A stretch of 64,000 nt of DNA from an uncultured Pseudomonadota bacterium (GTDB lineage: Bacteria > Desulfobacterota > Binatia > Binatales > Binataceae): NCBI GenBank assembly GCA_963805995.1, contig CAWDWL010000005.1, positions 479,509 through 543,508 of the forward strand. The letters are read 5' to 3'. Both the position numbers and the translations under genes were made by a program. Positions 1-64,000 of the stretch are shown here, piece by piece; within the stretch, counting starts at the first letter, position 1; every line of letters starts with the position of its first letter. The notes beneath the pieces are model-generated. The model made no database searches, was not told where the DNA came from, and saw only the letters and a program-made list of their open reading frames with translations.

Positions 1-91
1 GCGCGAGCAACCCGATGACCTCCTTTACGATTCGCGCGTCGGCGCGCCGCGTCAGCGAATATCCAACCCCAATCTGATCGTATGAAGCCAT
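1..91 (-). CDS. 5' end of an unidentified gene; the N-terminus reads MASYDQIGVGYSLTRRADARIVKEVIGLL and runs off the window edge
   Basis: ATG at 91-89 on the minus strand gives a coherent in-frame N-terminal peptide. No family was recognised. Confidence 0.25.
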   Translation of the reverse strand, partial: MASYDQIGVGYSLTRRADARIVKEVIGLLA

Positions 92-147
92 CGGTTAAAC
101 GCATCTATCCACGGACGACGTAGCGATAATGCCGGCGGCGTGTTGCG

Positions 148-1053
148 TCAATCTTCGCGCAGCCGCGCGCGGCTGCCGGGGATCGGCGCTGATGCGGCGC
201 GCGCGACGACGGATTGCGCATCGTAGGGGAAGTCTTCGAGATGCCGCGCGATGTCGGCCGGCGTGGCCTGGCTGCCTGGACGAGTCAAAGTGTTCACGAC
301 CAGCGCGACGAAGGGCACGAAGATGAAGATTGCGGACCACGCGATCGTTGGCGCGCCGATCACGAACGCCATAGTGATGCCGAAGCCGACGATTCCCAAA
401 TAGAGGCCGGGCCCGAGCAACCATCGCAGCGGCAACCGCGGCATCACGCCCGCCGGCTTGCTCTTGCTCCGCGCCAGCTGCCCATCGAGGAACTGGAACA
501 GCGCCACCGACACCACCGCCACGAAGAACCACCCCAGGTAGTTGTTGATCGGCACGCCAAAGTGCGGACCTGGCGGGTCGTACCAGAAGATCCGGCCCAG
601 GAACCAGCGGTCGCCGAGCACCGAGAGCGGGTCGATGACCAGGTCGATCATGACCATGAACATCGCGGCCATGATCCATACCCGCGGCGAGCGGCGGATT
701 GCCCTGGTGTCGAGTAGGGTCAGATCGAAGCCGCGCCATGCTACCGGCGACGCCACCAACAGTGCGACCGTGTAACTGGCGAAGGACAGGAACGTGAATG
801 ACAGCGAGTCCATGAATGGCACGCCGAAAACCCAGATTTCGCGGCCCACGGTGACCGGGATGTAGTGATACAGTCCGAACGGAAAGCCGTTATGCACTGA
901 ACTCCATTCGCAAGCCAGCGCCACCGCGTAGGTGAGCACGGTGAAGATCGCCGTCGTGCGGAAACCGAAGTTTACGATCGACACCAACAGATAAACGCCC
1001 AGGAAGACGAACACGTATGACCGCAGCGCAATGGTTGAGAGGAGGAGATGCAC
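148..1053 (-). CDS. polytopic integral membrane protein of unknown function (about 8 hydrophobic segments), adjacent to the hopanoid cluster
   Basis: 301-aa ORF with a strongly hydrophobic, helix-rich composition. The overlapping 95..739 ORF is Arg/Ala-rich antisense noise. Confidence 0.5.
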   Translation of the reverse strand: MHLLLSTIALRSYVFVFLGVYLLVSIVNFGFRTTAIFTVLTYAVALACEWSSVHNGFPFGLYHYIPVTVGREIWVFGVPFMDSLSFTFLSFASYTVALLVASPVAWRGFDLTLLDTRAIRRSPRVWIMAAMFMVMIDLVIDPLSVLGDRWFLGRIFWYDPPGPHFGVPINNYLGWFFVAVVSVALFQFLDGQLARSKSKPAGVMPRLPLRWLLGPGLYLGIVGFGITMAFVIGAPTIAWSAIFIFVPFVALVVNTLTRPGSQATPADIARHLEDFPYDAQSVVARAASAPIPGSRARLRED

Positions 1054-1230
1054 GGCCGTGATTATACACGCTCCGCCATCGTTGTCAGTTGCCGCGGCCG
1101 GTAAGACCGGGGTTTAATCCGGAACGCTTATTGACACTGTCGATGGGATTTTTGTACTTTTTCTCCGCATCTTTCCCTTCGAGCGCGCGCCTGCTGGCGG
1201 ACCCGAACACGGTGAGTCGAGAAGCGCCGC

Positions 1231-2373
1231 ATGAAATACCTGGTCTTGATGTTGAAGAATCTGGGGCGCAGCAAGCGGCGCACGATTCTGACCGTTTCAT
1301 CAATCGGGATTTCATTGTTCATTTTCGCGGTGCTGACCAGCGTCCCGGCAATCGCCGATAAGGCGGTGGCGGACACCGCGTCGACGGTGCGGTTGATCTG
1401 CCTTAACAAGGCGGGCTTAACCTATTTCATGCCCGAAGCCTACAAAAGAAAGATCGCGGCGGTTCCCCACGTCGAAGCGGTGGTCCCGCAGAGCTGGTTT
1501 GGGGGCATTTATCATGATGTGAACGACCAATTCCCTAACCTGGCGGTCGATCCCGATCAGATAGGGGTGGTTTGGCCGGATTGGAACATGTCAAAAGCCG
1601 CCATCGGCGATTTTCAGAAAACCCGGACAGCGGCGTTGGTGGGTCCCGGGACGATGAAGCGTTTTCACTTCCAGGTCGGCCAGCAAATCATGCTGCACAG
1701 CCCCCTCTATGGATTCAACCTGACTTTCAAGATCGTCGGCGTGACGGGGGGCAAGGCGCCCGCCAATTTCCTGATCTTTCGACGCGATTATCTGGAGCAG
1801 GCTTTGAAGCGCCCCGCGGTCGTGTCCGATTTCGTTGTGCGCGCCGATAGCTCAGATATGATTCCCGGTATAATCGCCGCGGTTGACAAGCAATTCGCCA
1901 ATTCCTCGGCCGAGACCCTGACCGAAACTGACGCCGCCTTCATGGGCAGCTTGCTGGAGAGCTACCGCGGCCTATTCTGGTATTTTGAAATGCTGGGAGC
2001 GATCGTGGTGTTTACCATCGTCCTGGTGGCGGCAAACACCGCAGCGATGACGATTCGTGAGCGCCGCGGCGAAGTCGCCGTGATGCGCGCGATTGGCTTC
2101 AGCGCAGCGCGGGTGATGGCGCTGATGATCGGGGAGGCGGTAATCATCGGAGTCATCGGCGGTTTACTCGGAACCGCTGCCGCGCTGATCGTGCTCCGGC
2201 TGCTGTCGCACTATGCCGACGCGATTGGTTTGGTCGAAATGGGTTCGATTCCGGCCAGCGTCGTGATTAAGACGATGGGCGTTGCCATCGTTATTGGCTT
2301 CTTGAGCGCCTACTTCCCGGCCCGTTCAGCCGCGCGCCGCAATATCGTCGACGCGCTGCGAAACATCGCCTGA
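1231..2373 (+). CDS. FtsX-like ABC transporter permease (MacB/LolE family)
   Basis: N-terminal transmembrane helix, a large periplasmic domain, and a C-terminal cluster of 3-4 transmembrane helices (...GEAVIIGVIGGLLG...), which is the typical FtsX/MacB permease architecture. Confidence 0.6.
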   Translation: MKYLVLMLKNLGRSKRRTILTVSSIGISLFIFAVLTSVPAIADKAVADTASTVRLICLNKAGLTYFMPEAYKRKIAAVPHVEAVVPQSWFGGIYHDVNDQFPNLAVDPDQIGVVWPDWNMSKAAIGDFQKTRTAALVGPGTMKRFHFQVGQQIMLHSPLYGFNLTFKIVGVTGGKAPANFLIFRRDYLEQALKRPAVVSDFVVRADSSDMIPGIIAAVDKQFANSSAETLTETDAAFMGSLLESYRGLFWYFEMLGAIVVFTIVLVAANTAAMTIRERRGEVAVMRAIGFSAARVMALMIGEAVIIGVIGGLLGTAAALIVLRLLSHYADAIGLVEMGSIPASVVIKTMGVAIVIGFLSAYFPARSAARRNIVDALRNIA

Positions 2374-2412
2374 AGTCGGCTTTGAGCGCGAAAACACGGG
2401 TCAGGAACGAAG

Positions 2413-3411
2413 CTATCGCGAGGGGGCGGCGCCGGTGGTGCGATAGTAGGAAATTGCGTCGCTTAGTGCGGTATGAATCGGTCCGGGCTGGTAGCCCAGT
2501 TCGCGCTCGGCCTTGGCGTGATTGAAAAACATGATTTTGTGGGCCATCCGGACTTCGGTCACGCTGGCGCGCGGCGGCTTTTTGGTCAGCTTACGCGCGA
2601 TCAAATCCGCACCCATCGCGAATCCCAGCGCGACGCGGTAGGGAATTTTGATTCGCGGCGCCGGCAGACCCGAAATCGCGGCAAGGCGCTCCAGTAGCTG
2701 CTGCAGAGTGAGATTTTCGCCGCCCAGGATGTATTTTTCGCCGATCTTGCCGTGCTCCGCGGCCAGCAGATGCCCGCGCGCGCAGTCGGCCACGTCCACC
2801 AGGTTGAGTCCGGTGTCCATAAAGGCCGGCATCCGCCGGTTGAGGAAATCCAGGATCACGCGCCCGGTCGGCGTGGGTTTGTAATCCAGCGCGCCGATCG
2901 GCGTGGACGGATTAACCACCACCACCGGCAGTCCTTCGCGCGCGGCGGCAAGAGCGGCCTGCTCGGCCAGGAACTTGGAGCGCTTGTAGGGACCGACCAT
3001 GTCCGCCAGCTTCACCGGCGTGTCCTCGGTGCCCTGGGCGCCCTTGGGGACCCCCAACGCGCCGACGGTGCTGGTGTGGATCACGCGGGCGACATCATGA
3101 CGGCGGGCGGCAGCCAGAACGTTCTGCGTCCCCTGCACGTTGGTTGCGTACATCGGCGCCTCATCCAGCACCCATAACCGATAGTCGGCGGCCACGTGGT
3201 AGATCTCATCGCATCCACGCGCCGCGCCGGCCACCGCTTCGGGTTCGCGCAGGTCGCCGGTGAGGTGTTCGCAATCGACGCCCGCCAGCGTGCGCACATC
3301 GGCTCCAGCTCTCAACAAAACGCGGACGTGGTCGCCGCGATCCACCAACGCCCGCACCACGTAGCATCCCACGAAGCCATTGCCACCTGTAACCAGCGAC
3401 GTCCTGGCCAT
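2413..3411 (-). CDS. hpnA: NAD-dependent epimerase/dehydratase, probably the hopanoid-associated sugar epimerase HpnA
   Basis: N-terminal TGGNGFVG Rossmann motif and a YxxxK catalytic dyad (YKRSK). It sits directly next to hpnE/hpnD/hpnC. Confidence 0.65.
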   Translation of the reverse strand: MARTSLVTGGNGFVGCYVVRALVDRGDHVRVLLRAGADVRTLAGVDCEHLTGDLREPEAVAGAARGCDEIYHVAADYRLWVLDEAPMYATNVQGTQNVLAAARRHDVARVIHTSTVGALGVPKGAQGTEDTPVKLADMVGPYKRSKFLAEQAALAAAREGLPVVVVNPSTPIGALDYKPTPTGRVILDFLNRRMPAFMDTGLNLVDVADCARGHLLAAEHGKIGEKYILGGENLTLQQLLERLAAISGLPAPRIKIPYRVALGFAMGADLIARKLTKKPPRASVTEVRMAHKIMFFNHAKAERELGYQPGPIHTALSDAISYYRTTGAAPSR

Positions 3412-3418
3412 AAACGTT

Positions 3419-4828
3419 TTATTCCAGTACCGGGACCGGCGAGATACGTCCGACCCGCTTTTGGACGGCGGCGGCGGCCGCGCGCCCTGAAACCACGGCG
3501 CTCTCGATGGTCGCCGGCAAACCGGTTTGAATCCAGTCGCCGGCCAGGAACAGGTTAGTGATGGGCGTGGTGTTGGACGGCCGCAACTGGTGGGACTCGC
3601 AGTTGGGCGCGATGGTGGCCTGCTTCTCCTTGATCACCAGGGCCTTGATCAACTTGGCCTCGCGCGACGCCGGGATCATCCGATGGAGATCGTCCATCAC
3701 CTGGTCGAGCAACTCCTCGTTGGAACGTTCGACCAGGGCCCGGGCGCCGCTGATGACAAAGCTCAGGTAGCCGCCCGGCTCGTCACCGTGATGATCGAAA
3801 ATCACCCGCTTGTTGAATAGCCATTGCGTAGTGCTGCCGATAAATCCCACGAAGGCGCAATCGGTGACATCGCGGTCAAGCCAGACATGGACGCAGATGA
3901 TCGGAGAAGGCTGAAGTTCCGCCAGGCTGGCGAAGAACTGTTCCGCCTGCATCTGCTCGGGCAGCATCGCCAGCAACGCGCCATGCGGGACCGCGACCAC
4001 AAAGTTGGCCGCCTCCAGCTTGCGGCCGTCGCGCAAGCGCACGCATCCGACCGTATGGTCGCCGTCCATTTCCAGCGTTTCGACCGCCATTCGCGAGGCG
4101 ACCATCCCACCGCGGGTCTGGATAAAATCTTCGGCGGCCTGGCAATAGAGGTCGCTCAGCCCGACCTTGGAGTAAACGAAGGCCGAATCGCGCCGGCGGC
4201 CGAAGAAGGCGCGCCCCCAGACCTCGGCCAGCAGCGCCGCCGAAGCTTTGTCGGGTTCCTCGTTGAGCGTGGCGATCGCCAGGGGATACCAGAAGCACTC
4301 GCACGCGTGGGCGGACTGCCCCAGGCTCTGGAGCATCGCGGCGACCGTGGTGGTTTCCAGCCGCTTGCGCCCCAACCGCTTCATCCCCATTATCCGCGCC
4401 CCGGCAATCAGCACCGACGAGCGCTCGCCCAGGCTCAGCAACCGATAGCGCATCAGCGCCGATACCATGTGCAGCGGACCCGGCAGCCGGCCGGCCCGCA
4501 GCCGCCCGCGCTTTCCATCCGGCGCGATCATTTCCATTTCGAGCCGGTCGCGAAATACCAGCTTGTCGTAGGTGCCGATTTTTTTGAGAAAGTCCAGCGT
4601 CTGGGTGTAGCAGCCCATCAGCACGTGCTGGCCGTTGTCGACCGAGTCCCCGCCTTCGGGATCGGTAAAGGAATAGGCGCGTCCGCCCAGCTTGGGCTTG
4701 CGCTCGAGCACCGCCACCCGGAAGCCCTTTTCGGCCAGCGCAACTCCCGCGCTGAGGCCGGCAAAACCGCCCCCAATTACCACCACGTCGCGCGGATCGG
4801 GCATTACGGTGCGATCAACTTCGGGCAC
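3419..4828 (-). CDS. hpnE: FAD-dependent amine-oxidase-family desaturase, the hydroxysqualene dehydroxylase HpnE
   Basis: VVVIGGGFAGLSAG dinucleotide-binding motif and a phytoene-desaturase-like fold. It overlaps hpnD by 14 bp in the standard hpnCDE order. Confidence 0.8.
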   Translation of the reverse strand: MPEVDRTVMPDPRDVVVIGGGFAGLSAGVALAEKGFRVAVLERKPKLGGRAYSFTDPEGGDSVDNGQHVLMGCYTQTLDFLKKIGTYDKLVFRDRLEMEMIAPDGKRGRLRAGRLPGPLHMVSALMRYRLLSLGERSSVLIAGARIMGMKRLGRKRLETTTVAAMLQSLGQSAHACECFWYPLAIATLNEEPDKASAALLAEVWGRAFFGRRRDSAFVYSKVGLSDLYCQAAEDFIQTRGGMVASRMAVETLEMDGDHTVGCVRLRDGRKLEAANFVVAVPHGALLAMLPEQMQAEQFFASLAELQPSPIICVHVWLDRDVTDCAFVGFIGSTTQWLFNKRVIFDHHGDEPGGYLSFVISGARALVERSNEELLDQVMDDLHRMIPASREAKLIKALVIKEKQATIAPNCESHQLRPSNTTPITNLFLAGDWIQTGLPATIESAVVSGRAAAAAVQKRVGRISPVPVLE

Positions 4829-5720
4829 GCCTCAACCTCCCGCTGGCCCAGGCGCGGCCAACCAAAAACATCTTATGCGGAGCCGACAACCGGAGCCTTC
4901 CATCCATCACACGATAGCGCGACTTCACAATCCGGCGCAGTAGGGCGCTGTAAATCAACCGCATCGCTTCCGCGGTGAGCAGGCTGGCGCGATCCTCCGC
5001 CGGCAGAGCCAGTTCGGCTTGATGGTAAAATTCCTGGGCCCGCTGGGCCTCGAATTCCATCAGCCGCTCGAACCGTTCGCTGTGCTGACCTGCCAGCATC
5101 TCCTCTTCCTTGACTCCGAAACTTTCCAGGTCTTCCAGAGGTAGATAGATGCGGCCGCGCTGGGCGTCCTCGCGCACGTCGCGGATAATATTGGTGAGCT
5201 GAAAGGCCAAGCCGAGGTTCTCCGCGTAGATGCGCGCGCGCGGATTACGATAGCCGAAGATCTCGATGCAGATAAGCCCCACCGCCGACGCGACCCGATA
5301 GCAGTACAGGCGCAGTTCGGTGAAGTTGGGATAACGCTTGCGCGTCAGATCCATCTCCACCCCGTCGATGATCTCATCGAAATAGCGCCGCGGGATCGAA
5401 AAGCGCCGGACGCTGTCAGACAGGGCGCGTGACACGGCGCGCGTGGGAACACCGCCATAAACCCGCTCCAGTTCTTCGCGCCATCGCTCCAGCAAGACCG
5501 CCGGTTCGCGCACCTGATCATCGTCGGCAATGTCATCGACGAAGCGGCAGAAGGCATAGGTCGCGTAAAGCGCGCGGCGGCGCTCCTCGGGCAGCAGTTT
5601 GAAGGCGTAATAAAAGTTCGACGACGATGCTCGGGTGATACTCGCGCAGTGGGCGAAATCCGCCGCCAGACTCGCCTGAAAGTCCGCCAGCCCGCCCATC
5701 TCATCAACCCGCTCAGACAC
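4815..5720 (-). CDS. hpnD: presqualene diphosphate synthase HpnD (squalene/phytoene synthase family)
   Basis: Trans-isoprenyl diphosphate synthase head-to-head family with the two Asp-rich motifs (FVDDIADD ... NIIRDVRED). Confidence 0.8.
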   Translation of the reverse strand: MSERVDEMGGLADFQASLAADFAHCASITRASSSNFYYAFKLLPEERRRALYATYAFCRFVDDIADDDQVREPAVLLERWREELERVYGGVPTRAVSRALSDSVRRFSIPRRYFDEIIDGVEMDLTRKRYPNFTELRLYCYRVASAVGLICIEIFGYRNPRARIYAENLGLAFQLTNIIRDVREDAQRGRIYLPLEDLESFGVKEEEMLAGQHSERFERLMEFEAQRAQEFYHQAELALPAEDRASLLTAEAMRLIYSALLRRIVKSRYRVMDGRLRLSAPHKMFLVGRAWASGRLRRARS

Positions 5721-6606
5721 CGACCCGGCCTCTTAATGCATCCCACCCTAACCGCACGTAGTCCAGCTTCTTAAGCCGCGGACGATTGCGGAAAACGTCA
5801 TAGTCGATCCGCTCGATTGCGCGCAGAATCGCCAGCCCACCGCCCGCGAACATCAGTATATCGCGCCGCAGCCGCGGCCCGACCAATTCGTGTAACGCGG
5901 CGCCGGACCTGAGCAGTCCGCGCGCGAACTCCACCTCATGGCGCATCAGGGCGATGAATGCCGGGTTAACGATCCCCGCGCGCAACTCATCCGCGCTATA
6001 GCCGAAACTCGCGAGGTCCTGGCGCGGCAGATAGATTCGGCCTTTACCCAAATCAATCGCGATATCCTGCCAGAAGTTGGCCAGTTGCAAACCGGTGCAG
6101 ACGCGATCCGACAGCTCCTGGCGCTCGGCGTCGCGGATCCCGAACAAATAGAGCACCAAACGCCCCACCGGGTTGGCCGAATAACGCGCATAGCCAAGCA
6201 AATCGTCGATCGTGTCGAAGCCCTTGAAATCGACGTCGGAGCGAAAGGCGCGCAGCAAATCGGCAAACGGCTGGCGTGGTATGTCGAAGCGGCGCACGGT
6301 GTCGGCCAAGGCGACGAACACCGGATGGCGCGGCTGGCCAGCGTAGGCCAGATCGAGCTCCTCCTCCCAGCCGTCGAGCTTGGCCAGGTCGTACTCCTCG
6401 TCGGCGAAATCGTCGGCAATGCGCGCATAGGCATAGATCGCATACATGTGCGGACGCATCGCACGCGGCATCAGCCACGAGGCGATAGTGAAGTTTTCGT
6501 AATGCGAACGCGCAATGCGAGCGCAGTAGTCGTAGGCCTGGTCGAGGTTTGGTGGAGCCCCCGTCTCAGTGACGGACGGTTCGACAATAGCGCGATTCAG
6601 GGCCAT
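5713..6606 (-). CDS. hpnC: hydroxysqualene synthase HpnC (squalene/phytoene synthase family)
   Basis: Second squalene-synthase-like paralog (ARIADDFADE ... FWQDIAIDLGKGRIYLP), immediately upstream of hpnD. Confidence 0.8.
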   Translation of the reverse strand: MALNRAIVEPSVTETGAPPNLDQAYDYCARIARSHYENFTIASWLMPRAMRPHMYAIYAYARIADDFADEEYDLAKLDGWEEELDLAYAGQPRHPVFVALADTVRRFDIPRQPFADLLRAFRSDVDFKGFDTIDDLLGYARYSANPVGRLVLYLFGIRDAERQELSDRVCTGLQLANFWQDIAIDLGKGRIYLPRQDLASFGYSADELRAGIVNPAFIALMRHEVEFARGLLRSGAALHELVGPRLRRDILMFAGGGLAILRAIERIDYDVFRNRPRLKKLDYVRLGWDALRGRVGV

Positions 6607-6616
6607 CGCCGGGGGT

Positions 6617-7777
<1,161 letters not shown>

Positions 7778-9742
7778 TCACCCCGCCGACTTTTCACTAA
7801 TCCGCCGCCGGAACCGGCCCAGCGCCATCAACGGGAAGTAATGCGCATACAGGTGGTAGCGCAGGTAGAAATGATTGGGGAACCCGGTGCCGGTAAATTC
7901 CGCCTCGTCCCACGCCCCGTCCTCGTTCTGGCGCTCCAGCAGCCAGTCAACGCCGCGGGTGACGTTGTCGCTGATCTGCTCCTCGCCCGCCAGCAGACCA
8001 ATCAGGGCCCAGGCGGTTTGGCTCGCGGTGCTGGCGCCACGGCCGCGCCAGGCGGAGTCCTGGTCGGACAGACAGCTCTCGCCCCAACCGGCGTCGGAGT
8101 TCTGATGGTCCTTAAGCCATTGCACTGCGCGGCGAATCCACGGCTCAGTCATATCGACGCCGATCGCGCGCAGGCCCGCCAGCGCGGAAAAGGTGCCGTA
8201 GATATAGTTGACGCCCCACCTTCCCCACCATGAACCGTCGCTCTCCTGGGCCTTCTTCAGCCAGGCGATCGCGCGGCGCGCCACCGGATGCTCGGCGCGA
8301 TACCCCACCGCCGCCATCATCTCCAGCACGCGTCCGGTCAGGTCGGGGCAGGTCGGATCGGTCACCGCCTCGACGTCGGCAAACGGCAGGTTGTTGAGCC
8401 AGGCGGAATCGTTGTCGGCATCGAAGGCCGCGAAGCCGCCGTCGCGCGACTGCATTCCCATCACCCAGTTCGAGCCGGCCTTGATCGCGCGCTCCCTGGC
8501 CGCCGCATCGTCAAACGGGGTGCCGGCCAGCACGCACAAAATGACCGCGGAATCGTCCACGTCGGGATAGTTGTCGTTGTAGAATTCGAAGGCCCATCCG
8601 CCGGGTTCCAAATTAGGCCGCTTCACCGACCAGTCGCCGCGCTTGAAAATCTGATGGTCGATAAGCCAGCGCGCGGCCTTGCCCAGCGCCGGGTCCTGCG
8701 GGCTCACACCCGATTCCAGCAGCGCTTTGGCCGCCAAAGCGGTGTCCCAATTTGGCGACACGCAGGGCTGATAGAGCACCTTGTCGCCGAGATCCCAAAT
8801 CAATTCGCGGCTGGCCTCGATCGCCTTCTTGAGTACCGGATGATCGGGCCGGTAGCCAAGTCCCTTGAGCGCCATCGCGCTGAGCAGATAGCAGGGCTCG
8901 ATACCGCCCCACGAACCGTTGGCTTCCTGATGCTCCAGGATCCAGTTCTCGGCTACACTGATTGCTCGCGCGCGCAGGCTTTTGGGCGAGTGGCGGTTGT
9001 ATGCGCGCAACCATCGATCGCTGAGATTAAGCATACCGCGCAGCGAGAATCGGCTTTTGGCCGGCGGCGGGCGAAACCTGGTAAAGTGCGGCGGCTCGAT
9101 GTAAAGCTCCAGGATTCCGGCTTCGTAGCTTACCTTTACTACCGGCTTGGTGGCCTGCAGCAGCATCAGCCCAAACAGGGTGCCGCGCGCCCATGAGGAC
9201 AGCTCGTAAACATTGACCGGAAACCAGTTGGGCAGCAACCCGAATTCAACCGGCACCGCGGTGGTGACTTCCCAGGGAACCTGGCCCAGAGCGGCCAGAT
9301 AAAAGCGCGCCAGCGATCCGGCCTTAGGCACGCCGCCGCGCGCCAGCACCCAACGCCGCCCCTGCCCCATCTCCTCGTCACCCGCGCGCATCCCGGCCAG
9401 TTTCAGCGCGAAATAGGCCTCGATGGTGGTGGACAGGTAGCCTTCACCGCCGGGGAACAGGCTCCAGCTTCCGTCGGGTTGCTGGAGTTCGAGCAGCAGC
9501 TTTTTGAGCTTGGCCTCCAGTTCCGGGTCCACGCAGTCCATGAAATGGGTAAAGATGATGTACTCGGCATTCATCTCCGCGTTGGCTTCCAGCGGAGCCT
9601 GCCAGTAGCCCTCGGCCTTTTGCAACGCGATCAGCGACTGCTGGGCGTGGCTGATAACCTGGTCGAGCCGCAGGCCGAGTTGGCCGTTGGCGACCTCCGG
9701 CCGCTCTGGCAGCGCGCCTTCTATCTGAACCGTCTCACTCAT
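7778..9742 (-). CDS. shc: squalene-hopene cyclase
   Basis: DVDDSAV catalytic DxDD motif and repeated QW motifs. The likely start is ATG at 9742 (MSETVQ...), preceded by a GGAGA Shine-Dalgarno. The ORF track extends this to 9871. Confidence 0.9.
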   Translation of the reverse strand: MSETVQIEGALPERPEVANGQLGLRLDQVISHAQQSLIALQKAEGYWQAPLEANAEMNAEYIIFTHFMDCVDPELEAKLKKLLLELQQPDGSWSLFPGGEGYLSTTIEAYFALKLAGMRAGDEEMGQGRRWVLARGGVPKAGSLARFYLAALGQVPWEVTTAVPVEFGLLPNWFPVNVYELSSWARGTLFGLMLLQATKPVVKVSYEAGILELYIEPPHFTRFRPPPAKSRFSLRGMLNLSDRWLRAYNRHSPKSLRARAISVAENWILEHQEANGSWGGIEPCYLLSAMALKGLGYRPDHPVLKKAIEASRELIWDLGDKVLYQPCVSPNWDTALAAKALLESGVSPQDPALGKAARWLIDHQIFKRGDWSVKRPNLEPGGWAFEFYNDNYPDVDDSAVILCVLAGTPFDDAAARERAIKAGSNWVMGMQSRDGGFAAFDADNDSAWLNNLPFADVEAVTDPTCPDLTGRVLEMMAAVGYRAEHPVARRAIAWLKKAQESDGSWWGRWGVNYIYGTFSALAGLRAIGVDMTEPWIRRAVQWLKDHQNSDAGWGESCLSDQDSAWRGRGASTASQTAWALIGLLAGEEQISDNVTRGVDWLLERQNEDGAWDEAEFTGTGFPNHFYLRYHLYAHYFPLMALGRFRRRISEKSAG

Positions 9743-9871
9743 TACCGATAATTCTCCTAACCCCGCGGCAACCGCCGATTCATCGAGCCAGCCGAGCCAG
9801 GCTCGCGCCGGCGCCATCGTCCGCCTCGGCCTGCCCCGGAATAATGGGAGCAACCCGCGGCTGCGCGGCAA

Positions 9872-10927
9872 TCAGGGTATAATTGCGCACTTCAAAACTT
9901 CGCCCCGCTCCAGCAACTCGAACACTTCCGCCAAGTCGCTCAGGCGCCGGTGGCTATTGATAATCTTGTCCATCCCCAGTTTGCGGTCACGCAGCAGTTG
10001 GAATGAACGCCTGACGTCGGCGGGACGGAAGTGGAACGGCGCCATCAGGGTCAGGCTGTCATAATGCATCCGGCGGGTATCCAATTGCACGGAAGTTCCC
10101 GCCGCGCAACCGCCAAAAAAGACCACCCGGCCGCCGCGCCGTACACAGCCCAAAGCGTCTTCCCATCCCGAGACCTGACCGGTCGCCTCGATCACCAGAT
10201 CGGGCCCGTAGCCGCCGTTGAGCGCGGCGGCCTTTTGCGCGAGGTCTTCATGACGGACATCAATCACCTGGTCGGCGCCCAACTCGGCGGCCCATCGCAA
10301 GCGCGTGTCGCCGCGCCCAGCAACCACCACCTGACGCACGCCCGCTCCCCTAAGCAACAGTTGATGGAGCATCCCGAAGGGCCCGGCGCCGAGAATCAGG
10401 CAGGTCTCGAACTTTTCGGGCCGCGCAATCGCCTGGGCGTGGACTACACACGACAGCGGTTCCAGCAGCGCCGCTTCCTCGAACGGCAAGCAGGCCGGCT
10501 TCTTGAAGGCGTTGCGGGCCACCACGTGGGCGGGCAGCAACAGGTAGTCGGCGTATGCGCCCATGACCATCGTATCGATAATCTGGGCGCACAAGTTCTC
10601 CTGGCCGCGCCCGCAGTAAAAGCACTTGCCGCACGGTGCCGTGGGCGCCGCCATCAGTTCATCGCCGGGCTTGAAGCGGTCCACGTCCGTGCCGACTTCG
10701 GCGACTACGCCCGAGAACTCATGTCCGAAAGGCATCGGAAACTTAAACAGCGGATGGCCGCGCAGGTAGAATTTCAGATCGGTGCCGCAACTGAGCGCGC
10801 ACTTGACCTTGACCAGGATTTCACCGGGTCCCGGATGCTGCGGCTTGAGCGCGCGCATTTCGAAATGGCGCGGCTCCACCAGCACCACCTGGCGGGGTCC
10901 CTCCGGCATGGCGGTTCCATTCTTCAC
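9872..10927 (-). CDS. Zn-dependent medium-chain alcohol/polyol dehydrogenase
   Basis: Structural-zinc Cys cluster (CGKCFYCGRGQENLC), a GHEFSGVV catalytic-zinc region and a GAGPFG Rossmann motif. Confidence 0.75.
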   Translation of the reverse strand: MKNGTAMPEGPRQVVLVEPRHFEMRALKPQHPGPGEILVKVKCALSCGTDLKFYLRGHPLFKFPMPFGHEFSGVVAEVGTDVDRFKPGDELMAAPTAPCGKCFYCGRGQENLCAQIIDTMVMGAYADYLLLPAHVVARNAFKKPACLPFEEAALLEPLSCVVHAQAIARPEKFETCLILGAGPFGMLHQLLLRGAGVRQVVVAGRGDTRLRWAAELGADQVIDVRHEDLAQKAAALNGGYGPDLVIEATGQVSGWEDALGCVRRGGRVVFFGGCAAGTSVQLDTRRMHYDSLTLMAPFHFRPADVRRSFQLLRDRKLGMDKIINSHRRLSDLAEVFELLERGEVLKCAIIP

Positions 10928-11886
10928 AGCGAACGCTCCACTACGAAGGCAGCCAACTGACGCAGCGGTTCGGCGCGCCGATCGAACGAGTCCAGCGCTG
11001 CGATCGCGCGCCGTTTGAGGTCGTGCGCGAAGGCGCGCGACTTCGCGACCCCGATCAGCGCCGGATAGGTGGCCTTGCCGTGCGCATCGTCCTTGTGCGT
11101 GCGCTTGCCCATCTGCTCGGCGGACGCTTCGACGTCCAGGAGGTCATCAATCACCTGAAAGGCGAGCCCCAAGGCTCGTCCATATTCGGTCAGGGCGTCA
11201 AGTTGGACGCGGTGGGCGCCGCCCAACATGCCGCCGCCCCGCACCGAAGCAAGGAACAGCGCCCCGGTCTTGCGCGCGTGGAGATATTCAAGCGTGGGCA
11301 GATCGGTCGCCTGGCCCTCGGACAGGATGTCGATGGCCTGTCCGATGACCATGCCGGGAGATCCGGCGGCCTCGGACAGTTCGGCGACCACATCGAGCAC
11401 GACGGCCGCCGGCGCGCGATTGGCAGACGAGCGCACCAGCACTTTGAAGGCGTCGGTCAGCAGGCCGTCACCCGCCAGTGTCGCCATCGCTTCGCCATAG
11501 ACCTTGTGGTTGGTGGGCCGGCCGCGCCGCAAATCGTCGTCGTCCATGCACGGCAAATCATCATGGATCAGCGAATAGGTATGAATCATCTCCAAGGCGC
11601 AGGCCAGGCCCAGTGCGTCAGCGGTCTCGCCGCCGACCGCTTCGCAGGCGGCCAGGGCAAGGATCGGACGCAATCGCTTGCCGCCAGCCAAAAGGCTGTA
11701 GCGCATCGCCTCAAGCAGGCGCGCTCCAGGACCAGGGACGGCGACCACGCTGCGGTCCAGCGCACCCTCCACGAACCCGGCACGCTCTTTAAGGTAGCGC
11801 TCGATATCGAATCCGGGCGCGGCATCGCCAGGTCTGTTAAAATCCTCAGCGGCCCTGCGGGCTGGGCCTGAAGTGGAACTTGGCAT
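10924..11886 (-). CDS. ispA: polyprenyl (farnesyl/geranylgeranyl) diphosphate synthase
   Basis: First Asp-rich motif LIHDDLPCMDDDDLRRG and second Asp-rich motif VIDDLLD. Confidence 0.8.
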   Translation of the reverse strand: MPSSTSGPARRAAEDFNRPGDAAPGFDIERYLKERAGFVEGALDRSVVAVPGPGARLLEAMRYSLLAGGKRLRPILALAACEAVGGETADALGLACALEMIHTYSLIHDDLPCMDDDDLRRGRPTNHKVYGEAMATLAGDGLLTDAFKVLVRSSANRAPAAVVLDVVAELSEAAGSPGMVIGQAIDILSEGQATDLPTLEYLHARKTGALFLASVRGGGMLGGAHRVQLDALTEYGRALGLAFQVIDDLLDVEASAEQMGKRTHKDDAHGKATYPALIGVAKSRAFAHDLKRRAIAALDSFDRRAEPLRQLAAFVVERSL

Positions 11887-11959
11887 CAGTTATCCCAAGA
11901 ACGAACAGCAAAATTCGAGTTCGGCTCGCCGCATGCGGATTCTGGACGCGGGGCCCAAA

Positions 11960-12958
11960 TCAGGACACGTAATAGCGTACCATTTTCCACGAGTCTTTGA
12001 GGTTCTTGCCAAAGTCCAGGGCCACCGTGCCCTCGAAGCCGGAGTGCATTTTGCAGTCGCGGCAGCGGATGTCCTGCTTGGTCCGGTAAAAGTCCCAGTC
12101 GATGGCTTCGTGAAGGTCCTTGAAGGTCTGGTAATGGCCGTTGGTGATCAGGTAGCAAGGGCCCTTCCATCCACGGGGATTGCGCGTCACGGTAGTCCAC
12201 GGGCTGCACAGCAAATCACGCTCTCCGGTCAGATATTCCAGATAGATCGGGGTATTGATAATCTTGTAATCGTCGGCGAGTTTTTTGACCCGCTGAAACT
12301 TGACCGGCATCTCATCGGACTTGAGGTAGATGTCGTTGGCGAGCACCTGGTAGTGATAGCCGGGGCTGAGCAGCATGCCGTCCACTTTGAGCGACGTCAG
12401 CAGCTTGACCATCTCTTCGATTTCGTCGGCGGTGGTTTCGCGGAAGATGGTGCTGTTGGTTTGCACCCAGTAGCCCTTCTCCTTCAGCAGCTTGACCATG
12501 CGGATGCAGGTGTCGAACACGCCCTGGCGATCGACCACCCGGTCATGGGTCTCGCGCATGCCGTCGATATGGATATTGAAACTAAGGTAGGGACTGGGCT
12601 CGACCTGCTTGATGAAGCGCTCGATCAGCAAGGCGTTGGTGCAGATCATGGTGTGCCGGCGGCGCTCGATAAGCCCCTTCGTCAACGGCACGATATGCTT
12701 GTACATCAGCGGTTCGCCACCGCAGATGGAGACCACCGGAGCGTCGGCTTCCTCGGCGGCGCCAAGCGCCTCCTCCAGTGGCATCTGGTCGCGGATGGTG
12801 TCCTTGTACTCGACGATCCGTCCGCAGCCAACGCAGGCAAGATTGCAGGCGTGCAGCGGTTCGAGCATCAGCACAATGGGAAAATGTTGCTTGCCGGCGC
12901 GCTTCATCCGTGACATGTAGCGCGCCAAATCGGTCATGAATCTAAGCCGCATGCGCAT
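11960..12958 (-). CDS. hpnH: hopanoid-associated radical SAM protein HpnH (adenosylhopane synthase)
   Basis: CNLACVGC radical-SAM cysteine motif and HpnH-like length and C-terminus. The start is chosen downstream of the TetR stop; the ORF track extends it to 13081. Confidence 0.75.
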   Translation of the reverse strand: MRMRLRFMTDLARYMSRMKRAGKQHFPIVLMLEPLHACNLACVGCGRIVEYKDTIRDQMPLEEALGAAEEADAPVVSICGGEPLMYKHIVPLTKGLIERRRHTMICTNALLIERFIKQVEPSPYLSFNIHIDGMRETHDRVVDRQGVFDTCIRMVKLLKEKGYWVQTNSTIFRETTADEIEEMVKLLTSLKVDGMLLSPGYHYQVLANDIYLKSDEMPVKFQRVKKLADDYKIINTPIYLEYLTGERDLLCSPWTTVTRNPRGWKGPCYLITNGHYQTFKDLHEAIDWDFYRTKQDIRCRDCKMHSGFEGTVALDFGKNLKDSWKMVRYYVS

Positions 12959-12977
12959 GAGGGCGCTTCTCCCTTCG

Positions 12978-13625
12978 CTATGGTTTCGGTTGAGTCGCGG
13001 CGCCTGGCTGCGAGCCCGCCTTTTCGAACAGCAGGCCATGGAGCATCGCGAGCGCGCCATCGAGGTTAAACGGCATCTCACCCGTGAAGAGCAAGTTGAT
13101 CAGCAAGCCATTAAGCGCCGCCAATACAAAGTTCGCCAGCACATCAGGGGGCTCGGAGCGCGAGCTCAGCCCCTTTTCCTGGGCGAGGCGAATGCGGTCG
13201 GTCAGCAGTGCGGTATAGAGGTCGTAAAGCCGGCGAATCTGCTCGGTAAAAGCGTCGGGCATCTCTTCGCCATTCATGAAGCGGCGCAGGAAAAAGCTGA
13301 CCGAACTGGCGTTTTCGCGCACGAAGTTCACATAGCCGGCAATCAGCTTCCGGATCTGCTCGCATTCGTCGAGCTTTTCGGATTCCTCAGCGAAGTCGAT
13401 CACGTAAGGCTCCAACAGCTTGTTCAGGACTGCCAGGAAAAGCTCTTCCTTGGTCTTGAAGTGCCAGAAGATTAGCGCCTTGCTGACCTTTGCCTCACGC
13501 GCCACTTCGGACATCGAAGTCTCGTGAAAGCCGCGAGTGGCGAACAGTTGTATTGCCGCCTTTAGAATTTCGTCACGCGAATCCTGGGACTGAGTTTGCG
13601 GTCCCGCCGTTGCCATTTCTTCCAA
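12978..13625 (-). CDS. TetR/AcrR family transcriptional regulator
   Basis: N-terminal helix-turn-helix ILKAAIQLFATRGFHETSMSEVAREAKVSKALIFWHF. Confidence 0.8.
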   Translation of the reverse strand: MEEMATAGPQTQSQDSRDEILKAAIQLFATRGFHETSMSEVAREAKVSKALIFWHFKTKEELFLAVLNKLLEPYVIDFAEESEKLDECEQIRKLIAGYVNFVRENASSVSFFLRRFMNGEEMPDAFTEQIRRLYDLYTALLTDRIRLAQEKGLSSRSEPPDVLANFVLAALNGLLINLLFTGEMPFNLDGALAMLHGLLFEKAGSQPGAATQPKP

Positions 13626-14033
13626 TTAGCCCGGCCGCTCTGACAATGCTAGTGCTCTCTGTCCGAAGCCGAGCCCCTTATTTTCATGGCGGAGTGCCGG
13701 CAATGCTCTCGCCGGATATCTGTCGACCTCCCGCTGCCTGGGAGCCAGCCTGCCGCCCATCCCTAACCCATCGGTCAATGGCACTTTTACGCGTCCGCTC
13801 CGGCAAGTCAAGAGCTTGGGAGCACAACCTCCACCGGAAGGTCCAGCGAGAGCCGATGGTGTTGGTGAACAGCTTACATAAAACGCTCGTTCGGATATTG
13901 CCGATCGCGGTAACGCGAGAAACTTTCTTCCGGCGCCGCAATCCAACGCGTATGCTGAATAGTGGAGTTTGTTGCTTCCTACCTCCGGACTCCGAAGTGG
14001 AACGAAAATCGCCGACCAGGGTTTGCCTGCAAA

Positions 14034-15576
14034 ATGTCCCATCGGGAAAACATCGCTGCGCACCTGGAACAGATCAAGGGTCAGATTATTGTCCGCTGGC
14101 GGGAAGAGGCCCGGCGCGAACCGATGCATGCCAAAGCGCTCGAAGAGTCTGGACAACCGCCGCCTCGAGGACCATCTGCCGGCGCTTACTGAGAAGGTTA
14201 TCCAACGCTTACGAGGGAGAACGGCCGCCGCGGACGTCGAGGAGCAGGGTCGCCTTCACGGGCAGCAGCGGCGGCACGACGGTTACACAGTGGTGGACGT
14301 GATGAAGGAGCTTAATCTGTATCGGCGCGTCCTGCTTGGCGCCGTCGACGAGGTTACCGCCCAGGACGCTCCACCGGCGGATATTGTACAGGCCCGTCGC
14401 GTGATACTGGAACAGGTCGATCGGAGCGTAAATGCGTCCGTGGAACAGTACACCACTCACGCTGAACAGGAGCGCAACCAGGCTCAGGAAGAGGCCCAGG
14501 ATTTGCACGACCAGCGCGACCGGTTCCTGATGACGCTGTCGCACGAACTACGCAATCAGATCTCGCCGATTCTTTTGAACGTGCAACTCTTGAACGATTT
14601 CAAGCCGCCCGATCCGCGGATTCAACAGGCGGTGGCAAGAATCGGGCGCCAGGCCCTGCATCAATCCATTCTTATCGATGACCTGCTCGCCCTGAGCCGC
14701 TTTCAGTACGGCAGTCTGCATCTTAAACCGGAACTGATCGACCTGCGGGAGCCGGTCCGGCACGCATTTGAGACCTTCGAACCGGATTTGAAATTGAAGC
14801 GGCTGAAGCTTCATGCCGAACTTCCCCAGCGGCCCGTGATGGCGCAGGTTGACCGGACCCGGATCGCGCAAATCGTGATCAACCTGCTGGGCAACGCGGT
14901 CAAGTTCACCCCTTCTGAAGGTACCATCACGGTTCGGCTCGCGCGGGAAAATGACAGCGCAGTTCTAAGCGTAAAGGACAGTGGCATCGGCATCGCAAAG
15001 GAAGCACTGCCCAAGGTCTTCAACATGTTTTTTCAAGGCAAGGCATTGTTGAAGCAGGTCAACAGCGGACTCGGCGTCGGGCTGGCCTTGGCCAAGGCTC
15101 TGGTCGAGTTGCACGGCGGCACTATCGAGGCCCGTAGCGAGGGCGAGAATGTGGGCGCTGAGTTCCTTATCCGGCTTCCAGTTCCCAAGGATCTGCCGCA
15201 AGTGGATTCCGATCTCTCAAACAAAAGCGTGCTGCTGGTCGATGATAACCCCGATCAACTCGCCGGGCTCGCCGAGTTGCTGAGGATGCGCGGGTATAAA
15301 GTCATAGAAGCTGGAGACGGTTTTGAGGCGCTGCGTCTGGCGTCGGAGTTCAAGCCCGCTAGCTGCGTGATCGATATCGGGCTGCCGGGCATCGACGGGT
15401 ACGAGGTTGCGCGCCGGCTGCGCGCTCTTCCCGAGACCCGCGCTTCCCGTTTGGTCGCGCTAACCGGGTACAACATACGCGACGAGCAGCAGCCCTTCAA
15501 AGATGCCGGTTTCGATCGCTATTTGCTCAAGCCCACCGAGGTTGACGAACTCGACCGGATTTTGTCAACCGAGTAG
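14034..15576 (+). CDS. hybrid sensor histidine kinase (HisKA + HATPase + C-terminal receiver), with an apparent +1 frameshift near 14150
   Basis: H-box LSHELRNQISPI, N/G boxes (LLGNAVKF, DSGIGI, GLGVGLA), and a receiver VLLVDDNPDQ...VIDIGLPGIDG. The coherent N-terminus MSHRENIAAHLEQIKGQII...MHAKALEE lies in the neighbouring frame (ORF 13962..14192). Confidence 0.7.
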
Positions 15577-15627
15577 GGGCGCGGTTAAACCGCGCACCGT
15601 GATATCCCGCCGGGATCTCTTGATGAA

Positions 15628-16650
15628 TCAATCAGTGATCGCGGCCAACGCAATCGGAGTCGCGCCGGCGGCGTCTGACACCTTGGCCGCGTTGAGTAGC
15701 GCCAGCGCGATGGCGGCTTCGCGCAGGTTTTGCTGCGCGATCGGACCTTGGGGCCCCTGCGCTATCGCACTTTCGAACTCCTCCGCGAGCCCGGCGAACC
15801 ATCCGGGATGATAAGAGTTGTCCGGCTCCTCGACCACCGGCAGGACTTCGCTGATTCCCGATCGGCTCGACCACCGCACGCTACTCTCTTCGATTTCGAT
15901 CATTCCCTCCAAACCGTAAAGCATCGCTGACGTGCGTCGCGTTGGGGCGCGCCAGGACAAATGGATGTAGCCCAAGGCACCGCCGGGGAAGGTCAAGCTC
16001 AGATCCGCGACTTCCTCGACGACGCCGGGAGGAAAGACGCCCAGCCGCGCCGCTACCGACAATGGCGCGCGCCCGCCCATCAGCCACTGCATCAGATAGA
16101 ACGCGTGCCATCCGTGATCGATCAGGATTCCGCCGCCACCGATAACCGGGTCGATGCGCCACAGCGCACCTCCCGCCTGCCCGGTCCGCAGCCGCGACAG
16201 GGCGCAGTAACGCAACTCCCCCAGGCCTCCGGCACTGACCGCCTCAAAGGCGCGCCGGTACGTGGGTGAATACTTCCAGTTATGGACGCAGAACAGCACG
16301 CGGTCCTGAGCCGCGGCCAGCGAACGCAGGTCTGCAAAGTCCTTGGGATCGAGGCACAAGGGCTTCTCGACGATCACATGAGCGCCGGCTTCCAGGGCCG
16401 CGCGCGCCGCGCCCGCGTGATACGCCGGCGGACTGGCGACATCGACGAAGTCCGGCGCTTCGCCGTCGAGCAGCAGCTCAAGGTCCTCGTACACGCGGAT
16501 ATGTTTGATTGCGCGCAGTGCGGCCTGACGTCGCGCCGCGACCGGTTCATGAATCGCGACGATTTCGACGCCGGGCCGCTGGCGCCATCCGGGAAGGTGG
16601 CCCTGCTCGGCGACCTGTCCAAAGCCGGAAATTGCCCCGCGAAGTTTCAG
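15628..16650 (-). CDS. Gfo/Idh/MocA family oxidoreductase
   Basis: The C-terminal domain is the 15628..16494 ORF. The in-frame upstream extension encodes the Rossmann N-terminus KLRGAISGFGQVAEQGHLPGW with no ATG/GTG/TTG. The only start candidate is CTG at 16650, which follows a GAGGA Shine-Dalgarno. Confidence 0.6.
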   Translation of the reverse strand: MKLRGAISGFGQVAEQGHLPGWRQRPGVEIVAIHEPVAARRQAALRAIKHIRVYEDLELLLDGEAPDFVDVASPPAYHAGAARAALEAGAHVIVEKPLCLDPKDFADLRSLAAAQDRVLFCVHNWKYSPTYRRAFEAVSAGGLGELRYCALSRLRTGQAGGALWRIDPVIGGGGILIDHGWHAFYLMQWLMGGRAPLSVAARLGVFPPGVVEEVADLSLTFPGGALGYIHLSWRAPTRRTSAMLYGLEGMIEIEESSVRWSSRSGISEVLPVVEEPDNSYHPGWFAGLAEEFESAIAQGPQGPIAQQNLREAAIALALLNAAKVSDAAGATPIALAAITD

Positions 16651-16699
16651 GGAAGTAGTTCCTCAATCCGGTGACGAGCTGCGAGCCAACGCTGACAAC

Positions 16700-17130
16700 T
16701 TGCTATCAATTCTGACTCCCTTTCCTTGCCCAGGAACCGTCGATAACTGTTTGCAGCTTGAAAGCCGGACGCCTGGCATTGGCGGGCGACGACCTGATTA
16801 ATGCCCTCTCCCTCACCAAAGACGATCGATAACTGGCTGGTGCCGTGCAATGCAGCGGTATTCGTATGCAAAGGCCTGGGTTTGTACCCTCTCCCTTTAT
16901 TAGTAAGGCAGAGGGTGAGGATTTCCGGACGCATCAAGAAACACCAAACGCACTGGCGCAGAAGTGATTCCGCATGCCTGACACATCGTTGCAGGCCCGC
17001 CTGCACCCTCTCCCTGGTCAGGGAGAGGGCATCAATCAAAGCCCTGCCAGGCAATTACAGGCCTCGAACCTTCAAGCTCGAGCACTTTATCGTCACCTCT
17101 CGGAGAAGGGGAGGGAGCAGAATCTCCGGG
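16700..17130. repeat. interspersed REP-like repeat cluster, copy A, with CCCTCTCC/GGAGAGGG hairpins and the core GCATGCCTGACACATCGTTGCAGGCCCGCCTGCACCCTCTCCC
   Basis: Direct sequence similarity to 31740-32090 and 38795-38935. It lies in the intergenic space between the Gfo/Idh/MocA and LLM genes. Confidence 0.6.
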
Positions 17131-18018
17131 CTAGATCAGATACTTGCGCGCCAGGTCTTCGAGCTCGCGCTCCCAGGTCTTGGGCCCCAGCGCCATGCCG
17201 TCGCGGTAAATCGCCTCGGTGCCGACGACGATCCGATGGCATCCCGCCTCTTCATACTCGGCATAGGTCGCTTTGACCTCGGGGCGCTCGTAGGGCCGGA
17301 ACATGGTGATGTCCATCTTGCTGAAATCGCGTCCGGCTTCCTGGCACATCTTCTTCAACGTCACCAGGTTCTCGGCCAGTTGCTTGGCCTTAATCCGCAG
17401 CGGCATCCATCCGTCACCGATCGTAACCACGTCCTTGAGCACCTTATCCGGCCCCTGCGCTCCCCCGTTGGCGCCAATCAGCACCGGCGGATGAGGTTTT
17501 TGTGCCGGCTTGGGGAAACTCTTGACCGCCGGGAACTTGATGTATTTGCCATCGAAACTGGACTCGGGTTTGGTCCACAGTTCCTTCATCGCGCGGATGC
17601 ACTCGCGCGTGACCGCCCAGCGTTTGCGGAACTCCACTCCCATGATTTCGGTTTCGTCGGCCAGCCAGCCTGCGCCGATACCGAACATGAATCTGCCGCC
17701 GGAGAAGTAGTCAACCGTGGCGACTACTTTGGCCAGAACCAGGGGGTTGTGCTCGGGAACCAGGCAGATTCCGGTGATCAACTTGATCTTGCTGGTCACG
17801 CCCGCAGCGATGCCAAGCAGGACGAATGGATCGGGCATGCGCGAGTACCAGCCCGGAATCTCGCCCCCACCCGCAGGGTAAGGAGTTTTGTGCGCGACCG
17901 GAATAAATGCGTGTTCGGGAACGATGAGGGCGTCGAAGCCCAGGGCCTCGGCCTTGCGGAACACATCCACAGGTGGTGCGGTCAGATCACTTACAAACGC
18001 CGATACACCGACTTTCAT
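17131..18018 (-). CDS. luciferase-like monooxygenase (LLM) class flavin/F420-dependent oxidoreductase
   Basis: LLM fold signature (MKVGVSAF...AEALGFDALIVPEH...). Confidence 0.7.
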   Translation of the reverse strand: MKVGVSAFVSDLTAPPVDVFRKAEALGFDALIVPEHAFIPVAHKTPYPAGGGEIPGWYSRMPDPFVLLGIAAGVTSKIKLITGICLVPEHNPLVLAKVVATVDYFSGGRFMFGIGAGWLADETEIMGVEFRKRWAVTRECIRAMKELWTKPESSFDGKYIKFPAVKSFPKPAQKPHPPVLIGANGGAQGPDKVLKDVVTIGDGWMPLRIKAKQLAENLVTLKKMCQEAGRDFSKMDITMFRPYERPEVKATYAEYEEAGCHRIVVGTEAIYRDGMALGPKTWERELEDLARKYLI

Positions 18019-18141
18019 CTCGATTTCCTCCAGTCTTCCTCAAGCACTGACTTCTCATAGCGCAAACACCGCCGTTCAGACCAACCCTTGCGTGCCATCC
18101 ACGACGACCAGGCGCGAAAAATTCGGGGTGCGGTGCGGCGC

Positions 18142-18618
18142 TCAGCTGGTTTTGAAGAACTCTTCCGCATAGACGAAACGGCCCACACCCGCCGCACGAG
18201 CGCATTGCTCGTCCACATCCTGATCGCCCACCAGCGTTGATGCGGCCAGATCGACCCCGTGGACCGCCGCCAATTCCTGGACCATCCCGGGCGCCGGCTT
18301 GCGGCATCCGCATCCGTCTTCGGGGCCGTGCGGGCAGATTTCCCAGGCGGTCAGGATACCGCCGAGTTGGCGATCGAGTTCGGCAATCGCCGTCTCGACC
18401 TGTTCGCGGGTGAAGCGGCCGCGTTTGATGCCACGCTGGTTGGTAACGATGAAGATAAGATTGTCGCGCAGCGGACGGAGCTTTTCGGCGACTCCGGGGA
18501 GCAGTTCGATCTTGACCTTACCGCGCGCGTCGGCCGGGAGGTCGCGATTTTCATCGAGCTTCACCAAGGTGCCGCCCAAATCGCAAAACAGTCCAACATT
18601 TCCGGCATGATCCGCCAT
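18142..18618 (-). CDS. HAD-IIIA family phosphatase (GmhB / histidinol-phosphatase-like)
   Basis: DLGGTL motif I, IFIVTNQ motif II, and the Zn-binding CPHGPEDGCGCRKP signature of the GmhB/HisB-N subfamily. Confidence 0.65.
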   Translation of the reverse strand: MADHAGNVGLFCDLGGTLVKLDENRDLPADARGKVKIELLPGVAEKLRPLRDNLIFIVTNQRGIKRGRFTREQVETAIAELDRQLGGILTAWEICPHGPEDGCGCRKPAPGMVQELAAVHGVDLAASTLVGDQDVDEQCARAAGVGRFVYAEEFFKTS

Positions 18619-18626
18619 GATTCGAA

Positions 18627-19991
18627 CTACTCCTCACGCCAATTGCAATGGTCGCGCACGTAGGTGAAAACCTCGTCGAGTATCGCCGCTCCGGCCTCCG
18701 CCTGCGCTTCCGTGATGACCAGCGGGGGATTGATCCGAATGCGCGGGAAATAGCTCATGGTCAGCAAGCCGCGCTTGAGCGCTTCCTTGAAGACCACCTC
18801 CATGATCCGGCGGCTCAGTTCGCGCCGGGTGTGGCGATCGCGCACCAGATCGATTCCGATCATCAGGCCGCGGCCGCGCACGTCGCCGACGAACTCGAAC
18901 TTTTCCTTCAGCGCCAGCAGACGCGCGAGCAGGGTCGCGCCCACTGTGCGCGAATTTTCGACCAGATGCTCCTCCTGGATACTGCGCAGCGTCTGGCCCA
19001 CCGCCACCGCGGCCAATGGATTGCCGCCGTAGCTGGATGATGACGCGCTGGGTTTGGAGAATGGTTTGGCTTGCGCCACCTCTTCTCTCAGCAGCACCCC
19101 CGACACCGGGAAGCCTGAGCCCATCCCCTTGCCAACGGTCATGATGTCGGGCTGCACGCCGGTATGCTCGACGCCCCACATCTTTCCGGTGCGCCCGAAC
19201 CCGGTGATCATCTCGTCGGCAATCAGCACGGCGTCGTTTTCCCGGGCGATCTCCTTGACCGCGGGCAGGAACTCATCGGGCGGGATCACGTTGCCCGCAG
19301 TGCCCTGAAACGGCTCTATCAACACCGCGGCGATCGCGCCGCCCGAACTGTTCTTGATCTGCTTGCGGGCGAAGTCCACGCAAAACATGCCGCATTGCGG
19401 ATATTCCAATTTGAATGGACAGCGGTAGCAGTCGGCGTAGGGCACCAGATGCTGGCCGCCTGGGAGGGGGCCATAGCCTTGCTTGGACTCGTCACCGATA
19501 AGGCCGATCACCCCACCGGTCTTGCCGTGGAAGCCGCCCCAAAAGCCAACCACCTCATGCTTGCCGGTAAAGGAGCGCGCCGCGCGCAAAGCCGCCTCGA
19601 CCGCCTCGGCGCCGCCGCTGTAAAGGTGAAAACGTTTGAGCCCCGGCGGCGCCGCTTCGGCGATCGTCTTGAACGCGTCGGCCCGCTCGGGCGTAGCAAA
19701 GGTCCCGACCATCAGCCGTGCCGCCTGATCGGCCAAGGCCTTGGACAGCACCGGATGGCCATGGCCGAGGCTGGCTACCGCCACCCCGGCAAAGAAATCC
19801 AGGTAAACGTTACCGTCGACGTCAGTCAGGGTGGCGCCGTCACCATGATCGAAGGCGACTCCGGCCAGCGAGGAAATGCGCTGGCGTCCCGGAGCCAGAT
19901 AGCGCTCCTCCTGGTCGAACACGGCGCGCGACTGCGGTCCGGGAACCTGGGTCTTAATCGAAGGAAGTTTGCTCTTCTTTTCTTTCATCAA
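18627..19991 (-). CDS. class III pyridoxal-phosphate-dependent aminotransferase (acetylornithine/ornithine aminotransferase-like)
   Basis: Aminotransferase class III fold and length (454 aa), with a conserved Lys region. Confidence 0.8.
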   Translation of the reverse strand: MMKEKKSKLPSIKTQVPGPQSRAVFDQEERYLAPGRQRISSLAGVAFDHGDGATLTDVDGNVYLDFFAGVAVASLGHGHPVLSKALADQAARLMVGTFATPERADAFKTIAEAAPPGLKRFHLYSGGAEAVEAALRAARSFTGKHEVVGFWGGFHGKTGGVIGLIGDESKQGYGPLPGGQHLVPYADCYRCPFKLEYPQCGMFCVDFARKQIKNSSGGAIAAVLIEPFQGTAGNVIPPDEFLPAVKEIARENDAVLIADEMITGFGRTGKMWGVEHTGVQPDIMTVGKGMGSGFPVSGVLLREEVAQAKPFSKPSASSSSYGGNPLAAVAVGQTLRSIQEEHLVENSRTVGATLLARLLALKEKFEFVGDVRGRGLMIGIDLVRDRHTRRELSRRIMEVVFKEALKRGLLTMSYFPRIRINPPLVITEAQAEAGAAILDEVFTYVRDHCNWREE

Positions 19992-20008
19992 TGTAATCTG
20001 TCAGCGCC

Positions 20009-20833
20009 CTATCTCGTGGAGCGCATGGCCAGCAGGTCGAGCGTCCGGCGGGCGATGGCGGCGGCGGCCGGCGCCCTGACCAGCTCAAAGCTGGGCCAAT
20101 CGTTAAAGTCCACCAGTTTGAATTGTTCACGCTCGATTATTGCGTCACCGCCCCACACTTCCAATCCCAACGCGGCGGCAGCGGACTGCGCCGCGCGATG
20201 CAGTCGCGTACGCGTCGCCGCGTTGACGCCGTCTGCGTCGGCGACGCTGAAATAGTCCGTGTCCGTCACGCCATAAAACTTGACCACCCTGCCCTCCACC
20301 TCCTGCTGCAGATAGGCAAGGTTGATACCCCTGGCGGCGAAGTCCTCGAGGATCGGCACGAGTGCTTCGTGGTTGGCGGCGCGGCGCACGTCGCCGGCCG
20401 ACAGCGCGTGCAAGTCGCCACGCTTGACGTAGATTCCCCGACGCGGATCAAGCGCGCCCAGTGCGCCAAGATCAACCGCCGCGGAGGTCTCGACCAGGAT
20501 TCCTTCGGGAACCGGCACCGCCGCCTCCTTCAGGACCCGTCCCAAGCGGTCACGGTAACATGAGCGGATCGCCTGGGGCGAATTGATCACCAGCGCACCG
20601 GCCGCCTGCTCCTGAGCCAAGCGCCGCAGGGCCTCCTCGCTCTGGCACATCGCCATGATCAGGGCGCAATCTGGACCATCATAGGCGATCAACTCCGCCG
20701 GATTGACGGCTGCCGTGCTGATACCATGTTCGGACAGCCGCGCCAGCACCAGGTCCAGGATAGCGGCGTCGGCGCCGACCTTGCCGGGGGAGAATTCGCT
20801 TTCCCGATATACGCCCAGCGCGTGGACCATCAC
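20009..20833 (-). CDS. ATP-grasp family ligase (RimK-like), substrate unknown
   Basis: ATP-grasp sub-motifs: YVKRGDLHALSAGDV, EDFAARGINLAYLQQEVEGRVVKFYGV, and GLEVWGGDAIIEREQFKLVDFNDWP. Confidence 0.5.
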   Translation of the reverse strand: MMVHALGVYRESEFSPGKVGADAAILDLVLARLSEHGISTAAVNPAELIAYDGPDCALIMAMCQSEEALRRLAQEQAAGALVINSPQAIRSCYRDRLGRVLKEAAVPVPEGILVETSAAVDLGALGALDPRRGIYVKRGDLHALSAGDVRRAANHEALVPILEDFAARGINLAYLQQEVEGRVVKFYGVTDTDYFSVADADGVNAATRTRLHRAAQSAAAALGLEVWGGDAIIEREQFKLVDFNDWPSFELVRAPAAAAIARRTLDLLAMRSTR

Positions 20834-21591
20834 ACGTCACCTTTGCCGGGGCGCGCCGCGCGATGCTCCCGCTCCAGCATCCGGCGCGCCGCGTCGAGGT
20901 CCGCGGCGACGTCGATATCAACCACGCCGCTCAACTCGATCGCGTGGAGACGAACGCCCCATTCAACCAGTCCGCCAAGGAATTGCCGCAGCGCCGACAG
21001 CTTCAACTCACGCGCCCGGGTGCGAAAGGCAAAAATCGAGGTGGGAAGAAAATAGACCCCTGCGGTCACCAGTGAAGACTGCTCCACCCCGACCTTGCGT
21101 ATCACGCCGCCAGGTTCGACCTCGATAAACAGTGGGCGTTCGTCACCGCGCCATCGCACAACAGCCAGGGCGCCATCGGCCGCACTATCCGACTCTGACC
21201 CGGTCCGCGCAACCGCCTGCTGCGCGAAACGCTTCATTTCACCGCGGGCCAGAACCGCGTCAACCGTGGCGGCAAGAAACCCACGACCGGTCAGATGATC
21301 GGCAAGTTGAAACAGGGTCTCCATCGAATTGGGAGTGTCACGCACTACCAGCTTGAGTTGGCTGGGGAGGAGGATTGCGTCGCGCTCGATCAGCGATGCG
21401 GTTTCGGAGTTGACCACCGCGATAACGCGCTCAACTCCGGCTTCCAGCAGGGCGCGGGTCTGGCGCAGCAATAACGGTTCGTCGTCGAGCTTGACCAGCG
21501 GCTTGGGCAGATCGGGCCCTTGAGCCCGCAACCGCTCACCGTGCCCCGCCGCCAGAATCGCTCCTTCAATCCGATCCAAGACAAATCTCAA
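20830..21591 (-). CDS. sugar-/alcohol-phosphate nucleotidyltransferase (MobA/GlmU-like NTP_transferase)
   Basis: AILAAGHGERL ... KPLVKLDDEPLL signature. It overlaps the ATP-grasp start by 4 bp. Confidence 0.65.
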   Translation of the reverse strand: MRFVLDRIEGAILAAGHGERLRAQGPDLPKPLVKLDDEPLLLRQTRALLEAGVERVIAVVNSETASLIERDAILLPSQLKLVVRDTPNSMETLFQLADHLTGRGFLAATVDAVLARGEMKRFAQQAVARTGSESDSAADGALAVVRWRGDERPLFIEVEPGGVIRKVGVEQSSLVTAGVYFLPTSIFAFRTRARELKLSALRQFLGGLVEWGVRLHAIELSGVVDIDVAADLDAARRMLEREHRAARPGKGDV

Positions 21592-22303
21592 CTAATTGAT
21601 GAAGGTCGTGCACCACAAAGTCGGCGCCACGCTCCAAGGCCGCAGTGTACTCTACGGACTCAGGCGCTAACCACACGGTACGCAACCCGAGCTGGTGCGC
21701 CGGAATGCAATCCTTGCCCAGGGAGTCGCCGATCATCGCGGTCTCATACGGACGGGCATCCATCCGCGCAAGTGCCGCCAGGTAAATCGCCGGGTCCGGC
21801 TTGAAGACGCCGACCCGTGAAGAGTCGATTGCCGCCTGGACGAAAGGCGCCAGGCCCGCTTCTTCCAGGACCGCCTGGAGATTGCCATAAAAATTCGACA
21901 CCACGCCGATCTTGAAGCTCGATGCCAGCTTAGACAGCGTCGCCCGGCTGTGCTTGAAACCGGCCGCGCTCCCGGCGCAAAAACCGCCCGCTATCAGTCC
22001 CGCGGCGTCGCGAAGAGTCGGCGGCACCCGATCCGGCAGATGTTCGAGAAGATAGTCGATTTGCCAGTTCACGAGTTCGTCAAGGAGCTGGCGCAGCCCA
22101 TAGGCGTAAATGCGCTCGCCGGCCTGATAACCGCGGCGGGTGGCGTAGGAGAAGGCCGGGTCGAGCTCCTCGCGGGTCAGGTCGAGTCCTGCGGCCTGGC
22201 GATAAAGAGTCAGAAACCGGTCAAGCCAATGCGCCGCCGGCAAGTCGAGAGTGCCTCCGAAATCGAACAGCAGCGTGCCGATCTTTTTCCACGAAATTCG
22301 CAC
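21566..22303 (-). CDS. HAD superfamily hydrolase (subfamily IA-like)
   Basis: FDFGGTL motif I and HAD core motifs. It is the first gene of the 5-gene minus-strand operon. Confidence 0.6.
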   Translation of the reverse strand: MRISWKKIGTLLFDFGGTLDLPAAHWLDRFLTLYRQAAGLDLTREELDPAFSYATRRGYQAGERIYAYGLRQLLDELVNWQIDYLLEHLPDRVPPTLRDAAGLIAGGFCAGSAAGFKHSRATLSKLASSFKIGVVSNFYGNLQAVLEEAGLAPFVQAAIDSSRVGVFKPDPAIYLAALARMDARPYETAMIGDSLGKDCIPAHQLGLRTVWLAPESVEYTAALERGADFVVHDLHQLVEICLGSD

Positions 22304-22542
22304 GTAAACCAGGACCTCAACAAGGCGTCGCCAATGCGATCAGAATTTACGGATGAGATGCGGTCGAAGCCAGTTCCACTTTAAAACTATTTTTGCGGCG
22401 GCACGTGCTTGGCTCACCGCAGTTCCGACGGCGCTTGGTCGCGCCGGAAAATACCATTGTTTTGAAGGGTAAATCAGGGGTATCTTGCCTTGCCTGACCG
22501 ATTGGTCTAGTACATTGCCCTGAGCCGACCTGAAAAAAGAAA

Positions 22543-23778
22543 GTGATTTTGGATTCCAGTTCAGCCAGCCAGGAAAAGGCCCCCGTAGTGTTGATCGACG
22601 CTCCCAGCCGTGGCGCAGACCTGATTTTTGGGCGCCCGCTGCTGGAACGAATGATCAGGGTGTGCGAGCGCGCCGGGGTCGCCAACTTCTTCCTGAAATG
22701 CCCAACCCAGGAGCAGACGCGGTATAGTGCTGCTTTGGGCCGGTTCGCCGGCGACCCGCGGGTGCATTTTGTCGGCTCGTTCGATGAAGTCAAAAACCAT
22801 CTGAACGGGTCGTCCGACTCCGGCCAGGGAGTCGCGCTCAAAGGGAACATCGTCTTTTCTCTTTCGCAGTTGCGCGACCTGCTCACGCAACAGGCGAACA
22901 GCGCGGCCGAGGTAATCAAACTTCCCAGTGCCAACGGGGATCCGGCAGCGTCGGTGTCAGTTGGACCGCTAAGCGATTTGGTGGGCGCCGATGGCCGGCA
23001 ACCGGGAGCGAACGTTTTCAGCCGGCTCGACGGGCTCCCATTCGCGCTCAATGGGCATCCCGAAGACTGTCAAACCGCGGAACTCGCGATTGCCAGCACC
23101 TTGCGCCATGATACCGCCCGTACCGACGGCCTGATGGCGCGGATTTTCGACCGCAAGCTCTCGTGGCGGCTCAGCTACCGGTTAGCCAATACCTCAATTA
23201 TGCCCAACCAGGTGACGCTGGCTAACACCGCCCTGGGCTTCCTGATCGCCTGGATGTTCGCGCAACAGCCCAGCTATTGGATTCCCTTACTGGCGGCGGC
23301 GCTGTTCGTAATCTCAATCACGATCGACGGCGTTGACGGGGAACTGGCCCGGCTCAAGTTGGCGGAGACCAAGGCGGGGGCGCGGCTGGACGCGATCACC
23401 GACAACATCGTCCATATCGCGATTTTTCTCGGAATCGGCCTCGGCAGTTATCGCGTCGCGCACAATCCCGCCTACGTCTATGTCTTAATCGCGTTTTTGC
23501 TCGGATTCGGATGTTGCGCAATTTCGGTCAATCGGGCGATGAGCGTTTCGGCGCAGGGGGCGGAGACTTTCATCCGCAAAGTCGATCGCATGACCGGACG
23601 CGATTTCGCGTACCTGGTGTTGTTTTTGGCACTGATTAATCGGCTGCACTATTTCATAATCGGCGCGGCAATTGGCACTTATCTCTTCGCGGGTGGGTTG
23701 TGGTGGTTAACCAACAAGTGGACCCGCGAGAACGCCGCGCTTCTAACCGGTGGGGATCGGCTTGCGGAGGGCCTATGA
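22543..23778 (+). CDS. fusion protein with an N-terminal degenerate nucleotidyltransferase-like domain and a C-terminal CDP-alcohol phosphatidyltransferase
   Basis: C-terminal DGVDGELARLK...GARLDAITD CDP-OH-P-transferase motif on a multi-transmembrane segment. N-terminal VVLIDAPSRGADLIFGRPLLERMI is MobA-like but lacks GxGxR. Confidence 0.7.
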   Translation: MILDSSSASQEKAPVVLIDAPSRGADLIFGRPLLERMIRVCERAGVANFFLKCPTQEQTRYSAALGRFAGDPRVHFVGSFDEVKNHLNGSSDSGQGVALKGNIVFSLSQLRDLLTQQANSAAEVIKLPSANGDPAASVSVGPLSDLVGADGRQPGANVFSRLDGLPFALNGHPEDCQTAELAIASTLRHDTARTDGLMARIFDRKLSWRLSYRLANTSIMPNQVTLANTALGFLIAWMFAQQPSYWIPLLAAALFVISITIDGVDGELARLKLAETKAGARLDAITDNIVHIAIFLGIGLGSYRVAHNPAYVYVLIAFLLGFGCCAISVNRAMSVSAQGAETFIRKVDRMTGRDFAYLVLFLALINRLHYFIIGAAIGTYLFAGGLWWLTNKWTRENAALLTGGDRLAEGL

Positions 23779-25100
23779 AAAAGCCACGTATCCTTCTCAT
23801 TCAACCGACAACGGTTCATCTCGACGGCACGCCACATAAGACCCGCTGGCGGCTGATCATGGGGCTGATGATCCCGCTGGTCGCGGGTCTGACCCCCGAC
23901 GACTTCGACGTCACCCTGTGCGATGAGCGGCTGGAGGACGTCGATTTCGACGCAGGCTGGGACCTGGTCGGAATGACGACCACGATCGGCGCCTCGTTGC
24001 GCGCCTATCAACTGGGCGATGAGTTCCGCAAACGCGGCGTCCCGGTGGTCTTCGGCGGGTTTCATGCCACGCTCCAAACCGAGGAGGCGCTCAAACACTG
24101 CGACGCGGTGATCCAGGGCGAAGCCGACCTGGTATGGGAACCGCTGCTGCGCGACTGGCAGGACGGCAAGCTCAAGCAGGTGTACAAAGCCGACAAGCTG
24201 CACGACCTCAAGAACCTGCCGCGTCCGCGCCACGAACTGCTCAAACTCAACCGCTACCTGTTCAAGGCGGTTCCGATCCAGGCCAGCCGCGGATGCCCCT
24301 ATCGATGCTCATTCTGCGAGATTCCGGTGTTCTATGAGGGCGCTTACCGGACGCGGCCGATCGAGGACATCGTCGAGGAAATCAAGCAGGTCGTCAAAAT
24401 TACCGGCATCCGCCGGTTCCAGTTTATCGACGACCAGATCACCGGCAAGCATAAGTTCGCGCGCGAACTGTTCCGCGCCCTGGAGCCGCTGAATATCCGC
24501 TTCGCATGCCTGTGGACAATCAATTCCAACCACGACGACGAACTGCTCGATTTGGCGGCCAAGGCCGGCATTTTCCATGTCAACATCGGGGTGGAATCGA
24601 TCAGCCAGGACAGCCTGCTGTCGATGAACAAGATCCAGAACCACGCCAATCAGTATAAGAAGCTGCTCGAGAAGATGCGCAAGTACGGCATCTACTACTC
24701 GCTCAACTTCCTGTTTGGCCTGGAAAACGACCATCCCCAGATTTTCGACGACACCCTCAAGTTCCTCCACGAGGTCAAGGCCCCCGAAGCGTTCTTCAAC
24801 ACAGTGACCCCGCGCAAAGGCACGCCGATGCGCACGCAGTTGGAAGACGAGGGCCGCGTGATCATCCCCGACGCGGACATGTACACCAATAACTTCCGCT
24901 GCATGTTCGTGCCCAAGAATCTCTCACCGATGGAAGTCGAAGAGGGCGTGTGGCGCTGCACCACCGAGTTCTACTCGCTCAAGTCGATGTTCAAGCGCCT
25001 GCTGATGCCGCCCGGGCCATTCACCTGGCAGGGCCTGACCGAGAACATGCTCTTCTACTTTGGGGCCAAGCGGCGCATCGACCCGGTCGATTATTATTAA
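23775..25100 (+). CDS. B12-binding-domain radical SAM enzyme (class B; HpnJ-like architecture)
   Basis: N-terminal cobalamin-binding domain (RILLIQP..., VVFGGFHAT) and an ASRGCPYRCSFCE CxxxCxxC motif. ATG at 23775 overlaps the upstream stop in an ATGA arrangement. Confidence 0.85.
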   Translation: MKKPRILLIQPTTVHLDGTPHKTRWRLIMGLMIPLVAGLTPDDFDVTLCDERLEDVDFDAGWDLVGMTTTIGASLRAYQLGDEFRKRGVPVVFGGFHATLQTEEALKHCDAVIQGEADLVWEPLLRDWQDGKLKQVYKADKLHDLKNLPRPRHELLKLNRYLFKAVPIQASRGCPYRCSFCEIPVFYEGAYRTRPIEDIVEEIKQVVKITGIRRFQFIDDQITGKHKFARELFRALEPLNIRFACLWTINSNHDDELLDLAAKAGIFHVNIGVESISQDSLLSMNKIQNHANQYKKLLEKMRKYGIYYSLNFLFGLENDHPQIFDDTLKFLHEVKAPEAFFNTVTPRKGTPMRTQLEDEGRVIIPDADMYTNNFRCMFVPKNLSPMEVEEGVWRCTTEFYSLKSMFKRLLMPPGPFTWQGLTENMLFYFGAKRRIDPVDYY

Positions 25101-25133
25101 GCCGTCTGAGCCGATTCTCTCCCGGTCTTTTTT

Positions 25134-25168
25134 CCTCTCCCACATTGGTTCGTGGGAGAGGTTTTTTT
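25134..25168 (+). terminator. rho-independent terminator: stem CCTCTCCCAC / GTGGGAGAGG, 8-nt loop, T7 run
   Basis: Perfect 10-bp GC-rich inverted repeat followed by TTTTTTT, 34 bp after the radical SAM stop. Confidence 0.65.
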
Positions 25169-25272
25169 GGTCGCGAAAGCTCGCTCCGGTCCTGCCCTTC
25201 CCGATTCTCGGGCGGGAGAAGAAGGCCAGGGACCTCGCCTCCCCATCCTGCTGATTCGCCAAGCAACCGATA

Positions 25273-25281
25273 TGCTATAGT
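25273..25281 (+). promoter_or_regulatory. candidate extended -10 promoter element (TGcTATAGT)
   Basis: TGnTATAGT lies about 80 bp upstream of the lipoprotein ATG. There is no good -35 element. Confidence 0.3.
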
Positions 25282-25362
25282 GCGTGGCGACGCCGGTTGA
25301 TGTGGCGTCTCCAGGATTATGCGCGCGGTTGCCGTTTTGCCGGTGGCGCGACCGGAGTGACG

Positions 25363-26034
25363 ATGGGCGCCCACGATTTGCGCAAATGGTCTTTACTCAT
25401 TGTGGCTTTGGTCCTTTCCGCTTGCGGAATTGCATGGCCGCCGCTGAAGGAAACTCCCAAGGTCGTACCCACCCCGATTGATGGCGAGTTTTCGGTGGTG
25501 ACGCAGGCCGAACATCCAGTCGGGGACCTGATTCCGGTTTACGTTTCAATCGCCAACGGCACCGATGAAGGCCGGACGGTCCATCCGAGCCAGGTCTTTG
25601 CGCTCAACGAGTACGGTCAAAGAGTCGCTCCGGTTCCACCAACCGAAGCGGCGCGCCAGGCGGGTAACGCAGGCGCGCTGAAGGCCGCCTTGGCGAGTTC
25701 CGCCGCCGGTGGAGCGGCTGAAGGAGCATTCGGCGCGGCAGTTGGGGCGCTCGCCGGTCTCGCCTTGGGCGGAGTGGGTCCGGGGGCTGCCGTGGGAGGT
25801 GCGGTGGGCGCCGCTCAAGGCGCATTGTGGAGCGCTCCGATGGGCCAGGCACAAGCGCAAGGCCAGGCCAATGCGCAAATCCAGGGGCTGGCACTGGGCG
25901 ACAGCGAAGTGCGCAAGGACTTCACCATCAGCGGCTATGTCTTCTTCCCCAAGGGCGCCTACAAAAACGTGGAGATGCTGGTGGTCAACAACGAGACCGG
26001 CTCGACCGAGACCGTAACCCTGCCCTGGCGCTGA
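25363..26034 (+). CDS. lipoprotein with a glycine-zipper segment
   Basis: Signal peptide plus lipobox (LLIVALVLSAC|G) and a Gly/Ala-rich GxxxG repeat (GAFGAAVGALAGLALGGVGPGAAVGGAVGAAQGA). Confidence 0.5.
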   Translation: MGAHDLRKWSLLIVALVLSACGIAWPPLKETPKVVPTPIDGEFSVVTQAEHPVGDLIPVYVSIANGTDEGRTVHPSQVFALNEYGQRVAPVPPTEAARQAGNAGALKAALASSAAGGAAEGAFGAAVGALAGLALGGVGPGAAVGGAVGAAQGALWSAPMGQAQAQGQANAQIQGLALGDSEVRKDFTISGYVFFPKGAYKNVEMLVVNNETGSTETVTLPWR

Positions 26035-26104
26035 GCCGGCCTGTGAGTCAGTTCTCTTTTCTTCTGGCACAGGCTTGCAGCCTCTGATTTTGGACCTTTC
26101 AGAT

Positions 26105-26946
26105 TCAGACCTTTCCGATCAAATCGCGCTGCGACGCTTGGATGAACTCCAGCACCCCGGCCTCGTCGCGGGCGCGTGTGAACAGCACGATGCGATTGAT
26201 GCCCAGGCCGGCAAACTGCTTCGCCACTTCCAAATCCACCTTGCCCTTGGGCGTCACACTAATTTCGATTTGGTCAAAGGACCGGCCAAATCGCTCGCAG
26301 GCCTTTTTGATTCCATCGATATAGCCGGCGGTCCGATCGCGATCGAGCCCGAAGCCAAACCAGCCGTCGCCCAGGCGCGCCGTGCGGCTGAAGGCATACA
26401 CCGAGTTGCCGCCGAAGATGATCGGCGGACAAGGTTTCTGCACCGGACGCGGCTCCGCGCGCACGCCCGCAAAGGATACATAGCGGCCCTGGTACTCGGA
26501 CTTCTCCATCGTCCAGATCGCCCTCATCGCACCGACATATTCCTCGGCGCGTTTGCCCTTGTGATCGAACGGCACGCCGAGCGCGTTGTACTCCACTTCC
26601 AGCGAGCCGATGCCGAATCCGCAAATCAGGCGCCCGCCCGAGACCACATCGACTGAGGCCAGCTCCTTGGCCAACACCAGCGGATTGCGCTGCGGCAGAA
26701 TTATGATGCCGGTGGCAAGCTTGATCGTGCGCGTATGGCCCGCCACGAAGGCCAGGGCTACGGCGGAATCGACAAACGGCACCTCCGGCGGCATCGGCGA
26801 GGGTGGCGTTTGAGGGTCAGCCAGCACGATATGCTCGCCGGTCCAAAGGCTGTCGAAGCCCGCATCCTCGGCGGCGCGCGCGACCCGGGCCGCAGTCGCC
26901 GGATGGTCGCAGGGCCGCATGTTGATTCCGAATAATCCGAACTTCA
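26105..26946 (-). CDS. luciferase-like monooxygenase (LLM) class flavin/F420-dependent oxidoreductase
   Basis: MKFGLFGINM...AEDAGFDSLWTGEH LLM signature. The start is set at the internal ATG at 26946; the ORF track extends it to 27070. Confidence 0.7.
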
Positions 26947-27166
26947 TGGCTCTGCCACTAACACGAAATCGCGCCGGCTTAAACTCGTGCCGGTCTTTCC
27001 CCACGACCAAGGATGACCGTCTGGAAAGGCTGCGCCACATCCGGAAAATCCGATCCCGTGGGACAGACATTTCAGCCGGTCATGCCATTTTATGCGCTTT
27101 GCCTTGGGGACTCTGTCGACAACTGCGCGGCTTTGGGTTTGATCACGCTGCCGGGCCGTACCCATA

Positions 27167-27835
27167 ATGGCGCTGAAGTCCGAGGAGCCGGGAGACGCAT
27201 CAGTGAAGAGGCGAGCCGACCTGCGCTACGAGCGCAAACTGTGGCAGAGCGGAACCCCAGCGGTGGCCGGAGTGGATGAGGCGGGCGTGGGTCCGATGGC
27301 CGGTCCGGTGGTCGCAGCGGCGGTGATTTTCTCACCCGAAACCTTCATCAAAGGAGTCCACGACTCCAAGCAGGTTCCCGCCCCCAAGCGTGAGGAACTC
27401 TACGAGGCGATCACCGCACGCGCGCTCGCGTTCGCAATCGGGGTGGCCGAAGTCGACGAAATCGACCGCCTGAACATCTACCATGCGACGCTTGCCGCCA
27501 GCCTGAGAGCGGTTGAGGGGCTGGGCCTGAAACCTGGGCATGTGCTGGTGGACGGACGCCGGTTGCGGGCGTTGACCATACCGCAGACCCATATCGTGGG
27601 CGGCGACCGTAAAAGCTTCTGCATCGCCGCCGCCTCCATCATCGCCAAGGTGACGCGGGATCGGCTCATGTGCGCGTACGACGAGCGCTATCCAGGCTAC
27701 GGCTTTGCGCGTCACAAGGGCTACTGCACGGCGGAGCATTTCGAGGCGATCGGGCGCCTGGGGCCATCGCCGATCCATCGCACCTCGTTCGCGCCAGTCA
27801 GCGCCGCGGCGCAGCTCAACTTGAGGTTCATCTGA
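27167..27835 (+). CDS. rnhB: ribonuclease HII
   Basis: AGVDEAGVGPMAGPVVAAAV catalytic motif (DEAGRG type) and the full RNase HII fold. Confidence 0.85.
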   Translation: MALKSEEPGDASVKRRADLRYERKLWQSGTPAVAGVDEAGVGPMAGPVVAAAVIFSPETFIKGVHDSKQVPAPKREELYEAITARALAFAIGVAEVDEIDRLNIYHATLAASLRAVEGLGLKPGHVLVDGRRLRALTIPQTHIVGGDRKSFCIAAASIIAKVTRDRLMCAYDERYPGYGFARHKGYCTAEHFEAIGRLGPSPIHRTSFAPVSAAAQLNLRFI

Positions 27836-28048
27836 ACCCGCACGCTGGCCGTAGCGGCTTGTTTGCACAATCGCGACTGGTTTTTTTGGACGCCGCAGGA
27901 TTTAACCGGCGCGCTCTACAATCGGGGGCCGGGGTCGCGATACAATGGATAGCGTTGGCGGCGGGATGCTTCCTGCACAAAAATGAGTGGTTCCTGGAAA
28001 ATCCCGCCAGCCCGCTGGTTTGAGTGCGACTGACGAAAGGAGCAACGA

Positions 28049-29458
28049 GTGGCGAACAACCGCTACGACCTGGCAGTTATCGGAACCGGACCCGGGGGCT
28101 ATGAGGCGGCCATTCGCGCCAGCCAGCTCAAAATGCGGGTCTGCGCGATCGAGCGCGACCGCCCCGGCGGCGTATGCCTCAACTGGGGATGCATCCCGTC
28201 CAAATCGCTGCTCAATTCCGCCGAGACCATGGAGTTGATCAGGGGCGCCGGCAAGGAGCATGGGATCCAGACCGGCGAAGTGAGTTTCGACTTCAAGCGC
28301 GTGATCCAGCGCAGCCGCGAGGCCGCCGACAAGCTCTCGCGCGGAGTCCGCTTTCTGTTTCGCAAGAACAATATCGATCTGTTTGAGGCCAGCGCGGCCT
28401 TCGCCGGTCCGCAGACGCTGAATCTCTCACGCAGCGACGGTAAGCCGCCGGCCGCGCCCACCCTCGAGGCCGAGCGGATCCTGATCGCGACCGGGTCCCG
28501 CGAGCGGCTCTTCCCCGGCATGACCATCGGCGATGGAATGCTGACCAGCCACGAAGCCCTGGTTTACGACCAGCTTCCGGAAAGCGTCGCGGTAATCGGC
28601 GCCGGCGCCGTGGGGCTGGAGTTCGCCTATTTTTATCAAGCCTTCGGCGCCAAGGTCACGGTCATCGAACTGGAACAGCAGATGCTGCCCGGGTGCGACG
28701 CCGAGGTCGCCGAAGAACTGCGCCGCGCCTTTCTCAAGCGCAAGGTCGAGGTGCTGCTCGGCCACGGCTACAAATCGGCCGCGCGCCGCGGCGATCGATG
28801 GATCGTGACCCTCGACCACGGCGGCCAGAGCAAAACCGTTGAAGCCGAACTGGTGCTGGTCGCGGTCGGCCGCTTACCCAACAGCGAAGGCCTGGGCCTG
28901 GACCGGATCGGAGTCGAACTCGAACGAGGCGGATTCATCAAAGTCAACGATTCGTTCCGCACCACCCACGAGAGCATTTATGCGATCGGCGACGTGATCC
29001 GGCCGCCGTTGCTGGCGCATAAGGCGTCTGGCGAAGGTATCGCCGCGGTTGAGATCATGGCCGGAGAGCGCGAGCCCGGCTTCGACCTGACGAACGTCCC
29101 GGCCTGCGTCTATTGCGAGCCCGAAGTCGCCACGATCGGGATGACCGAGGCCGCGGCCAAGGCCGCCGGAATCGAGGTGAAGGTCGGCAAATTTCCCTTC
29201 CGCGCCAACGGCAAAGCGGTCGCCGTCAATCATGTCGAAGGCTTCGTAAAGCTGGTGGCCGGCAAGAAATATGGTGAAGTGCTCGGATGCCAGATCATCG
29301 GACATGGCGCAACCGACATGATCGCCGAGGTCGCGCTGGGCAAGACCCTGGAGGCCACCACGCTCGAATTCGGCCGCACCTCCCATCCGCATCCCACGAT
29401 TTCCGAGGCGATCATGGAGGCGGCGCTCGCCGCCGACGGCGAGGCGATCAACTTCTGA
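28049..29458 (+). CDS. lpdA: dihydrolipoyl dehydrogenase
   Basis: YDLAVIGTGPGGY FAD motif, redox-active CLNWGCIPSK disulfide, and a C-terminal HPHPTISE dimerisation motif. Confidence 0.9.
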   Translation: MANNRYDLAVIGTGPGGYEAAIRASQLKMRVCAIERDRPGGVCLNWGCIPSKSLLNSAETMELIRGAGKEHGIQTGEVSFDFKRVIQRSREAADKLSRGVRFLFRKNNIDLFEASAAFAGPQTLNLSRSDGKPPAAPTLEAERILIATGSRERLFPGMTIGDGMLTSHEALVYDQLPESVAVIGAGAVGLEFAYFYQAFGAKVTVIELEQQMLPGCDAEVAEELRRAFLKRKVEVLLGHGYKSAARRGDRWIVTLDHGGQSKTVEAELVLVAVGRLPNSEGLGLDRIGVELERGGFIKVNDSFRTTHESIYAIGDVIRPPLLAHKASGEGIAAVEIMAGEREPGFDLTNVPACVYCEPEVATIGMTEAAAKAAGIEVKVGKFPFRANGKAVAVNHVEGFVKLVAGKKYGEVLGCQIIGHGATDMIAEVALGKTLEATTLEFGRTSHPHPTISEAIMEAALAADGEAINF

Positions 29459-29485
29459 GCGCGGACGAAGCGATGAGTTGGCCAG

Positions 29486-30172
29486 ATGGACGCTAGGACA
29501 ACGCTGGGGACGGCCTGGCTCGGTACGGTTGAGTATGAGCCGGCACTGCGCCTTCAGGACGCGATGGTCGAGGCTCGCCAATCAGGAGCAATCTGCGACA
29601 CATTGTTGCTGCTGGAGCATCCGCACGTCTATACGCTGGGACGCGGCGCCGCGGAGCGCTTCGTGGTGGCGCCGCCAGCGGGCGTCCCGATTTACCGAGT
29701 TTCACGCGGCGGGCAGGTTACCTATCACGGCCCCGGGCAATTGATCGCCTATCCGATCCTGAAGCTGGACGGCCCCGCCCGCGACATCCACGCCTATTTG
29801 CGGGCGCTGGAAGACGTAATCATCCGGACCCTGAGCGCTTGCGCAATCGGCGCGCAGCGCCGCATCGGACTGACCGGTGCCTGGGTGGGGCAGCGCAAGA
29901 TCGCGTCGATTGGGGTCGGCATCCGGCGCTGGACCACCCTGCATGGGCTGGCGCTCAACGTAAACCCCGACCTCAGTTTCTTCGATCACATTGTGCCGTG
30001 CGGCATCGAGGGCTGCGCGATGACCTCGATCGCGGGGGAAGGCCGCACAGGTGACAACCGCGGACGCGGCGCGATTGTTGACCAGCCAATTCGCGGCGGT
30101 ATTCGGTTATCAATCCCGCAAGACGGTAAACTCAACCGAGCTTTGGAGTATACTCAATTCGTCCGCGCCTGA
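29486..30172 (+). CDS. lipB: octanoyl-[ACP]:protein N-octanoyltransferase
   Basis: LipB signature RGGQVTYHGPGQLIAYPIL with catalytic Lys and Cys regions. Confidence 0.85.
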   Translation: MDARTTLGTAWLGTVEYEPALRLQDAMVEARQSGAICDTLLLLEHPHVYTLGRGAAERFVVAPPAGVPIYRVSRGGQVTYHGPGQLIAYPILKLDGPARDIHAYLRALEDVIIRTLSACAIGAQRRIGLTGAWVGQRKIASIGVGIRRWTTLHGLALNVNPDLSFFDHIVPCGIEGCAMTSIAGEGRTGDNRGRGAIVDQPIRGGIRLSIPQDGKLNRALEYTQFVRA

Positions 30173-30174
30173 GA

Positions 30175-31050
30175 TTGAGGCTGACCGTGGCTGAAAGAAG
30201 ACATCCCGACTGGATCAAGGTCCGTGCTCCGACCTCGCCGGAGTTCTTCAAGACCAAGGAACTGCTCAAGCAGATGCGTCTGCACACGGTGTGTCAGGAG
30301 GCGTGCTGCCCGAATATCAGCGAATGCTTTTCCCATCGCACGGCCACTTTCATGCTGATGGGTGACGTGTGCACACGCAACTGCCCGTACTGCGCCGTGG
30401 CGCATGGCAAGGCGCGGACGCTGGACCCGCAGGAACCGTTGCGCGTCGCGCAAGCGGCGGCGCAACTCGGCCTTGCCCATGTGGTGGTCACCTCGGTCGA
30501 TCGCGATGATCTGGCCGACGGCGGCGCCGCCCACTTCGCCGCGACCGCCCGCGCAATCAAGCAACTCGCCCCCGCCACCCGCGTCGAAGTGCTGGTGCCC
30601 GACTTTCAAGGCGTGCATGCGAGCGTTGAAGAAGTCGTGCGGGCTCCAGTGGATATCTACAACCACAATATCGAAACGGTGCCGCGGCTGTACAAAATCG
30701 CGCGCCCCGGCGGGCGCTACCCGCGCTCATTGGAGGTGCTGCGCCACGCCAAGGACACGGCGCGCGGACTGTCCCGCGGCCTGCTCACCAAGGCCGGTAT
30801 CATGCTTGGCCTGGGTGAAGAGATCGACGAAGTGATGGCGGTGCTCAGCGACCTGCGCGAGGTCGAATGCGACATCATCACGCTGGGCCAGTACCTCAGG
30901 CCGTCCAAGGAGCATCTCGAAGTGGTCCGCTACGTGCCGCCGGCGGAGTTCGCCCAACTGCGCGAACGCGCGATGGCGCTGGGTTTTCGTCACGTCGAAT
31001 CCGGCCCGTTGGTCCGCAGCTCCTACCACGCCTGGGAGCACGTCAATTAG
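30175..31050 (+). CDS. lipA: lipoyl synthase
   Basis: Two Fe-S motifs: CCPNISEC and CTRNCPYC. Confidence 0.9.
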   Translation: MRLTVAERRHPDWIKVRAPTSPEFFKTKELLKQMRLHTVCQEACCPNISECFSHRTATFMLMGDVCTRNCPYCAVAHGKARTLDPQEPLRVAQAAAQLGLAHVVVTSVDRDDLADGGAAHFAATARAIKQLAPATRVEVLVPDFQGVHASVEEVVRAPVDIYNHNIETVPRLYKIARPGGRYPRSLEVLRHAKDTARGLSRGLLTKAGIMLGLGEEIDEVMAVLSDLREVECDIITLGQYLRPSKEHLEVVRYVPPAEFAQLRERAMALGFRHVESGPLVRSSYHAWEHVN

Positions 31051-31200
31051 CCGCAAAGCGAAAATCATTGAACCTGTTTACCGCACAAACGCATTGGGGC
31101 AGAGGCTTCTTCTGTCAAAGCGGGAATAGTTTGACGGGTCAGGAGCACATGCGCATTGGGGCAGAGGCTCTTTGCTGTCATCTCTCTTTATCCTAGCCCT
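31051..31200. repeat. two tandem partial copies (about 85 bp period) of the 5' module of the MITE-like element (AAAGCGAAAAT ... GCACAAACGCATTGGGGCAGAGGC)
   Basis: Direct alignment to 31203-31290 and 43458-43540. Confidence 0.5.
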
Positions 31201-31202
31201 AA

Positions 31203-31372
31203 AAGCGAAAATAACTATACGTCCTGAGCGCACGAACACATTGGCGCAGAGCGCCTTTCTGTCCCCTCTCCTTATCTTAGGAGAGGGCGAGGGAGAGGTT
31301 ACACGCTACGACCCTTGATACACATTTCGCCCTCGGCCCGGCATTTCGCCAACAATCTACCTGAATTATTTT
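31203..31372. mobile_element. MITE-like element copy A (about 170 bp) with 13-bp terminal inverted repeats AAGCGAAAATAAY and an internal CCCTCTCC...GGAGAGGG hairpin
   Basis: 5' end AAAAGCGAAAATAACT and 3' end AATTATTTTCGCTTCAG are inverted complements. The internal sequence is about 85% identical to copy B. Confidence 0.55.
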
Positions 31373-31379
31373 CGCTTCA

Positions 31380-32100
31380 GGGTTAGGTTTCTGGTTCTTT
31401 TTCTATTCCCTCCCCTTGTGAGAGTGTCGATAAACTCCACAACCAACCTCGCCCGCGGCTGCGGACTTGGGTACCGCAGGCGCACGCCGGGAGAGGTCGG
31501 CGCGCGATTTGCGCCAGCAAGTCGCGTGACGGGTGAGGGTGCAGGCGGGCTGCAACTGTGTTACGCTACGACCATTCTCCTTCTGCGCCAATGCGTTTGG
31601 CGTTACTTGATGCGTCCAGAAACCCTCCCCTCACCTCTCCCTTATAAATAAAGGGAGAGGTGCAATCCCAAGTCTCTTGATGTTACTAATACCGCTGCAC
31701 TGAGCGGCACCAGCAATTTGTCGACAGTCGCCCTGTGAGACATTCGAAAAATTGTTTGCGGCTTGAAAGTCCGATGCAAATAATTGCCTTACCAGGATCT
31801 GATTGATAGTCTCTCCCCGACCGAGGAGAGGGTCGGGCGCGGGTGGAGAGTGCTGGCGGGCCTGCAGATGCGTGACGCATGCAGGATCTCCTTGTGCCCC
31901 AGCGTGTTTGATCTTACTTGAGGTGTATCAGGACTCTCATCACCTGCCACCACTGAACAGTGGTAGAGGGAAGACGCGCACCTCCTCTTAATAATAGGAT
32001 TGCCCGCTCGGGGTCATCGCCCTTAGCTCGCTTCTTGACACTCTCCATATCCGATCAGGGAAGGGAACAGAATTTAGTCGGCGCGCGGATAAGAAATCTC
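31380..32100. repeat. REP-like repeat thicket, copy B, with fragments in both orientations
   Basis: Contains TTGTTTGCGGCTTGAAAGTCCG, an inverted core GGGTGGAGAGTGCTGGCGGGCCTGCAGATGCGTGACGCATGCAGG, and GGGAAGGGAACAGAATTTAGTCG, all matching 16730-17130. Confidence 0.5.
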
Positions 32101-32355
32101 ACTTTCTGAAAATTTAGTGTAAACGATCTGGCGCGCGGCTACGTCTGAAGTCCGAGCGTTTTTCGGTACGCCGGCTACGAATGCTCGGGCCTCCATTTCC
32201 TGATCATTCAGGGCGCGGATTCATAGCGAGAACTGCGCGGTAAGCTGGCGTAATCAATCCTTCAGATGGAATAGACCGGTTGCGACTTAATTTCTTCTAA
32301 GCTAGCGCAACTGGTCTTTACCATCATTAACAACCCCTGAAGGGAGACTCAGTGC

Positions 32356-33753
32356 ATGTCTAAACCGATACTCGCGGCTTGTTTCGCAACTGTTCTGATA
32401 ATGGCGGATACGGCCCACGCCGGTCCGGCCAATCGCCACCGGCTATCCCACCCGGTTCCGGTGAACTTAAGTGGTTTCGGAGCGCCGCTCCGCGCCATCG
32501 TGAACAATCCAGACGACCTGCAGATTTTCGCCACGGGTCAATCCAACTTCAAAGAGATCGATGAGGTGCCCCAAGTCGGGCCGGTTCTTAACGGGGTCTC
32601 CTGCGCCGGCTGCCATTCTCAGCCATCAATCGGTGGCGCAGGGCTGTTTATCAACGAGATCAGGGTTCGCGACAATGTCGCGCCAGGCCCGGTTCACATC
32701 TTCGCGGTTGATAATATGTTGCGTGGGGGACCGCAGTCACAAAACGGCACGACTATTTTCGCCAACGGCATGCACGCGGAACCGCTGGGATGCCAGATAA
32801 CCGCACCGGGATGCCAACTCTCGGCTTGCCAAAAGGAAGAGGCCGCGCGAACCACCTTCGCCTGGAATCTGCCGGAGTGCGATCCGACCAGCAAGAGCTT
32901 CACCAGCGGCGCCAATTGCGCATCCGGACGCGCAGCCACGCCCACATTCGGTTTGGGTCTGGTCGAAGCGGTGGCGGACCAAACTCTAACCGACCTTGCT
33001 CAAAGTGAACCGGCGGCGGTGCGCGGCACCGCGAGGATGGTCACGGAGGACGGGCAATCGCGTGTGGCGCGTTTTGGCTGGAAGGACGATCATGCGACGC
33101 TGCGCGCCTTCGCCGCGGACGCATACCTCAACGAGATGGGCATTACCAACCCCGACGCGCCGATCGAAGTGAGTTCTTGCGCTCTGGGTCAAAAGCAATT
33201 CGGTGTTCTGCTGCAAACCGACGACGGCATCGAAGACCCCACGGATCCGGATGGGCGCGCGGATATCGATCGCTTTGCGGATTTCATGCGGGCGTTGGAT
33301 GCGCCGCCGGTGCTCGAGCGAAACTTGTCATCTCGCAGCGGGGCGCAGCTGTTCCAGCAAGCCGGTTGCGCGGACTGCCACACGCCGAGCCTTACGACCG
33401 ATACCAATCCCGCGTCATTTGTCCCCACTACCACGGGCGGGATCCCGATCAGTGCGACGCTCAATCTGGCGCTGGCCAGCCATACCTTCCATCCATATTC
33501 CGATTTCCTGCTGCACGACATGGGTTCGCTGGGCGACGGCATCACCTCGGACTCCGCGGGACCTACCATGATGCGCACGGTGCCGCTGTGGGGAATCCGC
33601 GCGAAGTCGGTCTATTTGCACGACGGGCGGGCGCGCGACCTCCCTACCGCAATCACGCTGCATGACGGACAGGGCAAGGCCGCATCCGAAGCGTTTGGGG
33701 CCCTTAGCGCCGAGCAACAACAGGACCTGCTTAACTTCCTCGGCACGATTTAG
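32356..33753 (+). CDS. DUF1111-family di-heme cytochrome c (putative peroxidase / thiol oxidoreductase)
   Basis: Signal peptide, two CxxCH motifs (CAGCHS, CADCHT), and a C-terminal PLWG...YLHDGR...HDGQG MauG/CCP-like motif. Confidence 0.7.
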   Translation: MSKPILAACFATVLIMADTAHAGPANRHRLSHPVPVNLSGFGAPLRAIVNNPDDLQIFATGQSNFKEIDEVPQVGPVLNGVSCAGCHSQPSIGGAGLFINEIRVRDNVAPGPVHIFAVDNMLRGGPQSQNGTTIFANGMHAEPLGCQITAPGCQLSACQKEEAARTTFAWNLPECDPTSKSFTSGANCASGRAATPTFGLGLVEAVADQTLTDLAQSEPAAVRGTARMVTEDGQSRVARFGWKDDHATLRAFAADAYLNEMGITNPDAPIEVSSCALGQKQFGVLLQTDDGIEDPTDPDGRADIDRFADFMRALDAPPVLERNLSSRSGAQLFQQAGCADCHTPSLTTDTNPASFVPTTTGGIPISATLNLALASHTFHPYSDFLLHDMGSLGDGITSDSAGPTMMRTVPLWGIRAKSVYLHDGRARDLPTAITLHDGQGKAASEAFGALSAEQQQDLLNFLGTI

Positions 33754-33956
33754 GCTGGATTGGCCGACTGCCAAAGAAGGCTGCGGCCTGTGACCATCAG
33801 GTAAACCAGAATCATCCGGCGGCGAACTTGCCGCCGGATGATTCTGAAGTTGGTTCGCGCCGATCGCGACAACTCGGTTGCCTGTATGGTTTGGTTGGGT
33901 TACCCTGACACTTAATCAGGAGATTACCCAGCCTCCCTGACAGTGCGTGCAAAATC

Positions 33957-34301
33957 GTGCTTGTTGAGCTAAGAGCCATCGCACATGCCGGCCACGGCCG
34001 GCGAACTGTAGCGGCCGTAGCAGCCAGTCTGCTGCTGACGGCTCAACTGCTCATCGCCGCGCATGTTCATCCGGGGCTGCTCATCAAGAGTGTCTCCGAC
34101 CGCACGCATATGGCCGCTGTCAGCGAGGCCGCCTGCCCGGTCTGCGCACTTCAGGTTCATGCTCCAGGCAGCGCGAACGCGGTATTCCTGTTGATCATCC
34201 CGTTGCTTAGCGAAGCATTCGTCGCGACTGCGAGACGGTCGCGGCTGCTTGGTTTGGCGAAGCCTCAGCTCTTCGGCCGCGCTCCTCCGGCGTCGGCCTG
34301 A
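33957..34301 (+). CDS. small His/Cys-rich protein of uncertain status (possibly a DUF2946-like periplasmic metal-binding protein)
   Basis: 114-aa ORF with AHAGHGRR ... HVHPG ... ACPVCALQVHAPG. Only the genomic context (next to a TonB-dependent receptor) supports it. Confidence 0.2.
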   Translation: MLVELRAIAHAGHGRRTVAAVAASLLLTAQLLIAAHVHPGLLIKSVSDRTHMAAVSEAACPVCALQVHAPGSANAVFLLIIPLLSEAFVATARRSRLLGLAKPQLFGRAPPASA

Positions 34302-34434
34302 TCTCTCCATTTCCCGGAAATTTTCAGTTCCACACACGCGTGTCACGACCGCGTTGCTCATTGCGCGCCGATAAGCCGCGATACGCAAGGCGCGTCGCCC
34401 ACGCCGGAGAGTCAACGAGGTTGAGGAGTTTACG

Positions 34435-36806
34435 ATGCGGAGGATTTTTGTCCCGATTTTGGGATTGTGTGTGATTGCGGGTCTCGTGGGAGGCTCATCG
34501 GCCACTAGCGCCGCTAATAACGCGCAGCCGCAACGCCTGTGGCGGGTACGGTTCAGGATTCGTTGGGCCGTCCGGTGGCGGGCGCGGAGGTCAGCTTGCA
34601 GGCCTCCAACGGTAGGACCGTCGCGAAAGACCCGCAGCGATGCGAAGGGCCGCTTTTCATTTGCTACAGTCAATCCCGGGAATATACGCGGTGACCGCAA
34701 ACAAACAGTCATTCAAGCCCGCGATCAAGATTGCGGCGGTAGAGGCTGGAAGGCCCGCGGAATTGACGCTGGCGATGGCGTCCGAACAGGCGCTTAAGCA
34801 TGACGGTGGTCGCCAAGCGGCTGGACGTGGCGCGCAACAGTCTTTCGCCGCAAACCGGCGGCAGCGTCTATCGCTTCAATGAGCAGTCGATTCATGATCT
34901 GCCGCAGGGCAGCAACACGCCGCTCAACCAGGTGCTCTTGCAGGCGCCGGGCGTAGCGCAGGATTCCTTCGGCCAAATCCACGTGCGCGGCGAGCATGCG
35001 GATCTCCAATACCGAATCAACGGCGTTCAGCTTCCGGAGGGCATCACCGGCTTTGGCCAGGTGCTAAGCCCGCGCTTCGCGCAAAGCCTCAATCTTCTGA
35101 CCGGCGCGCTGCCCGCCGAATACGGTTACCGGACCGCGGGGGTGGTGGACATCCACTCCAAGAGCGGACTGTCGCTTGACGGGGGCGACCTGGACATGTA
35201 CGGCGGCCAGCACAGCACCTTGCAGCCGAGCTTCGAGCTGGGCGGATCGAAGGACAAGCTGGACTACTTCTTCAGCGGCCAGTACCTCCAGAGTCAATTG
35301 GGCGTGGAGCCGCCGACGCCCGGTCCCAGCGCGTACCACGATCAGACCTATCAGGGTCAGGCGTTCAGCTATCTGTCCTATTTCCTTAACCCGACCACAC
35401 GTTTGAGTTTGATCAGCGGCTTCGCGCTAAATCACTTCCAGATTCCGGACAATCCCAATCAGCCGCAGGTCTTCCAGCTTGCGGGCGCGCCATTTTATCC
35501 CTCGGCCAACATCAACGAGAACCAGCTGGAGCAGAATTACTTCGGCGTCCTGTCACTGCAGGGAACGATCGGGGCCAAGTTCGATTATCAACTGTCGGCA
35601 TTCAGCCGTTATTCGACGCTTTCGTTTTACCCGGACGAGATAGGCGATCTGATCTACAACGGCGCCGCTTCGCGGATTTTCCGCAGTAGCTGGTCCAACG
35701 GCCTGCAAGGCGACAGCAGCTATCGCCTCGACGATCAGCATACGATCAGAGCCGGTTTTTGGTTCAGCGGCGAACGGGCGGAAATCGACAATCATGAAAC
35801 GGTTTTTCCCGCCAACCCTGACGGGAGCCAAGCCAGCGAAACGCCGCTTCCACCGATCGTCGACAACCGCGCGATAACCGCGTGGCTCTACGGCATTTAT
35901 ATCCAGGACGAATGGCGTCCGACCGAACAGATCACGATCAACTATGGCACGCGCTTCGACCTTTATGACGGTATCGTGCGCGCCGACCAGGCCAGTCCGC
36001 GGGTCGGCCTGGTCTATAAGCCGTTCAAGCGCACGACGCTTCACGCGGCCTACGCGCGCTACTTCGCGCCACCCCCGACCGAGCTGGTAACCGTCGAAGC
36101 GGTGAACAAATTTGCCGGCACCACCGGCGCGCCACCAACCCCCTATAGCGGCAATCCCTCGCCCGAGCGCTCGCATTACTTCGACGTCGGAGCGCTCCAG
36201 GAACTGCTCCCGGGCCTCCACGTAGGCATCGACGCCTACTACAAGAAGTCCACTGATCTGATTGACGAAGGGCAATTCGGTCCCGCGATCATCTTTTCAA
36301 CATTTAACTATCGAAAGGGCCGAAACTATGGCGTCGAGTTCACCGGCTCATATAACCATAAAAATCTCACTGCATATGCGAACTTTGCGTATGCAGTCGC
36401 CCAGGGAACGCAAGTCGAGTCGGGACAGTTCAATTTCACACCTGCTGAGCTAGCCTACATCGCCAACCACTACGTCTTCCTGGACCACGATCAGACCTTC
36501 ACCTCGTCGGCAGGCGCGGCTTACCAATGGAAGGGATTCAACTTTCTCCTTGATGGCCTGTATCAGAGCGGATTGCGCGAGGGTTTTGCCAACACCCGCA
36601 ACCTGCCTTACTACATCCAGGTCAATGTCGGCGCCACCCGGGAGTTCACGGTGCCCAAGGTGGGCGACCTGCAAGCCCGGATATCGGTGCTTAATCTGTT
36701 CGATCGCACCTATCAAATTCGCGGCGGCAGCGGGATTGGCGTGTTTGCGCCCCAGTTCGGACCCCGGCGCGCACTGTACGCCGGCCTGAAATGGGAGATA
36801 CCATTT
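34435..36806 (+). CDS. TonB-dependent receptor with an N-terminal carboxypeptidase-regulatory-like domain; the N-terminal 360 bp is split over three reading frames and there is no in-frame stop before exbB
   Basis: Signal peptide MRRIFVPILGLCVIAGLVGG (frame 1). CarbopepD segments AGTVQDSLGRPVAGAEVSLQASNGRTVAK (frame 0), TRSDAKGRFSFATVNPG (frame 1) and IYAVTANKQSFKPAIKIAAVEAGRPAELTLAMAS (frame 2). Plug plus barrel from ATG 34800, ending ...GRRALYAGLKWEIPF. Confidence 0.6.
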
Positions 36807-36887
36807 CTCAAGGCGCCACCCGCAATTGGCGCAAACGACCAACTAAACCGAGGGTATCAGCGGATTTTCCTCATTAATGGAGTTGAT

Positions 36888-37562
36888 ATGCATGCACTAC
36901 AAGCAGCGTGGGATACGCTCCGGTACGGCGGGGCGATGGTTTACCCGTTGCTGGTTCTCGGGGTTCTCGCGATAGCCATCATCCTGGATCGTTGCGTGGC
37001 GTACTTTCGATGTTTGCGGCTGCCGGCCGCGCTGGCCAACCTGGTCGAGACCTACGGCTTTTCCTGGGATGAACTCGAAAAGCAGCTTGAACAGCTCGGA
37101 CCCGGCAATGCCTACGGACGGTTCCTGAAGGTAATCGCCGACAATCGAACCGACCCCGCGTGGTGGGTGGAGTCGCGCGCCGGGGATGAAGCCGGCCTCA
37201 TCGAGAAAGTTCTCAATCGCGGACTATGGCTGCTGGAAACCGTGGTCACCGCGGCGCCCCTGATGGGCCTGCTCGGCACCATCACCGGGATGATGGCGGC
37301 ATTCAACGTAATCGGCAGCTCAGGTCTGGTCGCGCCGCATGAGGTGACGGCGGGCGTGGCCCAGGCCTTGATCGCGACCGCGCTGGGCCTGTTCATCGCG
37401 CTGATCTCGCTGTTCGGATTCAACTTCTTCTCGCGGATGCAATCTCACGCGATGGACCGCATGGAACGGCTGGGCTCGCGCCTGGTCGATCATATCCGCC
37501 TGGATCAGGAAAACGCGGCCACCGATCCCGAATCGGCGGTGCGGCGCGTGCAATCGCGATGA
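36888..37562 (+). CDS. exbB: MotA/TolQ/ExbB proton-channel protein
   Basis: Three-transmembrane MotA/ExbB core (LMGLLGTITGMMAAFNVI ... ALIATALGLFIALISLFGFNFF). Own GGAG Shine-Dalgarno plus ATG at 36888. It is in frame with the upstream TonB-dependent receptor ORF. Confidence 0.75.
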   Translation: MHALQAAWDTLRYGGAMVYPLLVLGVLAIAIILDRCVAYFRCLRLPAALANLVETYGFSWDELEKQLEQLGPGNAYGRFLKVIADNRTDPAWWVESRAGDEAGLIEKVLNRGLWLLETVVTAAPLMGLLGTITGMMAAFNVIGSSGLVAPHEVTAGVAQALIATALGLFIALISLFGFNFFSRMQSHAMDRMERLGSRLVDHIRLDQENAATDPESAVRRVQSR

Positions 37563-37572
37563 GGACGCATCG

Positions 37573-37974
37573 ATGAAACTCAAGCGGGCGCGCGGATACC
37601 GGCGCGGACGAATCGAAATCATCCCCATGATCGACGTCATGTTCTTCCTGCTGGTGACTTTCATGCTGGCGTCGCTGGCGATGCAAAGCCTTAACTCAGT
37701 GACGGTAAACCTGCCCAAGGGACAAGCCGAAGCCATCAAACATCAGGAGCCGGTAACCCTGACCGTAACCAAGGACCAGCGACTGTTCCTGGACAAAACG
37801 CCGGTGTCGCTCGACCGCCTCGCGTTTACCCTTAAGCCGATGCTCCAGGAGCATGACCCGGGGTTGGTGGTTAACGCCGATACCGCCGCGCCGGAGGGCA
37901 TCGTGGTCCAGGCGATGCTGCAGGCGCGCCGCGCCGGGGTCGAGCATTTCCAGATTGCGGTCAAGCGCGAATGA
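37573..37974 (+). CDS. exbD: ExbD/TolR biopolymer transport protein
   Basis: IIPMIDVMFFLLVTFML transmembrane helix plus an ExbD periplasmic domain. Confidence 0.8.
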   Translation: MKLKRARGYRRGRIEIIPMIDVMFFLLVTFMLASLAMQSLNSVTVNLPKGQAEAIKHQEPVTLTVTKDQRLFLDKTPVSLDRLAFTLKPMLQEHDPGLVVNADTAAPEGIVVQAMLQARRAGVEHFQIAVKRE

Positions 37975-38774
37975 ACGCTAGCCATCACCTGCGCTTTGCC
38001 GAAGACTTCGACGAGCCGTGGCGCCGGCTGCCCTGGGTCATCCTCGCCGCGCTGCTGAGTTGGATTTTGCTGCTCGGCGGTTTCGCCAAGCTGCTCGAAC
38101 GCAAACCCGCGCCCGAGGCTCCGCCAACCACCATCGAAGCCCGCATCATCGAGATGCCTCCCCCCGCCGGTTTGCAGGGCGGCGGCTCCGCTGGCGGGAC
38201 GCCGGCGGTCGCGCATCCCGCGCCCATCGTGCGTCCCGTGCCCAAGCCGGTGCATGTGGCGAAACTCAAGCCGATTCATCATGTCCACAAGGTCAAGGCG
38301 GCATCGGTGATTACGGAACCTCTCTCGCCCTTCGGCACCGCCAAGCACGTCGAGCATCCCGAACCGGCGGCACCTGCAATTGCGTCGAAGGGACCGTCGG
38401 GCGGAGTCAGTAAGAGCCGCGGCCGCACCGCAGGTGCGGAAGGCGGCGGTGAGGGTGGCATCGGCGGCGGGACGGGGTCAGGCAGCGGCGTCGGGATTGG
38501 CAGTGACAGCGCCGGCGCCAGAGCCATGTTTGCGCCAACCCCCACGATACCCGACGACCTGCGGGAAGGCGCATTCTCGACGATGGCGGTGGCGCACTTC
38601 AGGGTCTCCCCAGAGGGCAACGTCGAGGTGACGCTAATCAAGCCAACGCCGAATCCACGGCTCAATCAGATCCTGCTCGACACGCTCAAACAGTGGAAGT
38701 TCTTCCCCGCCATGAAAAACGGCATCGCAATCGCCTCCGAGTTCGAAGTCCGCATCCCCATCGCCGTGCAATAG
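37971..38774 (+). CDS. tonB: TonB-family energy transducer
   Basis: N-terminal transmembrane anchor, a Pro-rich spacer (PAPEAPPTT...PVPKPV), and a C-terminal TonB_C domain (FRVSPEGNVEVTLIKPTPNPRLNQILLDTLKQWKFFP). Confidence 0.7.
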   Translation: MNASHHLRFAEDFDEPWRRLPWVILAALLSWILLLGGFAKLLERKPAPEAPPTTIEARIIEMPPPAGLQGGGSAGGTPAVAHPAPIVRPVPKPVHVAKLKPIHHVHKVKAASVITEPLSPFGTAKHVEHPEPAAPAIASKGPSGGVSKSRGRTAGAEGGGEGGIGGGTGSGSGVGIGSDSAGARAMFAPTPTIPDDLREGAFSTMAVAHFRVSPEGNVEVTLIKPTPNPRLNQILLDTLKQWKFFPAMKNGIAIASEFEVRIPIAVQ

Positions 38775-38794
38775 TATGGCTGGGAGGCGCGGGT

Positions 38795-39060
38795 TTGTTC
38801 CCTCTCCCACGTTTAGTTGTGGGAGAGGACGAGGGTTCTGATACCCTCAAGTAAGATAAATGCACTGGCGCGCAGCGAGATCCCGCATGCGTGACACACC
38901 TTTGCAGGCCCGCCTGCACCCTCTCCCGGGCGCCAAAATTTTGAGGTCTGGCGCTGAACAGCAAGCGCCAGACGCTAAGGACCCTCACCCGGCACTCGCA
39001 GACTCGCGCCGGCCTCTCCCCTCCGGGAGAGGCAGTCCCGGGACGCGTCATGCGAAAATC
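38795..39060. repeat. REP-like repeat, copy C (hairpin CCCTCTCCCAC/GTGGGAGAGG plus the core GCATGCGTGACACACCTTTGCAGGCCCGCCTGCACCCTCTCCC)
   Basis: About 85% identical to 16855-17025. The hairpin stem is identical to the terminator stem at 25134. Confidence 0.55.
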
Positions 39061-39260
39061 TATTATCGCTTTGCTGCTAACTCTTGCGGCCGCGCTGAGC
39101 CAACTCCTCGGCGGAATCGATCAGGCTTTGCAAGAAGCTCTCGCCGGATCAAGAACGATACCTGGCCACGGACCCATCAAAGCCAATCAACCTGGCCGAC
39201 CCCGACGTCGCGGCGTTGGTTGAATCGCGAGTTTTTCGATCCATTCATTGTCCATCGCCG

Positions 39261-40424
39261 TCAGCCCTTTCCCACTTGGTTGAAAAAGGCGCGGATGTCG
39301 CCGGCCAGCAGCGCCGGTTCTTCCATCGCGGCGAAATGACCGCCGCGCGGCAGCTCGGTCCAGCGCTTGATGTTGTAAGCCTTCTCCGCGTAGTCGCGCG
39401 GCGGTCTGATCATCTCGCCGGGAAACAGCGCGATGCCGGTGGGCGCCTCGACGCGCTCGCCGGGGGCCAGACGATAAGGGCTGTGCCTGACCTCGTAGTA
39501 CAGGCGGGTGGATGAATTGATGCTCTGCGTGACCCAGTAGATCGTGATGTTGGTCAACAGTTGATCCTTGGTGAAGCGGCTCTCGACATCGCCCCCGCAA
39601 TCGCTCCAGGTGCGGAACTTCTCGACGATCCAGGCCGCCAGGCCGGCCGGCGAATCGTTAAGTCCATAGGCCAGGGTCTGCGGCTTGGTGCCCTGGATCT
39701 GCTGATAGCCGCTTTCATTGGATTGGAATTTTTTCGCCCCGTCCAGGAAGCGCTTGGCCTCCTCACCGCTACCCAGCGCCTTGCGCCCCTCCGGTGGTCC
39801 CAGGGCAACCATATTCAGATGGACGCCGATTACGCTCTTTGGATAGGCGTGGCCCACGCGCGAGGCGATGATCGAGCCCCAATCGCCACCCTGCACGCCG
39901 AAGCTCCGATAACCCAGCACTTGCGTCATCAACTCGTGGAAGATTTCCGCGATTGGCTCGATCTTCATCCCCGGCACGCGGGGATCATCGGAGAACCCAT
40001 AGCCGGGCAGCGACGGCGCCACGACGGTAAACGCGTCGCGCGCGTCGCCGCCGTGGCGCGCCGGATCGGTGAGCATCGGAATAATCTGCTGAAACTCGGC
40101 GATCGAACCCGGCCATCCGTGCAGCAGCAACAGCGGCGTCGGATTGGGACCAATGCCAGGCTGATGGATGAAGTGGATGGAACAGCCATTGATCGGCACC
40201 TTGAAATGGCTGAACGCGCCCAGGTCGCGTTCGTGCTTGCGCCAGTCGTAGCTGGTGCGCCAGTACTCGATCAGTTCCTTCAGATAGCCACGGTTGGTGC
40301 CATATTCCCATCCCGAGTCGGCGACCTCGCCTGGCAGGCGCGTGCGCGCCAGCCGCTCGCGCAGATCCGCCAGCACTTGGTCGGGAACCGCGATCGTGAA
40401 TTTCTCCACCGCCCCATGCGCCAT
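39261..40424 (-). CDS. epoxide hydrolase (microsomal EH family, N-terminal EHN domain plus alpha/beta hydrolase)
   Basis: EHN N-terminal domain and HGWPGS oxyanion-hole motif. Confidence 0.8.
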   Translation of the reverse strand: MAHGAVEKFTIAVPDQVLADLRERLARTRLPGEVADSGWEYGTNRGYLKELIEYWRTSYDWRKHERDLGAFSHFKVPINGCSIHFIHQPGIGPNPTPLLLLHGWPGSIAEFQQIIPMLTDPARHGGDARDAFTVVAPSLPGYGFSDDPRVPGMKIEPIAEIFHELMTQVLGYRSFGVQGGDWGSIIASRVGHAYPKSVIGVHLNMVALGPPEGRKALGSGEEAKRFLDGAKKFQSNESGYQQIQGTKPQTLAYGLNDSPAGLAAWIVEKFRTWSDCGGDVESRFTKDQLLTNITIYWVTQSINSSTRLYYEVRHSPYRLAPGERVEAPTGIALFPGEMIRPPRDYAEKAYNIKRWTELPRGGHFAAMEEPALLAGDIRAFFNQVGKG

Positions 40425-40437
40425 CGGTGTTCTCCTC

Positions 40438-40875
40438 TTACGCGCCCTTGCGCGCCAGCGCTTCCTTGACCAGTTCGCTGGCTAATTTACCGTCCAGCCG
40501 GGCGCCGAACTCGTCCTTGAGCGCCTTCATTAGCGGACCGATTTGGGCCACGCCCGCCGCGACCTTGGCGTCGATCGCGGCGCGGATTTCGTCGGCTCCG
40601 ACGCCGGCGGGAATGTACGCGTCCAGGATTTTGGCCTCGGCTTCGTTCTGGATAATCAGGTCCTGCCGATTTGCCTGCCGCGCGAAACCCAGCGCCTCTT
40701 CGCGGCGGGCCCGTTCGCGCTTGAGAATCTGCACAATTTCGGCTTCGTTGGCGTCGCGGCAAACGTCCTTTTCCAGGCGAGTGATCTCGGTCAAAACGCC
40801 GCGGATAGTCATGACTGTGGCCGTGTCGCGCGCCTTCATCGCCGTTTTCAGATCGTCTTGAAATCGCGCCTTCAT
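40438..40875 (-). CDS. GatB/YqeY domain protein
   Basis: Full-length YqeY-like helical protein (MKARFQDDLKTAMKARD...). Confidence 0.8.
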   Translation of the reverse strand: MKARFQDDLKTAMKARDTATVMTIRGVLTEITRLEKDVCRDANEAEIVQILKRERARREEALGFARQANRQDLIIQNEAEAKILDAYIPAGVGADEIRAAIDAKVAAGVAQIGPLMKALKDEFGARLDGKLASELVKEALARKGA

Positions 40876-40951
40876 AGCCTAACAGTACGCGATCAAAGCG
40901 CGGCCGTCCAAACACCCGGGATTCCAAAACCTCCTGGATAATCCGTTCCGT

Positions 40952-41653
40952 TCACGTGCGCGGCGCTACCGACACGTAACGGTTGCCGCGTTCGTAAAAG
41001 CGCCAGGGTTTTGCCGCCCAGGTTCCGGCGTAATCGACGTTGATTCGCGCCGAGCGGCCAATTTTGCCGGCCGGCAGGCCCGCGTCCTCCAGGTACAACT
41101 CCCCGCCGCATAAGTCGCGTCCGTAATCATCGCCGGTGATGGCCAGGGCCTGGGTCAGCTTGCCGGGACCGTTGGTGAGTTCGCGCGAACCCGCGGGTTG
41201 GTTGCGCCGCCGCGCCATCAAATCCAATCCGCGCAAGGGCTCCAGCGCCCGAATCAGGACTGCGTGGGGTTCGCCTTCCGCGGTGGTCACCAGGTTCATC
41301 GCCCAACAGGTGCCATATAGTCTAAAGACATAGGCGTGTCCGGGCGGTCCGAACATCACCGCCGTGCGCCGGGTCAATCCACGGGCGCTGTGTGCGGCCA
41401 GATCCAACGGGCCGCGATAGGCCTCCGCCTCGACGATTCGTCCCGCTGCCTCGCCTTCGGGGGTGCGATGGACCAGGACCTTTCCGACGCATTCGCGCGC
41501 GACCACCAACACCGGGCGGGCGTAAAAGTCGCGGCCAATGGTCAGCCCGTTATCGGCGCAGAAACATTGCGGCGAGCTTTTGATCCGCGATGCCCGGATT
41601 TTGATTTCCATGAGTGCCAGCATCTTGTACCCGTTTTCGAACACTTTACTCAA
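40952..41653 (-). CDS. mpg: DNA-3-methyladenine glycosylase (AAG/MPG family)
   Basis: FYARP...AEAYRG...HAYVFRLYG motifs. The start may be an internal Met (41611 or 41623). Confidence 0.8.
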   Translation of the reverse strand: MSKVFENGYKMLALMEIKIRASRIKSSPQCFCADNGLTIGRDFYARPVLVVARECVGKVLVHRTPEGEAAGRIVEAEAYRGPLDLAAHSARGLTRRTAVMFGPPGHAYVFRLYGTCWAMNLVTTAEGEPHAVLIRALEPLRGLDLMARRRNQPAGSRELTNGPGKLTQALAITGDDYGRDLCGGELYLEDAGLPAGKIGRSARINVDYAGTWAAKPWRFYERGNRYVSVAPRT

Positions 41654-41718
41654 TGCCGCCGGCGATTTCCTTTTTTACAGATTTAACCACCAATATCCGG
41701 TTATTTTGTTGAGGTGTT

Positions 41719-43191
41719 TTGGCTATGAATCAGGCGTGCAAACAGCCGCGCTACTTCCACTTGCTGTGGGACGAGGACCTCGACGAACTGCGCGAGGTGC
41801 TGGAATGCATCCGTGATCGGCGCGGTGAGGTCCTGTCCAACTGGTACAAAATCTATCTGTTGCATTTCGGCGATGAGCGCAGCCTTTCAGAAGCCGAGTT
41901 CACGCGCATCTTCGAGCCGATCCTGCTGCGCAATCAGGACGCGTTACTGCGCAAAGACATGGACAGCTATGCGGCCAGTGTGCTGCTGACCGGCAAGCAA
42001 CTGGCCCAACGGCACGTCCCGCTTGATGAGGTAATCGCCACCGTTCAGCTTTTCGAAGAAGCCGCGCAATCCGCATTCCCACACAACCCGCCGCCGTCGC
42101 TTGCGGTTTACACCAAGTTCGACAAGCTCAACCATATACGAATCATCTTGCTGGTCGGCGCCTATATGCAGGTGGATTCGGCGGCGACCGCGGCGCGAAT
42201 CCACGCGTTGGAACTCGAGGCCACGAATCTGCCCCCCGAAGAACGGACCCGCTTTCACGGACTGGTGGGCCACAGTGTCGTTATGCAGCGTCTTTATGGC
42301 CAAATCGAAGCCGCCGCACGCATCGATGGGCCGTTATTGATTGTCGGGGAACGTGAGACCGGAAAGGAACTCCTCGCCCGCGCGGTCCACGAATGCGGGT
42401 CGCGCCGCGACGCGCCTTTCGCCGTGCTGAGGTGTTCGGCCTTGCCCAGTTACCTGATCGAAAACGAACTGTTCGGCTACCAGCGCCAGGGCAACAACGG
42501 CGGTCCCGGGCTGTATCTCGGCTTATACAAAACCACCGAGGGCGGAACTCTCTTCCTGCGTGAGATTACCGCACTACCCTCTGACGTTCAGTTGCGGCTG
42601 GTGCGAACCATTAAAGCGGCCGTAGCCGCTGACGCACGGAGCAAGGTCAGAATCGTGGCCTCGATTAGCTGCGACCCGCGGGAGGCCATCGGATCAGGCC
42701 AGCTGCGCGAGGACTTTTATCGATGCTTCCAGGATCACATGCTGTCAATGCCACCACTTCGGCAGCGCCTCATCGATCTTCCCCTGCTCACGAGGCATTT
42801 TATCGACCTGCTCAATGGACGGATGATCCGCAGGAACGCCGTGATTGGAATCGATGATGCGGCGCTCGACGCGATGGAGCGCTACTCCTGGCCGGGTAAT
42901 GTCAATGAGCTGCATGATGCAGTCGAGAGCGCGTTCGCATACGGGCGTTCGCCGATGATTGGGCTCGGTGATTTACCCGAGGGAATCAGCGGGATCAGCA
43001 GCCAGGCCAAGCCCTTGCCGACGATCTCGTTTGAAACCTTTGCCGACGCCGAATGCGCCATCCTGAAGCGTGCCCTACAGATCACCGGAGGCAACAAGGT
43101 CCGCGCCGCGAAACTGCTGAAAATCTCGCGCAAGAAGCTCTACAGCGGTATCGCGAAATACGGCATCAATTCCGCCAGCGCATTAGTCTGA
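41719..43191 (+). CDS. sigma-54-interaction-domain (AAA+) Fis-family regulator with a degenerate GAFTGA loop and an uncharacterised N-terminal domain
   Basis: Walker A GERETGKE, Walker B, and a C-terminal Fis helix-turn-helix RAAKLLKISRKKLY. The position of GAFTGA reads GYQRQGNNGGPG. Confidence 0.8.
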   Translation: MAMNQACKQPRYFHLLWDEDLDELREVLECIRDRRGEVLSNWYKIYLLHFGDERSLSEAEFTRIFEPILLRNQDALLRKDMDSYAASVLLTGKQLAQRHVPLDEVIATVQLFEEAAQSAFPHNPPPSLAVYTKFDKLNHIRIILLVGAYMQVDSAATAARIHALELEATNLPPEERTRFHGLVGHSVVMQRLYGQIEAAARIDGPLLIVGERETGKELLARAVHECGSRRDAPFAVLRCSALPSYLIENELFGYQRQGNNGGPGLYLGLYKTTEGGTLFLREITALPSDVQLRLVRTIKAAVAADARSKVRIVASISCDPREAIGSGQLREDFYRCFQDHMLSMPPLRQRLIDLPLLTRHFIDLLNGRMIRRNAVIGIDDAALDAMERYSWPGNVNELHDAVESAFAYGRSPMIGLGDLPEGISGISSQAKPLPTISFETFADAECAILKRALQITGGNKVRAAKLLKISRKKLYSGIAKYGINSASALV

Positions 43192-43457
43192 CGGCCTCTC
43201 GAACGATAAAACGATAACCTTCTCGAACTATAAACGAGGACCAAGGCCGTCGTACCCCGGCCATTGGTTAGTTTTGGAGGGCCCTCGATAGCAACGGCCG
43301 CCCCCGCTTGACTCACGTCCATGCCTCGGGCCCTCCGCAGGTACGTTAAAGCAGTATCCATGCCTGCCCGAATCGCTAATCAGACGCTTCTATTCGCAAT
43401 AATCGGCCGAACTCGTACCGCTTTTCGATCAAACAGAACCGCTGCGAAACAATTAGC

Positions 43458-43643
43458 CTAAAGCGAAAATAATTCTGCGCCTTGAGCGCACGAACACCTT
43501 GGCGCAGAGGCGCTTTCTTTTCCCTCTCCTTATCCTAGGAGAGGGCCAGGGAGAGGTTACACGCTACGGTCCACGACACAGATTTCGCTTACGGCCACTG
43601 ATCTCGCGCGAAACCACTACCCAGAATTATTCTCGCTTTGAGC
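43458..43643. mobile_element. MITE-like element copy B (186 bp) with an 18-bp terminal inverted repeat AAAGCGARAATAATTCTG (17 of 18 match)
   Basis: The 5' AAAGCGAAAATAATTCTG and the reverse complement of the 3' end AAAGCGAGAATAATTCTG match, with a single mismatch. The internal module and hairpin match copy A. Confidence 0.6.
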
Positions 43644-43736
43644 TTAGAAGGCCAAAAGCTTGGCGGGGATGCATTCTATAGCTACAGCAATATGCCGGAG
43701 ATTGCTTAGGCGCGACCATATATGCACATGGTAGTG

Positions 43737-43910
43737 TTAACCGCTGCGGTTTGTCGCATCAGGTGTATCCATTCGAGACAGTTTCAACTCGGGCATCCGT
43801 GGCAGCGCGTTTGGCGCGTTCGCCATAGACGCGGGGAAGATAGCGGCGCCGCCAGGCCGACGGTCGAGCCGGAGGGCGATATGGGTGTCGAGTAAGAGGC
43901 TATCGCTCAC
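43737..43910 (-). pseudogene. truncated PIN-domain (VapC-like) toxin remnant of 57 codons
   Basis: GTG overlaps the vapB stop in a GTGA arrangement. The N-terminus VSDSLLLDTHIALRLD resembles the PIN N-terminal motif, and the ORF ends after 57 aa, where a VapC would run to about 130. Confidence 0.3.
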
Positions 43911-44161
43911 CGTTCGACTTCCCGGCCGGTCTCGGCATCGGGCTCGACCTCGAGAGCGGGCGCGATGAGGTCCACGCCTTCACGAACCCGCACCGAGCCG
44001 CGATGCGCCCCAAACAGGGAGCCCGCGCGGGCGTTCTGTTCCAGCAGGCGCCGTACGGCCAAAGCGACCGCTTCGGTCTTGTTCCCGCCAGTCAGCCGTT
44101 GGGCTGCTTCTTCGATAAGAGCCACAACCTCCGGACGGCTGATATTTACCACGTTTGCCAT
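43907..44161 (-). CDS. VapB / Rv0623-like (PSK) antitoxin-type small DNA-binding protein
   Basis: 84 aa (MANVVNISRPEVVALIEEAAQRLTGGNKTEAVALAVRRLLEQ), the typical antitoxin fold size, positioned immediately upstream of the PIN remnant. Confidence 0.5.
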   Translation of the reverse strand: MANVVNISRPEVVALIEEAAQRLTGGNKTEAVALAVRRLLEQNARAGSLFGAHRGSVRVREGVDLIAPALEVEPDAETGREVER

Positions 44162-44286
44162 GGCGCAACCTCAAGTCATTATGAAAGTACTTGTTAATGG
44201 GCCATCGCGGCAATGCAAACAGAGCCACCCTATCCCTGGCTCCGCCATAGATAAAACGCCCTGACGCGTCTATCCATTTTGGGTCC

Positions 44287-44342
44287 GGCTAACGAATAAT
44301 CGGCGGGCCATAGATGTGGTACACCATCAAGTGGACAGATGG
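44287..44342. repeat. 55-bp direct repeat R1, a displaced copy of the 3' end of the DUF420 gene
   Basis: About 87% identical to 47651-47707. On the minus strand it encodes ...[14 protein letters not shown] followed by a stop, matching the last 14 of the 17 repeat-encoded C-terminal residues of the DUF420 reading frame. Confidence 0.6.
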
Positions 44343-44548
44343 AAAATCATCAGCAAAAACTAGCTGTTTTTTGTAGCATCGCCGAAAAAGTAGCCGCCAG
44401 GTAAGCAGCCGAACGGGTCCCTCAGCCGGAATGAGCGAGCGCCAACGCGATCAGGACCAGCGCCAGGACGATCGCGGCCAGCACCCATCGGCCGGAAATG
44501 CCAGTGCCCTGACTCCAGACAGGCACCGGATGCCCTTCCCCGCCGAGC

Positions 44549-44827
44549 CTATTCCCCGATTGCCTTTCTGATGGCATCAGCGAGTTTGCGCGCGTCCTGC
44601 ACGGAAAAGGTAAACGACGAGGTGCCTTGTGCGGTGCCCCGCTCGCTAGCGTTATCGTTTTGCGTGCTGAAACTTAGCGTCACGCTTGGGCTGCCAAGCT
44701 CGGAGAATACGGCGATCTGAACCAGATACGTTTCTGCCATTTGGGGCTGGCCCGCAATGTATGCCTCAAGATGTTTCGACGGTTCGATGCAGATTACTTC
44801 CGGAACGGCGGTGACGATCTTTGTCAT
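44549..44827 (-). CDS. hypothetical protein
   Basis: 92-aa ORF with non-random composition. No family recognised. Confidence 0.3.
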   Translation of the reverse strand: MTKIVTAVPEVICIEPSKHLEAYIAGQPQMAETYLVQIAVFSELGSPSVTLSFSTQNDNASERGTAQGTSSFTFSVQDARKLADAIRKAIGE

Positions 44828-45287
44828 AACACCTCCCTATACTACGAGTCGGGCCAAAGTGCGTAGGAGATCCCGACGGTCCGGCGGATCCCGCGCCTGC
44901 CAACCGTGACATGGGCGCCGCGGATCCCGAAGCTCAGGCTCGGCCCGGAAATCGAAAAGTTGACCGAAAGGCCCGGAATGATGCGGACCCGGCGATAGAA
45001 GTGCAGGCCCATCTCACGCCGGCCGGCAATCGAAGCTTAGCGCCTGGCCGCCGCATCGCGGGCAGGCTTCCAGAGCGCAATAGAAGTGGTGAAATTGGCC
45101 CGGTCTGACGCCGCAATCGCGGCAGGCGTCTTTCCCATATCGCGGCCAGTACACGACCCGAGGATAATCCTTTGGGATTCGAGCGGGACCAGAGCCCCGC
45201 AAATTTGAGCGTGGTTACGGTGCAGCCTCCGCCAGCCCGGATAGGGATCCCGCAACAGCGCCAGAGGTTCGGACTTCGGTTTTTCGA

Positions 45288-45560
45288 TCACTTCGCACCG
45301 CGTTTTGGCCGCGGAAGTTGAGCGTTGGCCTGGACGTATTCGCGCAACGCCCGCCGGAGGACCTGGCTGACCGTTTCATCGCGAGCCTTCGCGACCCGCT
45401 CGGCTTGCGCCTTGAGCGACGGGTCGACTCTGAAAATGATATTGCTAGCGGCATGGCTCCGTATATACATTACACGACCGATGCGGCGCAACTTGGTTGA
45501 TTCCCCATTCCAAAGAGGAAGGTCGGAAATGAACCAGGGATTCATCCCCAAACCGAGCAA
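45288..45560 (-). CDS. ribbon-helix-helix (CopG/ParD-like) protein
   Basis: IFRVDPSLKAQAERVAKARDETVSQVLRRALREYV beta-strand plus two helices. The start is probably an internal Met. Confidence 0.5.
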   Translation of the reverse strand: MLGLGMNPWFISDLPLWNGESTKLRRIGRVMYIRSHAASNIIFRVDPSLKAQAERVAKARDETVSQVLRRALREYVQANAQLPRPKRGAK

Positions 45561-46401
45561 CGATAAGCGAGCGCCCAGCGGGGCAGGCAGTGAGGTTTGT
45601 TGATATGAATATCTTCGCCGAACAGGTTTGCCGCCATAGCCGCTTTTGCAACCGCGTCAGAAACCAGGTCCAGAAACGGTTGTTAAAACGCCGCCGCCGG
45701 CGCGCAGAAAAATTCGAGCCGGAAAACGCCCCAACTAAAAACCGCTATCGCGGATGGAGCGATTAGCCGAAACAGGTAAAGGCCGAACCCCCAAGAGCCC
45801 GAGCCTTTTGAACAGAGTCTCGGGGTTTTCTTTTGAGACATTCTTGCAGTTTTATGATCGATAAAACCGGCGCCTCATGATCCATAACCCGCCCCGAAAC
45901 CCACCGAGGTTATTATCGATAATCCGCCCGGAAATCGCTCGCCTGATGCCCTGCCGGTGCGCCAGGAGCCGTCCGGCGATGAGCCCGCCTATATATCGCT
46001 CGCGAAAGGCGAAAGCGAAAGGCCCGTTGAGCCCGGCCGAGCGCCGCGGGGCCGGGCACTGTCCTGAATGGGGGCTGAGTGCCCTAATTTGAACGGATGG
46101 TCTTTGTCATACCGTTGGACCTCTGTAGTTACGGCGACTGCGCCGCTCCACGATAATTATCAAGATTACAGCGGGACTCAAAATCACGTAAGCAATAAGA
46201 ATGCGTTGCCAATGGGTAAAACGCCAGCCTAAAAAGAACGCAAAAACAAACACGCCGACTATACTGAGCGCGGTGACGAGCTGGGCCGCCATCGGGGGCT
46301 TCATCGATTGTTTGTTCTGGCCGCTCATTCGCACTTGCCGCAATGCCACCTTTACAACTTCGCGTGTCCTAATTTCCAGCCCTCAGTCCTAAAGTCGGAC
46401 A

Positions 46402-46725
46402 GTGCTCGAGGCCGAAGCTAAACAGGCCGCCGCCGATGGTGGGGCTACTTCCCGGCCAAGTTTGGCCGGGAAAGTAGCCCCTGGCCGCACCGAGCGACAG
46501 GCCAAAAAAACCGGCCGGCCAGCGAAACCCGAGCCGGATGCGCTAGGCGAACTATCAGCCCTTGAGCGCGGGATGCACACCATCGGCAGGGATAACAAAG
46601 AGACCCTGCGCGAATACGCCACAAAAGCCGGCGCAAAACACGAGACGATTAAACATCAAGCACGAGCGGCCCAGGTAGCCCGCAGGGTAAACGTTTACCC
46701 GGCCGAAGCAATCGGTTTTGAATGA
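46402..46725 (+). CDS. hypothetical protein, followed by an overlapping 62-aa ORF (46718..46906)
   Basis: ORFs only. They lie in a lower-GC accessory patch. Confidence 0.25.
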   Translation: MLEAEAKQAAADGGATSRPSLAGKVAPGRTERQAKKTGRPAKPEPDALGELSALERGMHTIGRDNKETLREYATKAGAKHETIKHQARAAQVARRVNVYPAEAIGFE

Positions 46726-47650
46726 AGCGCAAGCCGCAGAGGTCCCCCGAGCGTTCGCCCACATGAGCGCACTGCAGCTAATCGAGCATTTCCGACGACT
46801 TACCGAAATCCACGCGGCGCCGCCTTGGCTATGGCCGGCGTTGGTTGCCGAGATGATCGAGCGCGAATGGACCGTCGAGCAGGCCCGCGCGCGCGAAGCC
46901 CTATGACGGCGGGGGGCTACTTTCGCCGCGGCTGCCGCGGAGAATTAGCCCCGTTAGCCTTGGCCGCGGCTTCGGCCCGAGCCGGTTTAGCGGCCGCCTG
47001 AGCCTCGGCGGCGACCCGTTTGTTTTCGGCATGTTCGACGGGACCGGAACCGGAGCCCTTCAATCCCCTAACCGGGGAATCGTCCACTGGAACTTCAAGT
47101 ACAGCCGCACTCAGGCGTTGTGCTCGAATTCTTCACTCCCATAACCGAGGAATCGTCCACTGGAACCGCGACGATTGTGCAACAAAATCCGCAGTCGTTT
47201 CCAGGCACGCGCCGGATCTTTTTCGCAAGCGCCGATTTTGCGCCCAACCCCCTCCGATTTGCGAAAACCTTCTACCGCGCGGCCGCCGGAAACGCCCCTG
47301 GGCGCCGCCGGATCCGCCGGCGCGAAACCCATTCCCCCGGATTTCGCCCAAGACCCGGCATAGGCGCCCGCCCCGCTTAGCCGGCGGTGCGGTTTTGAAG
47401 GGTCAGACCTGGCGCAACGCCGCCCGCAGGCGCTCCTCGAGCCGCTCGACCTCGGCCCGGTAGCGCAGAAAGCGCCGCATCCTCGTGTCGACTCGCGCGA
47501 TCGCGGCGCCAACCCATGCTTCCGAATGACCGACCGCAAACGCGATCAGAGTCCGGGAATACGATTGGCCAGGTATGAGCCGACCGCGAGCGCTTCGTCA
47601 TCGGCGCTCGCTCGAGCTCCGGCATCAGCGGTGCGAGGCTCGCAGCGACT

Positions 47651-47707
47651 CGGCTAACGAATAATCGGCGGGCCGTAGATGTGATAGACCATCAGGTACA
47701 CGATTAC
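47651..47707. repeat. 55-bp direct repeat R2, the native 3' coding end of the DUF420 gene
   Basis: See R1. It encodes ...[17 protein letters not shown] followed by a stop on the minus strand. Confidence 0.6.
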
Positions 47708-48090
47708 TCCGGTCACCGATACGTACATCCATATCGGCCAGGTCCAGCGGGCGATGCGGCGATGCGGTCGAAGCGCGCGCGCAGCGCGCGCGACAGGGTG
47801 ATGATTGCCAGTGGGACGGTGGTTACCGCCAGGATGATGTGCGAGATCAGAATCGTGAAGTAAACCGGTCTGACGGCGCCGCGGCCCTGAAAGCGAACGT
47901 CGCCGACCTGGATATGATAAGCGACGTAGCAGACCAGAAAAACCACGGAGACGGCGAACGCGATGAGCATGCAGATGCGATGGGCGGCGATTTGGCGCCG
48001 GCGGATGAAGTAAAAGCCCGCGCCCAGGAAGACCGCCGCGATTGCGTTGAGGCTCGCGTTTACCGTCGCCAGTAGCGGAACCGAAGACAA
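47654..48090 (-). CDS. DUF420 family membrane protein (cytochrome oxidase associated) with an apparent -1 frameshift near 47760
   Basis: Three transmembrane helices in the 47713..48090 ORF. The fourth helix ([24 protein letters not shown]) continues in the -1 frame to a stop at 47654. Adding a single base after ...RFDR restores a reading ...[16 protein letters not shown]. Confidence 0.55.
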
Positions 48091-48141
48091 ATTGGCTACC
48101 TGCTCAGGTAGACGCTGATACCGACATCGGAGACGCCAAGC

Positions 48142-48507
48142 TCAGAAATTTTTGTTGGGGTTGGGACCGGAAACATCCTTACCCAGCGCATGCTCCATCT
48201 TCACGACTTCGCCCATGTGGTGGCGCGCATAGATCCTGGTGGAAAGGTCCGGCACCAGCATCAAGGTGAGAAACGTGACCAGGATGATGGGGATGCAGGC
48301 GATCACCGCCAGGGTGCGCCGCTCGAAGCGCAGATGCATGAAATACATCGCGACGAGCACGGCCTTGGCCCAAGCCAGCCCAACCAGCAATCCCACCATC
48401 GCGGCCTTTGGAATCGGCGCATAGGCGACGATCAATTCCAGTACGGTGAGAAGTCCAAGATAGACCCAAATCGCTATATAGTTCGGCTCGGCGTGATCCG
48501 CCATCAT
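48142..48507 (-). CDS. cytochrome c oxidase subunit IV (bacterial CoxD-like, 3 transmembrane helices)
   Basis: MMADHAEPNYIAIWVYLGLL... small hydrophobic subunit located after subunit III. Confidence 0.6.
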   Translation of the reverse strand: MMADHAEPNYIAIWVYLGLLTVLELIVAYAPIPKAAMVGLLVGLAWAKAVLVAMYFMHLRFERRTLAVIACIPIILVTFLTLMLVPDLSTRIYARHHMGEVVKMEHALGKDVSGPNPNKNF

Positions 48508-48574
48508 GGCCGGTGAAACTGCCCCTGCTTCGCTGCTCATCGTTAAAAAAACCCCGCTCCCCGGTTGCACCAAT

Positions 48575-49198
48575 CTAAATCAGGTATACGAAGGTGAAAA
48601 TCAGGATCCAGACCAGATCGACGAAATGCCAGTAAAGTCCCACCGCCTCAACCAACCCGTATTTTGAGTGGTTGATCTGTCCGGCCATACCGCGCAGCAG
48701 AACAACGCTCAGCAAGACGACGCCGCCGAACACGTGGCAGCCGTGAAACCCGGTCAGGATAAAGAATGTCGCGCTGAACAGGCTGGTCTTGATCGACAAT
48801 CCCTCGGTGCCGATCAGATGCGTCCATTCGCGCGCCTGCAAACCAAGAAAGATGGCTCCTCCGAGAACCGTCAAGGCCATAAACAGGCGGAATCTCGACT
48901 GGTCATCGCGCTTGATTGCGGACAACGCCTCAACCATCGTGAGACTGCTGCAGATCAGGACGAAGGTCATCACCGCGGTTGACGGGATACCGAGGATCGT
49001 CGAGGGTATGGGCCAGTTCATGTTGCCGATCCGCAAGGAGCCGTAGGCGGCGATCGCCGCCCCGAAGGTCATCGCGTCGGCGGCCAGGAACAACCACATC
49101 CCGAGCTTCCCCATACTGTCGGGCGTTAATGGCGCCTCAAGGGGTTCAACATGTGGTGCAGGTTGCAGATGGGGATCGACGGTCGCGGCCTCGCTCAT
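48575..49198 (-). CDS. ctaE: cytochrome c oxidase subunit III
   Basis: Heme-copper oxidase subunit III fold (...GFHGCHVFGGVVLL...YWHFVDLVWILIF). Confidence 0.85.
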   Translation of the reverse strand: MSEAATVDPHLQPAPHVEPLEAPLTPDSMGKLGMWLFLAADAMTFGAAIAAYGSLRIGNMNWPIPSTILGIPSTAVMTFVLICSSLTMVEALSAIKRDDQSRFRLFMALTVLGGAIFLGLQAREWTHLIGTEGLSIKTSLFSATFFILTGFHGCHVFGGVVLLSVVLLRGMAGQINHSKYGLVEAVGLYWHFVDLVWILIFTFVYLI

Positions 49199-49255
49199 CT
49201 CTGTTGTCTCCTGATGAATGCTGTCCTTGACAATCCCGGCTTCGGACCCGCCGGT

Positions 49256-49513
49256 TTAGCGATTGGGAACGGGTTGGCTTGCTTCAATGTTGCGGCGCCG
49301 GCAGGCGTTGCGATAGGCGAAGAAGGCCACCGCCGCGCCGATGAGGAAAATCGCATAGGGCACCGCCATCATGAAGATAACGCTGGTGGTATAGGCGCGG
49401 TCGTCCGGCAAGCCGCACGTCGCACAGGCGTAGGCATTGCGCGCCGTTGCGGCGGTCAGCGCGACGGCCAGCGCCACCAACCATTTACCTTGAAAAAGCT
49501 GCTTCACCTTCAT
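49256..49513 (-). CDS. small membrane protein with a periplasmic CATCG (CxxC) motif
   Basis: 85 aa from MKVKQLFQGKWLVALAVALTAATARNAYACATCGLPDD with a C-terminal transmembrane helix. Position inside the oxidase operon only. Confidence 0.35.
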   Translation of the reverse strand: MKVKQLFQGKWLVALAVALTAATARNAYACATCGLPDDRAYTTSVIFMMAVPYAIFLIGAAVAFFAYRNACRRRNIEASQPVPNR

Positions 49514-49532
49514 CTCACGACCCTCGCTCGGT

Positions 49533-50183
49533 CTAAAAATAGACCAGAAAAAAAAGCAGCGGCCATACTGCACAAACGAAGTACCAGTAGATCGCGCAAA
49601 GCTCAACCCGACTGTGCCGGAAAACCGTAAAGCGGCCCATCATCGCCGCGATGAACACCCCAATCAACCACAGCACCGCGCATAGCACATGAAACCCGTG
49701 CAATCCGATAAGCGTGTAGAAGGTCGCGCCATAGGTGCCGCTGGTAATATGCAAACCGTGAGCTACCAGCCGGATCCACTCACCCCCCTGAACTGCCAGG
49801 AAAGTAGTGCCAAGGATCACCGTGACGCCTAACCATAAACGAAGACGGCTGGGCCGGTTGCGCCGTATCGAGCGCACCGCCAGGTTCATGGTCACGGCGC
49901 TGCTGAGCAATACGAAGGTGTTGATCCAGGTTACCTGGAGCGGGAGCCGCGGGAGTCCCGGCGGCGGCCAGAACGGCGCACTAAGCTTGTAGACCAGAAA
50001 CGAGCCGATGAAGCCGGCAAACAGCATCGCTTCGGACGCCAGGAGAACCAGCACGGCCAGGCGGCCATTGCTGATTATCGGCGCCTCCCGGCCGCTGCCG
50101 CCCCCCGGCGGGCCGTCGCCAAAACGAGGCCGTCCCGGTAAGGGTTTGATTCGGATTACCGCCGCGGTGGATGGTTGTGCCAT
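49533..50183 (-). CDS. second heme-copper oxidase subunit III-family protein (paralog)
   Basis: ...GLHGFHVLCAVLWLIGVFIA...YWYFVCAVWPLLFF, a subunit III-like fold with seven transmembrane helices. Confidence 0.75.
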   Translation of the reverse strand: MAQPSTAAVIRIKPLPGRPRFGDGPPGGGSGREAPIISNGRLAVLVLLASEAMLFAGFIGSFLVYKLSAPFWPPPGLPRLPLQVTWINTFVLLSSAVTMNLAVRSIRRNRPSRLRLWLGVTVILGTTFLAVQGGEWIRLVAHGLHITSGTYGATFYTLIGLHGFHVLCAVLWLIGVFIAAMMGRFTVFRHSRVELCAIYWYFVCAVWPLLFFLVYF

Positions 50184-50323
50184 ATCAACTATGTGTCAGC
50201 ACGGTGACTATCGAAACCGCCACCAGGAATAACACCACGCCAATCAGGAGTAGCCCGAGCTTTCGATTGCGTTGATCCGCCCCATCCGCGGTCCGCGGTG
50301 CTGTCCTCGCCATCGCCATGGTC

Positions 50324-51223
50324 CTAGATCTTGTCCAGCACCATCAAGAGCAACAGCACTGGAAGGTAAATCAACGAGGCAATCATTACACGCCGGGCGC
50401 CGATGCGGCCGGGGCTGGCAGCGAACTGAAATTCGCTGCTTAGCAGCAGACCGCCCATCGCCAACGCAACCACAAAATAAGTCAGCCCGGCAAACCCGAA
50501 TAGCGTCGGCAGCAACGCCACCACCATCAGCACCAGCGTATTGATCACCATCTGCCCGCCGGTCGCGCGGCCGTCGGGATCTTCGGTGCCGAGCAAGTGG
50601 ATACCGGCCCGATTGTAATCATCACGATACAGTTGAGCTATCGCCAGCGTATGCGGCAACTGCCACAGGTAAATGACCGCGAACAAAATCCAGGCCGGGG
50701 CTCCGATACTGCCACGCGTCGCGGCCCATCCGGCCACCGGCGGCAGGGCGCCCGGAATCGCGCCGACCGCGGTGCATAGCGATGAGACCCGCTTAAGTGG
50801 TGTGTAAATCGCCAGATAAGTCACGGTGATCGCGCCGGTCACCGCCGCACAAGGTCCGTTGACGGCGAAGTAAAGGTAAGCGAATCCCGCGGCGGCCAGC
50901 GCAATTCCAAACCACAGCGCCTCTGCGGGATGGAGATTGCCCGCCGGCAGGGGGCGATGACGCGTGCGCTCCATCCGCGCATCGAGATCGCGCTCCATGT
51001 ATTGATTGAGCGAAAGCGTGCCGCCGGCCGCCATCGCGGTCCCCAGTACCAGATCCAGCGCCAGGCGCAGATCGAAATGTCCCGTTGAGCCCAGATAAAG
51101 GCCGGTCAACGTTGCCACCAGAATCATCGTCAAAACGCGGGGCTTGACCAACGCCACATAGTAAATCACCCGCGGCCGGGTGTGCGGCAATTCCAATCCC
51201 AGCGTCGCCACCTGTTGATTCAT
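50324..51223 (-). CDS. ctaB: protoheme IX farnesyltransferase (heme O synthase)
   Basis: UbiA-family motifs (NQYMERDLDARMERTRHRPLP). Confidence 0.85.
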   Translation of the reverse strand: MNQQVATLGLELPHTRPRVIYYVALVKPRVLTMILVATLTGLYLGSTGHFDLRLALDLVLGTAMAAGGTLSLNQYMERDLDARMERTRHRPLPAGNLHPAEALWFGIALAAAGFAYLYFAVNGPCAAVTGAITVTYLAIYTPLKRVSSLCTAVGAIPGALPPVAGWAATRGSIGAPAWILFAVIYLWQLPHTLAIAQLYRDDYNRAGIHLLGTEDPDGRATGGQMVINTLVLMVVALLPTLFGFAGLTYFVVALAMGGLLLSSEFQFAASPGRIGARRVMIASLIYLPVLLLLMVLDKI

Positions 51224-52239
51224 GCGGTAACTCGCCGTCCGAGAGCGCCGGCAGGAGCACGGGCACCGGACAATTCCCTGCCGACCTGTTCTACCAATCT
51301 CCCATCAATCAATCGATATGCCCGCAGTGTCAGGGCCAGGCTGGTGGCCAGCAGGGCGGCGCCCACCGCCACATGCGACGTGGTCGGAATCACCGCGCGG
51401 CCGCTTAAGATTGTCATCGCACCCAAGGTAATCTGCACTGTCAGCAGGACCAGCATCGCAACCGCCGGGCGGCGCAACGACGAATCCCGCCGGTAGCTGC
51501 GCAACACCTGGATCGACGTCCAACAAACAAAGACGCTGACCACAATCGCGCCCACCCGATGTGCAAAGTTGATTTGCTCGGGGAGCGACTCCAAAGGGGG
51601 CAGGATCTTGCCGAACGCCAAGGGAAAATCGGGAATCGCCAGCCCGGCTCCCATGTGCCTCATCACCGCGCCAATCAGCATTTGCGAATAGATCACCGCG
51701 GTAGTAACGGCGGCCAGGAGCGGCAGGCGGGGCCATTCTCGGGCGGATTTCACAGCTGGGAACGTTTGCCACGTTGGATTGGTGAACAGCGCCAGGGCGA
51801 CGACCAGGCAAAAGAACGCTTGCGCGGTCGCCGCATGGCTGACCGCAATCGCCAAGGGCAGAAGCAGGAGAACCGTCAAACCACCCAAAACCGCCTGGAC
51901 CATCACCAAGCCGAAGGCCAACAGCGCCAAGTTACGGACGAATCGGCGCGATTCGCTCCGCCAGGCCCAAATCGCCAGCCCGAGCGTCATCAGCGCGACC
52001 GTGCCGGCGATCATGCGATGGCCGTGCTCGTAAAGCACCCCGCCTTGCATTTTGGGAAAGAATTTGCCGAACGACAGCGGCCAGTCCGGCACCGCCAACG
52101 CGGAGCCCGTGGAGGTCACCAGTCCGCCCACGAATATCAATATGAAAGTAGCCGCGACCAGCAGCCGCGCGTAACGATGGAGCCCGGGCAACCCGGCGGC
52201 GGGTTGGGGCTCACGGGGCCGCGGAGCTTTGTTGGTCAT
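51220..52239 (-). CDS. ctaA: heme A synthase (COX15/CtaA)
   Basis: COX15 eight-transmembrane fold with conserved His pairs (EHGHRMIAG, SHVAVGAAL). Confidence 0.8.
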   Translation of the reverse strand: MTNKAPRPREPQPAAGLPGLHRYARLLVAATFILIFVGGLVTSTGSALAVPDWPLSFGKFFPKMQGGVLYEHGHRMIAGTVALMTLGLAIWAWRSESRRFVRNLALLAFGLVMVQAVLGGLTVLLLLPLAIAVSHAATAQAFFCLVVALALFTNPTWQTFPAVKSAREWPRLPLLAAVTTAVIYSQMLIGAVMRHMGAGLAIPDFPLAFGKILPPLESLPEQINFAHRVGAIVVSVFVCWTSIQVLRSYRRDSSLRRPAVAMLVLLTVQITLGAMTILSGRAVIPTTSHVAVGAALLATSLALTLRAYRLIDGRLVEQVGRELSGARAPAGALGRRVTA

Positions 52240-52293
52240 CTCGATCTGTGTCCATCCGGGCCAAATTTTCAGGACCGGAAGAGTTCAGGGCAA

Positions 52294-54051
52294 TTACCGC
52301 GCCACCGCCGCTTTGCCGGTCAGCTCAACGTTCTGGGGCAGATAGTCTTCTTCGGTCAGGGGTGAACTGTATTCATAGGGGCCATGATAAACGATCGGCA
52401 CCGGGCCGTCCCAGTTGCCATGGCCAAACGGCGGCGACGTCGTGGTCCATTCCAAGGTGTTGGCCTGCCACGGATTGTCGGCGGCCTTCTTGCCTTTAGC
52501 CAGGCTCCAGATGATGTTTGCCAGCAGCAGGAACTGGGCAGCGCCGAGAACGAAGGCGCTGATCGAAATGAAGATGTTGATGGGCTGAAGCGGCTTCAGA
52601 AAATCGTACTGAAGCGGGTTGTAGATGCGGCGCATGTGACCGTTCATTCCCAGGATGTGCATCGGGAAAAAGGTGCAGTTGAACGCGATGAACGAGATCC
52701 AGAAATGGATCTTGGCCAAGGTCTCGTTCATCATGCGGCCGAACATCTTGGGAAACCAGTAGATGATGGCGGCGAAGAACCCGAACAGGCTGCCGCCGAA
52801 CAGCACGTAATGGATGTGGGCGACGATGAAATAGGTATCGTGGATGTACATATCCACCGGCGTGGAAGCCATGAAGATCCCCGACAACCCGCCGATCACG
52901 AACATCGCCACGAAGGCCAGCGCGTTCATCATCGCGGCAGTGTAATGAATGTTGCCCTTGTAAATGGTGCCCAGCCAGTTGAAGGTCTTAATCGCCGACG
53001 GCACTCCGATAATCATGGTCGAGATCATGAAGCCGCTGCCCAGCGCCGGATTCATCCCCGACTGGAACATGTGATGGCCCCACACTACCCACGACAGGAA
53101 CGCAATTGCCGCCATCGCGTAAGCCATCGCCCGATAGCCGAAAATCGGCTTGCGCGAGAAGGTGGCGATTACTTCCGACGCCATCCCCATCGCCGGCAGA
53201 ATCATGATGTAAACCTCGGGATGGCCGAAGAACCAGAACAGATGCTGCCACAGCAGCGGCTCGCCGCCTCCGGACGGGATGAAGAAGTGAGTTCCGGCCA
53301 GGCGGTCGAATAGCAGCAGCGCGAGCGCCGTGGTGAGCACGGGAAGCGCCAGCAAGAGCAAAATCGCGGTGATAAACAGCGACCAGATCACCAAGGGCAG
53401 GCGGAAGAACGTCATCCCTTTGGTCCGCATGTTGATGACCGTGGTGATGTAGTTAAGCGATCCCATCAGGGAGGATACGCCCAGCACGATGAGGCTGATG
53501 CACCAGAGGTTTTGGCCCCAATCAACCCCGGTATAGACCGGAACGGCGCTCAACGGGGCGTAAGAAGTCCATCCGGCGGCGGCCGGTCCGCCGGTGACGA
53601 AGAACGACGAAAGCATGATCCCCGCGGCGACCGCGCCGATCCAGAATGAGAGCATGTTGAGGACCGGGAAGGCCATGTCGCGCGCGCCAATCATCAGCGG
53701 AATCAGGAAATTGCCGTAACACCCGACCAGGATTGGCATGATCACGAAGAAGATCATGATCGTCGCGTGCATCGTGAACATCGAGTTATAGGTGTTGGGG
53801 GGAATGGCGCCGTCATACATGTAGGGTTCGGGCACCCAATGCATGAACGGGACGGCGCTTTCAGGCCACGCCAGCTCCCATCGCATCAGCATCGCCATCA
53901 GCCCGCCGATCGACATCATGAACAGCGCCACGAACAAAAACTGTCGCGCGATCATCTTGTGATCGGTCGAGAAGAGGTAGGTTCTGACGAAGCCGTGCTG
54001 ATGATGCTCAGCATGCTCTGAGTGAATCGCCGCAACCGGAGTGCTACTCAT
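52294..54051 (-). CDS. ctaD: cytochrome c oxidase subunit I
   Basis: Full 12-transmembrane subunit I with heme and CuB His ligands (WFFGHPEVY ... HHMF). Confidence 0.9.
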   Translation of the reverse strand: MSSTPVAAIHSEHAEHHQHGFVRTYLFSTDHKMIARQFLFVALFMMSIGGLMAMLMRWELAWPESAVPFMHWVPEPYMYDGAIPPNTYNSMFTMHATIMIFFVIMPILVGCYGNFLIPLMIGARDMAFPVLNMLSFWIGAVAAGIMLSSFFVTGGPAAAGWTSYAPLSAVPVYTGVDWGQNLWCISLIVLGVSSLMGSLNYITTVINMRTKGMTFFRLPLVIWSLFITAILLLLALPVLTTALALLLFDRLAGTHFFIPSGGGEPLLWQHLFWFFGHPEVYIMILPAMGMASEVIATFSRKPIFGYRAMAYAMAAIAFLSWVVWGHHMFQSGMNPALGSGFMISTMIIGVPSAIKTFNWLGTIYKGNIHYTAAMMNALAFVAMFVIGGLSGIFMASTPVDMYIHDTYFIVAHIHYVLFGGSLFGFFAAIIYWFPKMFGRMMNETLAKIHFWISFIAFNCTFFPMHILGMNGHMRRIYNPLQYDFLKPLQPINIFISISAFVLGAAQFLLLANIIWSLAKGKKAADNPWQANTLEWTTTSPPFGHGNWDGPVPIVYHGPYEYSSPLTEEDYLPQNVELTGKAAVAR

Positions 54052-54113
54052 AAATCCGATCCTTTTAGCTTAAACGAAGGCGTTTCGCCTGTAAGGAATC
54101 CGTCAAGCCTGCT

Positions 54114-54779
54114 TTACTTGGCGGCGTACTTGTCCTTGAGCCAGTGCTCGTAGTCTTGCTGGGACTGAACGTACAACTCACCCTTCATTCCCGAATGGCC
54201 GAACCCGCACAGCTGCGAACACGGGATCTCGTAATCGCCGATCTTGGTGACCTCGAACCAGACGTGGATATTGCGGCCCGGAACGGCGTCCTGCCTGAGC
54301 CGAATCCACGGCACGAAAAAGCTATGGATAACGTCCTTGGAGGTGAGTTCGAACCGCACCACCTTATTGACCGGCACATGAAAGTCGTTTTCCACAGTCA
54401 CGTCGTCGGGCGTCCCCAGCTTGCCATCGGGACCCGGATAGGTGATTTCCCAGTTGAATTGCTTGGCCGTGACCTTGAAGAAAACGTCGCCCGGCGGTCC
54501 CTGCTCCTTGATGTTTGCCCAGGTGGAGCGGCTCAGCAGGGCCAGGGCAATCAGGACAACTGCGGTCGCCGTCGTCCATAGCACTTCCAGGCGCGAATTG
54601 CCCTCGATATAGGTGGCCTTGCGTCCGGGTTTGGTCCGGTAGCGCACCATAAAGCTGATCATGGCGATCGTGACCAGAATCCAGACGACCACGACGATCC
54701 AGAAAATCAGCGTGAACAAGAAATCGATGCGCGACGAATAGGTGGATATCCCCTCAGGCAACCAAAGATGATCGAGCAT
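54114..54779 (-). CDS. ctaC: cytochrome c oxidase subunit II (aa3-type, no fused cytochrome c domain)
   Basis: CuA motif HSFFVP...CSQLCGFGHSGM. Confidence 0.85.
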   Translation of the reverse strand: MLDHLWLPEGISTYSSRIDFLFTLIFWIVVVVWILVTIAMISFMVRYRTKPGRKATYIEGNSRLEVLWTTATAVVLIALALLSRSTWANIKEQGPPGDVFFKVTAKQFNWEITYPGPDGKLGTPDDVTVENDFHVPVNKVVRFELTSKDVIHSFFVPWIRLRQDAVPGRNIHVWFEVTKIGDYEIPCSQLCGFGHSGMKGELYVQSQQDYEHWLKDKYAAK

Positions 54780-55130
54780 GTGGGCGACCCTTTAGATCTC
54801 CTTTTTAACGTGCCACCGGCGAACATCGACAGTGACGAAACGCACCTGCAACCTCGGCCCGGCGAACCATTATGCGGATGCGGCTTGGATTAAGGAAATG
54901 AAAAAACCAAGGTTCCTCCGGCAAGCCGGTCTAATGTACCCCGGCTTCAAAGCCGGCACCGTCCCCGCAATTTCCGGCACGCTAGGACGAACCAAAAAAT
55001 ATTTCAAGTACCATTTTGTGTCGATAGACCCCGACGCGCTCCGGCGGGTCCGCTTGGTATCCAGCGCTTTTCGGGCTAAATAGGCGCCTGCAGCGCCCGG
55101 ACAGAGTGTTCCCAGGAGACTTTAATTCCG

Positions 55131-56912
55131 ATGACCTCAGCGCCTTCCATCGCCCATCTCTTTGAACGGACCGCCGAAAAATACGGCGCCCGAGCATTCC
55201 TCAAGGAGAAACGCGATCGTTCCTGGATCGACTTTTCCTGGACTCAGATCGCCGCATCGAGCCGGCGGATGCGCGCCGGACTCCTGAAACTGGGCCTCAA
55301 GCCAGGGGATCGGATCGCAATCCTGGCCGAAAACTGCCCGCAATGGGTGATCACGGATCTCGCTGTGCTCGGTATGGGCGCGGTGGTGGTGCCGCTTTAC
55401 CCGACCAGTTCCGCCGATGAAATCGAACATGTGCTGAGCGACTCGGGTACCCGCGCAATCGCGCTGCGAGGCAGCGAAAATCTGGAGAAAATTGTCGCTC
55501 TGGTCTCGCGGCTGCCCGATCTGCAAGCGCTGATTGCGATGGACAGCGAGTCGCCGCCGGCGGTGGACACGCCGCGTCCTATCGTCACAACGCTCCGGAG
55601 CCTGGACTCCTCGCCTGAAGCCCAACTTACCGAGGTCATTCACTCCGACGTCGCCACGATTATCTACACTTCCGGCACCACCGGGGCGTCCAAAGGCGTG
55701 GTCCTCACCCACGGCAACCTCCTGGCGAATTGCGAGGCGTCAAAGGCTGCGCTCGATTTGAATGAACAGGACGTAATCCTGTCGTTTCTGCCGATCGCGC
55801 ATTCCTTCGAACGAACCGCCGGTTATTACACCGTGCTGACCGCGGGCGGCACTATCGCCTATGCGGAAGGACTGGGCCAAATCGCGCAAAACCTGCTCGA
55901 GATCAACCCAAGCGTGGTCTTGACCGTACCGCGCCTGCTGGAAGTCATCCACACCCGGGTGCTGCGCACGGTGGAGAAGTCATCTCCGATTCGCCGGCGC
56001 CTGTTCGCTCTGGCGTTGGCAACGGGGCAGCGCGCGGCCAGCTACCGGTTCCGCGGGCGCTCGGTGCCGCCCCATCTGGCGGCCGCGATGGCGCTGTTTC
56101 GCGCCGTCGTCTTTGCGCGGATCACCGGGCTGTTCGGCAAGCGTCTGCGTTACCTGATTTCAGGCGGCGCGCCGCTGCCCAGGGAAATCTTCGAGTTTTT
56201 CTCCGCCGCCGAGATCCCCATCGTCGAGGGCTATGGTCTGACCGAGGCGTCGCCGGTAGTCGCCGTAAATTTGCACGGACAGACGCGGCCCGGCACCGTG
56301 GGCCGCCCCCTTAATGGGGTGCGGGTGAAGCTGGCGGAGGACGGGGAATTATTAGTTCACGGCGCCAATGTGATGAAGGGCTACTTCAAGCTGGAGGAGG
56401 ACACCCGCCAGGCGCTGAGCCCCGACGGCTGGCTGCACACCGGAGATATCGCGGCAATCGACGCCGAAGGCTTCATCGCCATCCGCGATCGCAAAAAAGA
56501 GATCATTGTCCTGTCAGGAGGAAAGAACGTCTCTCCGGCGGCATTGGAAGCCAAGCTGCTGCGCGATCCGCTGATCGCCCAGGCCTGCGTGCTGGGCGAC
56601 CGGCGCAAGCACGTATCCGCGTTGATCGTGCCCGACTTCGAGCAACTTGCGGAAGCGATCAAGCCCGAAGGAGTCGAGACCAAACCGTATGAGGCTTTAG
56701 TCGAAGAACCCAAGGTCAGAGCGCTGTACCAAAAGCTCTTGCGCCAGCTCAATCGCAACCTGGCCGATTACGAAGCGATCAGCGCGTTCCGGCTCATCGC
56801 AACTCCGTTTTCACAGGATCGCAACGAACTCACTCCGACCTTGAAACTGCGCCGCAAAATAGTCCTGGAGCACTATCGGCGCGACGTCGAAAGCATGTAC
56901 GACGGAAGCTGA
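55131..56912 (+). CDS. long-chain fatty acid--CoA ligase (AMP-dependent synthetase)
   Basis: AMP-binding motif YTSGTTGASKGV and C-terminal adenylation motifs. Confidence 0.8.
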   Translation: MTSAPSIAHLFERTAEKYGARAFLKEKRDRSWIDFSWTQIAASSRRMRAGLLKLGLKPGDRIAILAENCPQWVITDLAVLGMGAVVVPLYPTSSADEIEHVLSDSGTRAIALRGSENLEKIVALVSRLPDLQALIAMDSESPPAVDTPRPIVTTLRSLDSSPEAQLTEVIHSDVATIIYTSGTTGASKGVVLTHGNLLANCEASKAALDLNEQDVILSFLPIAHSFERTAGYYTVLTAGGTIAYAEGLGQIAQNLLEINPSVVLTVPRLLEVIHTRVLRTVEKSSPIRRRLFALALATGQRAASYRFRGRSVPPHLAAAMALFRAVVFARITGLFGKRLRYLISGGAPLPREIFEFFSAAEIPIVEGYGLTEASPVVAVNLHGQTRPGTVGRPLNGVRVKLAEDGELLVHGANVMKGYFKLEEDTRQALSPDGWLHTGDIAAIDAEGFIAIRDRKKEIIVLSGGKNVSPAALEAKLLRDPLIAQACVLGDRRKHVSALIVPDFEQLAEAIKPEGVETKPYEALVEEPKVRALYQKLLRQLNRNLADYEAISAFRLIATPFSQDRNELTPTLKLRRKIVLEHYRRDVESMYDGS

Positions 56913-56973
56913 CCCGGTGGTTCCAACGTCCTAACAAAGTTCAAATCCCGGATGCAATTAACGGCGCCGCCAG

Positions 56974-57531
56974 CTACGCCTGCGGGTTCACGAACACCGC
57001 GGCCGCGACCACCGTAGTCCACAGTCCCTCGCGATCGCCGATGGCCGACTGGGTCACGTTGCGCGTGCTGATGATCTTGTCCGACATTCTCCAGATGTCC
57101 TTGCGCTCGTCGTAACTGGAATTGAGGTCGAAATCGACGCCCAAAATCGTGGCCAACATGGTCGCGGCAAGATCCTCGGCATAATCGCCGGCCTTCTGAT
57201 CGGTCTCACCGAAACTCTTGTGCTCCGACAGGTAGCCGTACTGAGCCGGATCGCTGGGAATCGCCAGTCCGACCGACGAGGCGACCAGGCGATGGGGCTC
57301 ATTAGTGGCATTGTCGTACATTACCGCATAAACGACCTGGCCCGGACTGAGATGCTTAAGCCCCTCCTGTATCGGGATCACTTTGCAATGCGGCGGGAAG
57401 ATCGAGCTGACCCGCACGATATTGAACTCCGCGATCTTGGCGTCGCGCAATGCGACCTCGAAGGAAGTAAGCTTTTCACGGTGCCGGCCGACACCTTTGG
57501 TCAGGAAAATATTTTTCGCAACCGGTCCCAT
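56974..57531 (-). CDS. pdaD: pyruvoyl-dependent arginine decarboxylase
   Basis: About 180 aa with an [10 protein letters not shown] self-cleavage site (Ser-Ser), as in archaeal PdaD (LIRISSIMPP), plus a TKGVG N-terminus. Confidence 0.7.
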
Positions 57532-57685
57532 TTTTCCTCTAACGGATGCTGTGACAATTATTTCGCAGCGGCTGAATCAATCGCGGCTTACTTGCAAGCC
57601 ATTGACAAACCCGAATCCGCGCAAGCCCTAAACTATAGCAGCGAACTATTACTCAAGCGTTACGCAAAGGTGAAGATAATCGCGA

Positions 57686-58942
57686 TTACCCCGTCGTTCG
57701 CTGCCCGGCGAGAACCGGGTCCTGCCCCAGCACTCCTTGCGCGGCCAGTTCGCGGATGCGCTCGGCGGTAAAGCCCAAATCCTTGGATAGGATCGCGTGG
57801 TTGTCCTCACCGAGCATCGCCACCCGTTGGGTGATTCTGGTCGGCGTCTCCGACATGTGATAGGGCGTGCGCGGCAGCATCATCAGCCCGCTGCCCGGCA
57901 GGTCCACCGGCTGCAGGATGTCGCGGCTATTAATCTGGGGATGGTTAATCGCTTCGGGAACGCTCAGCACCGGAGCGGCGATCAAACCGGATTCGCGGAT
58001 GAAGCTGATCGCGTCGTCGCGTTTCCTGAAATTTTTCGTGACCCATTTTTGAACCATCTCGGCCAGCTCGTAGCGGTTCTCGGAACGCAGCCGCAACGTG
58101 GCAAAGCGAGGGTCGTCCTTAAGCTCCGGCATCCCGGAGATCTTGATAAACAGGTCCCAATAGTGGTCCAGCACGACCATGATGAAGTAACCGTCTTCGG
58201 TTTTGTAATAACCGTGCGGCGTGGGACCATTGCGATGGCTGCCAAAGGGCTTCGGAGCATCGCCCGCCTGATCGCCTGCCAGGTATTCGCATAGCGTGTT
58301 ATCGTGCAGGTTGAATATGCATTCGCTCAGGCACAGATCGATGTATTGTCCGCGGCCCGATTTCTCCCGGTAGTAAAGCGCGGCGCTGATCGCGCCGAAG
58401 GCGTTAACTCCGGCGTTGCCGTCGGCGAAGTAAACCCCGCTGAACACCGGCATCCCGTCGCGGTTGCCGGTCAACGACGTGACCCCGGCGGTGGCCTGCG
58501 CGATAGCGTCAGTGGCCGGCAGCTTGGCCATCGGCCCGGTCTGGCCAAAGCCCGATACCGAGCACATTATCAGCCGCGGGTTGATTGGTTTAAGGTCCTC
58601 GTAGCCAAGTCCGTACTTCCCCAGCAGGCCGGGCGTCAGGTTTTCCAGGAAGACATCGAAATGAGGGAGCAAATCCCTGACCAGGGCGGCGCCTGCGGGA
58701 CGTTTGAAATCGATACACAGGCTGCCCTTGCCGCGATTGTAATATGCGTGCATCGGCGAGAAACGCGCCGGGGAAGTTACCCGGGGCATCGTTCCGCGGC
58801 CGTAGTCGCCGCTGGGCGGGAGTTCCAGCTTGACCACCTCGGCGCCCAAGTCGGACAGAATACGCCCCGCCACGGGCCCCGCGATATAATTGGTCGCTTC
58901 CAGTACCCGCACTCCGGCAAGGGCTTGAGCATCATTTGGCAT
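57686..58942 (-). CDS. family III CoA-transferase (CaiB/BaiF)
   Basis: N-terminal GVRVLEATNYIAGPVAGRILSDLGAEVVKLE and a full-length family III fold. Confidence 0.8.
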   Translation of the reverse strand: MPNDAQALAGVRVLEATNYIAGPVAGRILSDLGAEVVKLELPPSGDYGRGTMPRVTSPARFSPMHAYYNRGKGSLCIDFKRPAGAALVRDLLPHFDVFLENLTPGLLGKYGLGYEDLKPINPRLIMCSVSGFGQTGPMAKLPATDAIAQATAGVTSLTGNRDGMPVFSGVYFADGNAGVNAFGAISAALYYREKSGRGQYIDLCLSECIFNLHDNTLCEYLAGDQAGDAPKPFGSHRNGPTPHGYYKTEDGYFIMVVLDHYWDLFIKISGMPELKDDPRFATLRLRSENRYELAEMVQKWVTKNFRKRDDAISFIRESGLIAAPVLSVPEAINHPQINSRDILQPVDLPGSGLMMLPRTPYHMSETPTRITQRVAMLGEDNHAILSKDLGFTAERIRELAAQGVLGQDPVLAGQRTTG

Positions 58943-59152
58943 CGGCGACGGTTCCTTTCATCTCAAAGTGCGGCCATCAGGGATCGCTTTACGAACCTGA
59001 GGATTAATGGCCATACCAATCTGAATATCCCAAAACGCGCGGGGTTGGTAACGCTCCGCCTCCGCGCAGCGACAGTTTGACAAATCCGACCTGGAAGAGA
59101 TTTCCTAGCAGGGTGGCGGAAAAACGGGTTCTGAGACAGGTGTGATTGGCCC

Positions 59153-59210
59153 GATCGGAGTAGCACCCCGCATCGATCGGAGTAGCACCCTGAATGGAGT
59201 AGCACCCTGG
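59153..59210. promoter_or_regulatory. three direct repeats of GGAGTAGCACCC (spacing 21 and 18 bp) in the divergent intergenic region, a candidate transcription-factor binding array
   Basis: Exact 12-mer at 59157, 59178 and 59196. A REP-like GGGTGCAGGCTGCG fragment follows at about 59255. Confidence 0.4.
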
Positions 59211-59367
59211 ATAAGGATGGCTCCCTTCCTCAACCTTCTCCCCCTGGCCAGAGGGAGATAAGAGAGGGTGCAGGCTGCGAAAATTTTTCCCGCGGCCTGC
59301 TAGTTTCGAGGCGGACCGGATTTCACCTGACACGATTCGCGTTTACCAAAAAAAGGAAGACCACAGC

Positions 59368-60108
59368 ATGAGCCAAAGAAGATACGATCTCAAGACCGCG
59401 GACGGCACCGTGGATTGCTACGTCCATCATCCCGACGGCCTTGGTCCATTGCCGGCTGTCATCTTTTATATGGACGGGCTCGGCCTGCGCCCCGAACTGC
59501 AACAGATGGCGGAGCGGCTCGCCTCCAACGGCTACTACGTGCTGCTGCCCAATCTCTATTATCGTGCCGGCGATTACACTCCGATCGATCCGTCCAAAAT
59601 GGCGGACCGCGGACCCGAATGGGACCGGCTGATGAAGCTGGTGAGTTCCGTCACCAACGAACGCATCGCGCAGGACACCGTCAGCTTCCTTGAGTTCCTC
59701 AGCCAGCAACCGGCGGCCAAAAGCCAGAAGGTCGGATGCGTCGGATATTGCATGGGTGGACCGCTGACCTTGACCGCCGCCGGCCGCTTCCCTGACCGCA
59801 TCGCCGCGGCGGCATCCTTCCATGGCGCCAATCTCGCCACCGATCGGCCCGACAGTCCTCATCTGCTGGCCGACAAGATGCGCGCCAGGGTCTATGTCGG
59901 AGTCGCCGAGACCGACCCCTTCCTGTTTCCGGGCGAAACCGAGCGGCTCAAGAGCGCGCTGGAAGAAGCCAAGGTCAACTACACGATGGAACTCTATCCC
60001 GGTGTGGTTCACGGTTTTGCCGTCCCCGGCGTTCCGATGTACGACCGCGAGGCGTCGGAGCGGCATTGGCAAAGGTTGCTGGCGCTTTACCGGGAAACTT
60101 TGTTGTAA
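59368..60108 (+). CDS. dienelactone hydrolase family protein
   Basis: DLH signature with a GYCMGG nucleophile elbow. Confidence 0.75.
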   Translation: MSQRRYDLKTADGTVDCYVHHPDGLGPLPAVIFYMDGLGLRPELQQMAERLASNGYYVLLPNLYYRAGDYTPIDPSKMADRGPEWDRLMKLVSSVTNERIAQDTVSFLEFLSQQPAAKSQKVGCVGYCMGGPLTLTAAGRFPDRIAAAASFHGANLATDRPDSPHLLADKMRARVYVGVAETDPFLFPGETERLKSALEEAKVNYTMELYPGVVHGFAVPGVPMYDREASERHWQRLLALYRETLL

Positions 60109-60164
60109 GCTCGATCTCATGAGCGGTACTGATTCGTCGAAGAAACTATGGAGCGGGTCCGAAG

Positions 60165-61349
60165 ATGCCGTACGCGCAGGGAAGAATCTATAACGACGCC
60201 GACAGCCACATCATGGAAACCAAGGACTGGCTGCTGGGCTACGCCGACCCTTCTATTCGTGGCCGCCTCTCGCCAATGACCAAGGCCATGATTGGGAGCG
60301 CGCATTCCGAGCGGCTTATCGACACCATGCTCGACGTGATCGGGCAGCGGCGCGCCAATCCTGAAGCGATGAAGCAGGCCGAGGCCGAGTTGATGACGCG
60401 CAAGTATCACCATGCGTTGGGCGGCTTCGATCCGGGCGAACGTGCGCGCGCGCTTGACCTGCTCGGCTTCAACCGTCAACTGGTTTTCACCGGCAGCCCG
60501 TTGGGTCAATTCTGGGGCGGATTCGGAGTCCAGCGATTCTTCGATTCCGACGTGCTCTATGGCGGCTGCCGCGCGCACAACCGCGCAATCGCCGACTTCT
60601 GCTCGCATGACAAGCGGCTGATCGCAGTGGGTTTCGTGCCCCTGGACGTCCCCGAACTGGCGGCAGGCGAAGTCGAGCAAGCAGTCCGGCTCGGATGCGG
60701 GGCGATTTGGGTGCCCGCCGTACCCCCGCCTACAATGTCGCCGACGCATCCCGACATGGATCCGGTGTGGGAGCGGATGCAGGACCTCGACATTCCCTTC
60801 GTTTTGCACCTCGGCGGCAGTCCGATGTTCCTGCGCCGCGGATTTGCCAAAAATGGGCGGACCACGGAACGTGGCGCGTTGGCCGACGACGTCCGGGCCA
60901 AGGAATACGCGACCGTCCATTTCGGCCCCGAAGCCTTCCTTTCGGCAATGATCCTGGATGGAGTGCTGCAGCGCTTCCCGCGTTTGCGTGGCGGAGTTAT
61001 CGAGCAGGGCGCAATCTGGGTCGTGCCATGGCTGCGCAAGCTGGATATTGCGCGGGACGCCTTCGCGCGCTTCGAGCCGTATTTGAACTTGCCGTTGAAG
61101 CCGTCGGAGTACGCGCGGCGGCAACTCAAATTCGCGCCCTTTCCGCCCGAACCGGTGGGCTGGATGATCGAACAGGCGGGCGCGGAACTGTTCCTGTTTT
61201 CCAGCGACTTCCCCCACGCCGAAGGCGGCCGCGATCCGATTGGCCGCTTCGAGCGCGCGTTGAATGAATATCCAACCGACGAAGACGCCAGGGATCGCTT
61301 TTATGCGCGCAATTTCAGTGAGTTGGTTGGCCCCCGCGCTTTCGCATGA
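60165..61349 (+). CDS. amidohydrolase-2 family metal-dependent hydrolase/decarboxylase
   Basis: DSHIME metal ligands, HLGG, and a SSDFPHAEG C-terminal motif. Confidence 0.75.
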   Translation: MPYAQGRIYNDADSHIMETKDWLLGYADPSIRGRLSPMTKAMIGSAHSERLIDTMLDVIGQRRANPEAMKQAEAELMTRKYHHALGGFDPGERARALDLLGFNRQLVFTGSPLGQFWGGFGVQRFFDSDVLYGGCRAHNRAIADFCSHDKRLIAVGFVPLDVPELAAGEVEQAVRLGCGAIWVPAVPPPTMSPTHPDMDPVWERMQDLDIPFVLHLGGSPMFLRRGFAKNGRTTERGALADDVRAKEYATVHFGPEAFLSAMILDGVLQRFPRLRGGVIEQGAIWVVPWLRKLDIARDAFARFEPYLNLPLKPSEYARRQLKFAPFPPEPVGWMIEQAGAELFLFSSDFPHAEGGRDPIGRFERALNEYPTDEDARDRFYARNFSELVGPRAFA

Positions 61350-61402
61350 CAACCAATTACCACGAGTCCCACCTCTGCCGCAGGTTGATCGAGCGTGGCT
61401 TG

Positions 61403-62635
61403 CTACATCGAGCGCAGAATCAGTGAACTGCCGCCGGTTTCGGTGCGCCAGCCGATACATGCCGCGATGTGGGCGTCTTTGACCTGCCGGCATCCGCGCG
61501 CGCGGTCGTAAGTGTGCTTGCCCGCGGCCCATCCCGGACAGGCGTCGTCGGCGCGATGGCGCAATTGGCGCACGTTTTCCGCCACCAGGTTCAGGCCGTG
61601 GGTATAGCCCTCCGACAGATGGCCGCCGCCGGTGTTGCAGGGCAACTCGTGGTCGATTTGCAAACGGCCGCCTTTGACGAATTCGTGCGCTTCGCCGCGG
61701 CCGCAAAAGCCGTAGGCTTCAAGCTGGATCAGGGTGGTAAAGGTGAAGGCGTCGTAGCAGGAAATCAGATCGACGTCTTTGTGCGTCACCCCGGTCATCC
61801 CCAGCATCCGCTGGCGCGCGTAATTCCCGCCCTGATAATGGATCTCGGGCCGCGAGTAGTTCCACGCCGGGGAGGGAGAAAAGGTGCGCGCGCTGCCGCC
61901 CAGGATGAACACCGGAGGCTGTTTCAGGTCATAGGCGCGCTCGCGGCTAGTCACGATAATCACGCTCGCCACGTCGGTTTCCAGGCAACAGTCCAGCAGC
62001 CGAAACGGCTTGGCGACCCAGCGTGAACGCTGATGGTCCTCGATCGTGATCGGCGCGCGCATCAGCGCCTTGGGATTGAGGCTGGCATGGTAACGATGCG
62101 CCACGGCAATTTCGGCGAACGACTTGGTGGTGGCGCCGAAGTCGCGCAGATAGCGCATCGCGCTGACGCCGAACATCTGGGCCGGGGTAGTGAACCCATT
62201 GGTGACGTTGAACTGCCCTTCAGCCGCAGCCGGCGTCGCGGGTACCGGCCCGCCGGGCGCCTGCCCGCCGTAACGACGGCCCGAGCGTCCGTTCATCGAC
62301 CGGAAGACCGCCACCGTCTTGCAGTAGCCGCCCTCGATAAGTCCGATCGCGTGAGCGATCAGCATCTCGGTGGCCGATCCGCCGCCGAGCATTTCGCTGG
62401 CGTAATTGAATCGCAGTCCCAAGGCGCTGCCAATATGCGCCGCGGTGGTCGAATCGCCGCCCAGACCGCCCTGGTAGCTGGTGATGCCATCGACGTCCAT
62501 GGGCCGCAGCCCGGCGTCATCGATGGCGTTGCGGATCGCCTCGCAAGCCATCGAAAGCGTCGTGCGGTTGGACGGCCGCATGAACGGCGTCTGGCCCAGG
62601 CCCACGATACAATATTTATCGGTCAAAGCACCCAT
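61403..62635 (-). CDS. thiolase-like protein (SCP-x / non-specific lipid-transfer thiolase family)
   Basis: Thiolase N- and C-terminal domains. No adjacent DUF35 partner was found. Confidence 0.7.
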   Translation of the reverse strand: MGALTDKYCIVGLGQTPFMRPSNRTTLSMACEAIRNAIDDAGLRPMDVDGITSYQGGLGGDSTTAAHIGSALGLRFNYASEMLGGGSATEMLIAHAIGLIEGGYCKTVAVFRSMNGRSGRRYGGQAPGGPVPATPAAAEGQFNVTNGFTTPAQMFGVSAMRYLRDFGATTKSFAEIAVAHRYHASLNPKALMRAPITIEDHQRSRWVAKPFRLLDCCLETDVASVIIVTSRERAYDLKQPPVFILGGSARTFSPSPAWNYSRPEIHYQGGNYARQRMLGMTGVTHKDVDLISCYDAFTFTTLIQLEAYGFCGRGEAHEFVKGGRLQIDHELPCNTGGGHLSEGYTHGLNLVAENVRQLRHRADDACPGWAAGKHTYDRARGCRQVKDAHIAACIGWRTETGGSSLILRSM

Positions 62636-63297
62636 CAGTTTTGTAGCCGCCCCACATCGCGCCAGCCGCCTTCAATAGCGGAATAACCGGTAAATAGGAA
62701 GGCTTCCGACCGTGAGGAGCGGTGCGGTTGGCAAAAGGCGCGTGATTGAAGTGCGTCAGGCGCCCGATCAGCGCGCCCCCAGTTTTGGAAACCTTTGGTT
62801 AGGCTCAACCGCAAGTGTCCTGTTTCAGGCCGGGGACCGCTTCCGACTTGATAAGGACGGTCCTGGCCAATGGCCTGTTGCTCAACTACATGGAATCATC
62901 TTTCGGCGCTTCACGACGCTTCTAACTGGCCTGGCTACGATTCGGAATAGAGACGCGGGGCATGGTCATGGTGCCGGCATTCAGGTGCGAGAAGTGCCTG
63001 AATGCCTCGCGTCATATGCGCTGCATCTCGCCGCAACCAACATCGTGTTCATCGTGAGCGCCCACACCGCCTGATAGGCTCGGCTCGTCTCTTTTGGAGG
63101 TCCTGGTCAGATGGGACCCTTCGGGGCCAAAGTCTGGCGCCTTCTTTAGTATAAATGCCTGCCGGCGGGGGACGGGCCAGGTCAAGAAAAGGGGTTGGTT
63201 ATAGCCTGGAAACGTCGGCTCCGGTCCCCCTTACCCATCATTTCTCGTCCCTCAGGCTCCCGTCTTCTATGTTTGACTTAACTTTATATATCAGCCC

Positions 63298-63825
63298 TTG
63301 CCTTGCCATATGAACGTATGGCAAAGTTGCTGCACTATGAACTCACGACCTTCACCATTGGCCGGTCTGCATTTATTCGCGCAGAGACTTCCTGATCACA
63401 GCGATCACGATGCGAGCGACATTATCCAGCCCGATATTGTTCTCCCTGCTCAGTGGACCGCGGCTTTCCGTCGTCATCAAAGGAGCGGGGAGACCAAGCT
63501 CTTGGCGGGAGTGCTTTTATCCGCCTGGCATGACCTCGATTCGCCCCATAGGAGCGTCCGCCTGGACGCGGAGTCCTTTTTCGAAATGCCCGATGCTGGA
63601 AAACCGCTTAGTTTGCGATTTCTATGTGAGGCTTTCGAACTTCAGGTCAGTGTGGTTCAACAGGTCGCTAGAGAACGGATTAAGCGCACATCCCAAAAGA
63701 TCCGGCCTCGACTCGTAGCCAAGTCCGGAGCCCACTCGTCGATATCGGCGGATAGAAAAGGCGCGGGGTCCAATCGGGAGCCTGAGGGATTGCCGTTGTC
63801 GGCCGGAATTACGCTAGCATCCTAG
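63298..63825 (+). CDS. hypothetical protein in a lower-GC patch
   Basis: 175-aa ORF. The local GC is noticeably lower than the window average. Confidence 0.3.
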   Translation: MPCHMNVWQSCCTMNSRPSPLAGLHLFAQRLPDHSDHDASDIIQPDIVLPAQWTAAFRRHQRSGETKLLAGVLLSAWHDLDSPHRSVRLDAESFFEMPDAGKPLSLRFLCEAFELQVSVVQQVARERIKRTSQKIRPRLVAKSGAHSSISADRKGAGSNREPEGLPLSAGITLAS

Positions 63826-64000
63826 CAGCTCTGCTGACGGCAGGACGGGCTGCCATTTATCGGGTACTCGTCCAGGGTCATCTTTCTTCAGTGAGGGGGA
63901 ATGGGGTCTGGCGCCAATTCTTAATGTAAATGTCGCCCGGCGCCGACGGTGGGGCTTGAACATTCCGGGGTGTACGGGGGTGGAGTGTTTGAAATTCGAT

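Follow-up and report, generated by a model that had tools for sequence, protein, structure and literature searches.

A probable lineage-specific MITE/BIME-like mosaic repeat system and IS110 landing pad in an uncultured Binataceae bacterium from soil

The window, by which we mean the whole 64-kb stretch of DNA that was analyzed, carries repeats in spacers next to genes that include a radical-SAM gene and a TonB-like gene, and with its ~17 kb flanks amounts to ~81 kb of host genome examined. The nearest neighbors of LipA are Binataceae metagenome-assembled genomes (MAGs), which places the host, as judged from sequence, as an uncultured Binataceae bacterium from soil. An alphaproteobacterial origin (Bradyrhizobium-like, with RIME or Bjr sRNAs) was dropped on the same evidence. 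In the closest MAG, synteny ends exactly at the lipA stop codon, which is also the start of the repeat cluster. No tRNA or rRNA was found in the ORF-poor stretch at 43.6-47.7 kb. The sister-strain contigs used for comparison apparently contain indel errors, the same genes being broken in one contig and whole in another, so small indels between strains are unreliable; large strain polymorphisms were seen again in 2-3 assemblies. The features of the window are as follows:

16705-17127, plus strand: composite element A (self-alignment; X modules by nhmmer)
16872-17019, plus strand: family-1 unit A (nhmmer E = 1e-37; alignments)
25134-25161, plus strand: solo hairpin CCTCTCCCAC..GTGGGAGAGG, followed by T7 and preceded by a further T-run, 34 nt past the radical-SAM gene
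31054-31196, plus strand: two tandem half-copies of the family-2 left arm (repeat search; nhmmer)
31197-31382, plus strand: family-2 MITE copy (nhmmer E = 4e-63; 79% identical to 43460-43647)
31286-31418, no strand assigned: 133-nt stretch missing in three sister-strain contigs (megablast; L088 sequence)
31390-32075, minus strand: composite with units B and C (self-blastn, alignment, nhmmer)
31525-31676, minus strand: family-1 unit B (nhmmer E = 8e-36; the common pre-core reaches 31729)
31836-31986, minus strand: family-1 unit C (nhmmer E = 2e-33; alignment)
38784-38930, plus strand: family-1 unit D (nhmmer E = 1e-33), beginning 10 nt past the stop of the TonB-like gene
38930-38999, plus strand: Y module (nhmmer; also in metagenome contig L083)
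39012-39033, plus strand: hairpin CCTCTCCCC-TCCG-GGAGAGG after the Y module, within the 38930-39033 feature
43457-43643, plus strand: family-2 MITE copy, 187 nt (TTAG duplication at 43453-43456 and 43644-43647)
59237-59275, minus strand: solo fragment with an imperfect CTCCC..GGGAG palindrome and a piece of the family-1 core (exact over 14 nt, 59262-59275)

Family 1 comprises four copies (A, B, C and D) of a ~150-nt unit in three spacers, with a pairwise identity of ~76%. The sequence-only reading had described at least three large related copies, and self-blastn bears this out at E 1e-21 to 1e-33 (16821-17014 against 31729-31531, 77% identity, E = 1e-32; 31837-31985 against 38931-38783, 77% identity, E = 2e-22; 16872-17017 against 38785-38930, 76% identity, E = 4e-21), except that the three loci hold four units, with B and C both on the minus strand of 31380-32100. 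What had been taken as a 45-bp core is the best-kept 3′ part of the unit, where 52 nt are 90% identical between A and D. The 25-mer TGCAGGCCCGCCTGCACCCTCTCCC occurs exactly only at 16990 and 38903 in the window (0 in 100 shuffles), and units B and C carry diverged reverse-complement forms of it (2 and 4 differences, including an indel in one unit). Unit A is made up of hairpin 1 (CCCTCTCCCTT..AAGGCAGAGGG), a conserved middle, a TGCAGG-CCCG-CCTGCA hairpin and a CCCTCTCCC end. Protein coding was rejected for the units, which differ by 1-2-nt indels and overlap only antisense or low-quality ORFs.

The units are set among other common modules, termed X, Y and end modules. Element A runs from an end module through X (16745-16828, plus strand), the pre-core and the family-1 unit to an inverted X (17005-17092, minus strand) and another end module, and the whole is a long imperfect inverted repeat (inverted self-alignment of 16709-17123, 60% identity, E = 3e-11). 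In the B/C composite an X module (31745-31839, plus strand) lies between the two units, end modules are present, and the whole composite is bordered by TTAG (31383-31386 on the left, 32076-32079 on the right). End modules containing GTCGATAA are common to A, B/C and contigs L083, L081 and L091. The inverted ends of family 1 are only ~60% complementary; neither a target-site duplication nor an empty site was found for the family, and element A has no clear duplication.

Profile searches identified family 1 in independent contigs from soil metagenomes (L081, L083, L099, two copies in L091 and a partial one in L097). The ~17 kb of sequence next to the window and ~25 further Binataceae/Binatia loci contained no copy. 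As an exact 22-mer the core is absent from 185,579 GTDB representative genomes, and the exact core had no match in viral contigs. This distribution suggests that family 1 may be a low-copy family. In L083, a degenerate DUF559 ORF with 70-nt inverted repeats on its flanks adjoins a family-1 composite. A DUF559 gene was rejected as the autonomous parent, as this is a single degenerate ORF with no counterpart in the window or other loci. No autonomous partner transposase was found in the window or flanks.

All of the repeat modules are built on the CCCTCTCC(C)/GGGAGAGG palindrome. Within the window CCCTCTCC occurs 11 times against 2.1 expected, and the CCTCTCC-N3-14-GGAGAGG hairpin 7 times, all intergenic, against 0 in shuffles. 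Hairpins on the CCTCTCC base have stems of 8-13 bp, at a density of about 8 hairpins per 64 kb, and their inner stem pairs vary while palindromy is kept (CAC/GTG, CTG/CAG, CTT/AAG, CGT/ACG and T/A). The basic brick would be a REP-like palindrome whose base, (C)CCTCTCC(C)/(G)GGAGAGG(G), is invariant and whose top covaries freely. The core reappears together with X, Y and end modules in varying order and orientation, which is clustering of the REP/BIME type. The earlier description of a REP-like, interspersed, mosaic family in both orientations fits these data, as modules are shuffled on both strands and every copy in the window is intergenic, none lying inside coding sequence. The copies had also been placed mostly at operon ends, which the gene arrangement does not establish: A lies between co-directional genes, B and C likewise, and only D sits between convergent genes. 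Of the two fragments assigned to the family, the one at 59262-59275 is an exact piece of the core, and the one at 25134 has only the stem in common.

A second repeat family, overlooked by the sequence-only reading, occupies 31054-31386 and 43457-43643, and recurs once outside the window, ~1 kb upstream. Its 186-187-nt elements contain no ORF of ≥60 aa. The copy at 31197-31382 has inverted ends CCCTAAAAGCGAAAATAA / TTATTTTCGCTTCAGGG and a central hairpin CCCTCTCC-TTATCTTA-GGAGAGGG, and is flanked by CTAG (31193-31196) and TTAG (31383-31386). At the 43457 copy the occupied site reads caaTTAG/CCTAAAGCGAAAATAATTCTG...CAGAATTATTCTCGCTTTGAGC/TTAGaagg, and two strain assemblies (L086 and L087) have in its place the empty site caaTTAGagg with a single TTAG. 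The terminal inverted repeats span ~20 nt (CCTAAAGCGAAAATAATTCTG against GCTCAAAGCGAGAATAATTCTG, the reverse complement of the right end), and matching ends are found at 31197-31382 and in L093. Further copies lie in L093 and in L097, the latter with CTAG/CTAG flanks. With terminal inverted repeats, a 4-bp duplication and an empty site, family 2 is a demonstrable MITE. IS5-group elements make 4-bp YTAR target duplications of this kind. The transposase that mobilizes family 2 would presumably act in trans from another locus, and its gene, if present, would be an IS5-group transposase gene with GCCTAAAGCGAAAATAATTCTG ends.

Comparison with sister strains and relatives indicates turnover at these sites. 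The LLM-to-GFO spacer holds element A in the window, a partial family-1 unit and a reversed family-2 copy in L097 (flanking protein 99% identical), a family-2 half and a reversed family-1 unit in L099 (flanking protein 84%), and neither family in L098 (flanking protein 85%); spacers orthologous to family-1 sites are occupied by other elements in the relatives compared. Unit D is 91% identical to its orthologous sister-strain copy between flanks that are ~99% identical. The 11 mismatches in 149 nt are clustered, against ~1% divergence in the flanks, and the copy in the window is close to the consensus and has perfect stems, a pattern that suggests either gene conversion or turnover. Both ends of the 133-nt indel fall within GGAGAG/GAGAG arms; clean microhomology was rejected as its basis, since only one base is strictly common and the two GAGAG arms are shifted 2 nt relative to each other. 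The earlier suggestion that the repeats are recombination hotspots gains support from this indel, from the clustered divergence of copy D, from the full replacement of the element-A spacer, from MITE presence/absence and from an IS110 insertion in the core of unit B. Family 1 is multicopy, mosaic and replaced between relatives, and we infer that it transposes.

The IS110-family element is 1.3 kb long, carries DEDD_Tnp_IS110 and Transposase_20 domains, and lies in strain L088 within the conserved core of unit B. The insertion point is the AG at 31536-31537, which reads CT on the minus strand and lies in the core GCCTGCACC-CT-CACCC. REP sequences are known targets of IS110 elements (PMC1525189), which follow a bridge-RNA guide logic (PMC11208160). 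Here, a CT core is present at every junction and the targets are CTCTCCC or CTCACCC. The left-end RNA is predicted to fold into two stem-loops, and in 6/6 independent insertions loop 1 carries on its 3′ side the reverse complement of the CT+5 nt target. This right-target guide matches at 7/7 positions in five insertions and 5/5 in the sixth, with a compensating T/A switch in the guide for the CACCC target; the left-side guide matches its targets at only 4-6/8. At least four of the six insertions sit in family-1 units. Derivation of the repeats from the ends of the IS110 element was ruled out, as the two have no similarity. A bridge-RNA type IS110 element would insert preferentially in the C-rich arms (CC-CT-CTCCC or CC-CT-CACCC), and because of this preference the repeats would act as landing pads away from genes. 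Guide and target are complementary at the insertions, and the element is presumed to encode an active recombinase.

We consider it probable (roughly 0.7) that the repeats form a lineage-specific MITE/BIME-like mosaic repeat system that is also an IS110 landing pad. Non-coding, non-autonomous modules of an uncultured Binataceae sub-lineage would colonize intergenic spacers and be reshuffled there, family 1 as a ~150-nt unit within composites of 0.3-0.7 kb, whose long inverted ends are imperfect and consist of X and end modules. For the host this would mean hypervariable spacers, gene conversion among copies and local rearrangements, and any effect on transcripts would be secondary and hypothetical.

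A more speculative reading, which we hold to be improbable, is that the CCCTCTCCC-based repeats and IS110 are a co-evolving pair. The repeats would persist because they serve as safe-harbor landing pads, and the bridge recombinase would itself shuffle the modules through pseudo-sites, namely CT cores inside CCCTCTCCC or CCCTCACCC arms, giving inversions and deletions; the 133-nt indel with its GAGAG-arm ends is a possible example. If true, an RNA-guided recombinase would be the architect of the repeat family and more than a visitor.

The CCCTCTCC palindromes could instead be true REPs or REPINs moved by a RAYT encoded elsewhere, with families 1 and 2 as BIME-like clusters around them. They are short, GC-rich, imperfect and extragenic, occur in both orientations and as inverted pairs in other Binataceae loci, and are IS110 targets like the REPs of Pseudomonas and E. 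coli (PMC1525189, PMC11208160). However, no RAYT (Y1 transposase) gene lies in the ~81 kb of host genome, family 2 has the inverted ends and target duplication of a classic MITE, which REPINs lack, and the length of the conserved unit in family 1 greatly exceeds that of a REP doublet. We regard this origin as unlikely.

Some E. coli REPs act as terminators or as 3′ stabilizers against exonucleases, and the hairpins could in the same way be primarily transcript-end signals, repeated because many genes need them. Such a role would suit the 25134 hairpin, with its 10-bp stem and T7 34 nt past a stop codon, the start of unit D 10 nt past a stop codon between convergent genes, and a related hairpin after a gene end in MAG locus L001. 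The stem CCTCTCCCAC/GTGGGAGAGG is, as had been noted, identical at 25134 and 38801, but TTTTTTT follows the first and no T-run the second. Of the window's eight CTCTCC hairpins only one has a T-run, and none follows any family-1 or family-2 hairpin. Terminator-like sites in the three large regions do not exceed those in shuffles, and relative to the flanking genes units A, B and C are antisense whereas D is sense. A terminator also has no need of a ~100-nt conserved non-palindromic stretch, and the orthologous spacer of close relatives holds unrelated content. The terminator role once proposed for the repeats is therefore not borne out for the large copies and survives for the solo 25134 hairpin, the only one of these hairpins that looks like an intrinsic terminator; as a general explanation we find transcript-end signaling unlikely.

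That the family-1 units are paralogous small regulatory RNA genes is very unlikely: ~100 nt of conserved, largely unpaired sequence common within and between genomes and two conserved hairpins speak for it, but Rfam 15 gave no gathering-level match in the window and, even at E ≤ 1, no relevant hit to the repeat regions, the units have no promoter-like or terminator-like signals, fold prediction recovered hairpins but no common global fold (z-scores -0.7 to -4.2) and almost no covariation except in hairpin 1, and the units are truncated, nested and IS-interrupted without apparent cost and differ in presence between near-identical strains.

Taken as a mosaic repeat system with an IS110 landing pad, the repeats add one more case to a familiar class of bacterial repeat DNA and involve no new mechanism. 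They document small mobile and mosaic DNA shaping intergenic regions in a phylum known only from metagenomes, they flag spacers with unstable assemblies and gene calls, and they provide natural target/guide pairs, with a compensatory change, for bridge-RNA IS110 elements beyond model Proteobacteria.

RIME (Rhizobium-specific intergenic mosaic elements) and pneumococcal BOX consist of modular palindromic sub-units and are lineage-restricted and intergenic, like the Binataceae repeats; their sequences and host phylum are unrelated, and module order is far more variable here. With E. coli REP/BIME the repeats share extragenic GC-rich imperfect palindromes mosaicked with short motifs in both orientations, and an association with recombination and IS insertion (PMC3184786, PMC1525189), but there is no sequence similarity and the conserved unit is ~150 nt here against 35-40 nt. 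Family 2 shares with IS5-group MITEs the length of ~187 nt, the lack of an ORF, the ~20-nt terminal inverted repeats, the short (4-bp YTAR) duplication, the presence/absence between strains and the stable internal hairpin (MITE features as in PMC3184786). Family 1, in contrast to this class (which also includes Correia, ERIC and RUP), has long, degenerate inverted ends and no recognizable duplication. Finally, the IS110 element resembles IS621, ISPpu9 and ISPpu10 as a DEDD-type IS without terminal inverted repeats, with a CT core and repeated palindromes as targets. Its left-end RNA likewise has two loops, with a right-target guide that is complementary to its target and a left-donor guide (ACAGUCGC here) that repeats the sequence of the right end of the IS (PMC11208160, PMC1525189). 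It differs in its target, CC-CT-CTCCC, in its partial left-target complementarity and in its uncultured Binataceae host, where it is known from sequence alone.

Self-comparison of the window (60.9% G+C) bore out the claim of the sequence-only reading that three regions, at 16700-17130, 31380-32100 and 38795-39060, share repeated sequence, with matches between 16821-17014 and 31729-31531 (77% identity, E = 1e-32), 31837-31985 and 38931-38783 (77%, E = 2e-22), and 16872-17017 and 38785-38930 (76%, E = 4e-21). Using multiple alignment and a profile search to delimit copies, we resolved four units of ~150 nt in these regions (family 1). A second family of ~187 nt (family 2) is absent from the sequence-only reading. 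All repeat copies are intergenic.

Repeats in and beside the window; family-1 units are from the alignment and profile search.
16705-17127: element A, in the spacer between an F420-type luciferase-like oxidoreductase gene (LLM; 17131-18018, minus) and a GFO/IDH/MocA oxidoreductase gene (GFO; minus)
16872-17019, plus: family-1 unit A
31054-31196: two family-2 half-copies in tandem
31197-31382: family-2 copy, 79% identical to that at 43457-43643
31525-31676, minus: family-1 unit B
31836-31986, minus: family-1 unit C, which with unit B and family 2 occupies the spacer between lipA and a di-haem oxidoreductase gene (32356-33753, plus)
38784-38930, plus: family-1 unit D, in the spacer between a TonB-like gene (plus) and an epoxide hydrolase gene (minus)
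43457-43643: family-2 copy, after a sigma-54 activator gene
~1 kb upstream of the window: a further full family-2 copy (contig L093)

Four parts make up a family-1 unit: hairpin 1, whose base CCCTCTCCC is invariant and whose top is variable but compensated; the motif GGGTGAGGGTTTC together with the ~60 nt behind it, which are conserved and mostly unpaired; a small hairpin, TGCAGG-CCCG-CCTGCA; and a terminal CCCTCTCCC able to pair back to GGGTGAGGG. The 25-mer quoted by the sequence-only reading is exact in units A and D only (0 matches in shuffles), with diverged forms in B and C. The window holds 11 occurrences of CCCTCTCC (2.1 expected) and seven CCTCTCC-N3-14-GGAGAGG hairpins (0 expected), and 59262-59275 is an exact 14-nt piece of the family-1 core. 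Beside this solo fragment, CGATCGGAGTAGCACCC is repeated three times in tandem (59152-59212) upstream of a dienelactone-hydrolase-like gene (59368-60108, plus), and may be a regulator-binding array.

The units sit within larger composites. Element A is a long imperfect inverted repeat in which end modules with GTCGATAA and two inverted X modules lie either side of the unit, and the composite at 31390-32075 has units B and C, both on the minus strand, with an X module between them. A Y module directly follows unit D and is also found in a soil-metagenome contig. The GFO gene beside element A has CTG as its apparent start (window ~16600-16660, minus), preceded by GAGGAA; ORF calling with ATG/GTG/TTG cuts it to 288 aa, and the same shortened call occurs in the orthologous metagenome locus L097.

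A dedicated role of the large copies as terminators or sRNAs is unlikely. Neither terminator-like nor promoter-like sites exceed shuffle expectation in the three large regions, a T-run follows only one of the eight CTCTCC hairpins of the window, and the units are antisense (A, B, C) or sense (D) to flanking transcription. Fold prediction recovered the two small hairpins as common to the units; whole-unit folds otherwise differ, with z-scores from -0.7 to -4.2. RNAalifold found almost no covariation outside hairpin 1, and Rfam returned nothing for the repeats. What stands of the earlier terminator proposal is the solo hairpin at 25134, a good candidate intrinsic terminator made of the same palindrome: its stem is, as described, identical to that at 38801, and only the 25134 copy has a T-run (a T7 tail).

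Terminal inverted repeats of ~20 nt bound family 2, which has a CCCTCTCC hairpin at its centre. Three contigs of near-identical strains (L086-L088) span window 29-52 kb, and the copy at 43457-43643 is missing from L086 and L087, where a single TTAG replaces the TTAG-element-TTAG of the window. This copy is a model case of MITE insertion, having duplicated 4 bp of the form YTAR, a duplication that under ISfinder conventions is typical of IS5-group elements. Two other copies have CTAG/TTAG and CTAG/CTAG, respectively, at their flanks, and family 2 is a MITE on every testable criterion; its closest analogue is the classic IS-derived MITE (PMC3184786). Family 1 fits the description of a mosaic or REP cluster and does not clearly pass as a MITE under a strict test. 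No transposase or RAYT gene was found in the window or its flanks.

The repeats also differ between strains. A 133-nt stretch (31286-31418), with both ends in GGAGAG/GAGAG arms, is absent from all three strain contigs. Unit D of the window differs from the strains at 11/149 positions, compared with ~1% in the flanking genes, and is the consensus-like version with perfect stems; this pattern indicates gene conversion or replacement. We obtained the orthologous LLM-GFO spacer from three other metagenomes. In L097, whose flanking protein is 99% identical, element A is lacking and a partial family-1 unit is joined to a reversed family-2 copy, with CTAG...CTAG at the bounds. The spacer of L099 (84%) holds half of family 2 and a reversed family-1 unit, and that of L098 (85%) is 254 nt with an unrelated palindrome. 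In the closest MAG, synteny breaks off exactly at the lipA stop codon. Because of these strain differences, spacer replacements and the synteny break, we conclude that the repeats come and go and are not conserved regulators of neighbouring genes.

Many genes split in L086 are whole in L087 (e.g. a TonB-dependent receptor and a sigma-54 activator), which points to indel errors in assemblies L086-L088; small indels between strains are not trustworthy. Separately, ~4 kb at 43650-47700 has only small ORFs, among them antitoxin candidates like VapB/PSK_trans_fac (43907-44161, minus) and RHH (45288-45560, minus). Between direct 47-nt repeats at 44286-44332 and 47651-47697, sister strains have content unlike that of the window, which makes this a strain-variable small-gene island.

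In L088, the conserved core of unit B is split at GCCTGCACC-CT-CACCC by an element of 1.3 kb that has DEDD_Tnp_IS110 and Transposase_20 domains and whose transposase gene is frameshifted in that assembly; the window has no IS110 copy. We took close homologues (73-92% identity) with their flanks from other contigs. A CT core with CTCCC or CACCC as right flank is common to all six independent insertions, and at least four of the six lie within family-1 units, in hairpin 1 or the 3' core. The left end (~200 nt) folds into two stem-loops. On its 3' side the first loop carries GGGAGAG (GGGTGAG in the L088 copy), which complements CT plus 5 nt of the respective target exactly in reverse orientation, the T/A change compensating. 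The second loop includes ACAGUCGC, which matches the IS right end exactly. The left-target side has only 4-6/8 matches. Judged from sequence and predicted folding, this left end, a putative bridge RNA, has the arrangement described for IS621 (PMC11208160). IS110-family elements are known to insert into REP sequences (PMC1525189), and the Binataceae case extends this habit. Derivation of the repeats from the IS110 element was rejected on comparison of the two sequences. On L089 (1610-4320), another insertion sequence, represented by an ORF that matches HTH_29/rve_3 weakly, directly adjoins an IS110 copy, which suggests that mobile elements piled up at one site.

The nearest relatives of LipA (30175-31050) are from Candidatus Binataceae MAGs (best identity 89%). 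The exact 22-nt core had no match in 185,579 GTDB representative genomes or in viral contigs. Scanning JGI/ENA metagenome contigs with a 21-mer yielded five matches, and three of these contigs, two of them near-identical, carry family-1 units (~70-77% identity); more copies were found beside IS copies and in the orthologous LLM-GFO spacer. The CCTCTCC hairpin is more widespread than family 1 and is present, differently arranged, at other Binataceae/Binatia MAG loci; the non-Binatia loci fetched had few CTCTCC..GGAGAG matches, mostly with 20-nt loops. In other Binataceae MAGs (L011 7280-7620, L012 940-1260), different inverted CCTCTCC hairpin pairs around 130-200 nt resemble additional REPIN- or MITE-like elements on the same palindrome. 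On JGI contig Ga0137377_10427597 (150-620), a degenerate DUF559 (Vsr-like endonuclease) ORF (213-533, minus) lies between ~70-nt near-perfect inverted repeats and directly adjoins a family-1 composite; no DUF559 gene was found in the window or other loci.

The repeat system is lineage-specific, and the kind of element is already known. It is useful mainly as an entry in the catalogue of an uncultured phylum and as a natural data set on bridge RNAs and their targets. The REP/BIME clusters of E. coli, the rhizobial RIMEs and the pneumococcal BOX elements are the closest analogues in function and structure, each a mosaic of palindromic modules as here, and the IS110 element with its Binataceae repeats finds its parallel in IS621, ISPpu9 and ISPpu10 with REPs.

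Follow-up and report, generated by a model that had tools for sequence, protein, structure and literature searches.

The seven open reading frames at positions 18142–25100 of the window (the whole 64 kb stretch of DNA that was analysed, from a Candidatus Binataceae MAG) form a real, strongly conserved gene unit of the Binataceae, which are uncultured soil bacteria. Judged from sequence, there is an even chance that this module makes a CDP-activated, inositol-derived (amino)cyclitol phosphate, which would be attached by a phosphodiester to a membrane-lipid alcohol in a Kennedy-type pathway. What is established for the module is which gene families and folds it comprises, that it is conserved as a unit, and that it is linked to MIPS, GFO, lipid transporter and hopanoid genes; no gene of the module reaches a curated equivalog cutoff (NCBIfam). 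By orthology, the core of the module (HAD-IA, NTP-transferase and ATP-grasp) is the predicted alternative inositol-lipid cluster of Heaver et al. (2022), and the statement in the initial annotation that the genes fit no known pathway is thus only partly true.

The genes are arranged in two divergent arms, five on the minus and two on the plus strand, and all seven frames of the initial annotation are present. The arms are separated by 239 bp (22304–22542), read directly and presumed to be the promoter region, in which no Rfam family was found and no consensus sigma-70 site was seen. In the minus arm the NTP-transferase and ATP-grasp genes overlap by 4 nt and the HAD-IA and NTP-transferase genes by 14–26 nt, while the remaining gaps are 17 and 8 nt. 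In the plus arm the TGA stop of the first gene and the ATG of the second overlap as ATGA (23775–23778), as annotated, indicating translational coupling; the arm ends in an intrinsic-terminator-like hairpin (25134–25161, plus strand) with a 10-bp stem containing 7 G-C pairs, followed by T7.

The first plus-strand gene (22543–23778) encodes an AF2299-type CDP-alcohol phosphotransferase, an N-domain joined to six transmembrane helices [PF01066 (CDP-OH_P_transf), 51 bits], with the full catalytic motif D262xxD265G266xxA269R270x8G279xxxD283xxxD287. Its sequence matches PDB entries 4o6m (E = 7.6e-18) and 4mnd (E = 6.7e-11), and its AlphaFold2 model (pLDDT 83) is matched by Foldseek to AF2299 (E = 1e-10, TMt 0.70) and to IPCT/DIPPS (TMt 0.59), so sequence and fold agree with the IPCT/DIPPS type proposed earlier. 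The N-domain matches cytidylyltransferases but is degenerate, lacking the GxGxR...K signature. The second gene (23775–25100) encodes a B12-domain-type (class B-like) radical SAM enzyme [PF04055 (Radical_SAM), 77 bits] with the cluster motif CPYRCSFC; its B12-binding match is sub-threshold (26 bits against a GA of 32). The enzyme scores 107 bits with the BchE model, 96 with PhpK and 85 with HpnJ, all far below the cutoffs, and its best PDB match is AprD4. It is the most constrained protein of the module (87–97% identity across Binataceae, dN 0.06–0.08); the next closest relatives are at most 43% identical.

The minus arm opens with a HAD-IA protein [21566–22303; PF00702 (Pfam Hydrolase), 61 bits], orthologous to the Bacteroides cluster's ‘BV HAD’ family. 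Its motif I, FDFGGTLD, lacks the Asp+2, and the form FD[FY]GGT[LI]D is kept in all lineages that carry orthologues. The next gene (20830–21591) encodes a stand-alone alcohol- or sugar-phosphate nucleotidylyltransferase (NTP_transf_3; PF12804, 44 bits) with the canonical LAAGHGERL...PKPL signature, which matches the IPCT half of the IPCT/DIPPS model (E = 1.5e-10) and has GMPPB, HddC, MurU and LicC as PDB neighbours; we propose it as a candidate CDP-(amino)cyclitol synthase. In most cluster types the ATP-grasp gene comes directly after it. The ATP-grasp enzyme (20009–20833), the marker of the module, belongs to an unnamed family and is a putative cyclitol or aminocyclitol kinase, the alternative being a ligase. 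Directly after it, here and in cluster types B–E without exception, comes a class III (omega-type) PLP aminotransferase [18627–19991; PF00202 (Aminotran_3), 320 bits], below every NCBIfam equivalog cutoff and closest, among solved structures, to GABA/ornithine-type transaminases and racemases. The last gene (18142–18618), particular to the Binataceae version, encodes a small HAD-IIIA protein of 158 aa (TIGR01662, 62 bits, cutoff 44.6; TIGR01656, 86.5 bits, cutoff 84.15) whose motif I, CDLGGTL, also lacks the Asp+2 general acid; DL[GA]GTL is conserved across all relatives. The initial annotation had called this protein GmhB-like, a label that a GmhB score of 84 bits, far below the cutoff of 178, does not support.

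The boundary at 18142 was drawn too narrowly, because a GFO/IDH/MocA-family dehydrogenase gene further along the minus strand (15628–16649) belongs with the module. The protein is weakly IolG-like (NCBIfam IolG, 53 bits, below cutoff). Its Rossmann motif GAISGFG sits 5′ of the first canonical start codon and a CTG with GAGGA 10 nt upstream is available; to judge from this, translation probably starts at that CTG (16649). Of 62 Binataceae-type loci, 21 have the gene close to the module. Elsewhere the aminotransferase gene is directly beside a GFO/IDH/MocA gene (L051, L052, L056, L059, L089, L098, L108, L114, L122 and other loci); orthologues of the window's own dehydrogenase, at 30–40% identity, adjoin the aminotransferase in L051, L052, L056 and L059 and MIPS in L053. 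The dehydrogenase is therefore the probable partner of the aminotransferase, and the pairing is what one would expect if a cyclitol or sugar ketone, rather than a hopanoid aldehyde, were aminated, contrary to the HpnO-like function first assigned. The aminotransferase-bearing variants frequently also have an HpnL-like flippase gene, Mla or HpnN-like transporter genes and true HpnJ, HpnK or HpnH genes. Between dehydrogenase and module lies a minus-strand gene for an F420-dependent LLM-class oxidoreductase (17131–18018; TIGR03619, 241 bits, cutoff 167). A second LLM gene (26105–27070) also exceeds this cutoff, confirming that two LLM genes bracket the module. Of 47 Binataceae loci, 28 have an LLM homologue next after the HAD-IIIA gene, and the 17131–18018 gene is possibly an accessory of the module, a weak link because LLM paralogues are abundant.

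The intact module, seven genes in the same order, recurs in at least 40 Binataceae loci, with differing outer flanks in some. Such gene-for-gene recurrence in more than 40 species-level genomes, with proteins only 45–75% identical, is far beyond chance and bears out the conservation that the initial annotation had asked about. The HAD-IA, NTP-transferase and ATP-grasp core extends to Desulfarculales, Syntrophobacteraceae, Bdellovibrionales, Elusimicrobiota and many Bacteroidales. MIPS adjoins these three orthologues and a CDP-alcohol transferase in 28 of 44 Bacteroidales-type and six of nine type-B loci, and is also found beside the core in L051 (where it is a bona fide inositol-3-phosphate synthase) and L053. 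In Bacteroidales, Bdellovibrionales and other contigs the three core orthologues share one operon with MIPS, in keeping with the activation, transfer and dephosphorylation logic of an inositol-phosphate headgroup suggested at the outset. The suggested search for MIPS near the module found none within the 64 kb window, and just one Binataceae-type locus (L049, about 3.7 kb from the module) has MIPS nearby, so that inositol as the Binataceae substrate is inferred from the relatives.

A complete hopanoid cluster (2413–13081; HpnA, HpnE, HpnD, HpnC, Dxr, Shc, a Zn-dehydrogenase, FPP synthase and HpnH) shares the strand of the five-gene arm, and every Hpn and Shc model is above its curated cutoff. 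Its last gene, hpnH (11960–13081; 377 bits, cutoff 225), is 5.06 kb from the module, matching the 5 kb originally given. Same-strand hpnH, FPPS and shc follow the module in 16 of the 62 Binataceae-type loci, and the order module, LLM, GFO, HpnH, FPPS recurs in 14–16 Binataceae loci. At least six non-Binataceae contigs have true HpnJ, HpnK or HpnH, or HpnL-like or HpnN-like genes, embedded with the module: HpnJ is co-operonic with it in L054 and L089, HpnK comes next after an HpnL-like gene in L122 and L114, and L092 has the order IspH, HpnH, squalene synthase, HAD, NTP-transferase, ATP-grasp. The suspected hopanoid link is thus supported by comparison of gene neighbourhoods, which upholds that part of the tailoring proposal; its likening of the radical SAM enzyme to HpnJ and of the aminotransferase to HpnO is not supported.

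In the pathway that we propose, inositol phosphate from a MIPS encoded elsewhere in Binataceae would be dephosphorylated by a HAD, a ring hydroxyl would be oxidized to the ketone by the GFO/IDH/MocA dehydrogenase and the ketone would be converted by the class III aminotransferase to an inosamine, following the logic of streptidine biosynthesis. The ATP-grasp enzyme, acting as an ITPK-like kinase, would phosphorylate the cyclitol, the stand-alone NTP-transferase would make the CDP-cyclitol, and the AF2299-type enzyme would pass the cyclitol phosphate to its acceptor. The acceptor would be a membrane lipid, either a glycerolipid or a bacteriohopanepolyol through its terminal hydroxyl, and is possibly a hopanoid. 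The coupled radical SAM enzyme may then modify the headgroup through C-methylation or an HpnJ/Cds/AprD4-like rearrangement, and the second HAD may remove a leftover phosphate or have another role. The phosphatase steps are doubtful, since neither HAD has the Asp+2 that serves canonical HAD phosphatases as general acid, and the scores of the aminotransferase and dehydrogenase, below every equivalog cutoff, count against the cyclitol reading. A lipid bearing such a headgroup was not found in the literature searched.

Several further observations count against this lipid pathway: no flippase or lipid transporter is encoded within the Binataceae module, its transferase is of a different subtype from that of Bacteroidales, and the closest solved relatives, AF2299 and DIPP synthase, are described as not processing lipids (PMC4634129). 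The product might instead be a soluble phosphodiester compatible solute, like di-myo-inositol phosphate or glycerophospho-inositol, formed from the CDP-(amino)cyclitol and a second polyol phosphate with a HAD removing the terminal phosphate. The six-helix architecture shared with AF2299 and IPCT/DIPPS, whose donors and acceptors are described as soluble, and the presence of two HADs fit this, but the HADs both lack the Asp+2. Moreover, HpnL-like flippase-like proteins adjoin the transferase in eight of nine type-B and at least seven type-C/D loci; a transferase of the same AF2299 type has one next to it in L052, L114 and L122 and one near it in L089, the L052 cluster also has an HpnN-like RND transporter, and MlaE, MlaF and MlaD lie inside the operon of L103 (L119 has the same ORF layout only). 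Given also the tie of the Bacteroidales relatives to inositol lipids and a repeated hopanoid linkage that a solute hardly accounts for, we consider a solute unlikely. We hold it unlikely, too, that the ATP-grasp enzyme is a true ligase, acylating the cyclitol or headgroup amine with an amino acid or other carboxylate (with a charge effect akin to that of lysyl-phosphatidylglycerol) while the CDP-activated cyclitol phosphate comes straight from MIPS. In favour of a ligase, RimK gives family members their lowest E value of any Pfam match (0.002), the ATP-grasp and aminotransferase genes are side by side in every aminotransferase-bearing type, and the HpnL-like proteins nearby are members of the lysyl-PG synthase transmembrane-domain family. 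However, 44 Bacteroidales-type clusters without the aminotransferase, which make plain inositol phosphoceramide and supply neither an amine nor a carboxylate on which a ligase could act, conserve the enzyme just as well. The partner that invariably accompanies it is not the aminotransferase but the nucleotidyltransferase, adjacent or near in nearly every cluster type, which favours a kinase. Ligases usually have ExN at the Mg-site, whereas this family has DxN, as aligned in ITPK1 and ITPK4.

Adjacency of hpnH and shc, the linkage to HpnJ, HpnK and HpnH in other lineages and the place of HpnJ among the better radical SAM matches could also point to direct hopanoid tailoring, with the aminotransferase acting on a bacteriohopane aldehyde, the radical SAM enzyme on a hopanoid-bound sugar, and no cyclitol phosphate. 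This is improbable: 85 bits against the HpnJ cutoff of 578, 22–26% identity to true HpnJ and the presence of a separate true HpnJ alongside the module in L054, L089, L092 and L122 rule out the radical SAM enzyme as HpnJ, a GFO dehydrogenase accompanies the aminotransferase, the core stands beside MIPS in hopanoid-free Bacteroidales, and known HpnO/HpnJ chemistry has no role for a CDP-alcohol transferase or a nucleotidyltransferase. There is a very slight chance that the module decorates a surface glycan (LPS core, capsule or teichoic-acid-like polymer) with a phospho-alcohol or makes an NDP-heptose-type precursor. Inositol is associated with the B. thetaiotaomicron capsule (Heaver et al., PMC9246714), and weak NCBIfam matches link the HAD-IIIA protein to GmhB and the NTP-transferase to HddC, MurU and AglF; the GmhB and HddC scores all fall far below cutoff (HddC 21 bits against 300), GmhA isomerase, sugar kinase and glycosyltransferase were not identified among the module genes of any cluster type examined, and the neighbours that recur are MIPS and hopanoid genes and those for lipid flippase-like proteins and lipid transporters.

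The closest known system to the proposed cyclitol-lipid pathway is the putative alternative inositol-lipid cluster of Bacteroides (Phocaeicola) vulgatus and Prevotella, in which an NTP-transferase (BVU_RS13095), a CDP-alcohol phosphatidyltransferase (BVU_RS13105) and a HAD hydrolase (BVU_RS13115), of predicted function, lie beside MIPS; inositol phosphoceramide is a product of both B. vulgatus and Prevotella veroralis, which have the Bacteroidales cluster (Heaver et al., 2022; PMC9246714). The orthologues are 27–33% (NTP-transferase), 27–35% (HAD-IA, with the same FD[FY]GGT motif) and 30–35% (ATP-grasp, with the same invariant residues) identical, and the proposed CDP-inositol, Kennedy-type logic is shared. 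The Bacteroidales order is NTP-transferase, ATP-grasp, CDP-alcohol transferase and HAD beside MIPS, the ATP-grasp gene being absent from the published description (PMC9246714), and the transferase is a 305–320-aa subtype without the N-domain. The Binataceae module adds the aminotransferase, GFO dehydrogenase, HAD-IIIA protein and B12-type radical SAM enzyme, lacks an adjacent MIPS and lies beside hopanoid genes.

With AF2299 (PDB 4o6m/4o6n), whose physiological role was not established in PMC4634129, and IPCT/DIPPS (PDB 4mnd) of Archaeoglobus fulgidus the transferase shares a cytidylyltransferase-like cytosolic domain and a six-helix CDP-alcohol phosphotransferase. The IPCT/DIPPS N-domain is an active cytidylyltransferase, whereas that of Binataceae is degenerate and a separate NTP-transferase is encoded; against the NCBIfam IPCT/DIPPS model the transferase scores 78 bits (cutoff 580). 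The archaeal enzymes make solutes, while the Binataceae gene context points to lipids. The scyllo-inosamine part of the streptidine (streptomycin) route uses an inositol-phosphate phosphatase, a GFO/IDH/MocA-type inositol dehydrogenase, an aminotransferase and an inosamine kinase. The extended module offers these enzyme classes in the same order, as a HAD, a GFO/IDH/MocA dehydrogenase, an aminotransferase and an enzyme that depends on ATP, and in relatives they share an operon with MIPS. Its aminotransferase, however, is class III and not of the DegT/StsC type, its putative kinase has the ATP-grasp fold, and its proposed product would be CDP-activated and handed to a CDP-alcohol transferase instead of being amidinated. 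HpnJ (bacteriohopanetetrol cyclitol ether) and Cds (calditol synthase) are radical SAM enzymes that remodel lipid headgroups (PMC13459092). The module enzyme resembles them in its B12-binding-type N-domain and in its position beside headgroup-attaching genes and near hopanoid genes, and differs from HpnJ in that BchE and PhpK are its best model matches. The marker protein, finally, shares its ATP-grasp fold with the inositol phosphate kinases ITPK1 and ITPK4.

The seven open reading frames of the initial annotation are all present, and Pfam and NCBIfam models support most of the assignments. The minus-strand arm encodes a HAD-IA protein (21566-22303, fold-family model PF00702), an NTP-transferase (20830-21591) in which the LAAGxGxRL...PKPL signature is intact, an ATP-grasp enzyme (20009-20833), a class III aminotransferase (18627-19991; PF00202, 320 bits) and a small HAD-IIIA protein (18142-18618, fold-family model TIGR01662). 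The plus-strand arm encodes a CDP-alcohol phosphotransferase with ~190 additional N-terminal residues (22543-23778) and a radical SAM enzyme (23775-25100); the two genes share the predicted ATGA overlap (23775-23778), and a strong terminator-like hairpin at 25134-25161 ends this two-gene arm. No consensus sigma-70 promoter was found in the divergent intergenic region, and neither there nor elsewhere in 15-27.5 kb is there a credible Rfam riboswitch match. No protein of the seven attains a curated NCBIfam equivalog cutoff. An exact-sequence lookup of the fusion protein gave no match because the called start differs; that of the radical SAM protein was successful. Past the terminator, a 245-residue reading frame (25297-26034, plus strand) has no Pfam or NCBIfam match and is conserved in position only in the relative locus L004 (68% identity). 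Genes for RNase HII, dihydrolipoyl dehydrogenase, a lipoate-protein ligase of B type and lipoyl synthase follow (27167-31050, plus strand), none of which recurs beside the module at other loci.

The hopanoid cluster is complete (HpnA, E, D, C, Dxr, Shc, FPPS and HpnH, all on the same strand). HpnH is the last gene and lies 5.06 kb from the module (377 bits against a cutoff of 225), in agreement with the ~5 kb estimated from sequence, and both bracketing LLM oxidoreductases score above the TIGR03619 cutoff. The gene that separates shc from that for FPP synthase encodes a Zn-dependent dehydrogenase (9872-10927, minus strand) and is conserved there in 12 Binataceae loci; the top-scoring models, threonine dehydrogenase and the scyllo-inosose 3-dehydrogenase IolM, are both matched far below cutoff. 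A hybrid histidine kinase/response regulator gene (13969-15576, plus strand) separates hpnH from the gene for a GFO/IDH/MocA-family dehydrogenase (GFO); no other Binataceae locus has a homologue at the same position (one weak 26% match).

The CDP-alcohol transferase carries the motif D(x)2DG(x)2AR(x)8G(x)3D(x)3D in a polytopic membrane domain (PF01066, 51 vs 22 bits), and D262, D265, G266, A269, R270, G279, D283 and D287 are each invariant (alignment A3). The N-terminal domain, described at the outset as degenerate and nucleotidyltransferase-like, does match cytidylyltransferases by fold and lacks the GxGxR...K nucleotide-binding signature. The protein has the AF2299-like architecture of a cytidylyltransferase-like cytosolic domain fused to a six-helix CDP-alcohol phosphotransferase; it matches AF2299 over residues 191-368 by phmmer (E = 7.6e-18) and over the whole chain by Foldseek (E = 1e-10). 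When modelled (pLDDT 83), the fusion protein can be superposed on both AF2299 (TMt = 0.70) and IPCT/DIPPS. The match to the bifunctional IPCT/DIPPS model NF041135 (77.6 bits vs 580) is confined to the transferase half. A second AF2299-type paralogue (38-39% identity) occurs just past the radical SAM gene in some Binataceae loci (L015, ~2047; L019, ~820), and two AF2299-type copies are also found in L098, L108 and L129.

The radical SAM core motif CxxxCxxC is present as CPYRCSFC (PF04055, 77 vs 29.5 bits), and the N-terminal B12-binding domain is a sub-threshold match (PF02310, 26.2 bits vs a gathering threshold of 32.1). The nearest solved relative is AprD4, which carries an N-terminal B12-binding domain; the AprD4 structure and the BchE, PhpK and HpnJ models are all distant relatives. 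The HpnJ-like character attributed to the enzyme was not borne out: it scores 84.6 bits against the TIGR03471 equivalog cutoff of 577.6, and true HpnJ proteins found at four retrieved loci (L054, L089, L092 and L122; 708-745 bits) are 22-26% identical to it. Across Binataceae the radical SAM enzyme is 87-97% identical, the translationally coupled transferase 45-68%. Its dN (0.06-0.08, vs 0.18-0.55 for the neighbours) is 3-7 times under that of any neighbour and also under that of HpnH; since synonymous sites are heavily diverged (pS ~0.5), this points to purifying selection and not to recent transfer. In a library clustered at 50% the Binataceae copies all fall into a single cluster, beyond which no relative exceeds 43% identity.

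Neither HAD protein of the module contains the phosphatase motif I, DxDx[TV], in which Asp+2 is the general acid/base. The HAD-IA sequence reads FDFGGTLD and the HAD-IIIA sequence CDLGGTL, and the Asp+2 position is Gly or Ala in every relative examined: FD[FY]GGT[LI]D for HAD-IA in every lineage including Bacteroidales (FDYGGTID in the 'BV HAD' orthologues there) and DL[GA]GTL for HAD-IIIA. Because Asp+2 is missing from both, simple phosphatase roles for these predicted enzymes are doubtful. The suggested GmhB likeness of the HAD-IIIA protein fails on scores (83.6, 58.5 and 45.1 bits vs curated cutoffs of 178, 149.6 and 250), and an LPS heptose (GmhB/HddC) pathway is rejected on these scores and on the lack of GmhA or a kinase. 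The module lies outside the HpnJ, GmhB and IPCT/DIPPS families as curated. Weak matches to PhpK, Sden_1168, Sden_1164 and PbfA had prompted a phosphonate reading, which was discarded with all scores far under cutoff; no PEP mutase was identified among the Binataceae loci examined.

The top homologues carry the name Candidatus Binataceae, and the same region was found in three metagenome assemblies; Binataceae are represented in this analysis by metagenome-assembled genomes only. The neighbourhood is conserved: the order, with the radical SAM and transferase genes divergent from HAD-IA, NTP-transferase, ATP-grasp, aminotransferase and HAD-IIIA, is kept gene for gene across Binataceae loci at protein identities down to 45-75%. 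A scan with the ATP-grasp alignment, one genome per species, finds at least 593 relatives; family members outside Binataceae belong to Desulfarculales, Syntrophobacteraceae, Bdellovibrionales, Elusimicrobiota and many Bacteroidales. The core of the module is both more widespread and more ancient than the Binataceae. Three further cluster types were defined by a metagenome scan and tblastn maps. Type B comprises the NTP-transferase, Mla genes, ATP-grasp, aminotransferase, a short CDP-alcohol transferase, GFO, an HpnL-like protein, HAD-IA and myo-inositol-phosphate synthase (MIPS), with MIPS in six of nine loci and GFO and the HpnL-like gene in eight of nine each. Types C/D comprise HAD-IA, NTP-transferase, ATP-grasp, aminotransferase, GFO, an AF2299-type transferase and an HpnL-like protein, and type E is the Binataceae arrangement. 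A low-GC (34-36%) cluster type, also with MIPS, was seen at L103 and L119. In L103 the NTP-transferase gene is separated from the ATP-grasp gene by MlaE, MlaF and MlaD (7443-9950; identified by Pfam); L119 has a matching layout of reading frames (6599-9144) and two tandem ATP-grasp paralogues. The Desulfarculales locus L052 (2157-4531 and 13424-16195) has in addition a small SPASM-type radical SAM protein, a sulfotransferase and an HpnN-like RND transporter (508 bits, under cutoff); homologues of the small radical SAM protein occur in L089 (70% identity) and, more weakly, in L135 and L138 (30%).

The aminotransferase gene immediately adjoins a GFO gene in four loci (L051, L052, L056 and L059), and GFO stands beside MIPS in L053. 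A dehydrogenase and an aminotransferase in one operon with MIPS form the classical route from a cyclitol hydroxyl to an amine, with precedent in streptidine biosynthesis. The GFO gene of the window (15628-16649, minus strand) is the orthologue of these genes at 30-40% identity and, being so related to the aminotransferase-adjacent GFO, should be regarded as a member of the module. Its Rossmann motif GAISGFG lies upstream of the first ATG, GTG or TTG, and translation probably begins at the CTG of position 16649, which GAGGA precedes by 10 nt; with this start, automated calls omit 16495-16649 and shorten the protein to 288 residues. For HpnO, the class III enzyme that aminates the side-chain aldehyde of bacteriohopane and to which the aminotransferase had been likened, no curated model exists (PMC12324291); the adjacency of GFO in relatives argues for a substrate other than that of HpnO.

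The membrane proteins encoded beside the transferases always have HpnL as best match (TIGR03476; 110-189 bits, just below the cutoff of 195.65). HpnL is an orphan family over-represented in the neighbourhood of shc (PMC12324291). Outside Binataceae, genuine hopanoid-tailoring genes are found within clusters of this kind. HpnJ (739-745 bits) is immediately upstream of HAD-IA, NTP-transferase and ATP-grasp in L054 and L089. The order in L092 is IspH, HpnH (490 bits), squalene synthase, HAD-IA, NTP-transferase and ATP-grasp, with HpnJ close by. In both L114 and L122 the gene after the HpnL-like one encodes HpnK (325-334 bits), and L122 has HpnJ (708 bits) as well. The siting beside shc/hpnH holds for 16 of 62 Binataceae loci, in which HAD-IIIA, LLM, GFO, HpnH, FPPS and then Shc lie on the same strand, and there are other loci with unrelated flanks; an earlier view from L004-L006 that hopanoid adjacency is not conserved was overturned by this larger sample. 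The aminotransferase/AF2299-type versions recur with hopanoid genes around them in several lineages that are not related to one another. Since none of the Bacteroidales-type loci has a hopanoid gene, the core chemistry is, on this distribution, independent of hopanoids.

The ATP-grasp protein has the three-domain fold of its superfamily with the ATP and Mg ligands conserved. Pfam models, run on 32 members of the family, do not distinguish a kinase from a ligase, with weak matches to PF05770 (ITPK) in five (best E = 0.038), and a sequence search of the PDB gave no match even at E = 10. We read the enzyme as a putative kinase. It is paired with a nucleotidyltransferase in nearly every cluster type, and kinase and pyrophosphorylase are a classical couple; a substrate for a ligase is absent from the Bacteroidales clusters. 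The best PDB profile matches are ITPK4 (E = 0.084) and ITPK1 (E = 0.6), in alignments spanning the Mg-binding region, and ITPK1 and PPIP5K stand high in the fold ranking. All the profile matches, which include LysX, are sub-significant.

We propose that the module may act as a Kennedy-type CDP-alcohol headgroup pathway. MIPS would provide inositol phosphate, from which a HAD protein would release the free cyclitol; GFO and the aminotransferase would turn this into an inosamine, to be phosphorylated by the ATP-grasp enzyme. The NTP-transferase would form the CDP derivative, the AF2299-type enzyme would transfer its cyclitol phosphate part onto the alcohol group of a lipid, and the radical SAM enzyme would afterwards tailor the headgroup. 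The product of MIPS is D-inositol-3-phosphate, and Kennedy-type transfer retains that phosphate. A D-1-linked headgroup would need dephosphorylation and then rephosphorylation at another position, which could account for a phosphatase and a kinase beside MIPS even without amination. A soluble product resembling di-myo-inositol phosphate remains a rival to the lipid: the Binataceae module is without a flippase, and AF2299 and DIPP synthase are said not to process lipids (PMC4634129). In a more specific form of the lipid pathway, which we consider rather unlikely, bacteriohopanetetrol would be the acceptor and its terminal hydroxyl would take up the CDP-activated aminocyclitol phosphate, giving a phosphodiester-linked 'phospho-inosamine hopanoid' with HpnL-family proteins as flippases and the highly conserved B12-type radical SAM enzyme remodelling the headgroup. 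Such a compound would be a never-reported hopanoid counterpart of phosphatidylinositol and inositol phosphoceramide, and would give AF2299-type transferases and HpnL a first physiological role.

If the headgroup model is correct, the abundant soil Binataceae and several other lineages would make unrecognised aminocyclitol phospholipids or phospho-hopanoids, which would bear on membrane biology and on the reading of hopanoid and intact-polar-lipid biomarkers. The analysis offers candidate testable functions for three orphan families (the ATP-grasp family, AF2299-type transferases and HpnL) and draws attention to two HAD families whose catalytic motifs are non-canonical. Literature searches on aminopentanetetrol biosynthesis and on combinations of these enzyme classes turned up no account of this pathway, nor of ATP-grasp, aminotransferase, GFO and radical SAM together or of their hopanoid linkage. 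Inositol-type lipids are considered rare in bacteria, and a bacterial Kennedy-type CDP-inositol route has so far only been predicted.

The Bacteroidales clusters run NTP-transferase, ATP-grasp, CDP-alcohol transferase, HAD-IA, beside MIPS (L063 checked by Pfam); of 44 loci of this type, 28 have MIPS. This corresponds to the 'putative alternative inositol lipid cluster' of B. vulgatus and Prevotella, makers of inositol phosphoceramide, for which the NTP-transferase, transferase and HAD are named, the ATP-grasp gene is unmentioned and the functions are stated to be unconfirmed (Heaver et al., 2022). In the predicted cluster an invariant component, the ATP-grasp protein, had been overlooked; the cluster is part of the larger cluster family, many members of which add the oxidise-and-transaminate pair, lipid flippase-like or transporter genes and hopanoid-tailoring genes. 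Unlike it, the Binataceae module has no MIPS in its direct vicinity: there is none in the 64-kb window, and within the stored flank only one of 62 Binataceae-type loci has MIPS (L049, ~3.7 kb from the module). A MIPS protein search gave no match named Binataceae, which is uninformative on how general MIPS is there. The Binataceae CDP-alcohol transferase is also of a different subtype within the same Pfam family. NTP-transferase, CDP-alcohol transferase and HAD are grouped in both, the NTP-transferase, HAD-IA and ATP-grasp proteins are orthologous, and the module is related by descent to the predicted Bacteroides cluster.

What the first reader, a model, noticed from the sequence alone, without database searches (positions are those of the whole stretch)
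31203..43643. Two copies of a roughly 170-186 bp MITE-like element with 13-18 bp terminal inverted repeats
Copy A (31203-31372) and copy B (43458-43643) share a 5' module (AAAGCGAAAATAA...GCACGAACACMTTGGCGCAGAG), an internal CCCTCTCCTTATCYTAGGAGAGGG hairpin, GTTACACGCTACG, and a near-perfect inverted terminal repeat (AAAGCGARAATAATTCTG in copy B, 17 of 18). Copy A is preceded by two tandem partial units. Copy B abuts a truncated vapC, which may mark a disruptive insertion. The element is non-autonomous, with no transposase.
Basis: seen in the sequence. Interest (0 to 1): 0.6.

Follow-up and report, generated by a model that had tools for sequence, protein, structure and literature searches.

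The report
IS1380-type MITE in a Binataceae genome
The two ~186-bp repeats are real copies of a small non-coding mobile element (a MITE) that borrows the transposase of a 1.5-kb IS1380-family insertion sequence; one copy inserted so recently that closely related strains still show the empty site. This is an ordinary kind of element, newly documented in an uncultured soil lineage.

Summary
Copy A is 31197-31382 (186 bp) and copy B is 43457-43643 (187 bp). They are 77-85% identical, depending on the alignment, with ~20-bp terminal inverted repeats of consensus CCCTRAAGCGARAATAAT.

Copy B is flanked by a perfect 4-bp duplication, TTAG. It is exactly absent from two 97-99%-identical relatives, which carry a single TTAG there.

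The same termini bound two kinds of element in public metagenomes and MAGs:
- dozens of ~187-198-bp elements, 20 of 21 complete ones with perfect YTAR duplications;
- ~1,510-bp elements encoding a 458-aa IS1380-family transposase (NCBIfam NF033539, 248.8 bits against a cutoff of 180). One of these lies in a Candidatus Binatia MAG, the class of the window's host (Candidatus Binataceae).

The two 'tandem partial units' are truncated older copies. Copy A sits in the hairpin loop of the second.

The vapC remnant ends 93 bp away and is truncated identically in strains that lack copy B.

No transposase lies in the window, and the genome-wide copy number could not be measured.

Verdict: a genuine, recently active MITE and a new member of a known kind. 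Interest is modest.

The parts
31047..31050 (+). TTAG immediately before partial unit 1. It contains the lipA stop codon TAG (31048-31050) and is the presumed old target site.
   Evidence: Sequence; lipA ORF 30175-31050.
31051..31116 (+). Partial unit 1. A degenerate 5' fragment of the MITE: the left inverted repeat CCGCAAAGCGAAAATCAT plus the CATTGGGGCAGAG box.
   Evidence: Repeat family D1; nhmmer profile positions 4-63, E=5e-6. Present in relatives L001, L002, L147 and L150.
31117..31196 (+). Partial unit 2. The 5' 80 nt of an older MITE copy, running into the left arm and loop of its hairpin and ending at CTAG (31193-31196), exactly where copy A begins. This reads as a nested insertion.
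   Evidence: profile positions 5-84, E=2e-6; sequence.
31197..31382 (+). MITE copy A, 186 bp. Left inverted repeat 31197-31215, right inverted repeat 31363-31382, hairpin 31264-31287. Flanked by CTAG (31193-31196) and TTAG (31383-31386), a 3-of-4 match.
   Evidence: E=5e-43. Its 3' half plus 36 bp of right-hand flank (31279-31418) is deleted in relatives L001, L002, L147 and L150.
43453..43456 (+). Left copy of the 4-bp target-site duplication TTAG of copy B.
43457..43643 (+). MITE copy B, 187 bp. Left inverted repeat 43457-43477, right inverted repeat 43622-43643 (17/18 over the AAAGCGARAATAATTCTG core), hairpin 43522-43545.
   Evidence: E=5e-47. Precisely absent from L001 and L147, which read AATTAG|AGGCC. 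95.7% identical to a copy at an unrelated locus, L030.
43644..43647 (+). Right copy of the target-site duplication TTAG of copy B.

Best explanation
Copies A and B belong to a ~187-bp MITE family that is mobilised in trans by the DDE transposase of a ~1,510-bp IS1380-family insertion sequence.

Proposed mechanism: the transposase recognises the ~20-bp termini. One end resembles the IS end downstream of the transposase gene (CCCTRAAGCGARAATAAT) and the other resembles the upstream end (CCTCAAAGCGARAATAAT). It joins the element to a YTAR tetranucleotide with a 4-nt stagger, and repair of the stagger gives the 4-bp duplication.

History at the two loci:
- Copy B inserted at a TTAG between the sigma-54 activator gene and a decayed vapBC locus, after this strain split from its 97-99%-identical relatives.
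- Copy A is older (its flanks now read CTAG/TTAG). It landed in the hairpin loop of a still older, now truncated copy, downstream of lipA.

Shown: anatomy, duplication, empty site, many independent insertions elsewhere, shared termini with a transposase-bearing element, and the family assignment of that transposase.

Inferred: that this transposase is the one that moved these copies, and that an active copy exists or existed in this genome.
For: 1. Empty site. L001 and L147 (97-99% identical over more than 12 kb) lack exactly 43457-43643 plus one of the two TTAG tetranucleotides, so they keep a single TTAG.

2. Termini and target in collections scanned without any flank constraint. Five further elements of 181-190 bp in four MAGs share the termini. 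Counting copies A and B as well, 12 of 14 flanks are YTAR, against about 1.6% expected per flank.

3. Metagenome scan for YTAR plus the terminus. There are two size classes. Of the 21 complete short elements (187-302 bp, mostly 187-198 bp), 20 have a perfect 4-bp duplication. There are 11 elements of 1,499-1,515 bp, plus two of 3.5 kb that carry an inserted reverse-transcriptase (group-II-intron-like) gene.

4. The long elements encode a 458-aa protein that matches NCBIfam NF033539 'IS1380 family transposase' at 248.8 bits (cutoff 180) and Pfam PF13701 at E=1.3e-38.

5. Of 113 metagenomic ends with enough sequence, 31 cluster with the internal sequence of copies A/B and 66 cluster with IS ends. 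L030 is 95.7% identical to copy B at an unrelated locus. L125 carries an A-type fragment directly abutting a full IS.

6. Host link. Window proteins cluster at 90% identity or more with proteins named Candidatus Binataceae. A full IS in a Candidatus Binatia MAG (L152, 1,515 bp) has ends CCTTGAAGCGAAAATAGT and CCTCAAAGCGAAAATAAT and flanks TTAG/CTAA.

7. No coding capacity and no known RNA family. Rfam gives no hit even at E<=1.
Against: - No IS1380-type transposase is encoded in the 64-kb window or in the ~20-kb relatives' loci around it. Co-residence of MITE and IS in this very genome is therefore not shown.
- Only the ~20-26-bp termini are shared between MITE and IS; the interior is unrelated. 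The link rests on termini, target and duplication length.
- The metagenome pattern itself required YTAR on one side, so target preference is independently measured only on the other flank and in the MAG hits.
- Only 5 of 13 long elements have identical flanks on both sides. This may reflect collapsed-repeat assembly or recombination.
- Copy number in this genome is unknown; only two full copies per 64 kb were seen.
Confidence: 0.9

Rival explanations
1. The element is derived from and mobilised by an IS5-family element, because IS5 itself inserts at YTAR with a 4-bp duplication.
For: The target YTAR and 4-bp duplication match what is reported for IS5 (PMC5009759). IS711 of the IS5 family also targets YTAR (PMC2266754).
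Against: The only transposase-bearing elements found with these termini encode an IS1380-family protein. NF033539 scores 248.8 bits, and no IS5-family model is listed at E<=0.001. The termini start with CC, as I recall for IS1380, and not with the GG I recall for the IS5 group (my own knowledge, not tested here).
Confidence: 0.04
2. A and B are a local segmental duplication or a non-mobile REP-like intergenic repeat, not a transposable element.
For: Only two full copies lie in the window. The interior contains a CTCTCC...GGAGAG hairpin of a type found 8 times in the window against 0.07 expected, so part of the sequence resembles a host intergenic repeat.
Against: There is a precise presence/absence polymorphism with a 4-bp duplication. 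Dozens of copies sit at unrelated flanks in other genomes, with perfect duplications. A transposase-bearing partner shares the termini.
Confidence: 0.02
3. The element is primarily a functional RNA or regulatory module (terminator, mRNA-stabilising hairpin or protein-binding site), and its mobility is incidental.
For: The interior architecture is kept across subfamilies that are only 57-65% identical: the CAYTGGCGCARRG box, the hairpin and the GAGGGAGAGGTT box. Single-strand folds are more stable than shuffles, z=-4.05 and -2.95. Both copies lie just downstream of convergent or terminating genes.
Against: There is no Rfam hit. The covariation term is only -1.04 kcal/mol, and most both-sided changes lie in the inverted repeats. 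Promoter- and terminator-like sites are no more frequent than in shuffles. Much of the fold stability comes from the terminal inverted repeats.
Confidence: 0.04

Closest known systems
IS1380 family insertion sequences (e.g. IS1247, ISEcp1, ISPme1)
   Same: The autonomous partner encodes a single DDE transposase that passes the NCBIfam IS1380 equivalog model. It has short terminal inverted repeats and makes a 4-bp duplication. IS1247 is listed at 1,672 bp, inverted repeats 16/13 and a 5-bp duplication (PMC3281130). IS1380 members are also known to move adjacent DNA as 'transposable modules' (PMC3281130). That offers a route by which unrelated DNA could come to lie between two ends.
   Different: The transposase is only 24-27% identical to plasmid-borne IS1380 members, so it belongs to a distant clade seen almost only in metagenomes and MAGs. 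At ~1,510 bp the element is at the short end of the family. It has a strict YTAR target. The window holds only the non-autonomous derivative.
Prokaryotic MITEs (Correia/NEMIS, RUP, MITEAba12, QMITE and others)
   Same: Small size (~187 bp), terminal inverted repeats, a target-site duplication, no ORF, an intergenic location, multiple diverged copies, and termini matching an IS.
   Different: A 2024 review of prokaryotic MITEs (PMC10969869) does not contain the term IS1380, and my literature search found no described IS1380-derived MITE. The interior is not a deletion derivative of the IS.
IS5 (Escherichia coli)
   Same: Target YTAR and a 4-bp duplication (PMC5009759).
   Different: The transposase family is different and the termini differ.

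Membership tests
MITE (non-autonomous DNA transposon) | Small size (roughly under 300 bp) with no coding capacity | tested here: met
   186 and 187 bp. The only overlapping ORF is a 60-codon frame crossing copy B (43499-43681); it was not itself scanned against Pfam. No tblastn match to the transposase.
MITE (non-autonomous DNA transposon) | Terminal inverted repeats | tested here: met
   ~20-bp repeats, 17/18 in the core of copy B. The consensus CCCTRAAGCGARAATAAT is kept in all family members.
MITE (non-autonomous DNA transposon) | Target-site duplication and an empty site in a relative | tested here: met
   TTAG/TTAG at copy B, with a single TTAG in L001 and L147. 20 of 21 complete metagenomic copies have a perfect 4-bp duplication.
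MITE (non-autonomous DNA transposon) | Multiple copies at unrelated loci | tested here: met
   31 A/B-type ends with mostly distinct flanks in metagenomes; a few loci recur across samples. MAG copies L011 and L012. Copy number within this genome was not measurable.
MITE (non-autonomous DNA transposon) | Termini shared with an autonomous element that encodes a transposase | tested here: met
   1,499-1,515-bp elements with the same termini and flanks.
IS1380 family (as mobilising partner) | Transposase matches the family model above its curated cutoff | tested here: met
   NF033539 at 248.8 bits against a cutoff of 180; PF13701 at 132.8 bits against 34.7. The test was made on metagenomic full-length copies, not on a gene in the window.
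IS1380 family (as mobilising partner) | 4-5-bp direct repeats and single-ORF organisation (family description from my own knowledge; IS1247 values from PMC3281130) | tested here: met
   4-bp duplications; one 458-aa ORF fills the element.
IS1380 family (as mobilising partner) | The transposase actually mobilises the MITE | not testable with these tools
   Requires a transposition assay.
IS1380 family (as mobilising partner) | Partner IS present in the same genome as the MITE | tested here: inconclusive
   Absent from the window and from the relatives' loci. Present in a Candidatus Binatia MAG and next to an A-type fragment in L125.
IS5-family-derived MITE | Cognate transposase belongs to the IS5 family | tested here: not met
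   The partner is IS1380 by NCBIfam, and no IS5 model is listed.
REP/REPIN | No target duplication; association with a RAYT (Y1) transposase | tested here: not met
   A perfect 4-bp duplication and a DDE partner.

The most novel reading that the evidence does not exclude
The MITE is more than a passive parasite. Its conserved core comprises the CAYTGGCGCARRG box, the CCCTCTCC...GGAGAGGG hairpin and the GAGGGAGAGGTT box. This core may be a captured host intergenic module that the IS1380-type transposase now spreads through Binatia genomes, so that insertions deliver a ready-made terminator, stabiliser or protein-binding site next to genes. It may have arisen through the one-ended 'transposable module' behaviour known for IS1380 members.
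Probability: 0.12. Interest if true: 0.55.

Novelty: new member of a known kind. Interest (0 to 1): 0.3.

Why it matters
- It gives a clean, strain-resolved example of recent MITE transposition in Candidatus Binataceae, an uncultured lineage known only from metagenomes.
- It ties a widespread metagenomic repeat family to a distant clade of IS1380 transposases, and defines that clade's termini, its YTAR target and its 4-bp duplication.
- Practically, these repeats break short-read assemblies: many metagenomic hits end ~138 bp into the element. They can also be mis-called as small genes.
- The filled/empty polymorphism is a usable strain marker.
- It does not change any general view of how MITEs work.

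Tried and rejected
- **vapC disruption by copy B: rejected.** The 57-codon remnant has the same stop in empty-site relatives. An intact 142-aa PIN gene is seen only in L150, where the whole segment differs.
- **Plasmid collection, DNA mode, with the L011 copy:** no match.
- **Viral contigs with the terminus pattern:** 13 hits, all apparently coding sequence shared between phage contigs (some with a helicase-like DEAH motif), with no partner terminus. These are chance matches.
- **Four of the nine genome-contig hits** (L004, L006, L008, L009) are unrelated sequences that satisfy the pattern by chance.
- **Rfam at gathering and at E<=1:** nothing.
- **Consensus folding of 18 family members:** little covariation outside the inverted repeats, so I make no RNA-structure claim.
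- **Promoter and terminator scans:** not above shuffles.
- **Preference for inserting into hairpin loops:** not seen in 116 metagenomic flanks, although copy A itself lies in one.
- **IS5-family origin suggested by the YTAR target:** rejected on transposase typing.
- **The 140-bp difference at copy A:** I first considered it an insertion in the window. It is better read as a deletion in the relatives, because the window's version is the complete element with the family's normal 3' half.
Full report
**Observation.** The two repeats are present as described.
- A pairwise alignment gives 85% mean column identity. An ungapped comparison gives 82% over 148 nt, and the family alignment gives 77%.
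- The true limits are therefore 31197-31382 for copy A (186 bp) and 43457-43643 for copy B (187 bp).
- A profile built from 18 family members hits copy B at E=5e-47 and copy A at E=5e-43, the two upstream units at about 1e-6, and nothing else in the window.

**Host and relatives.** Window proteins fall in 90%-identity clusters whose named members are from Candidatus Binataceae MAGs, and the window's own contig is 608 kb. Exact-protein look-ups returned syntenic loci from other assemblies that are 97-99% identical in DNA: L001, L002, L147 and L150.

**Evidence of mobility.**
- L001 and L147 align to the window without interruption, except that 43457-43643 is missing.
- They read ...CAATTAG|AGGCC..., whereas the window reads ...CAA[TTAG]-element-[TTAG]AAGGCC....
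- This is a textbook filled/empty pair with a 4-bp target-site duplication.
- Copy A is flanked by CTAG and TTAG, a 3-of-4 match, as expected for an older insertion.
- All four relatives lack 31279-31418, which is the 3' half of copy A plus 36 bp of flank.
- The window's version has the complete family architecture. I therefore read this difference as a deletion in the relatives, between copy A's hairpin and a degenerate hairpin-like sequence at about 31406-31425, and not as an insertion in the window (inference).

**Copies elsewhere.**
- A scan of 185,579 species genomes required both 12-nt terminus cores 138-168 nt apart. It gave nine loci, five of which are real elements of 181-190 bp (L005, L007, L010, L011, L012) from four MAGs.
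- L011 is 85% identical to copy A along its whole length. The others share the termini but differ partly or wholly inside.
- Counting these five elements plus copies A and B, 12 of 14 flanking tetranucleotides are YTAR.
- Many hits lie ~138 nt from a contig end, the signature of a multicopy repeat that breaks assemblies.
- Where the partner terminus was on the contig, there were two main size classes. There are 21 complete short elements (187-302 bp, mostly 187-198 bp), 20 of which have identical 4-bp flanks. Eleven elements are 1,499-1,515 bp and two are 3.5 kb.
- The left-hand YTAR was imposed by the search pattern, but the matching right-hand tetranucleotide was not.
- Flanks are diverse, so most of these are independent insertions, although a few loci recur across samples.
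- L030 is 95.7% identical to copy B but sits in unrelated DNA.

**The autonomous partner.**
- Each ~1.5-kb element carries one 458-aa ORF.
- This protein matches NCBIfam NF033539, 'IS1380 family transposase', at 248.8 bits against a curated cutoff of 180. It matches Pfam PF13701 at E=1.3e-38.
- The 3.5-kb versions are the same IS interrupted by a reverse-transcriptase gene that looks like a group II intron.
- Homologues are very numerous in metagenomes: more than 3,357 clusters at E<=1e-30, most on contigs of 1.5-2 kb. A few carry NCBI names such as 'IS1380 family transposase [Candidatus Binatia bacterium]'.
- One such copy (L152, GCA_050736275.1) is 1,515 bp. Its ends are CCTTGAAGCGAAAATAGT and CCTCAAAGCGAAAATAAT, and its flanks are TTAG and CTAA.
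- A related IS in L146 has the variant core ATCCGA in place of AAGCGA.
- The protein is only 24-27% identical to IS1380-family transposases on sequenced plasmids, so this is a distant clade.
- MITE and IS share only the terminal 20-26 bp.
- The MITE keeps the slight asymmetry of the IS ends, CCCTRAAGCG at one end and CCTCAAAGCG at the other.
- The window encodes no such transposase.

**The tandem partial units.**
- Unit 1 (31051-31116) begins directly after a TTAG that contains the lipA stop codon.
- Unit 2 (31117-31196) matches profile positions 5-84. It runs into the hairpin loop and stops at CTAG, exactly where copy A begins.
- The simplest reading is a stack of old insertions, with copy A nested in the loop of unit 2 and the remainder of unit 2 later lost.
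- The loop of the family's hairpin (CYTAGG) itself contains a YTAR site.
- A general preference for such loops is not seen in metagenomic flanks.

**vapC.**
- The PIN-like ORF at 43737-43910 (minus strand) is 57 codons long and has no Pfam hit.
- It ends 93 bp from copy B.
- L001 lacks copy B and has the same stump with the same stop. L147 has the identical empty junction.
- An intact 142-aa PIN gene occurs in L150, where the whole segment from about 43331 to 43863 is different.
- The truncation therefore has another cause.

**Function beyond transposition.**
- The interior keeps the same order of blocks in subfamilies that are only 57-65% identical: the CAYTGGCGCARRG box, the CCCTCTCC...GGAGAGGG hairpin and the GAGGGAGAGGTTRC box.
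- CTCTCC...GGAGAG hairpins occur eight times in the window against 0.07 expected, six of them outside the MITEs.
- A ~20-nt module, AAACGCATTGGSGCAGAR, is shared with a second repeat family.
- This hints that the core derives from, or acts like, a host intergenic repeat.
- I found no positive evidence of function, however. Rfam is empty, covariation is weak, and terminator- and promoter-like sites are at background.
- The low folding energies owe much to the terminal inverted repeats.

**Comparison with known systems.**
- The element works like any bacterial MITE and passes each defining test I could run.
- Its partner is a member of the IS1380 family by the curated model.
- YTAR with a 4-bp duplication is the published behaviour of IS5 (PMC5009759), and IS711 also targets YTAR (PMC2266754). 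The transposase typing nevertheless excludes an IS5 origin.
- IS1380 members are known to mobilise adjacent DNA as transposable modules (PMC3281130). This is a plausible but untested route to a MITE whose interior is unrelated to the IS.
- A 2024 review of prokaryotic MITEs does not mention IS1380. I could not consult ISfinder.

**Verdict.** It is a new member of a known kind in an uncultured lineage. Interest is modest.

Noticed in passing
window 16822-17015 (+), 31540-31735 (-), partial at 38879-38930 and 31846-31874: A second intergenic repeat family of ~190 bp, 80-90% identical between copies. It has its own CCTCTCCC...GGGAGAGG hairpin and a ~20-nt module (CCAAACGCAYTGGCGCAGAAG) shared with the MITE's internal box. 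No terminal inverted repeats or duplications were looked for.
   Followed up: partly
window 17008-17027, 25135-25160, 31635-31659, 31811-31830, 38802-38827, 39014-39031: Six further CTCTCC-loop-GGAGAG hairpins outside the MITE copies. With the two MITE hairpins that makes 8 in the window against 0.07 expected. This looks like a REP-like intergenic hairpin class in this genome.
   Followed up: partly
L150 2261-3572, corresponding to window position ~31537: One relative carries a ~1.3-kb insertion encoding a Transposase_20 (IS110-family-type) protein, at the edge of the second repeat family in the lipA-DHOR spacer. The window lacks it.
   Followed up: no
window 47058-47093 and 47131-47166: Two 36-nt direct repeats (CTTCAMTCCCMTAACCGRGGAATCGTCCACTGGAAC, 92% identical) separated by a 37-nt spacer, resembling a two-repeat orphan CRISPR array.
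   Followed up: no
window 44286-44332 and 47651-47697: 47-nt direct repeats (91% identical) bracket a ~3.3-kb segment (about 44339-47658). This segment is replaced by different sequence, including a second, intact vapBC pair, in relatives L147 and L150. It may be an indel or island boundary.
   Followed up: partly
window 43737-44161 (-): A decayed vapBC locus: an intact 84-aa VapB-like antitoxin gene (43907-44161) followed by a 57-codon PIN stump (43737-43910). The decay predates copy B and is independent of it.
   Followed up: yes
L045 and L055 (metagenome loci): Two copies of the IS1380-type element are 3.5 kb long because a reverse-transcriptase gene (PF00078, group-II-intron-like) lies inside the transposase gene. 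Both still have perfect CTAG or TTAG duplications.
   Followed up: partly
window 34800-37562 (+): The mechanical ORF list shows one 920-aa frame joining TonB-dependent-receptor and MotA/ExbB domains. Relatives have separate 803-aa receptor and 224-aa ExbB genes. This suggests a frameshift or a read-through artefact in the window, or a mis-joined ORF.
   Followed up: no

What the first reader, a model, noticed from the sequence alone, without database searches (positions are those of the whole stretch)
44285..47707. 55-bp direct repeats encoding the same protein C-terminus with only synonymous changes: footprint of an element integrated at the 3' end of the DUF420 gene
R2 (47651-47707) is the last 17 codons plus stop of the DUF420 gene on the minus strand (...[17 protein letters not shown]). 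R1 (44287-44342), 3.3 kb away, encodes ...[14 protein letters not shown] on the same strand, and its nucleotide differences inside the shared codons are all third-position synonymous (GTG/GTC, TAC/TAT, TAT/TAC). Such attL/attR-like duplication of a gene 3' end is the classic signature of site-specific integration, as seen for tRNA-targeting islands.

The bounded segment is lower in GC and low in coding density. It carries an RHH protein and small ORFs but no integrase, so the element appears degraded. The vapB/vapC remnant and MITE copy B lie just beyond R1.
Basis: partly seen in the sequence, partly recalled or inferred. Interest (0 to 1): 0.7.

Follow-up and report, generated by a model that had tools for sequence, protein, structure and literature searches.

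The report
Small mobile insert at ctaM gene end
A 3.3-kb piece of accessory DNA sits just after a cytochrome-oxidase assembly gene in an uncultured soil bacterium, flanked by two copies of the gene's last 47 bases; this is a familiar kind of site-specific insertion, here without its own integrase and at a target gene not reported before.

Summary
The repeat is real: 47 nt at 44286-44332 and 47651-47697, 91% identical, with an exact 24-nt core that no shuffle reproduced. R2 is the true 3' end of a DUF420 (CtaM-type) gene of a Candidatus Binataceae genome.

Two near-identical relatives (L002, L087) carry one copy of the repeat, so the window holds a precisely bounded 3,365-bp extra segment. An independent assembly (L102) has the same insert. 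L088 and L100 carry a different, smaller insert each between copies of the same repeat. L001, L085 and L089 carry three to four copies in tandem, separating cassettes unrelated to the window's insert. Unrelated cassettes share a short motif just upstream of the distal repeat that the gene lacks.

No integrase was found in any cassette, nor among the larger ORFs of the window. The best reading is site-specific integration and tandem accretion of small non-autonomous elements, like the known cis-mobilizable elements.

- GC is not lower (0.603 against 0.609).
- The DUF420 gene has a 1-nt frameshift in this window only.
- The insert diverges in step with its flanks, so "empty" strains may be secondary losses.

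The cargo is small: an RHH protein, a DUF4236 fragment, a locus-restricted 92-aa protein and an unverified CRISPR-like repeat pair.

The parts
47651..47697 (-). R2, the gene-proximal att copy (attL-like): last 13 codons, the stop codon (47654-47656) and 3 nt after it of the DUF420 gene. Identical over all 47 nt to the single copy in the empty-site relatives.
44286..44332 (-). R1, the distal att copy (attR-like): 4 synonymous differences in its 5' 23 nt, an identical 3' 24-nt core (44286-44309), then the same downstream flank as in the empty-site relatives.
44331..44346 (-). Arm motif TTTTCCATCTGTCCAC just upstream of R1. It is absent from the gene but shared, with variation, by the distal copies of unrelated cassettes in L001, L088, L089 and L102.
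44333..47650 (.). Inserted segment proper (3,318 bp). Absent from L002 and L087; present at 97.8% identity in L102. Both of its ends are homologous to a 1.2-kb insert in L088.
47654..48090 (-). DUF420 / CtaM-type gene, last gene of a cox cluster. It has a 1-nt deletion frameshift at 47755/47756 in this window only. The repaired product is 145 aa.
44549..44827 (-). 92-aa ORF with a strong Shine-Dalgarno sequence. Four homologue clusters were found; every one whose contig was read lies between DUF420 and the sigma-54 regulator gene. Function unknown.
44422..44577 (-). 51-aa ORF with a hydrophobic C-terminal stretch; possibly a small membrane protein.
   Evidence: sequence only
44842..45012 (-). 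DUF4236 N-terminal domain ORF (56 aa). Also present in L088, directly after its single 36-nt repeat.
45014..45202 (-). 62-aa Cys-rich ORF that looks like a zinc ribbon; only weak family hits.
45288..45470 (-). Ribbon-helix-helix (CopG/Arc-like) protein. Homologues lie in the L100 insert, in L103, and as a paralogue at another genomic site (L107).
46107..46349 (-). 80-aa predicted membrane ORF with no family.
46402..46906 (+). Two overlapping ORFs (107 aa and 62 aa) without any family. L102 has the same frame arrangement. A 41-nt palindrome lies at 46441-46481.
47058..47166 (-). CRISPR-like pair: two 36-nt repeats (47058-47093 and 47131-47166, 3 mismatches) around a 37-nt unique spacer. The repeat folds into a small hairpin followed by ATTGAAG. 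L088 has a single copy.
47167..47318 (-). Flank of the 36-nt repeats, conserved at about 83% in L088. It would be a leader if the repeats are transcribed on the minus strand.
43737..44161 (-). vapB (84 aa, 43907-44161) and a truncated vapC (43737-43910) just beyond R1. An intact vapBC follows an att copy in L001, L085 and L089.
43457..43643 (.). MITE-like insertion with 22-nt terminal inverted repeats and a TAA target duplication. Absent from L001, L002, L087 and L102. A second copy lies at 31202-31377.

Best explanation
The segment 44333-47650 is a small, integrase-less integrated element sitting in an attachment site formed by the last roughly 45 bases of the DUF420 (CtaM-type) gene of a Candidatus Binataceae genome.

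Inferred mechanism: a recombinase encoded elsewhere joins an element-borne site to the chromosomal site. The element-borne site consists of an arm motif plus a mimic of the gene's 3' end. Strand exchange falls somewhere inside the shared 47 bases. The gene therefore keeps a complete coding end (R2), and a second copy (R1) marks the far border of the insert.

Repeated use of the gene-proximal site stacks elements in tandem (accretion) and pushes older ones outward, where they decay. The vapB and truncated vapC just beyond R1 may be such an older layer.

The element cannot move on its own. It is either a decayed remnant or a cis/trans-mobilizable cassette.

Shown: the repeats, the precise presence/absence polymorphism, tandem arrays of the same repeat, the shared arm motif, and the absence of an integrase locally. 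Inferred: the recombinase, the exact crossover point, and whether the polymorphism reflects gain or loss.
For: 1. The repeat is far beyond chance.

2. Empty site. L002 1-11549 matches window 59198-47651 (99.2%), and L002 11506-12190 matches window 44329-43644 (96.9%). One repeat copy therefore replaces repeat + 3,318 bp + repeat. L087 is the same.

3. An independent assembly from another sample, L102, has the same insert with both repeats (97.8%). This rules out a misassembly.

4. Other haplotypes use the same site.
- L088 has a 1.2-kb insert between two copies.
- L100 has a 1.7-kb insert carrying hicAB and an RHH gene between two copies.
- L089 has three copies, and L001 and L085 four, separating cassettes of 0.7, 0.7 and (in L001/L085) 2.6 kb with unrelated content.

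5. Distal copies of unrelated cassettes share the motif TTTYCCATCT-GTSSAC just upstream of the gene homology. The gene itself has a different sequence there. The same kind of conserved motif upstream of the direct repeat was described for Dehalococcoides ssrA islands (PMC3146451).

6. Three of R1's four variant nucleotides occur as alleles of DUF420 in relatives: GTG in L001 and L088, TAC in L088, TAT in L004 and L103. That explains the purely synonymous pattern: the mimic descends from a functional allele of another host.

7. The window's closest relatives by flank identity (L001 99.7%, L002 99.2%, L089 98.3%) lack this insert, while more distant ones (L102 96.6%, L088 about 88%) carry it or a relative. 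Content at the site turns over faster than the flanks diverge.

8. Cargo such as toxin-antitoxin modules is usual for accessory DNA; the known model of decay to CIMEs and accretion is in PMC5704250.
Against: - No integrase or other recombinase was found in any cassette, within 10 kb on either side in the relatives (precomputed Pfam), or among about 40 larger ORFs of the window. A regex for the tyrosine-recombinase C-terminal motif also found nothing credible.
- No autonomous relative carrying the same att mimic was found. Three viral scans and one metagenome scan with att patterns gave 0, and BLAST of the insert against phages and plasmids gave nothing.
- Composition is the same as the host.
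- The insert is about as diverged between window and L088 (83-92%) as the flanks are (87-92%). The 92-aa gene is found only at this locus. Both fit long residence and vertical descent. The polymorphism could then come from deletion between the repeats by homologous recombination, with no current site-specific activity.
- The copy-3 and copy-4 regions of L001 are homologous for about 480 nt beyond the repeat, which a simple att x att event does not predict.
Confidence: 0.72

Rival explanations
1. A recombination hotspot with no active site-specific system. One old event duplicated the gene's 3' end. Everything seen since is homologous recombination: deletions between the 47-nt repeats, and replacement of the whole inter-gene block by DNA from related strains through crossovers in the conserved flanks (the cox genes and the sigma-54 regulator gene).
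For: - Insert and flanks are about equally diverged between window and L088.
- The 92-aa gene occurs only at this locus.
- Identity to L002 falls from 99.2% on the cox side to 93.2% on the other side of the site, a recombination breakpoint.
- No recombinase was found.
- Homology of 480 nt lies beyond copies 3 and 4 in L001.
Against: - Up to four repeat copies bound cassettes of unrelated content, and unrelated cassettes share an arm motif that is not part of the gene. One old duplication followed by homologous recombination does not produce new cassettes each ending in the same roughly 65-nt unit.
- L100, a lineage whose DUF420 protein is 92% identical, has its own repeat pair with its own allele (ATAATTCGCTGAG in both copies). 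That points to a separate event in that lineage.
Confidence: 0.17
2. An integron-like cassette platform. Small cassettes, each ending in a roughly 65-nt recombination site, are inserted one after another at the end of the DUF420 gene by a dedicated recombinase encoded elsewhere, as a regular way of collecting accessory genes.
For: - Arrays of two to four repeat copies bound short cassettes of 0.7-3.4 kb.
- A shared unit ends each cassette.
- The cargo includes toxin-antitoxin modules (vapBC, hicAB) and a weak HEPN-like protein, as in chromosomal integron arrays.
Against: - No intI-like gene lies next to the array.
- The repeat units do not fold into a shared hairpin as attC sites do: z-scores run from +0.5 to -2.3 with different structures.
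- Cassettes hold several genes in both orientations, or none at all (E2 of L001).
- The site does not fit the GTTRRRY core (sequence).
Confidence: 0.07
3. An assembly artefact: a repeat-induced chimeric join in a metagenome-assembled contig.
For: The related assemblies, and probably this window, contain indel errors: broken cox genes in L087, L089 and L100, the DUF420 frameshift, and a fused TonB-receptor/ExbB ORF here.
Against: L102 shows the same insert with both junctions in an independent assembly from a different sample. L088 has a related insert at the same site. A 47-nt repeat is far too short to mislead long-contig assembly.
Confidence: 0.02

Closest known systems
Cis-mobilizable elements (CIMEs) and tandem accretion at gene 3' ends (ICESt1/ICESt3-related elements of Streptococcus thermophilus; Pavlovic 2004 and Bellanger 2011, as reviewed in PMC5704250)
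   Same: - The target is the 3' end of a gene (a protein-coding one in the Streptococcus case, by my recollection).
- The elements are flanked by att repeats that include the gene end.
- The elements lack integration and transfer genes.
- Several elements are stacked in tandem, sharing att sites.
   Different: - No related autonomous element (ICE or IME) with an integrase is known for this site.
- The elements are much smaller (0.7-3.4 kb).
- The host is an uncultured Binataceae and the target is a DUF420/CtaM-type gene.
- Mobilization has not been shown.
Dehalococcoides ssrA-specific genomic islands (PMC3146451)
   Same: - Multiple tandem islands lie downstream of one single-copy gene, each bounded by a direct repeat of that gene's 3' end.
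- A conserved motif lies just upstream of each repeat and does not align with the gene.
- Some islands lack the integration module and were proposed to be cis-mobilizable.
   Different: - There the target is the tmRNA gene and the repeat is 20 bp.
- Sixteen of those islands carry a serine-recombinase integration module (dsiB). None was found here.
- Those islands are larger.
Genomic islands and prophages integrated in tRNA or tmRNA gene 3' ends
   Different: The target here is a protein-coding gene, so the mimic shows synonymous variation. No integrase lies next to the gene-proximal repeat, and there is no compositional contrast with the host.
Mini-CRISPR arrays and solitary repeat units on mobile elements (PMC6858448, PMC10651486, PMC11656645)
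   Same: - The window has two 36-nt repeats around a 37-nt unique spacer.
- The related insert in L088 has a single repeat.
- A flank is conserved between the two, there are no cas genes nearby, and the repeats sit inside accessory DNA.
   Different: - No matching CRISPR array or cas locus was found, and no protospacer.
- Two repeats is the bare minimum.
- Transcription and any function are untested.

Membership tests
Site-specifically integrated element (genomic island / IME type) | Direct repeats (attL/attR) that duplicate part of the target, here the 3' end of a gene | tested here: met
   47-nt repeat with a 24-nt exact core; 0 matches in 100 shuffles
Site-specifically integrated element (genomic island / IME type) | Close relatives with an unoccupied site carrying one copy of the repeat | tested here: met
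   L002 and L087
Site-specifically integrated element (genomic island / IME type) | Integrase (tyrosine or serine recombinase) gene encoded within the element | tested here: not met
   No hit in Pfam, PHROGs or PADLOC for the element's ORFs; none among the window's larger ORFs or within 10 kb in relatives; motif regex found nothing credible
Site-specifically integrated element (genomic island / IME type) | Excision to a circular form carrying attP | not testable with these tools
   Needs raw reads or PCR
Cis-mobilizable element (CIME) | Retains attL and attR but lacks integration and transfer genes | tested here: met
   definition in PMC5704250
Cis-mobilizable element (CIME) | Occurs in tandem (accretion) with other elements that share the same att site | tested here: met
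   L001 and L085 have four copies and L089 three. In the window, a vapB / truncated vapC layer follows R1
Cis-mobilizable element (CIME) | Derived from, and mobilizable by, a related autonomous ICE or IME of the same integration specificity | tested here: inconclusive
   No such element was found in the loci reached or in the viral, metagenome, phage or plasmid searches. Whole genomes could not be scanned.
Integron gene cassette | Adjacent intI integrase and attI site | tested here: not met
   Neighbours are cox genes and a sigma-54 regulator gene
Integron gene cassette | attC site that folds into an imperfect hairpin with RYYYAAC / GTTRRRY core sites | tested here: not met
   No shared stable hairpin in four repeat units on either strand; GTTAGCC does not fit GTTRRRY
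Xer-dependent integrative element (IMEX) | Integration at the chromosomal dif site, at the replication terminus | tested here: not met
   Cumulative GC skew falls steadily through 38-54 kb with no turning point. The site is a gene's coding end; absence of a dif-like sequence was judged by eye only.
IS / MITE insertion | Terminal inverted repeats and a short target-site duplication | tested here: not met
   No inverted repeats at the ends of the 3.3-kb insert, and a 47-nt imperfect repeat is not a target duplication. The separate 187-bp MITE at 43457-43643 does meet this.
CRISPR (mini-)array | Direct repeats of 23-47 nt separated by unique spacers of similar length | tested here: met
   Two 36-nt repeats and a 37-nt spacer with sharp boundaries. 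This is the minimum possible array.
CRISPR (mini-)array | The repeat matches that of a CRISPR-Cas system in the host or its relatives | tested here: inconclusive
   0 hits in viral and metagenome scans, Rfam, phages and plasmids. No cas gene among the window ORFs scanned.
CRISPR (mini-)array | The spacer matches a mobile element | tested here: inconclusive
   No match in the 107 loci or in viral contigs, where only exact half-spacers were searched
DUF420 / CtaM family (the target gene) | Full-length match to PF04238, in a cytochrome oxidase gene cluster | tested here: met
   E=2e-46, profile positions 1-129 of 130; it follows COX2-COX1-CtaA-CtaB-COX3-COX3-COX4; role of CtaM in PMC8239418

The most novel reading that the evidence does not exclude
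The end of the DUF420 gene in these Binataceae is a dedicated cassette-capture site. Very small cassettes (0.7-3.4 kb) each end in a roughly 65-nt unit made of an arm motif plus a mimic of the gene end. A recombinase encoded elsewhere in the genome inserts, stacks and removes them. This would be an integron-like platform that works without attC hairpins or an adjacent integrase. One cassette family would carry a leader plus a solitary CRISPR repeat that has gained a spacer in the window's lineage, that is, a mobile mini-array or RNA anti-CRISPR.
Probability: 0.08. Interest if true: 0.7.

Novelty: new member of a known kind. Interest (0 to 1): 0.35.

Why it matters
It adds a target gene (DUF420/CtaM-type, at the end of a cytochrome oxidase cluster) and a phylum known only from metagenomes to the list of protein-gene 3' ends used as integration sites. 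It also gives a clean natural series at one site: empty, single insert, and tandem arrays of up to four repeat copies.

In practice it marks a strain-variable hotspot that could be used to type Binataceae populations and to hunt for the missing recombinase. If the small cassettes prove to be moved in trans, or the 36-nt repeats prove to be a mobile mini-CRISPR, the locus would be more interesting. Neither is shown.

Tried and rejected
- **att core in collections.** The exact 21-mer gave 0 hits in viral and metagenome contigs. A degenerate 36-mer for any DUF420 end of this clade gave 0 in viral contigs.
- **BLAST of the whole insert** against phages and plasmids: no match.
- **DUF420 ends across genomes.** I scanned 68 of the 80 loci returned for DUF420 relatives for duplicated 3' ends. 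Only L004 and L005 share the YHIYGPPI(I/L)R tail, and neither has a convincing second copy. L005 has a 17-nt exact match 7.1 kb downstream beside a transposase fragment, possibly chance.
- **Population of the L004-type species** (10 contigs): uniform, no duplication.
- **Integrase search.** Pfam, PHROGs and PADLOC on all small ORFs, Pfam on about 40 larger window ORFs, and a C-terminal motif regex found nothing credible.
- **The 92-aa protein.** AlphaFold gave pLDDT 63 and no PDB fold match (best E 0.18). A profile search of 1.84 billion representatives found essentially only itself.
- **RHH homologues.** One lies at an unrelated genomic site (L107) with no att copy, so it says nothing about mobility.
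- **CRISPR-like repeats.** Rfam, viral, metagenome, phage and plasmid searches, and spacer searches, were all negative.
- **attC-like folding of the repeat units:** not supported.
- **Compositional contrast:** none.
- **Promoter and terminator scan:** uninformative.
- **C-terminal cassette swapping, as in orphan toxin modules.** Considered and rejected: the repeat ends at the stop codon and encodes no alternative C-terminus.


Full report
**1. The observation**

The region holds a direct repeat of 47 nt (44286-44332 and 47651-47697, 91% identical, 3,365 nt start to start). Its 24-nt core CGGCTAACGAATAATCGGCGGGCC occurs exactly twice in the window and never in 100 shuffles.

Read on the minus strand, both copies encode [13 protein letters not shown] followed by TAG. 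The four nucleotide differences inside these codons are all synonymous (CTG/TTG, GTC/GTG, TAT/TAC, TAC/TAT). Two codons further upstream one change is synonymous and one is not, and similarity ends there. The repeat is therefore about 47 nt rather than 55.

R2 is the end of a DUF420 gene (PF04238, E=2e-46 on the repaired protein). It is the last gene of a COX2-COX1-CtaA-CtaB-COX3-COX3-COX4 cluster. DUF420 proteins of the CtaM type are needed for assembly of active cytochrome oxidase (PMC8239418).

In this window the gene has a 1-nt deletion between 47755 and 47756 ('gaccgcat' against 'gaccagcat' in L002). The longest ORF (125 aa) therefore leaves the frame before R2. The gene is intact (145 aa) in L001, L002, L087, L088 and L102. 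Several related assemblies have many broken genes, so a consensus error is likely.

R1 is not part of any ORF of 30 aa or more.

**2. Origin of the window and its relatives**

DUF420 relatives place the window in Candidatus Binataceae. The nearest species representative has an 88% identical protein, and sources name the close proteins Binataceae. The window's own frameshifted 125-aa ORF probably corresponds to a 125-aa entry (99% identical) on a 608-kb contig (P0065).

Exact-protein look-ups of neighbouring genes, and then of close DUF420 proteins, gave long contigs from related strains.

**3. The decisive comparison**

- L002 matches window 59198-47651 at 99.2% up to and including the repeat. 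It then continues directly with window 44329-43644 at 96.9%.
- L087 is the same. These strains carry one repeat copy where the window has repeat + 3,318 bp + repeat.
- The single copy is identical over 47 nt to R2, and its downstream flank is the flank of R1.
- L102, an independent assembly from another sample, has the same insert with both repeats at 97.8%. The structure is therefore not an assembly artefact.

**4. A site used many times**

| Locus | What lies after the DUF420 gene |
|---|---|
| L002, L087 | one repeat copy, no insert |
| window, L102 | 3.3-kb insert between two copies |
| L088 (DUF420 protein 95% identical) | 1.2-kb insert between two copies |
| L100 (92%) | 1.7-kb insert with hicAB and an RHH gene, between two copies of its own allele |
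| L089 | three copies; cassettes of 0.7 and 0.7 kb |
| L001, L085 | four copies; cassettes of 0.7, 0.7 and 2.6 kb |

- The L088 insert is homologous to the two ends of the window's insert (window 47428-47060 and 45010-44333).
- In L001/L085 the first cassette holds a 74-aa ORF. The third holds an intact vapBC, a 246-aa protein and a 165-aa protein with a weak HEPN-like match.
- The last copy in L001 is followed by the same vapB and truncated vapC as R1 in the window.
- More distant contigs keep the 92-aa gene (L103, L104-L106) or the RHH gene (L103) between DUF420 and the sigma-54 regulator gene.
- The neighbouring species (L004 and ten population contigs) has a hicB-like gene there and no second repeat.

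**5. Features of the repeat unit**

Distal copies of unrelated cassettes share TTTYCCATCT-GTSSAC immediately upstream of the gene homology. The gene itself has ...GGAGTAATCGTGTAC at that position. The Dehalococcoides ssrA islands show the same kind of conserved motif upstream of each direct repeat (PMC3146451).

Three of R1's four variant bases are real alleles of DUF420 in relatives. The 'only synonymous' pattern then has a simple explanation: the mimic descends from a functional gene end in another host.

The units do not fold into a shared hairpin. The site is not at a GC-skew turning point.

**6. What is missing**

No integrase or other recombinase was detected:
- not in the insert or the other cassettes;
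- not within 10 kb on either side in relatives;
- not among about 40 larger ORFs of the window, which encode hopanoid and isoprenoid synthesis, lipoate metabolism and other housekeeping functions;
- not by a motif regex.

No autonomous relative was found in viral, metagenome, phage or plasmid collections.

GC content equals that of the host (0.603 against 0.609).

**7. Gain or loss?**

Between window and L088 the insert is 83-92% identical, and the flanks 87-92%. The 92-aa gene occurs only at this locus. This fits long residence, so the empty strains may have lost the insert by precise excision or by deletion between the repeats.

On the other hand, the window's closest relatives by flank identity (L001, L002, L089) have different content at the site. 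Identity to L002 also drops from 99.2% to 93.2% across it. The site therefore turns over and is a recombination breakpoint.

**8. Cargo of the window's insert**

- A 92-aa protein of unknown fold (pLDDT 63, no PDB match).
- A DUF4236 N-terminal fragment.
- A Cys-rich 62-aa ORF.
- An RHH protein.
- Two small predicted membrane ORFs.
- Two overlapping family-less ORFs with the same frame arrangement in L102.
- Four copies of the 11-mer RAAGTAGCCSC, against 0.11 expected for the whole window.
- A CRISPR-like pair of 36-nt repeats around a 37-nt spacer. L088 has a single repeat with a conserved flank.

Every attempt to link the 36-nt repeat or the spacer to a CRISPR system or a target failed. It remains a lead, comparable in form to mini-arrays and solitary repeat units on mobile elements (PMC6858448, PMC10651486).

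**9. Verdict**

The best explanation (about 0.7) is site-specific integration and tandem accretion of small non-autonomous elements at the 3' end of a DUF420 (CtaM-type) gene. This is the pattern known from CIMEs at gene 3' ends (PMC5704250) and from the Dehalococcoides ssrA islands. The main rival (about 0.17) is that only homologous recombination acts today on an old footprint.

This is a new member of a known kind. Interest is moderate to low unless the recombinase or the CRISPR-like part proves unusual.

Noticed in passing
window 47755/47756 (DUF420 gene 47654-48090, minus strand): A 1-nt deletion relative to L001, L002, L087, L088 and L102 shifts the frame, so the called ORF is 125 aa instead of 145 aa. 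It is probably a consensus error of the assembly, but it could be a real pseudogene.
   Followed up: partly
window 34800-37562 (+): A 920-aa ORF joins a TonB-dependent receptor to an ExbB/MotA domain. In L002 these are two separate genes (746 and 224 aa). This is another probable indel or lost stop codon in the window's sequence.
   Followed up: no
window 43457-43643; second copy 31202-31377; partial copy 31055-31106: A 187-bp MITE-like element with 22-nt terminal inverted repeats (GCCTAAAGCGAAAATAATTCTG) and a TAA target duplication. It is inserted between the truncated vapC and the sigma-54 regulator gene in the window only; L001, L002, L087 and L102 lack it. Similar pieces also occur in L107.
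   Followed up: partly
window 47058-47166 and flank 47167-47318; L088 10900-10940: Two 36-nt repeats around a 37-nt spacer, each with a hairpin plus an ATTGAAG tail, like a minimal CRISPR array. The related insert in L088 has one repeat and a conserved flank. No database support was found for a cognate CRISPR system or a target.
   Followed up: partly
window 44387, 46441, 46471, 46913 (and 52145): The 11-mer RAAGTAGCCSC occurs 5 times in the window (0.11 expected), 4 of them inside the insert. Two of those form a 41-nt palindrome at 46441-46481 inside a putative ORF. It may be a protein-binding site; its function is unknown.
   Followed up: partly
window 43644-35010 versus 59198-47651, compared with L002: Identity to L002 is 99.2% on the cox side of the site but 93.2% on the sigma-54 side. 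With L001 the figures are 99.7% and 98.5%. The insertion site coincides with a recombination breakpoint between strains.
   Followed up: no
L001 12983-13453 and 15599-16074: Two paralogous 'repeat + vapB + start of vapC' blocks, 90% identical, lie in one array: the first with an intact vapC, the second truncated. In L089 only the intact version is present, next to the sigma-54 regulator gene. The history (element capture of flanking DNA, or recombination between lineages) was not resolved.
   Followed up: partly
L005 10415-10431 and 17572-17588: In a relative with a 77% identical DUF420 protein, a 17-nt exact copy of the gene end (GGCCCGCCGCTGATCAG) lies 7.1 kb downstream, beside an rve-type transposase fragment. 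It could be another island border or chance.
   Followed up: no
L004 11033-11242; L090-L099; L100 10591-10994: A hicB-like antitoxin gene (with hicA in L100) occupies the same position after DUF420 in neighbouring species. In L100 it lies inside a repeat-bounded insert; in L004 no distal repeat is detectable.
   Followed up: partly
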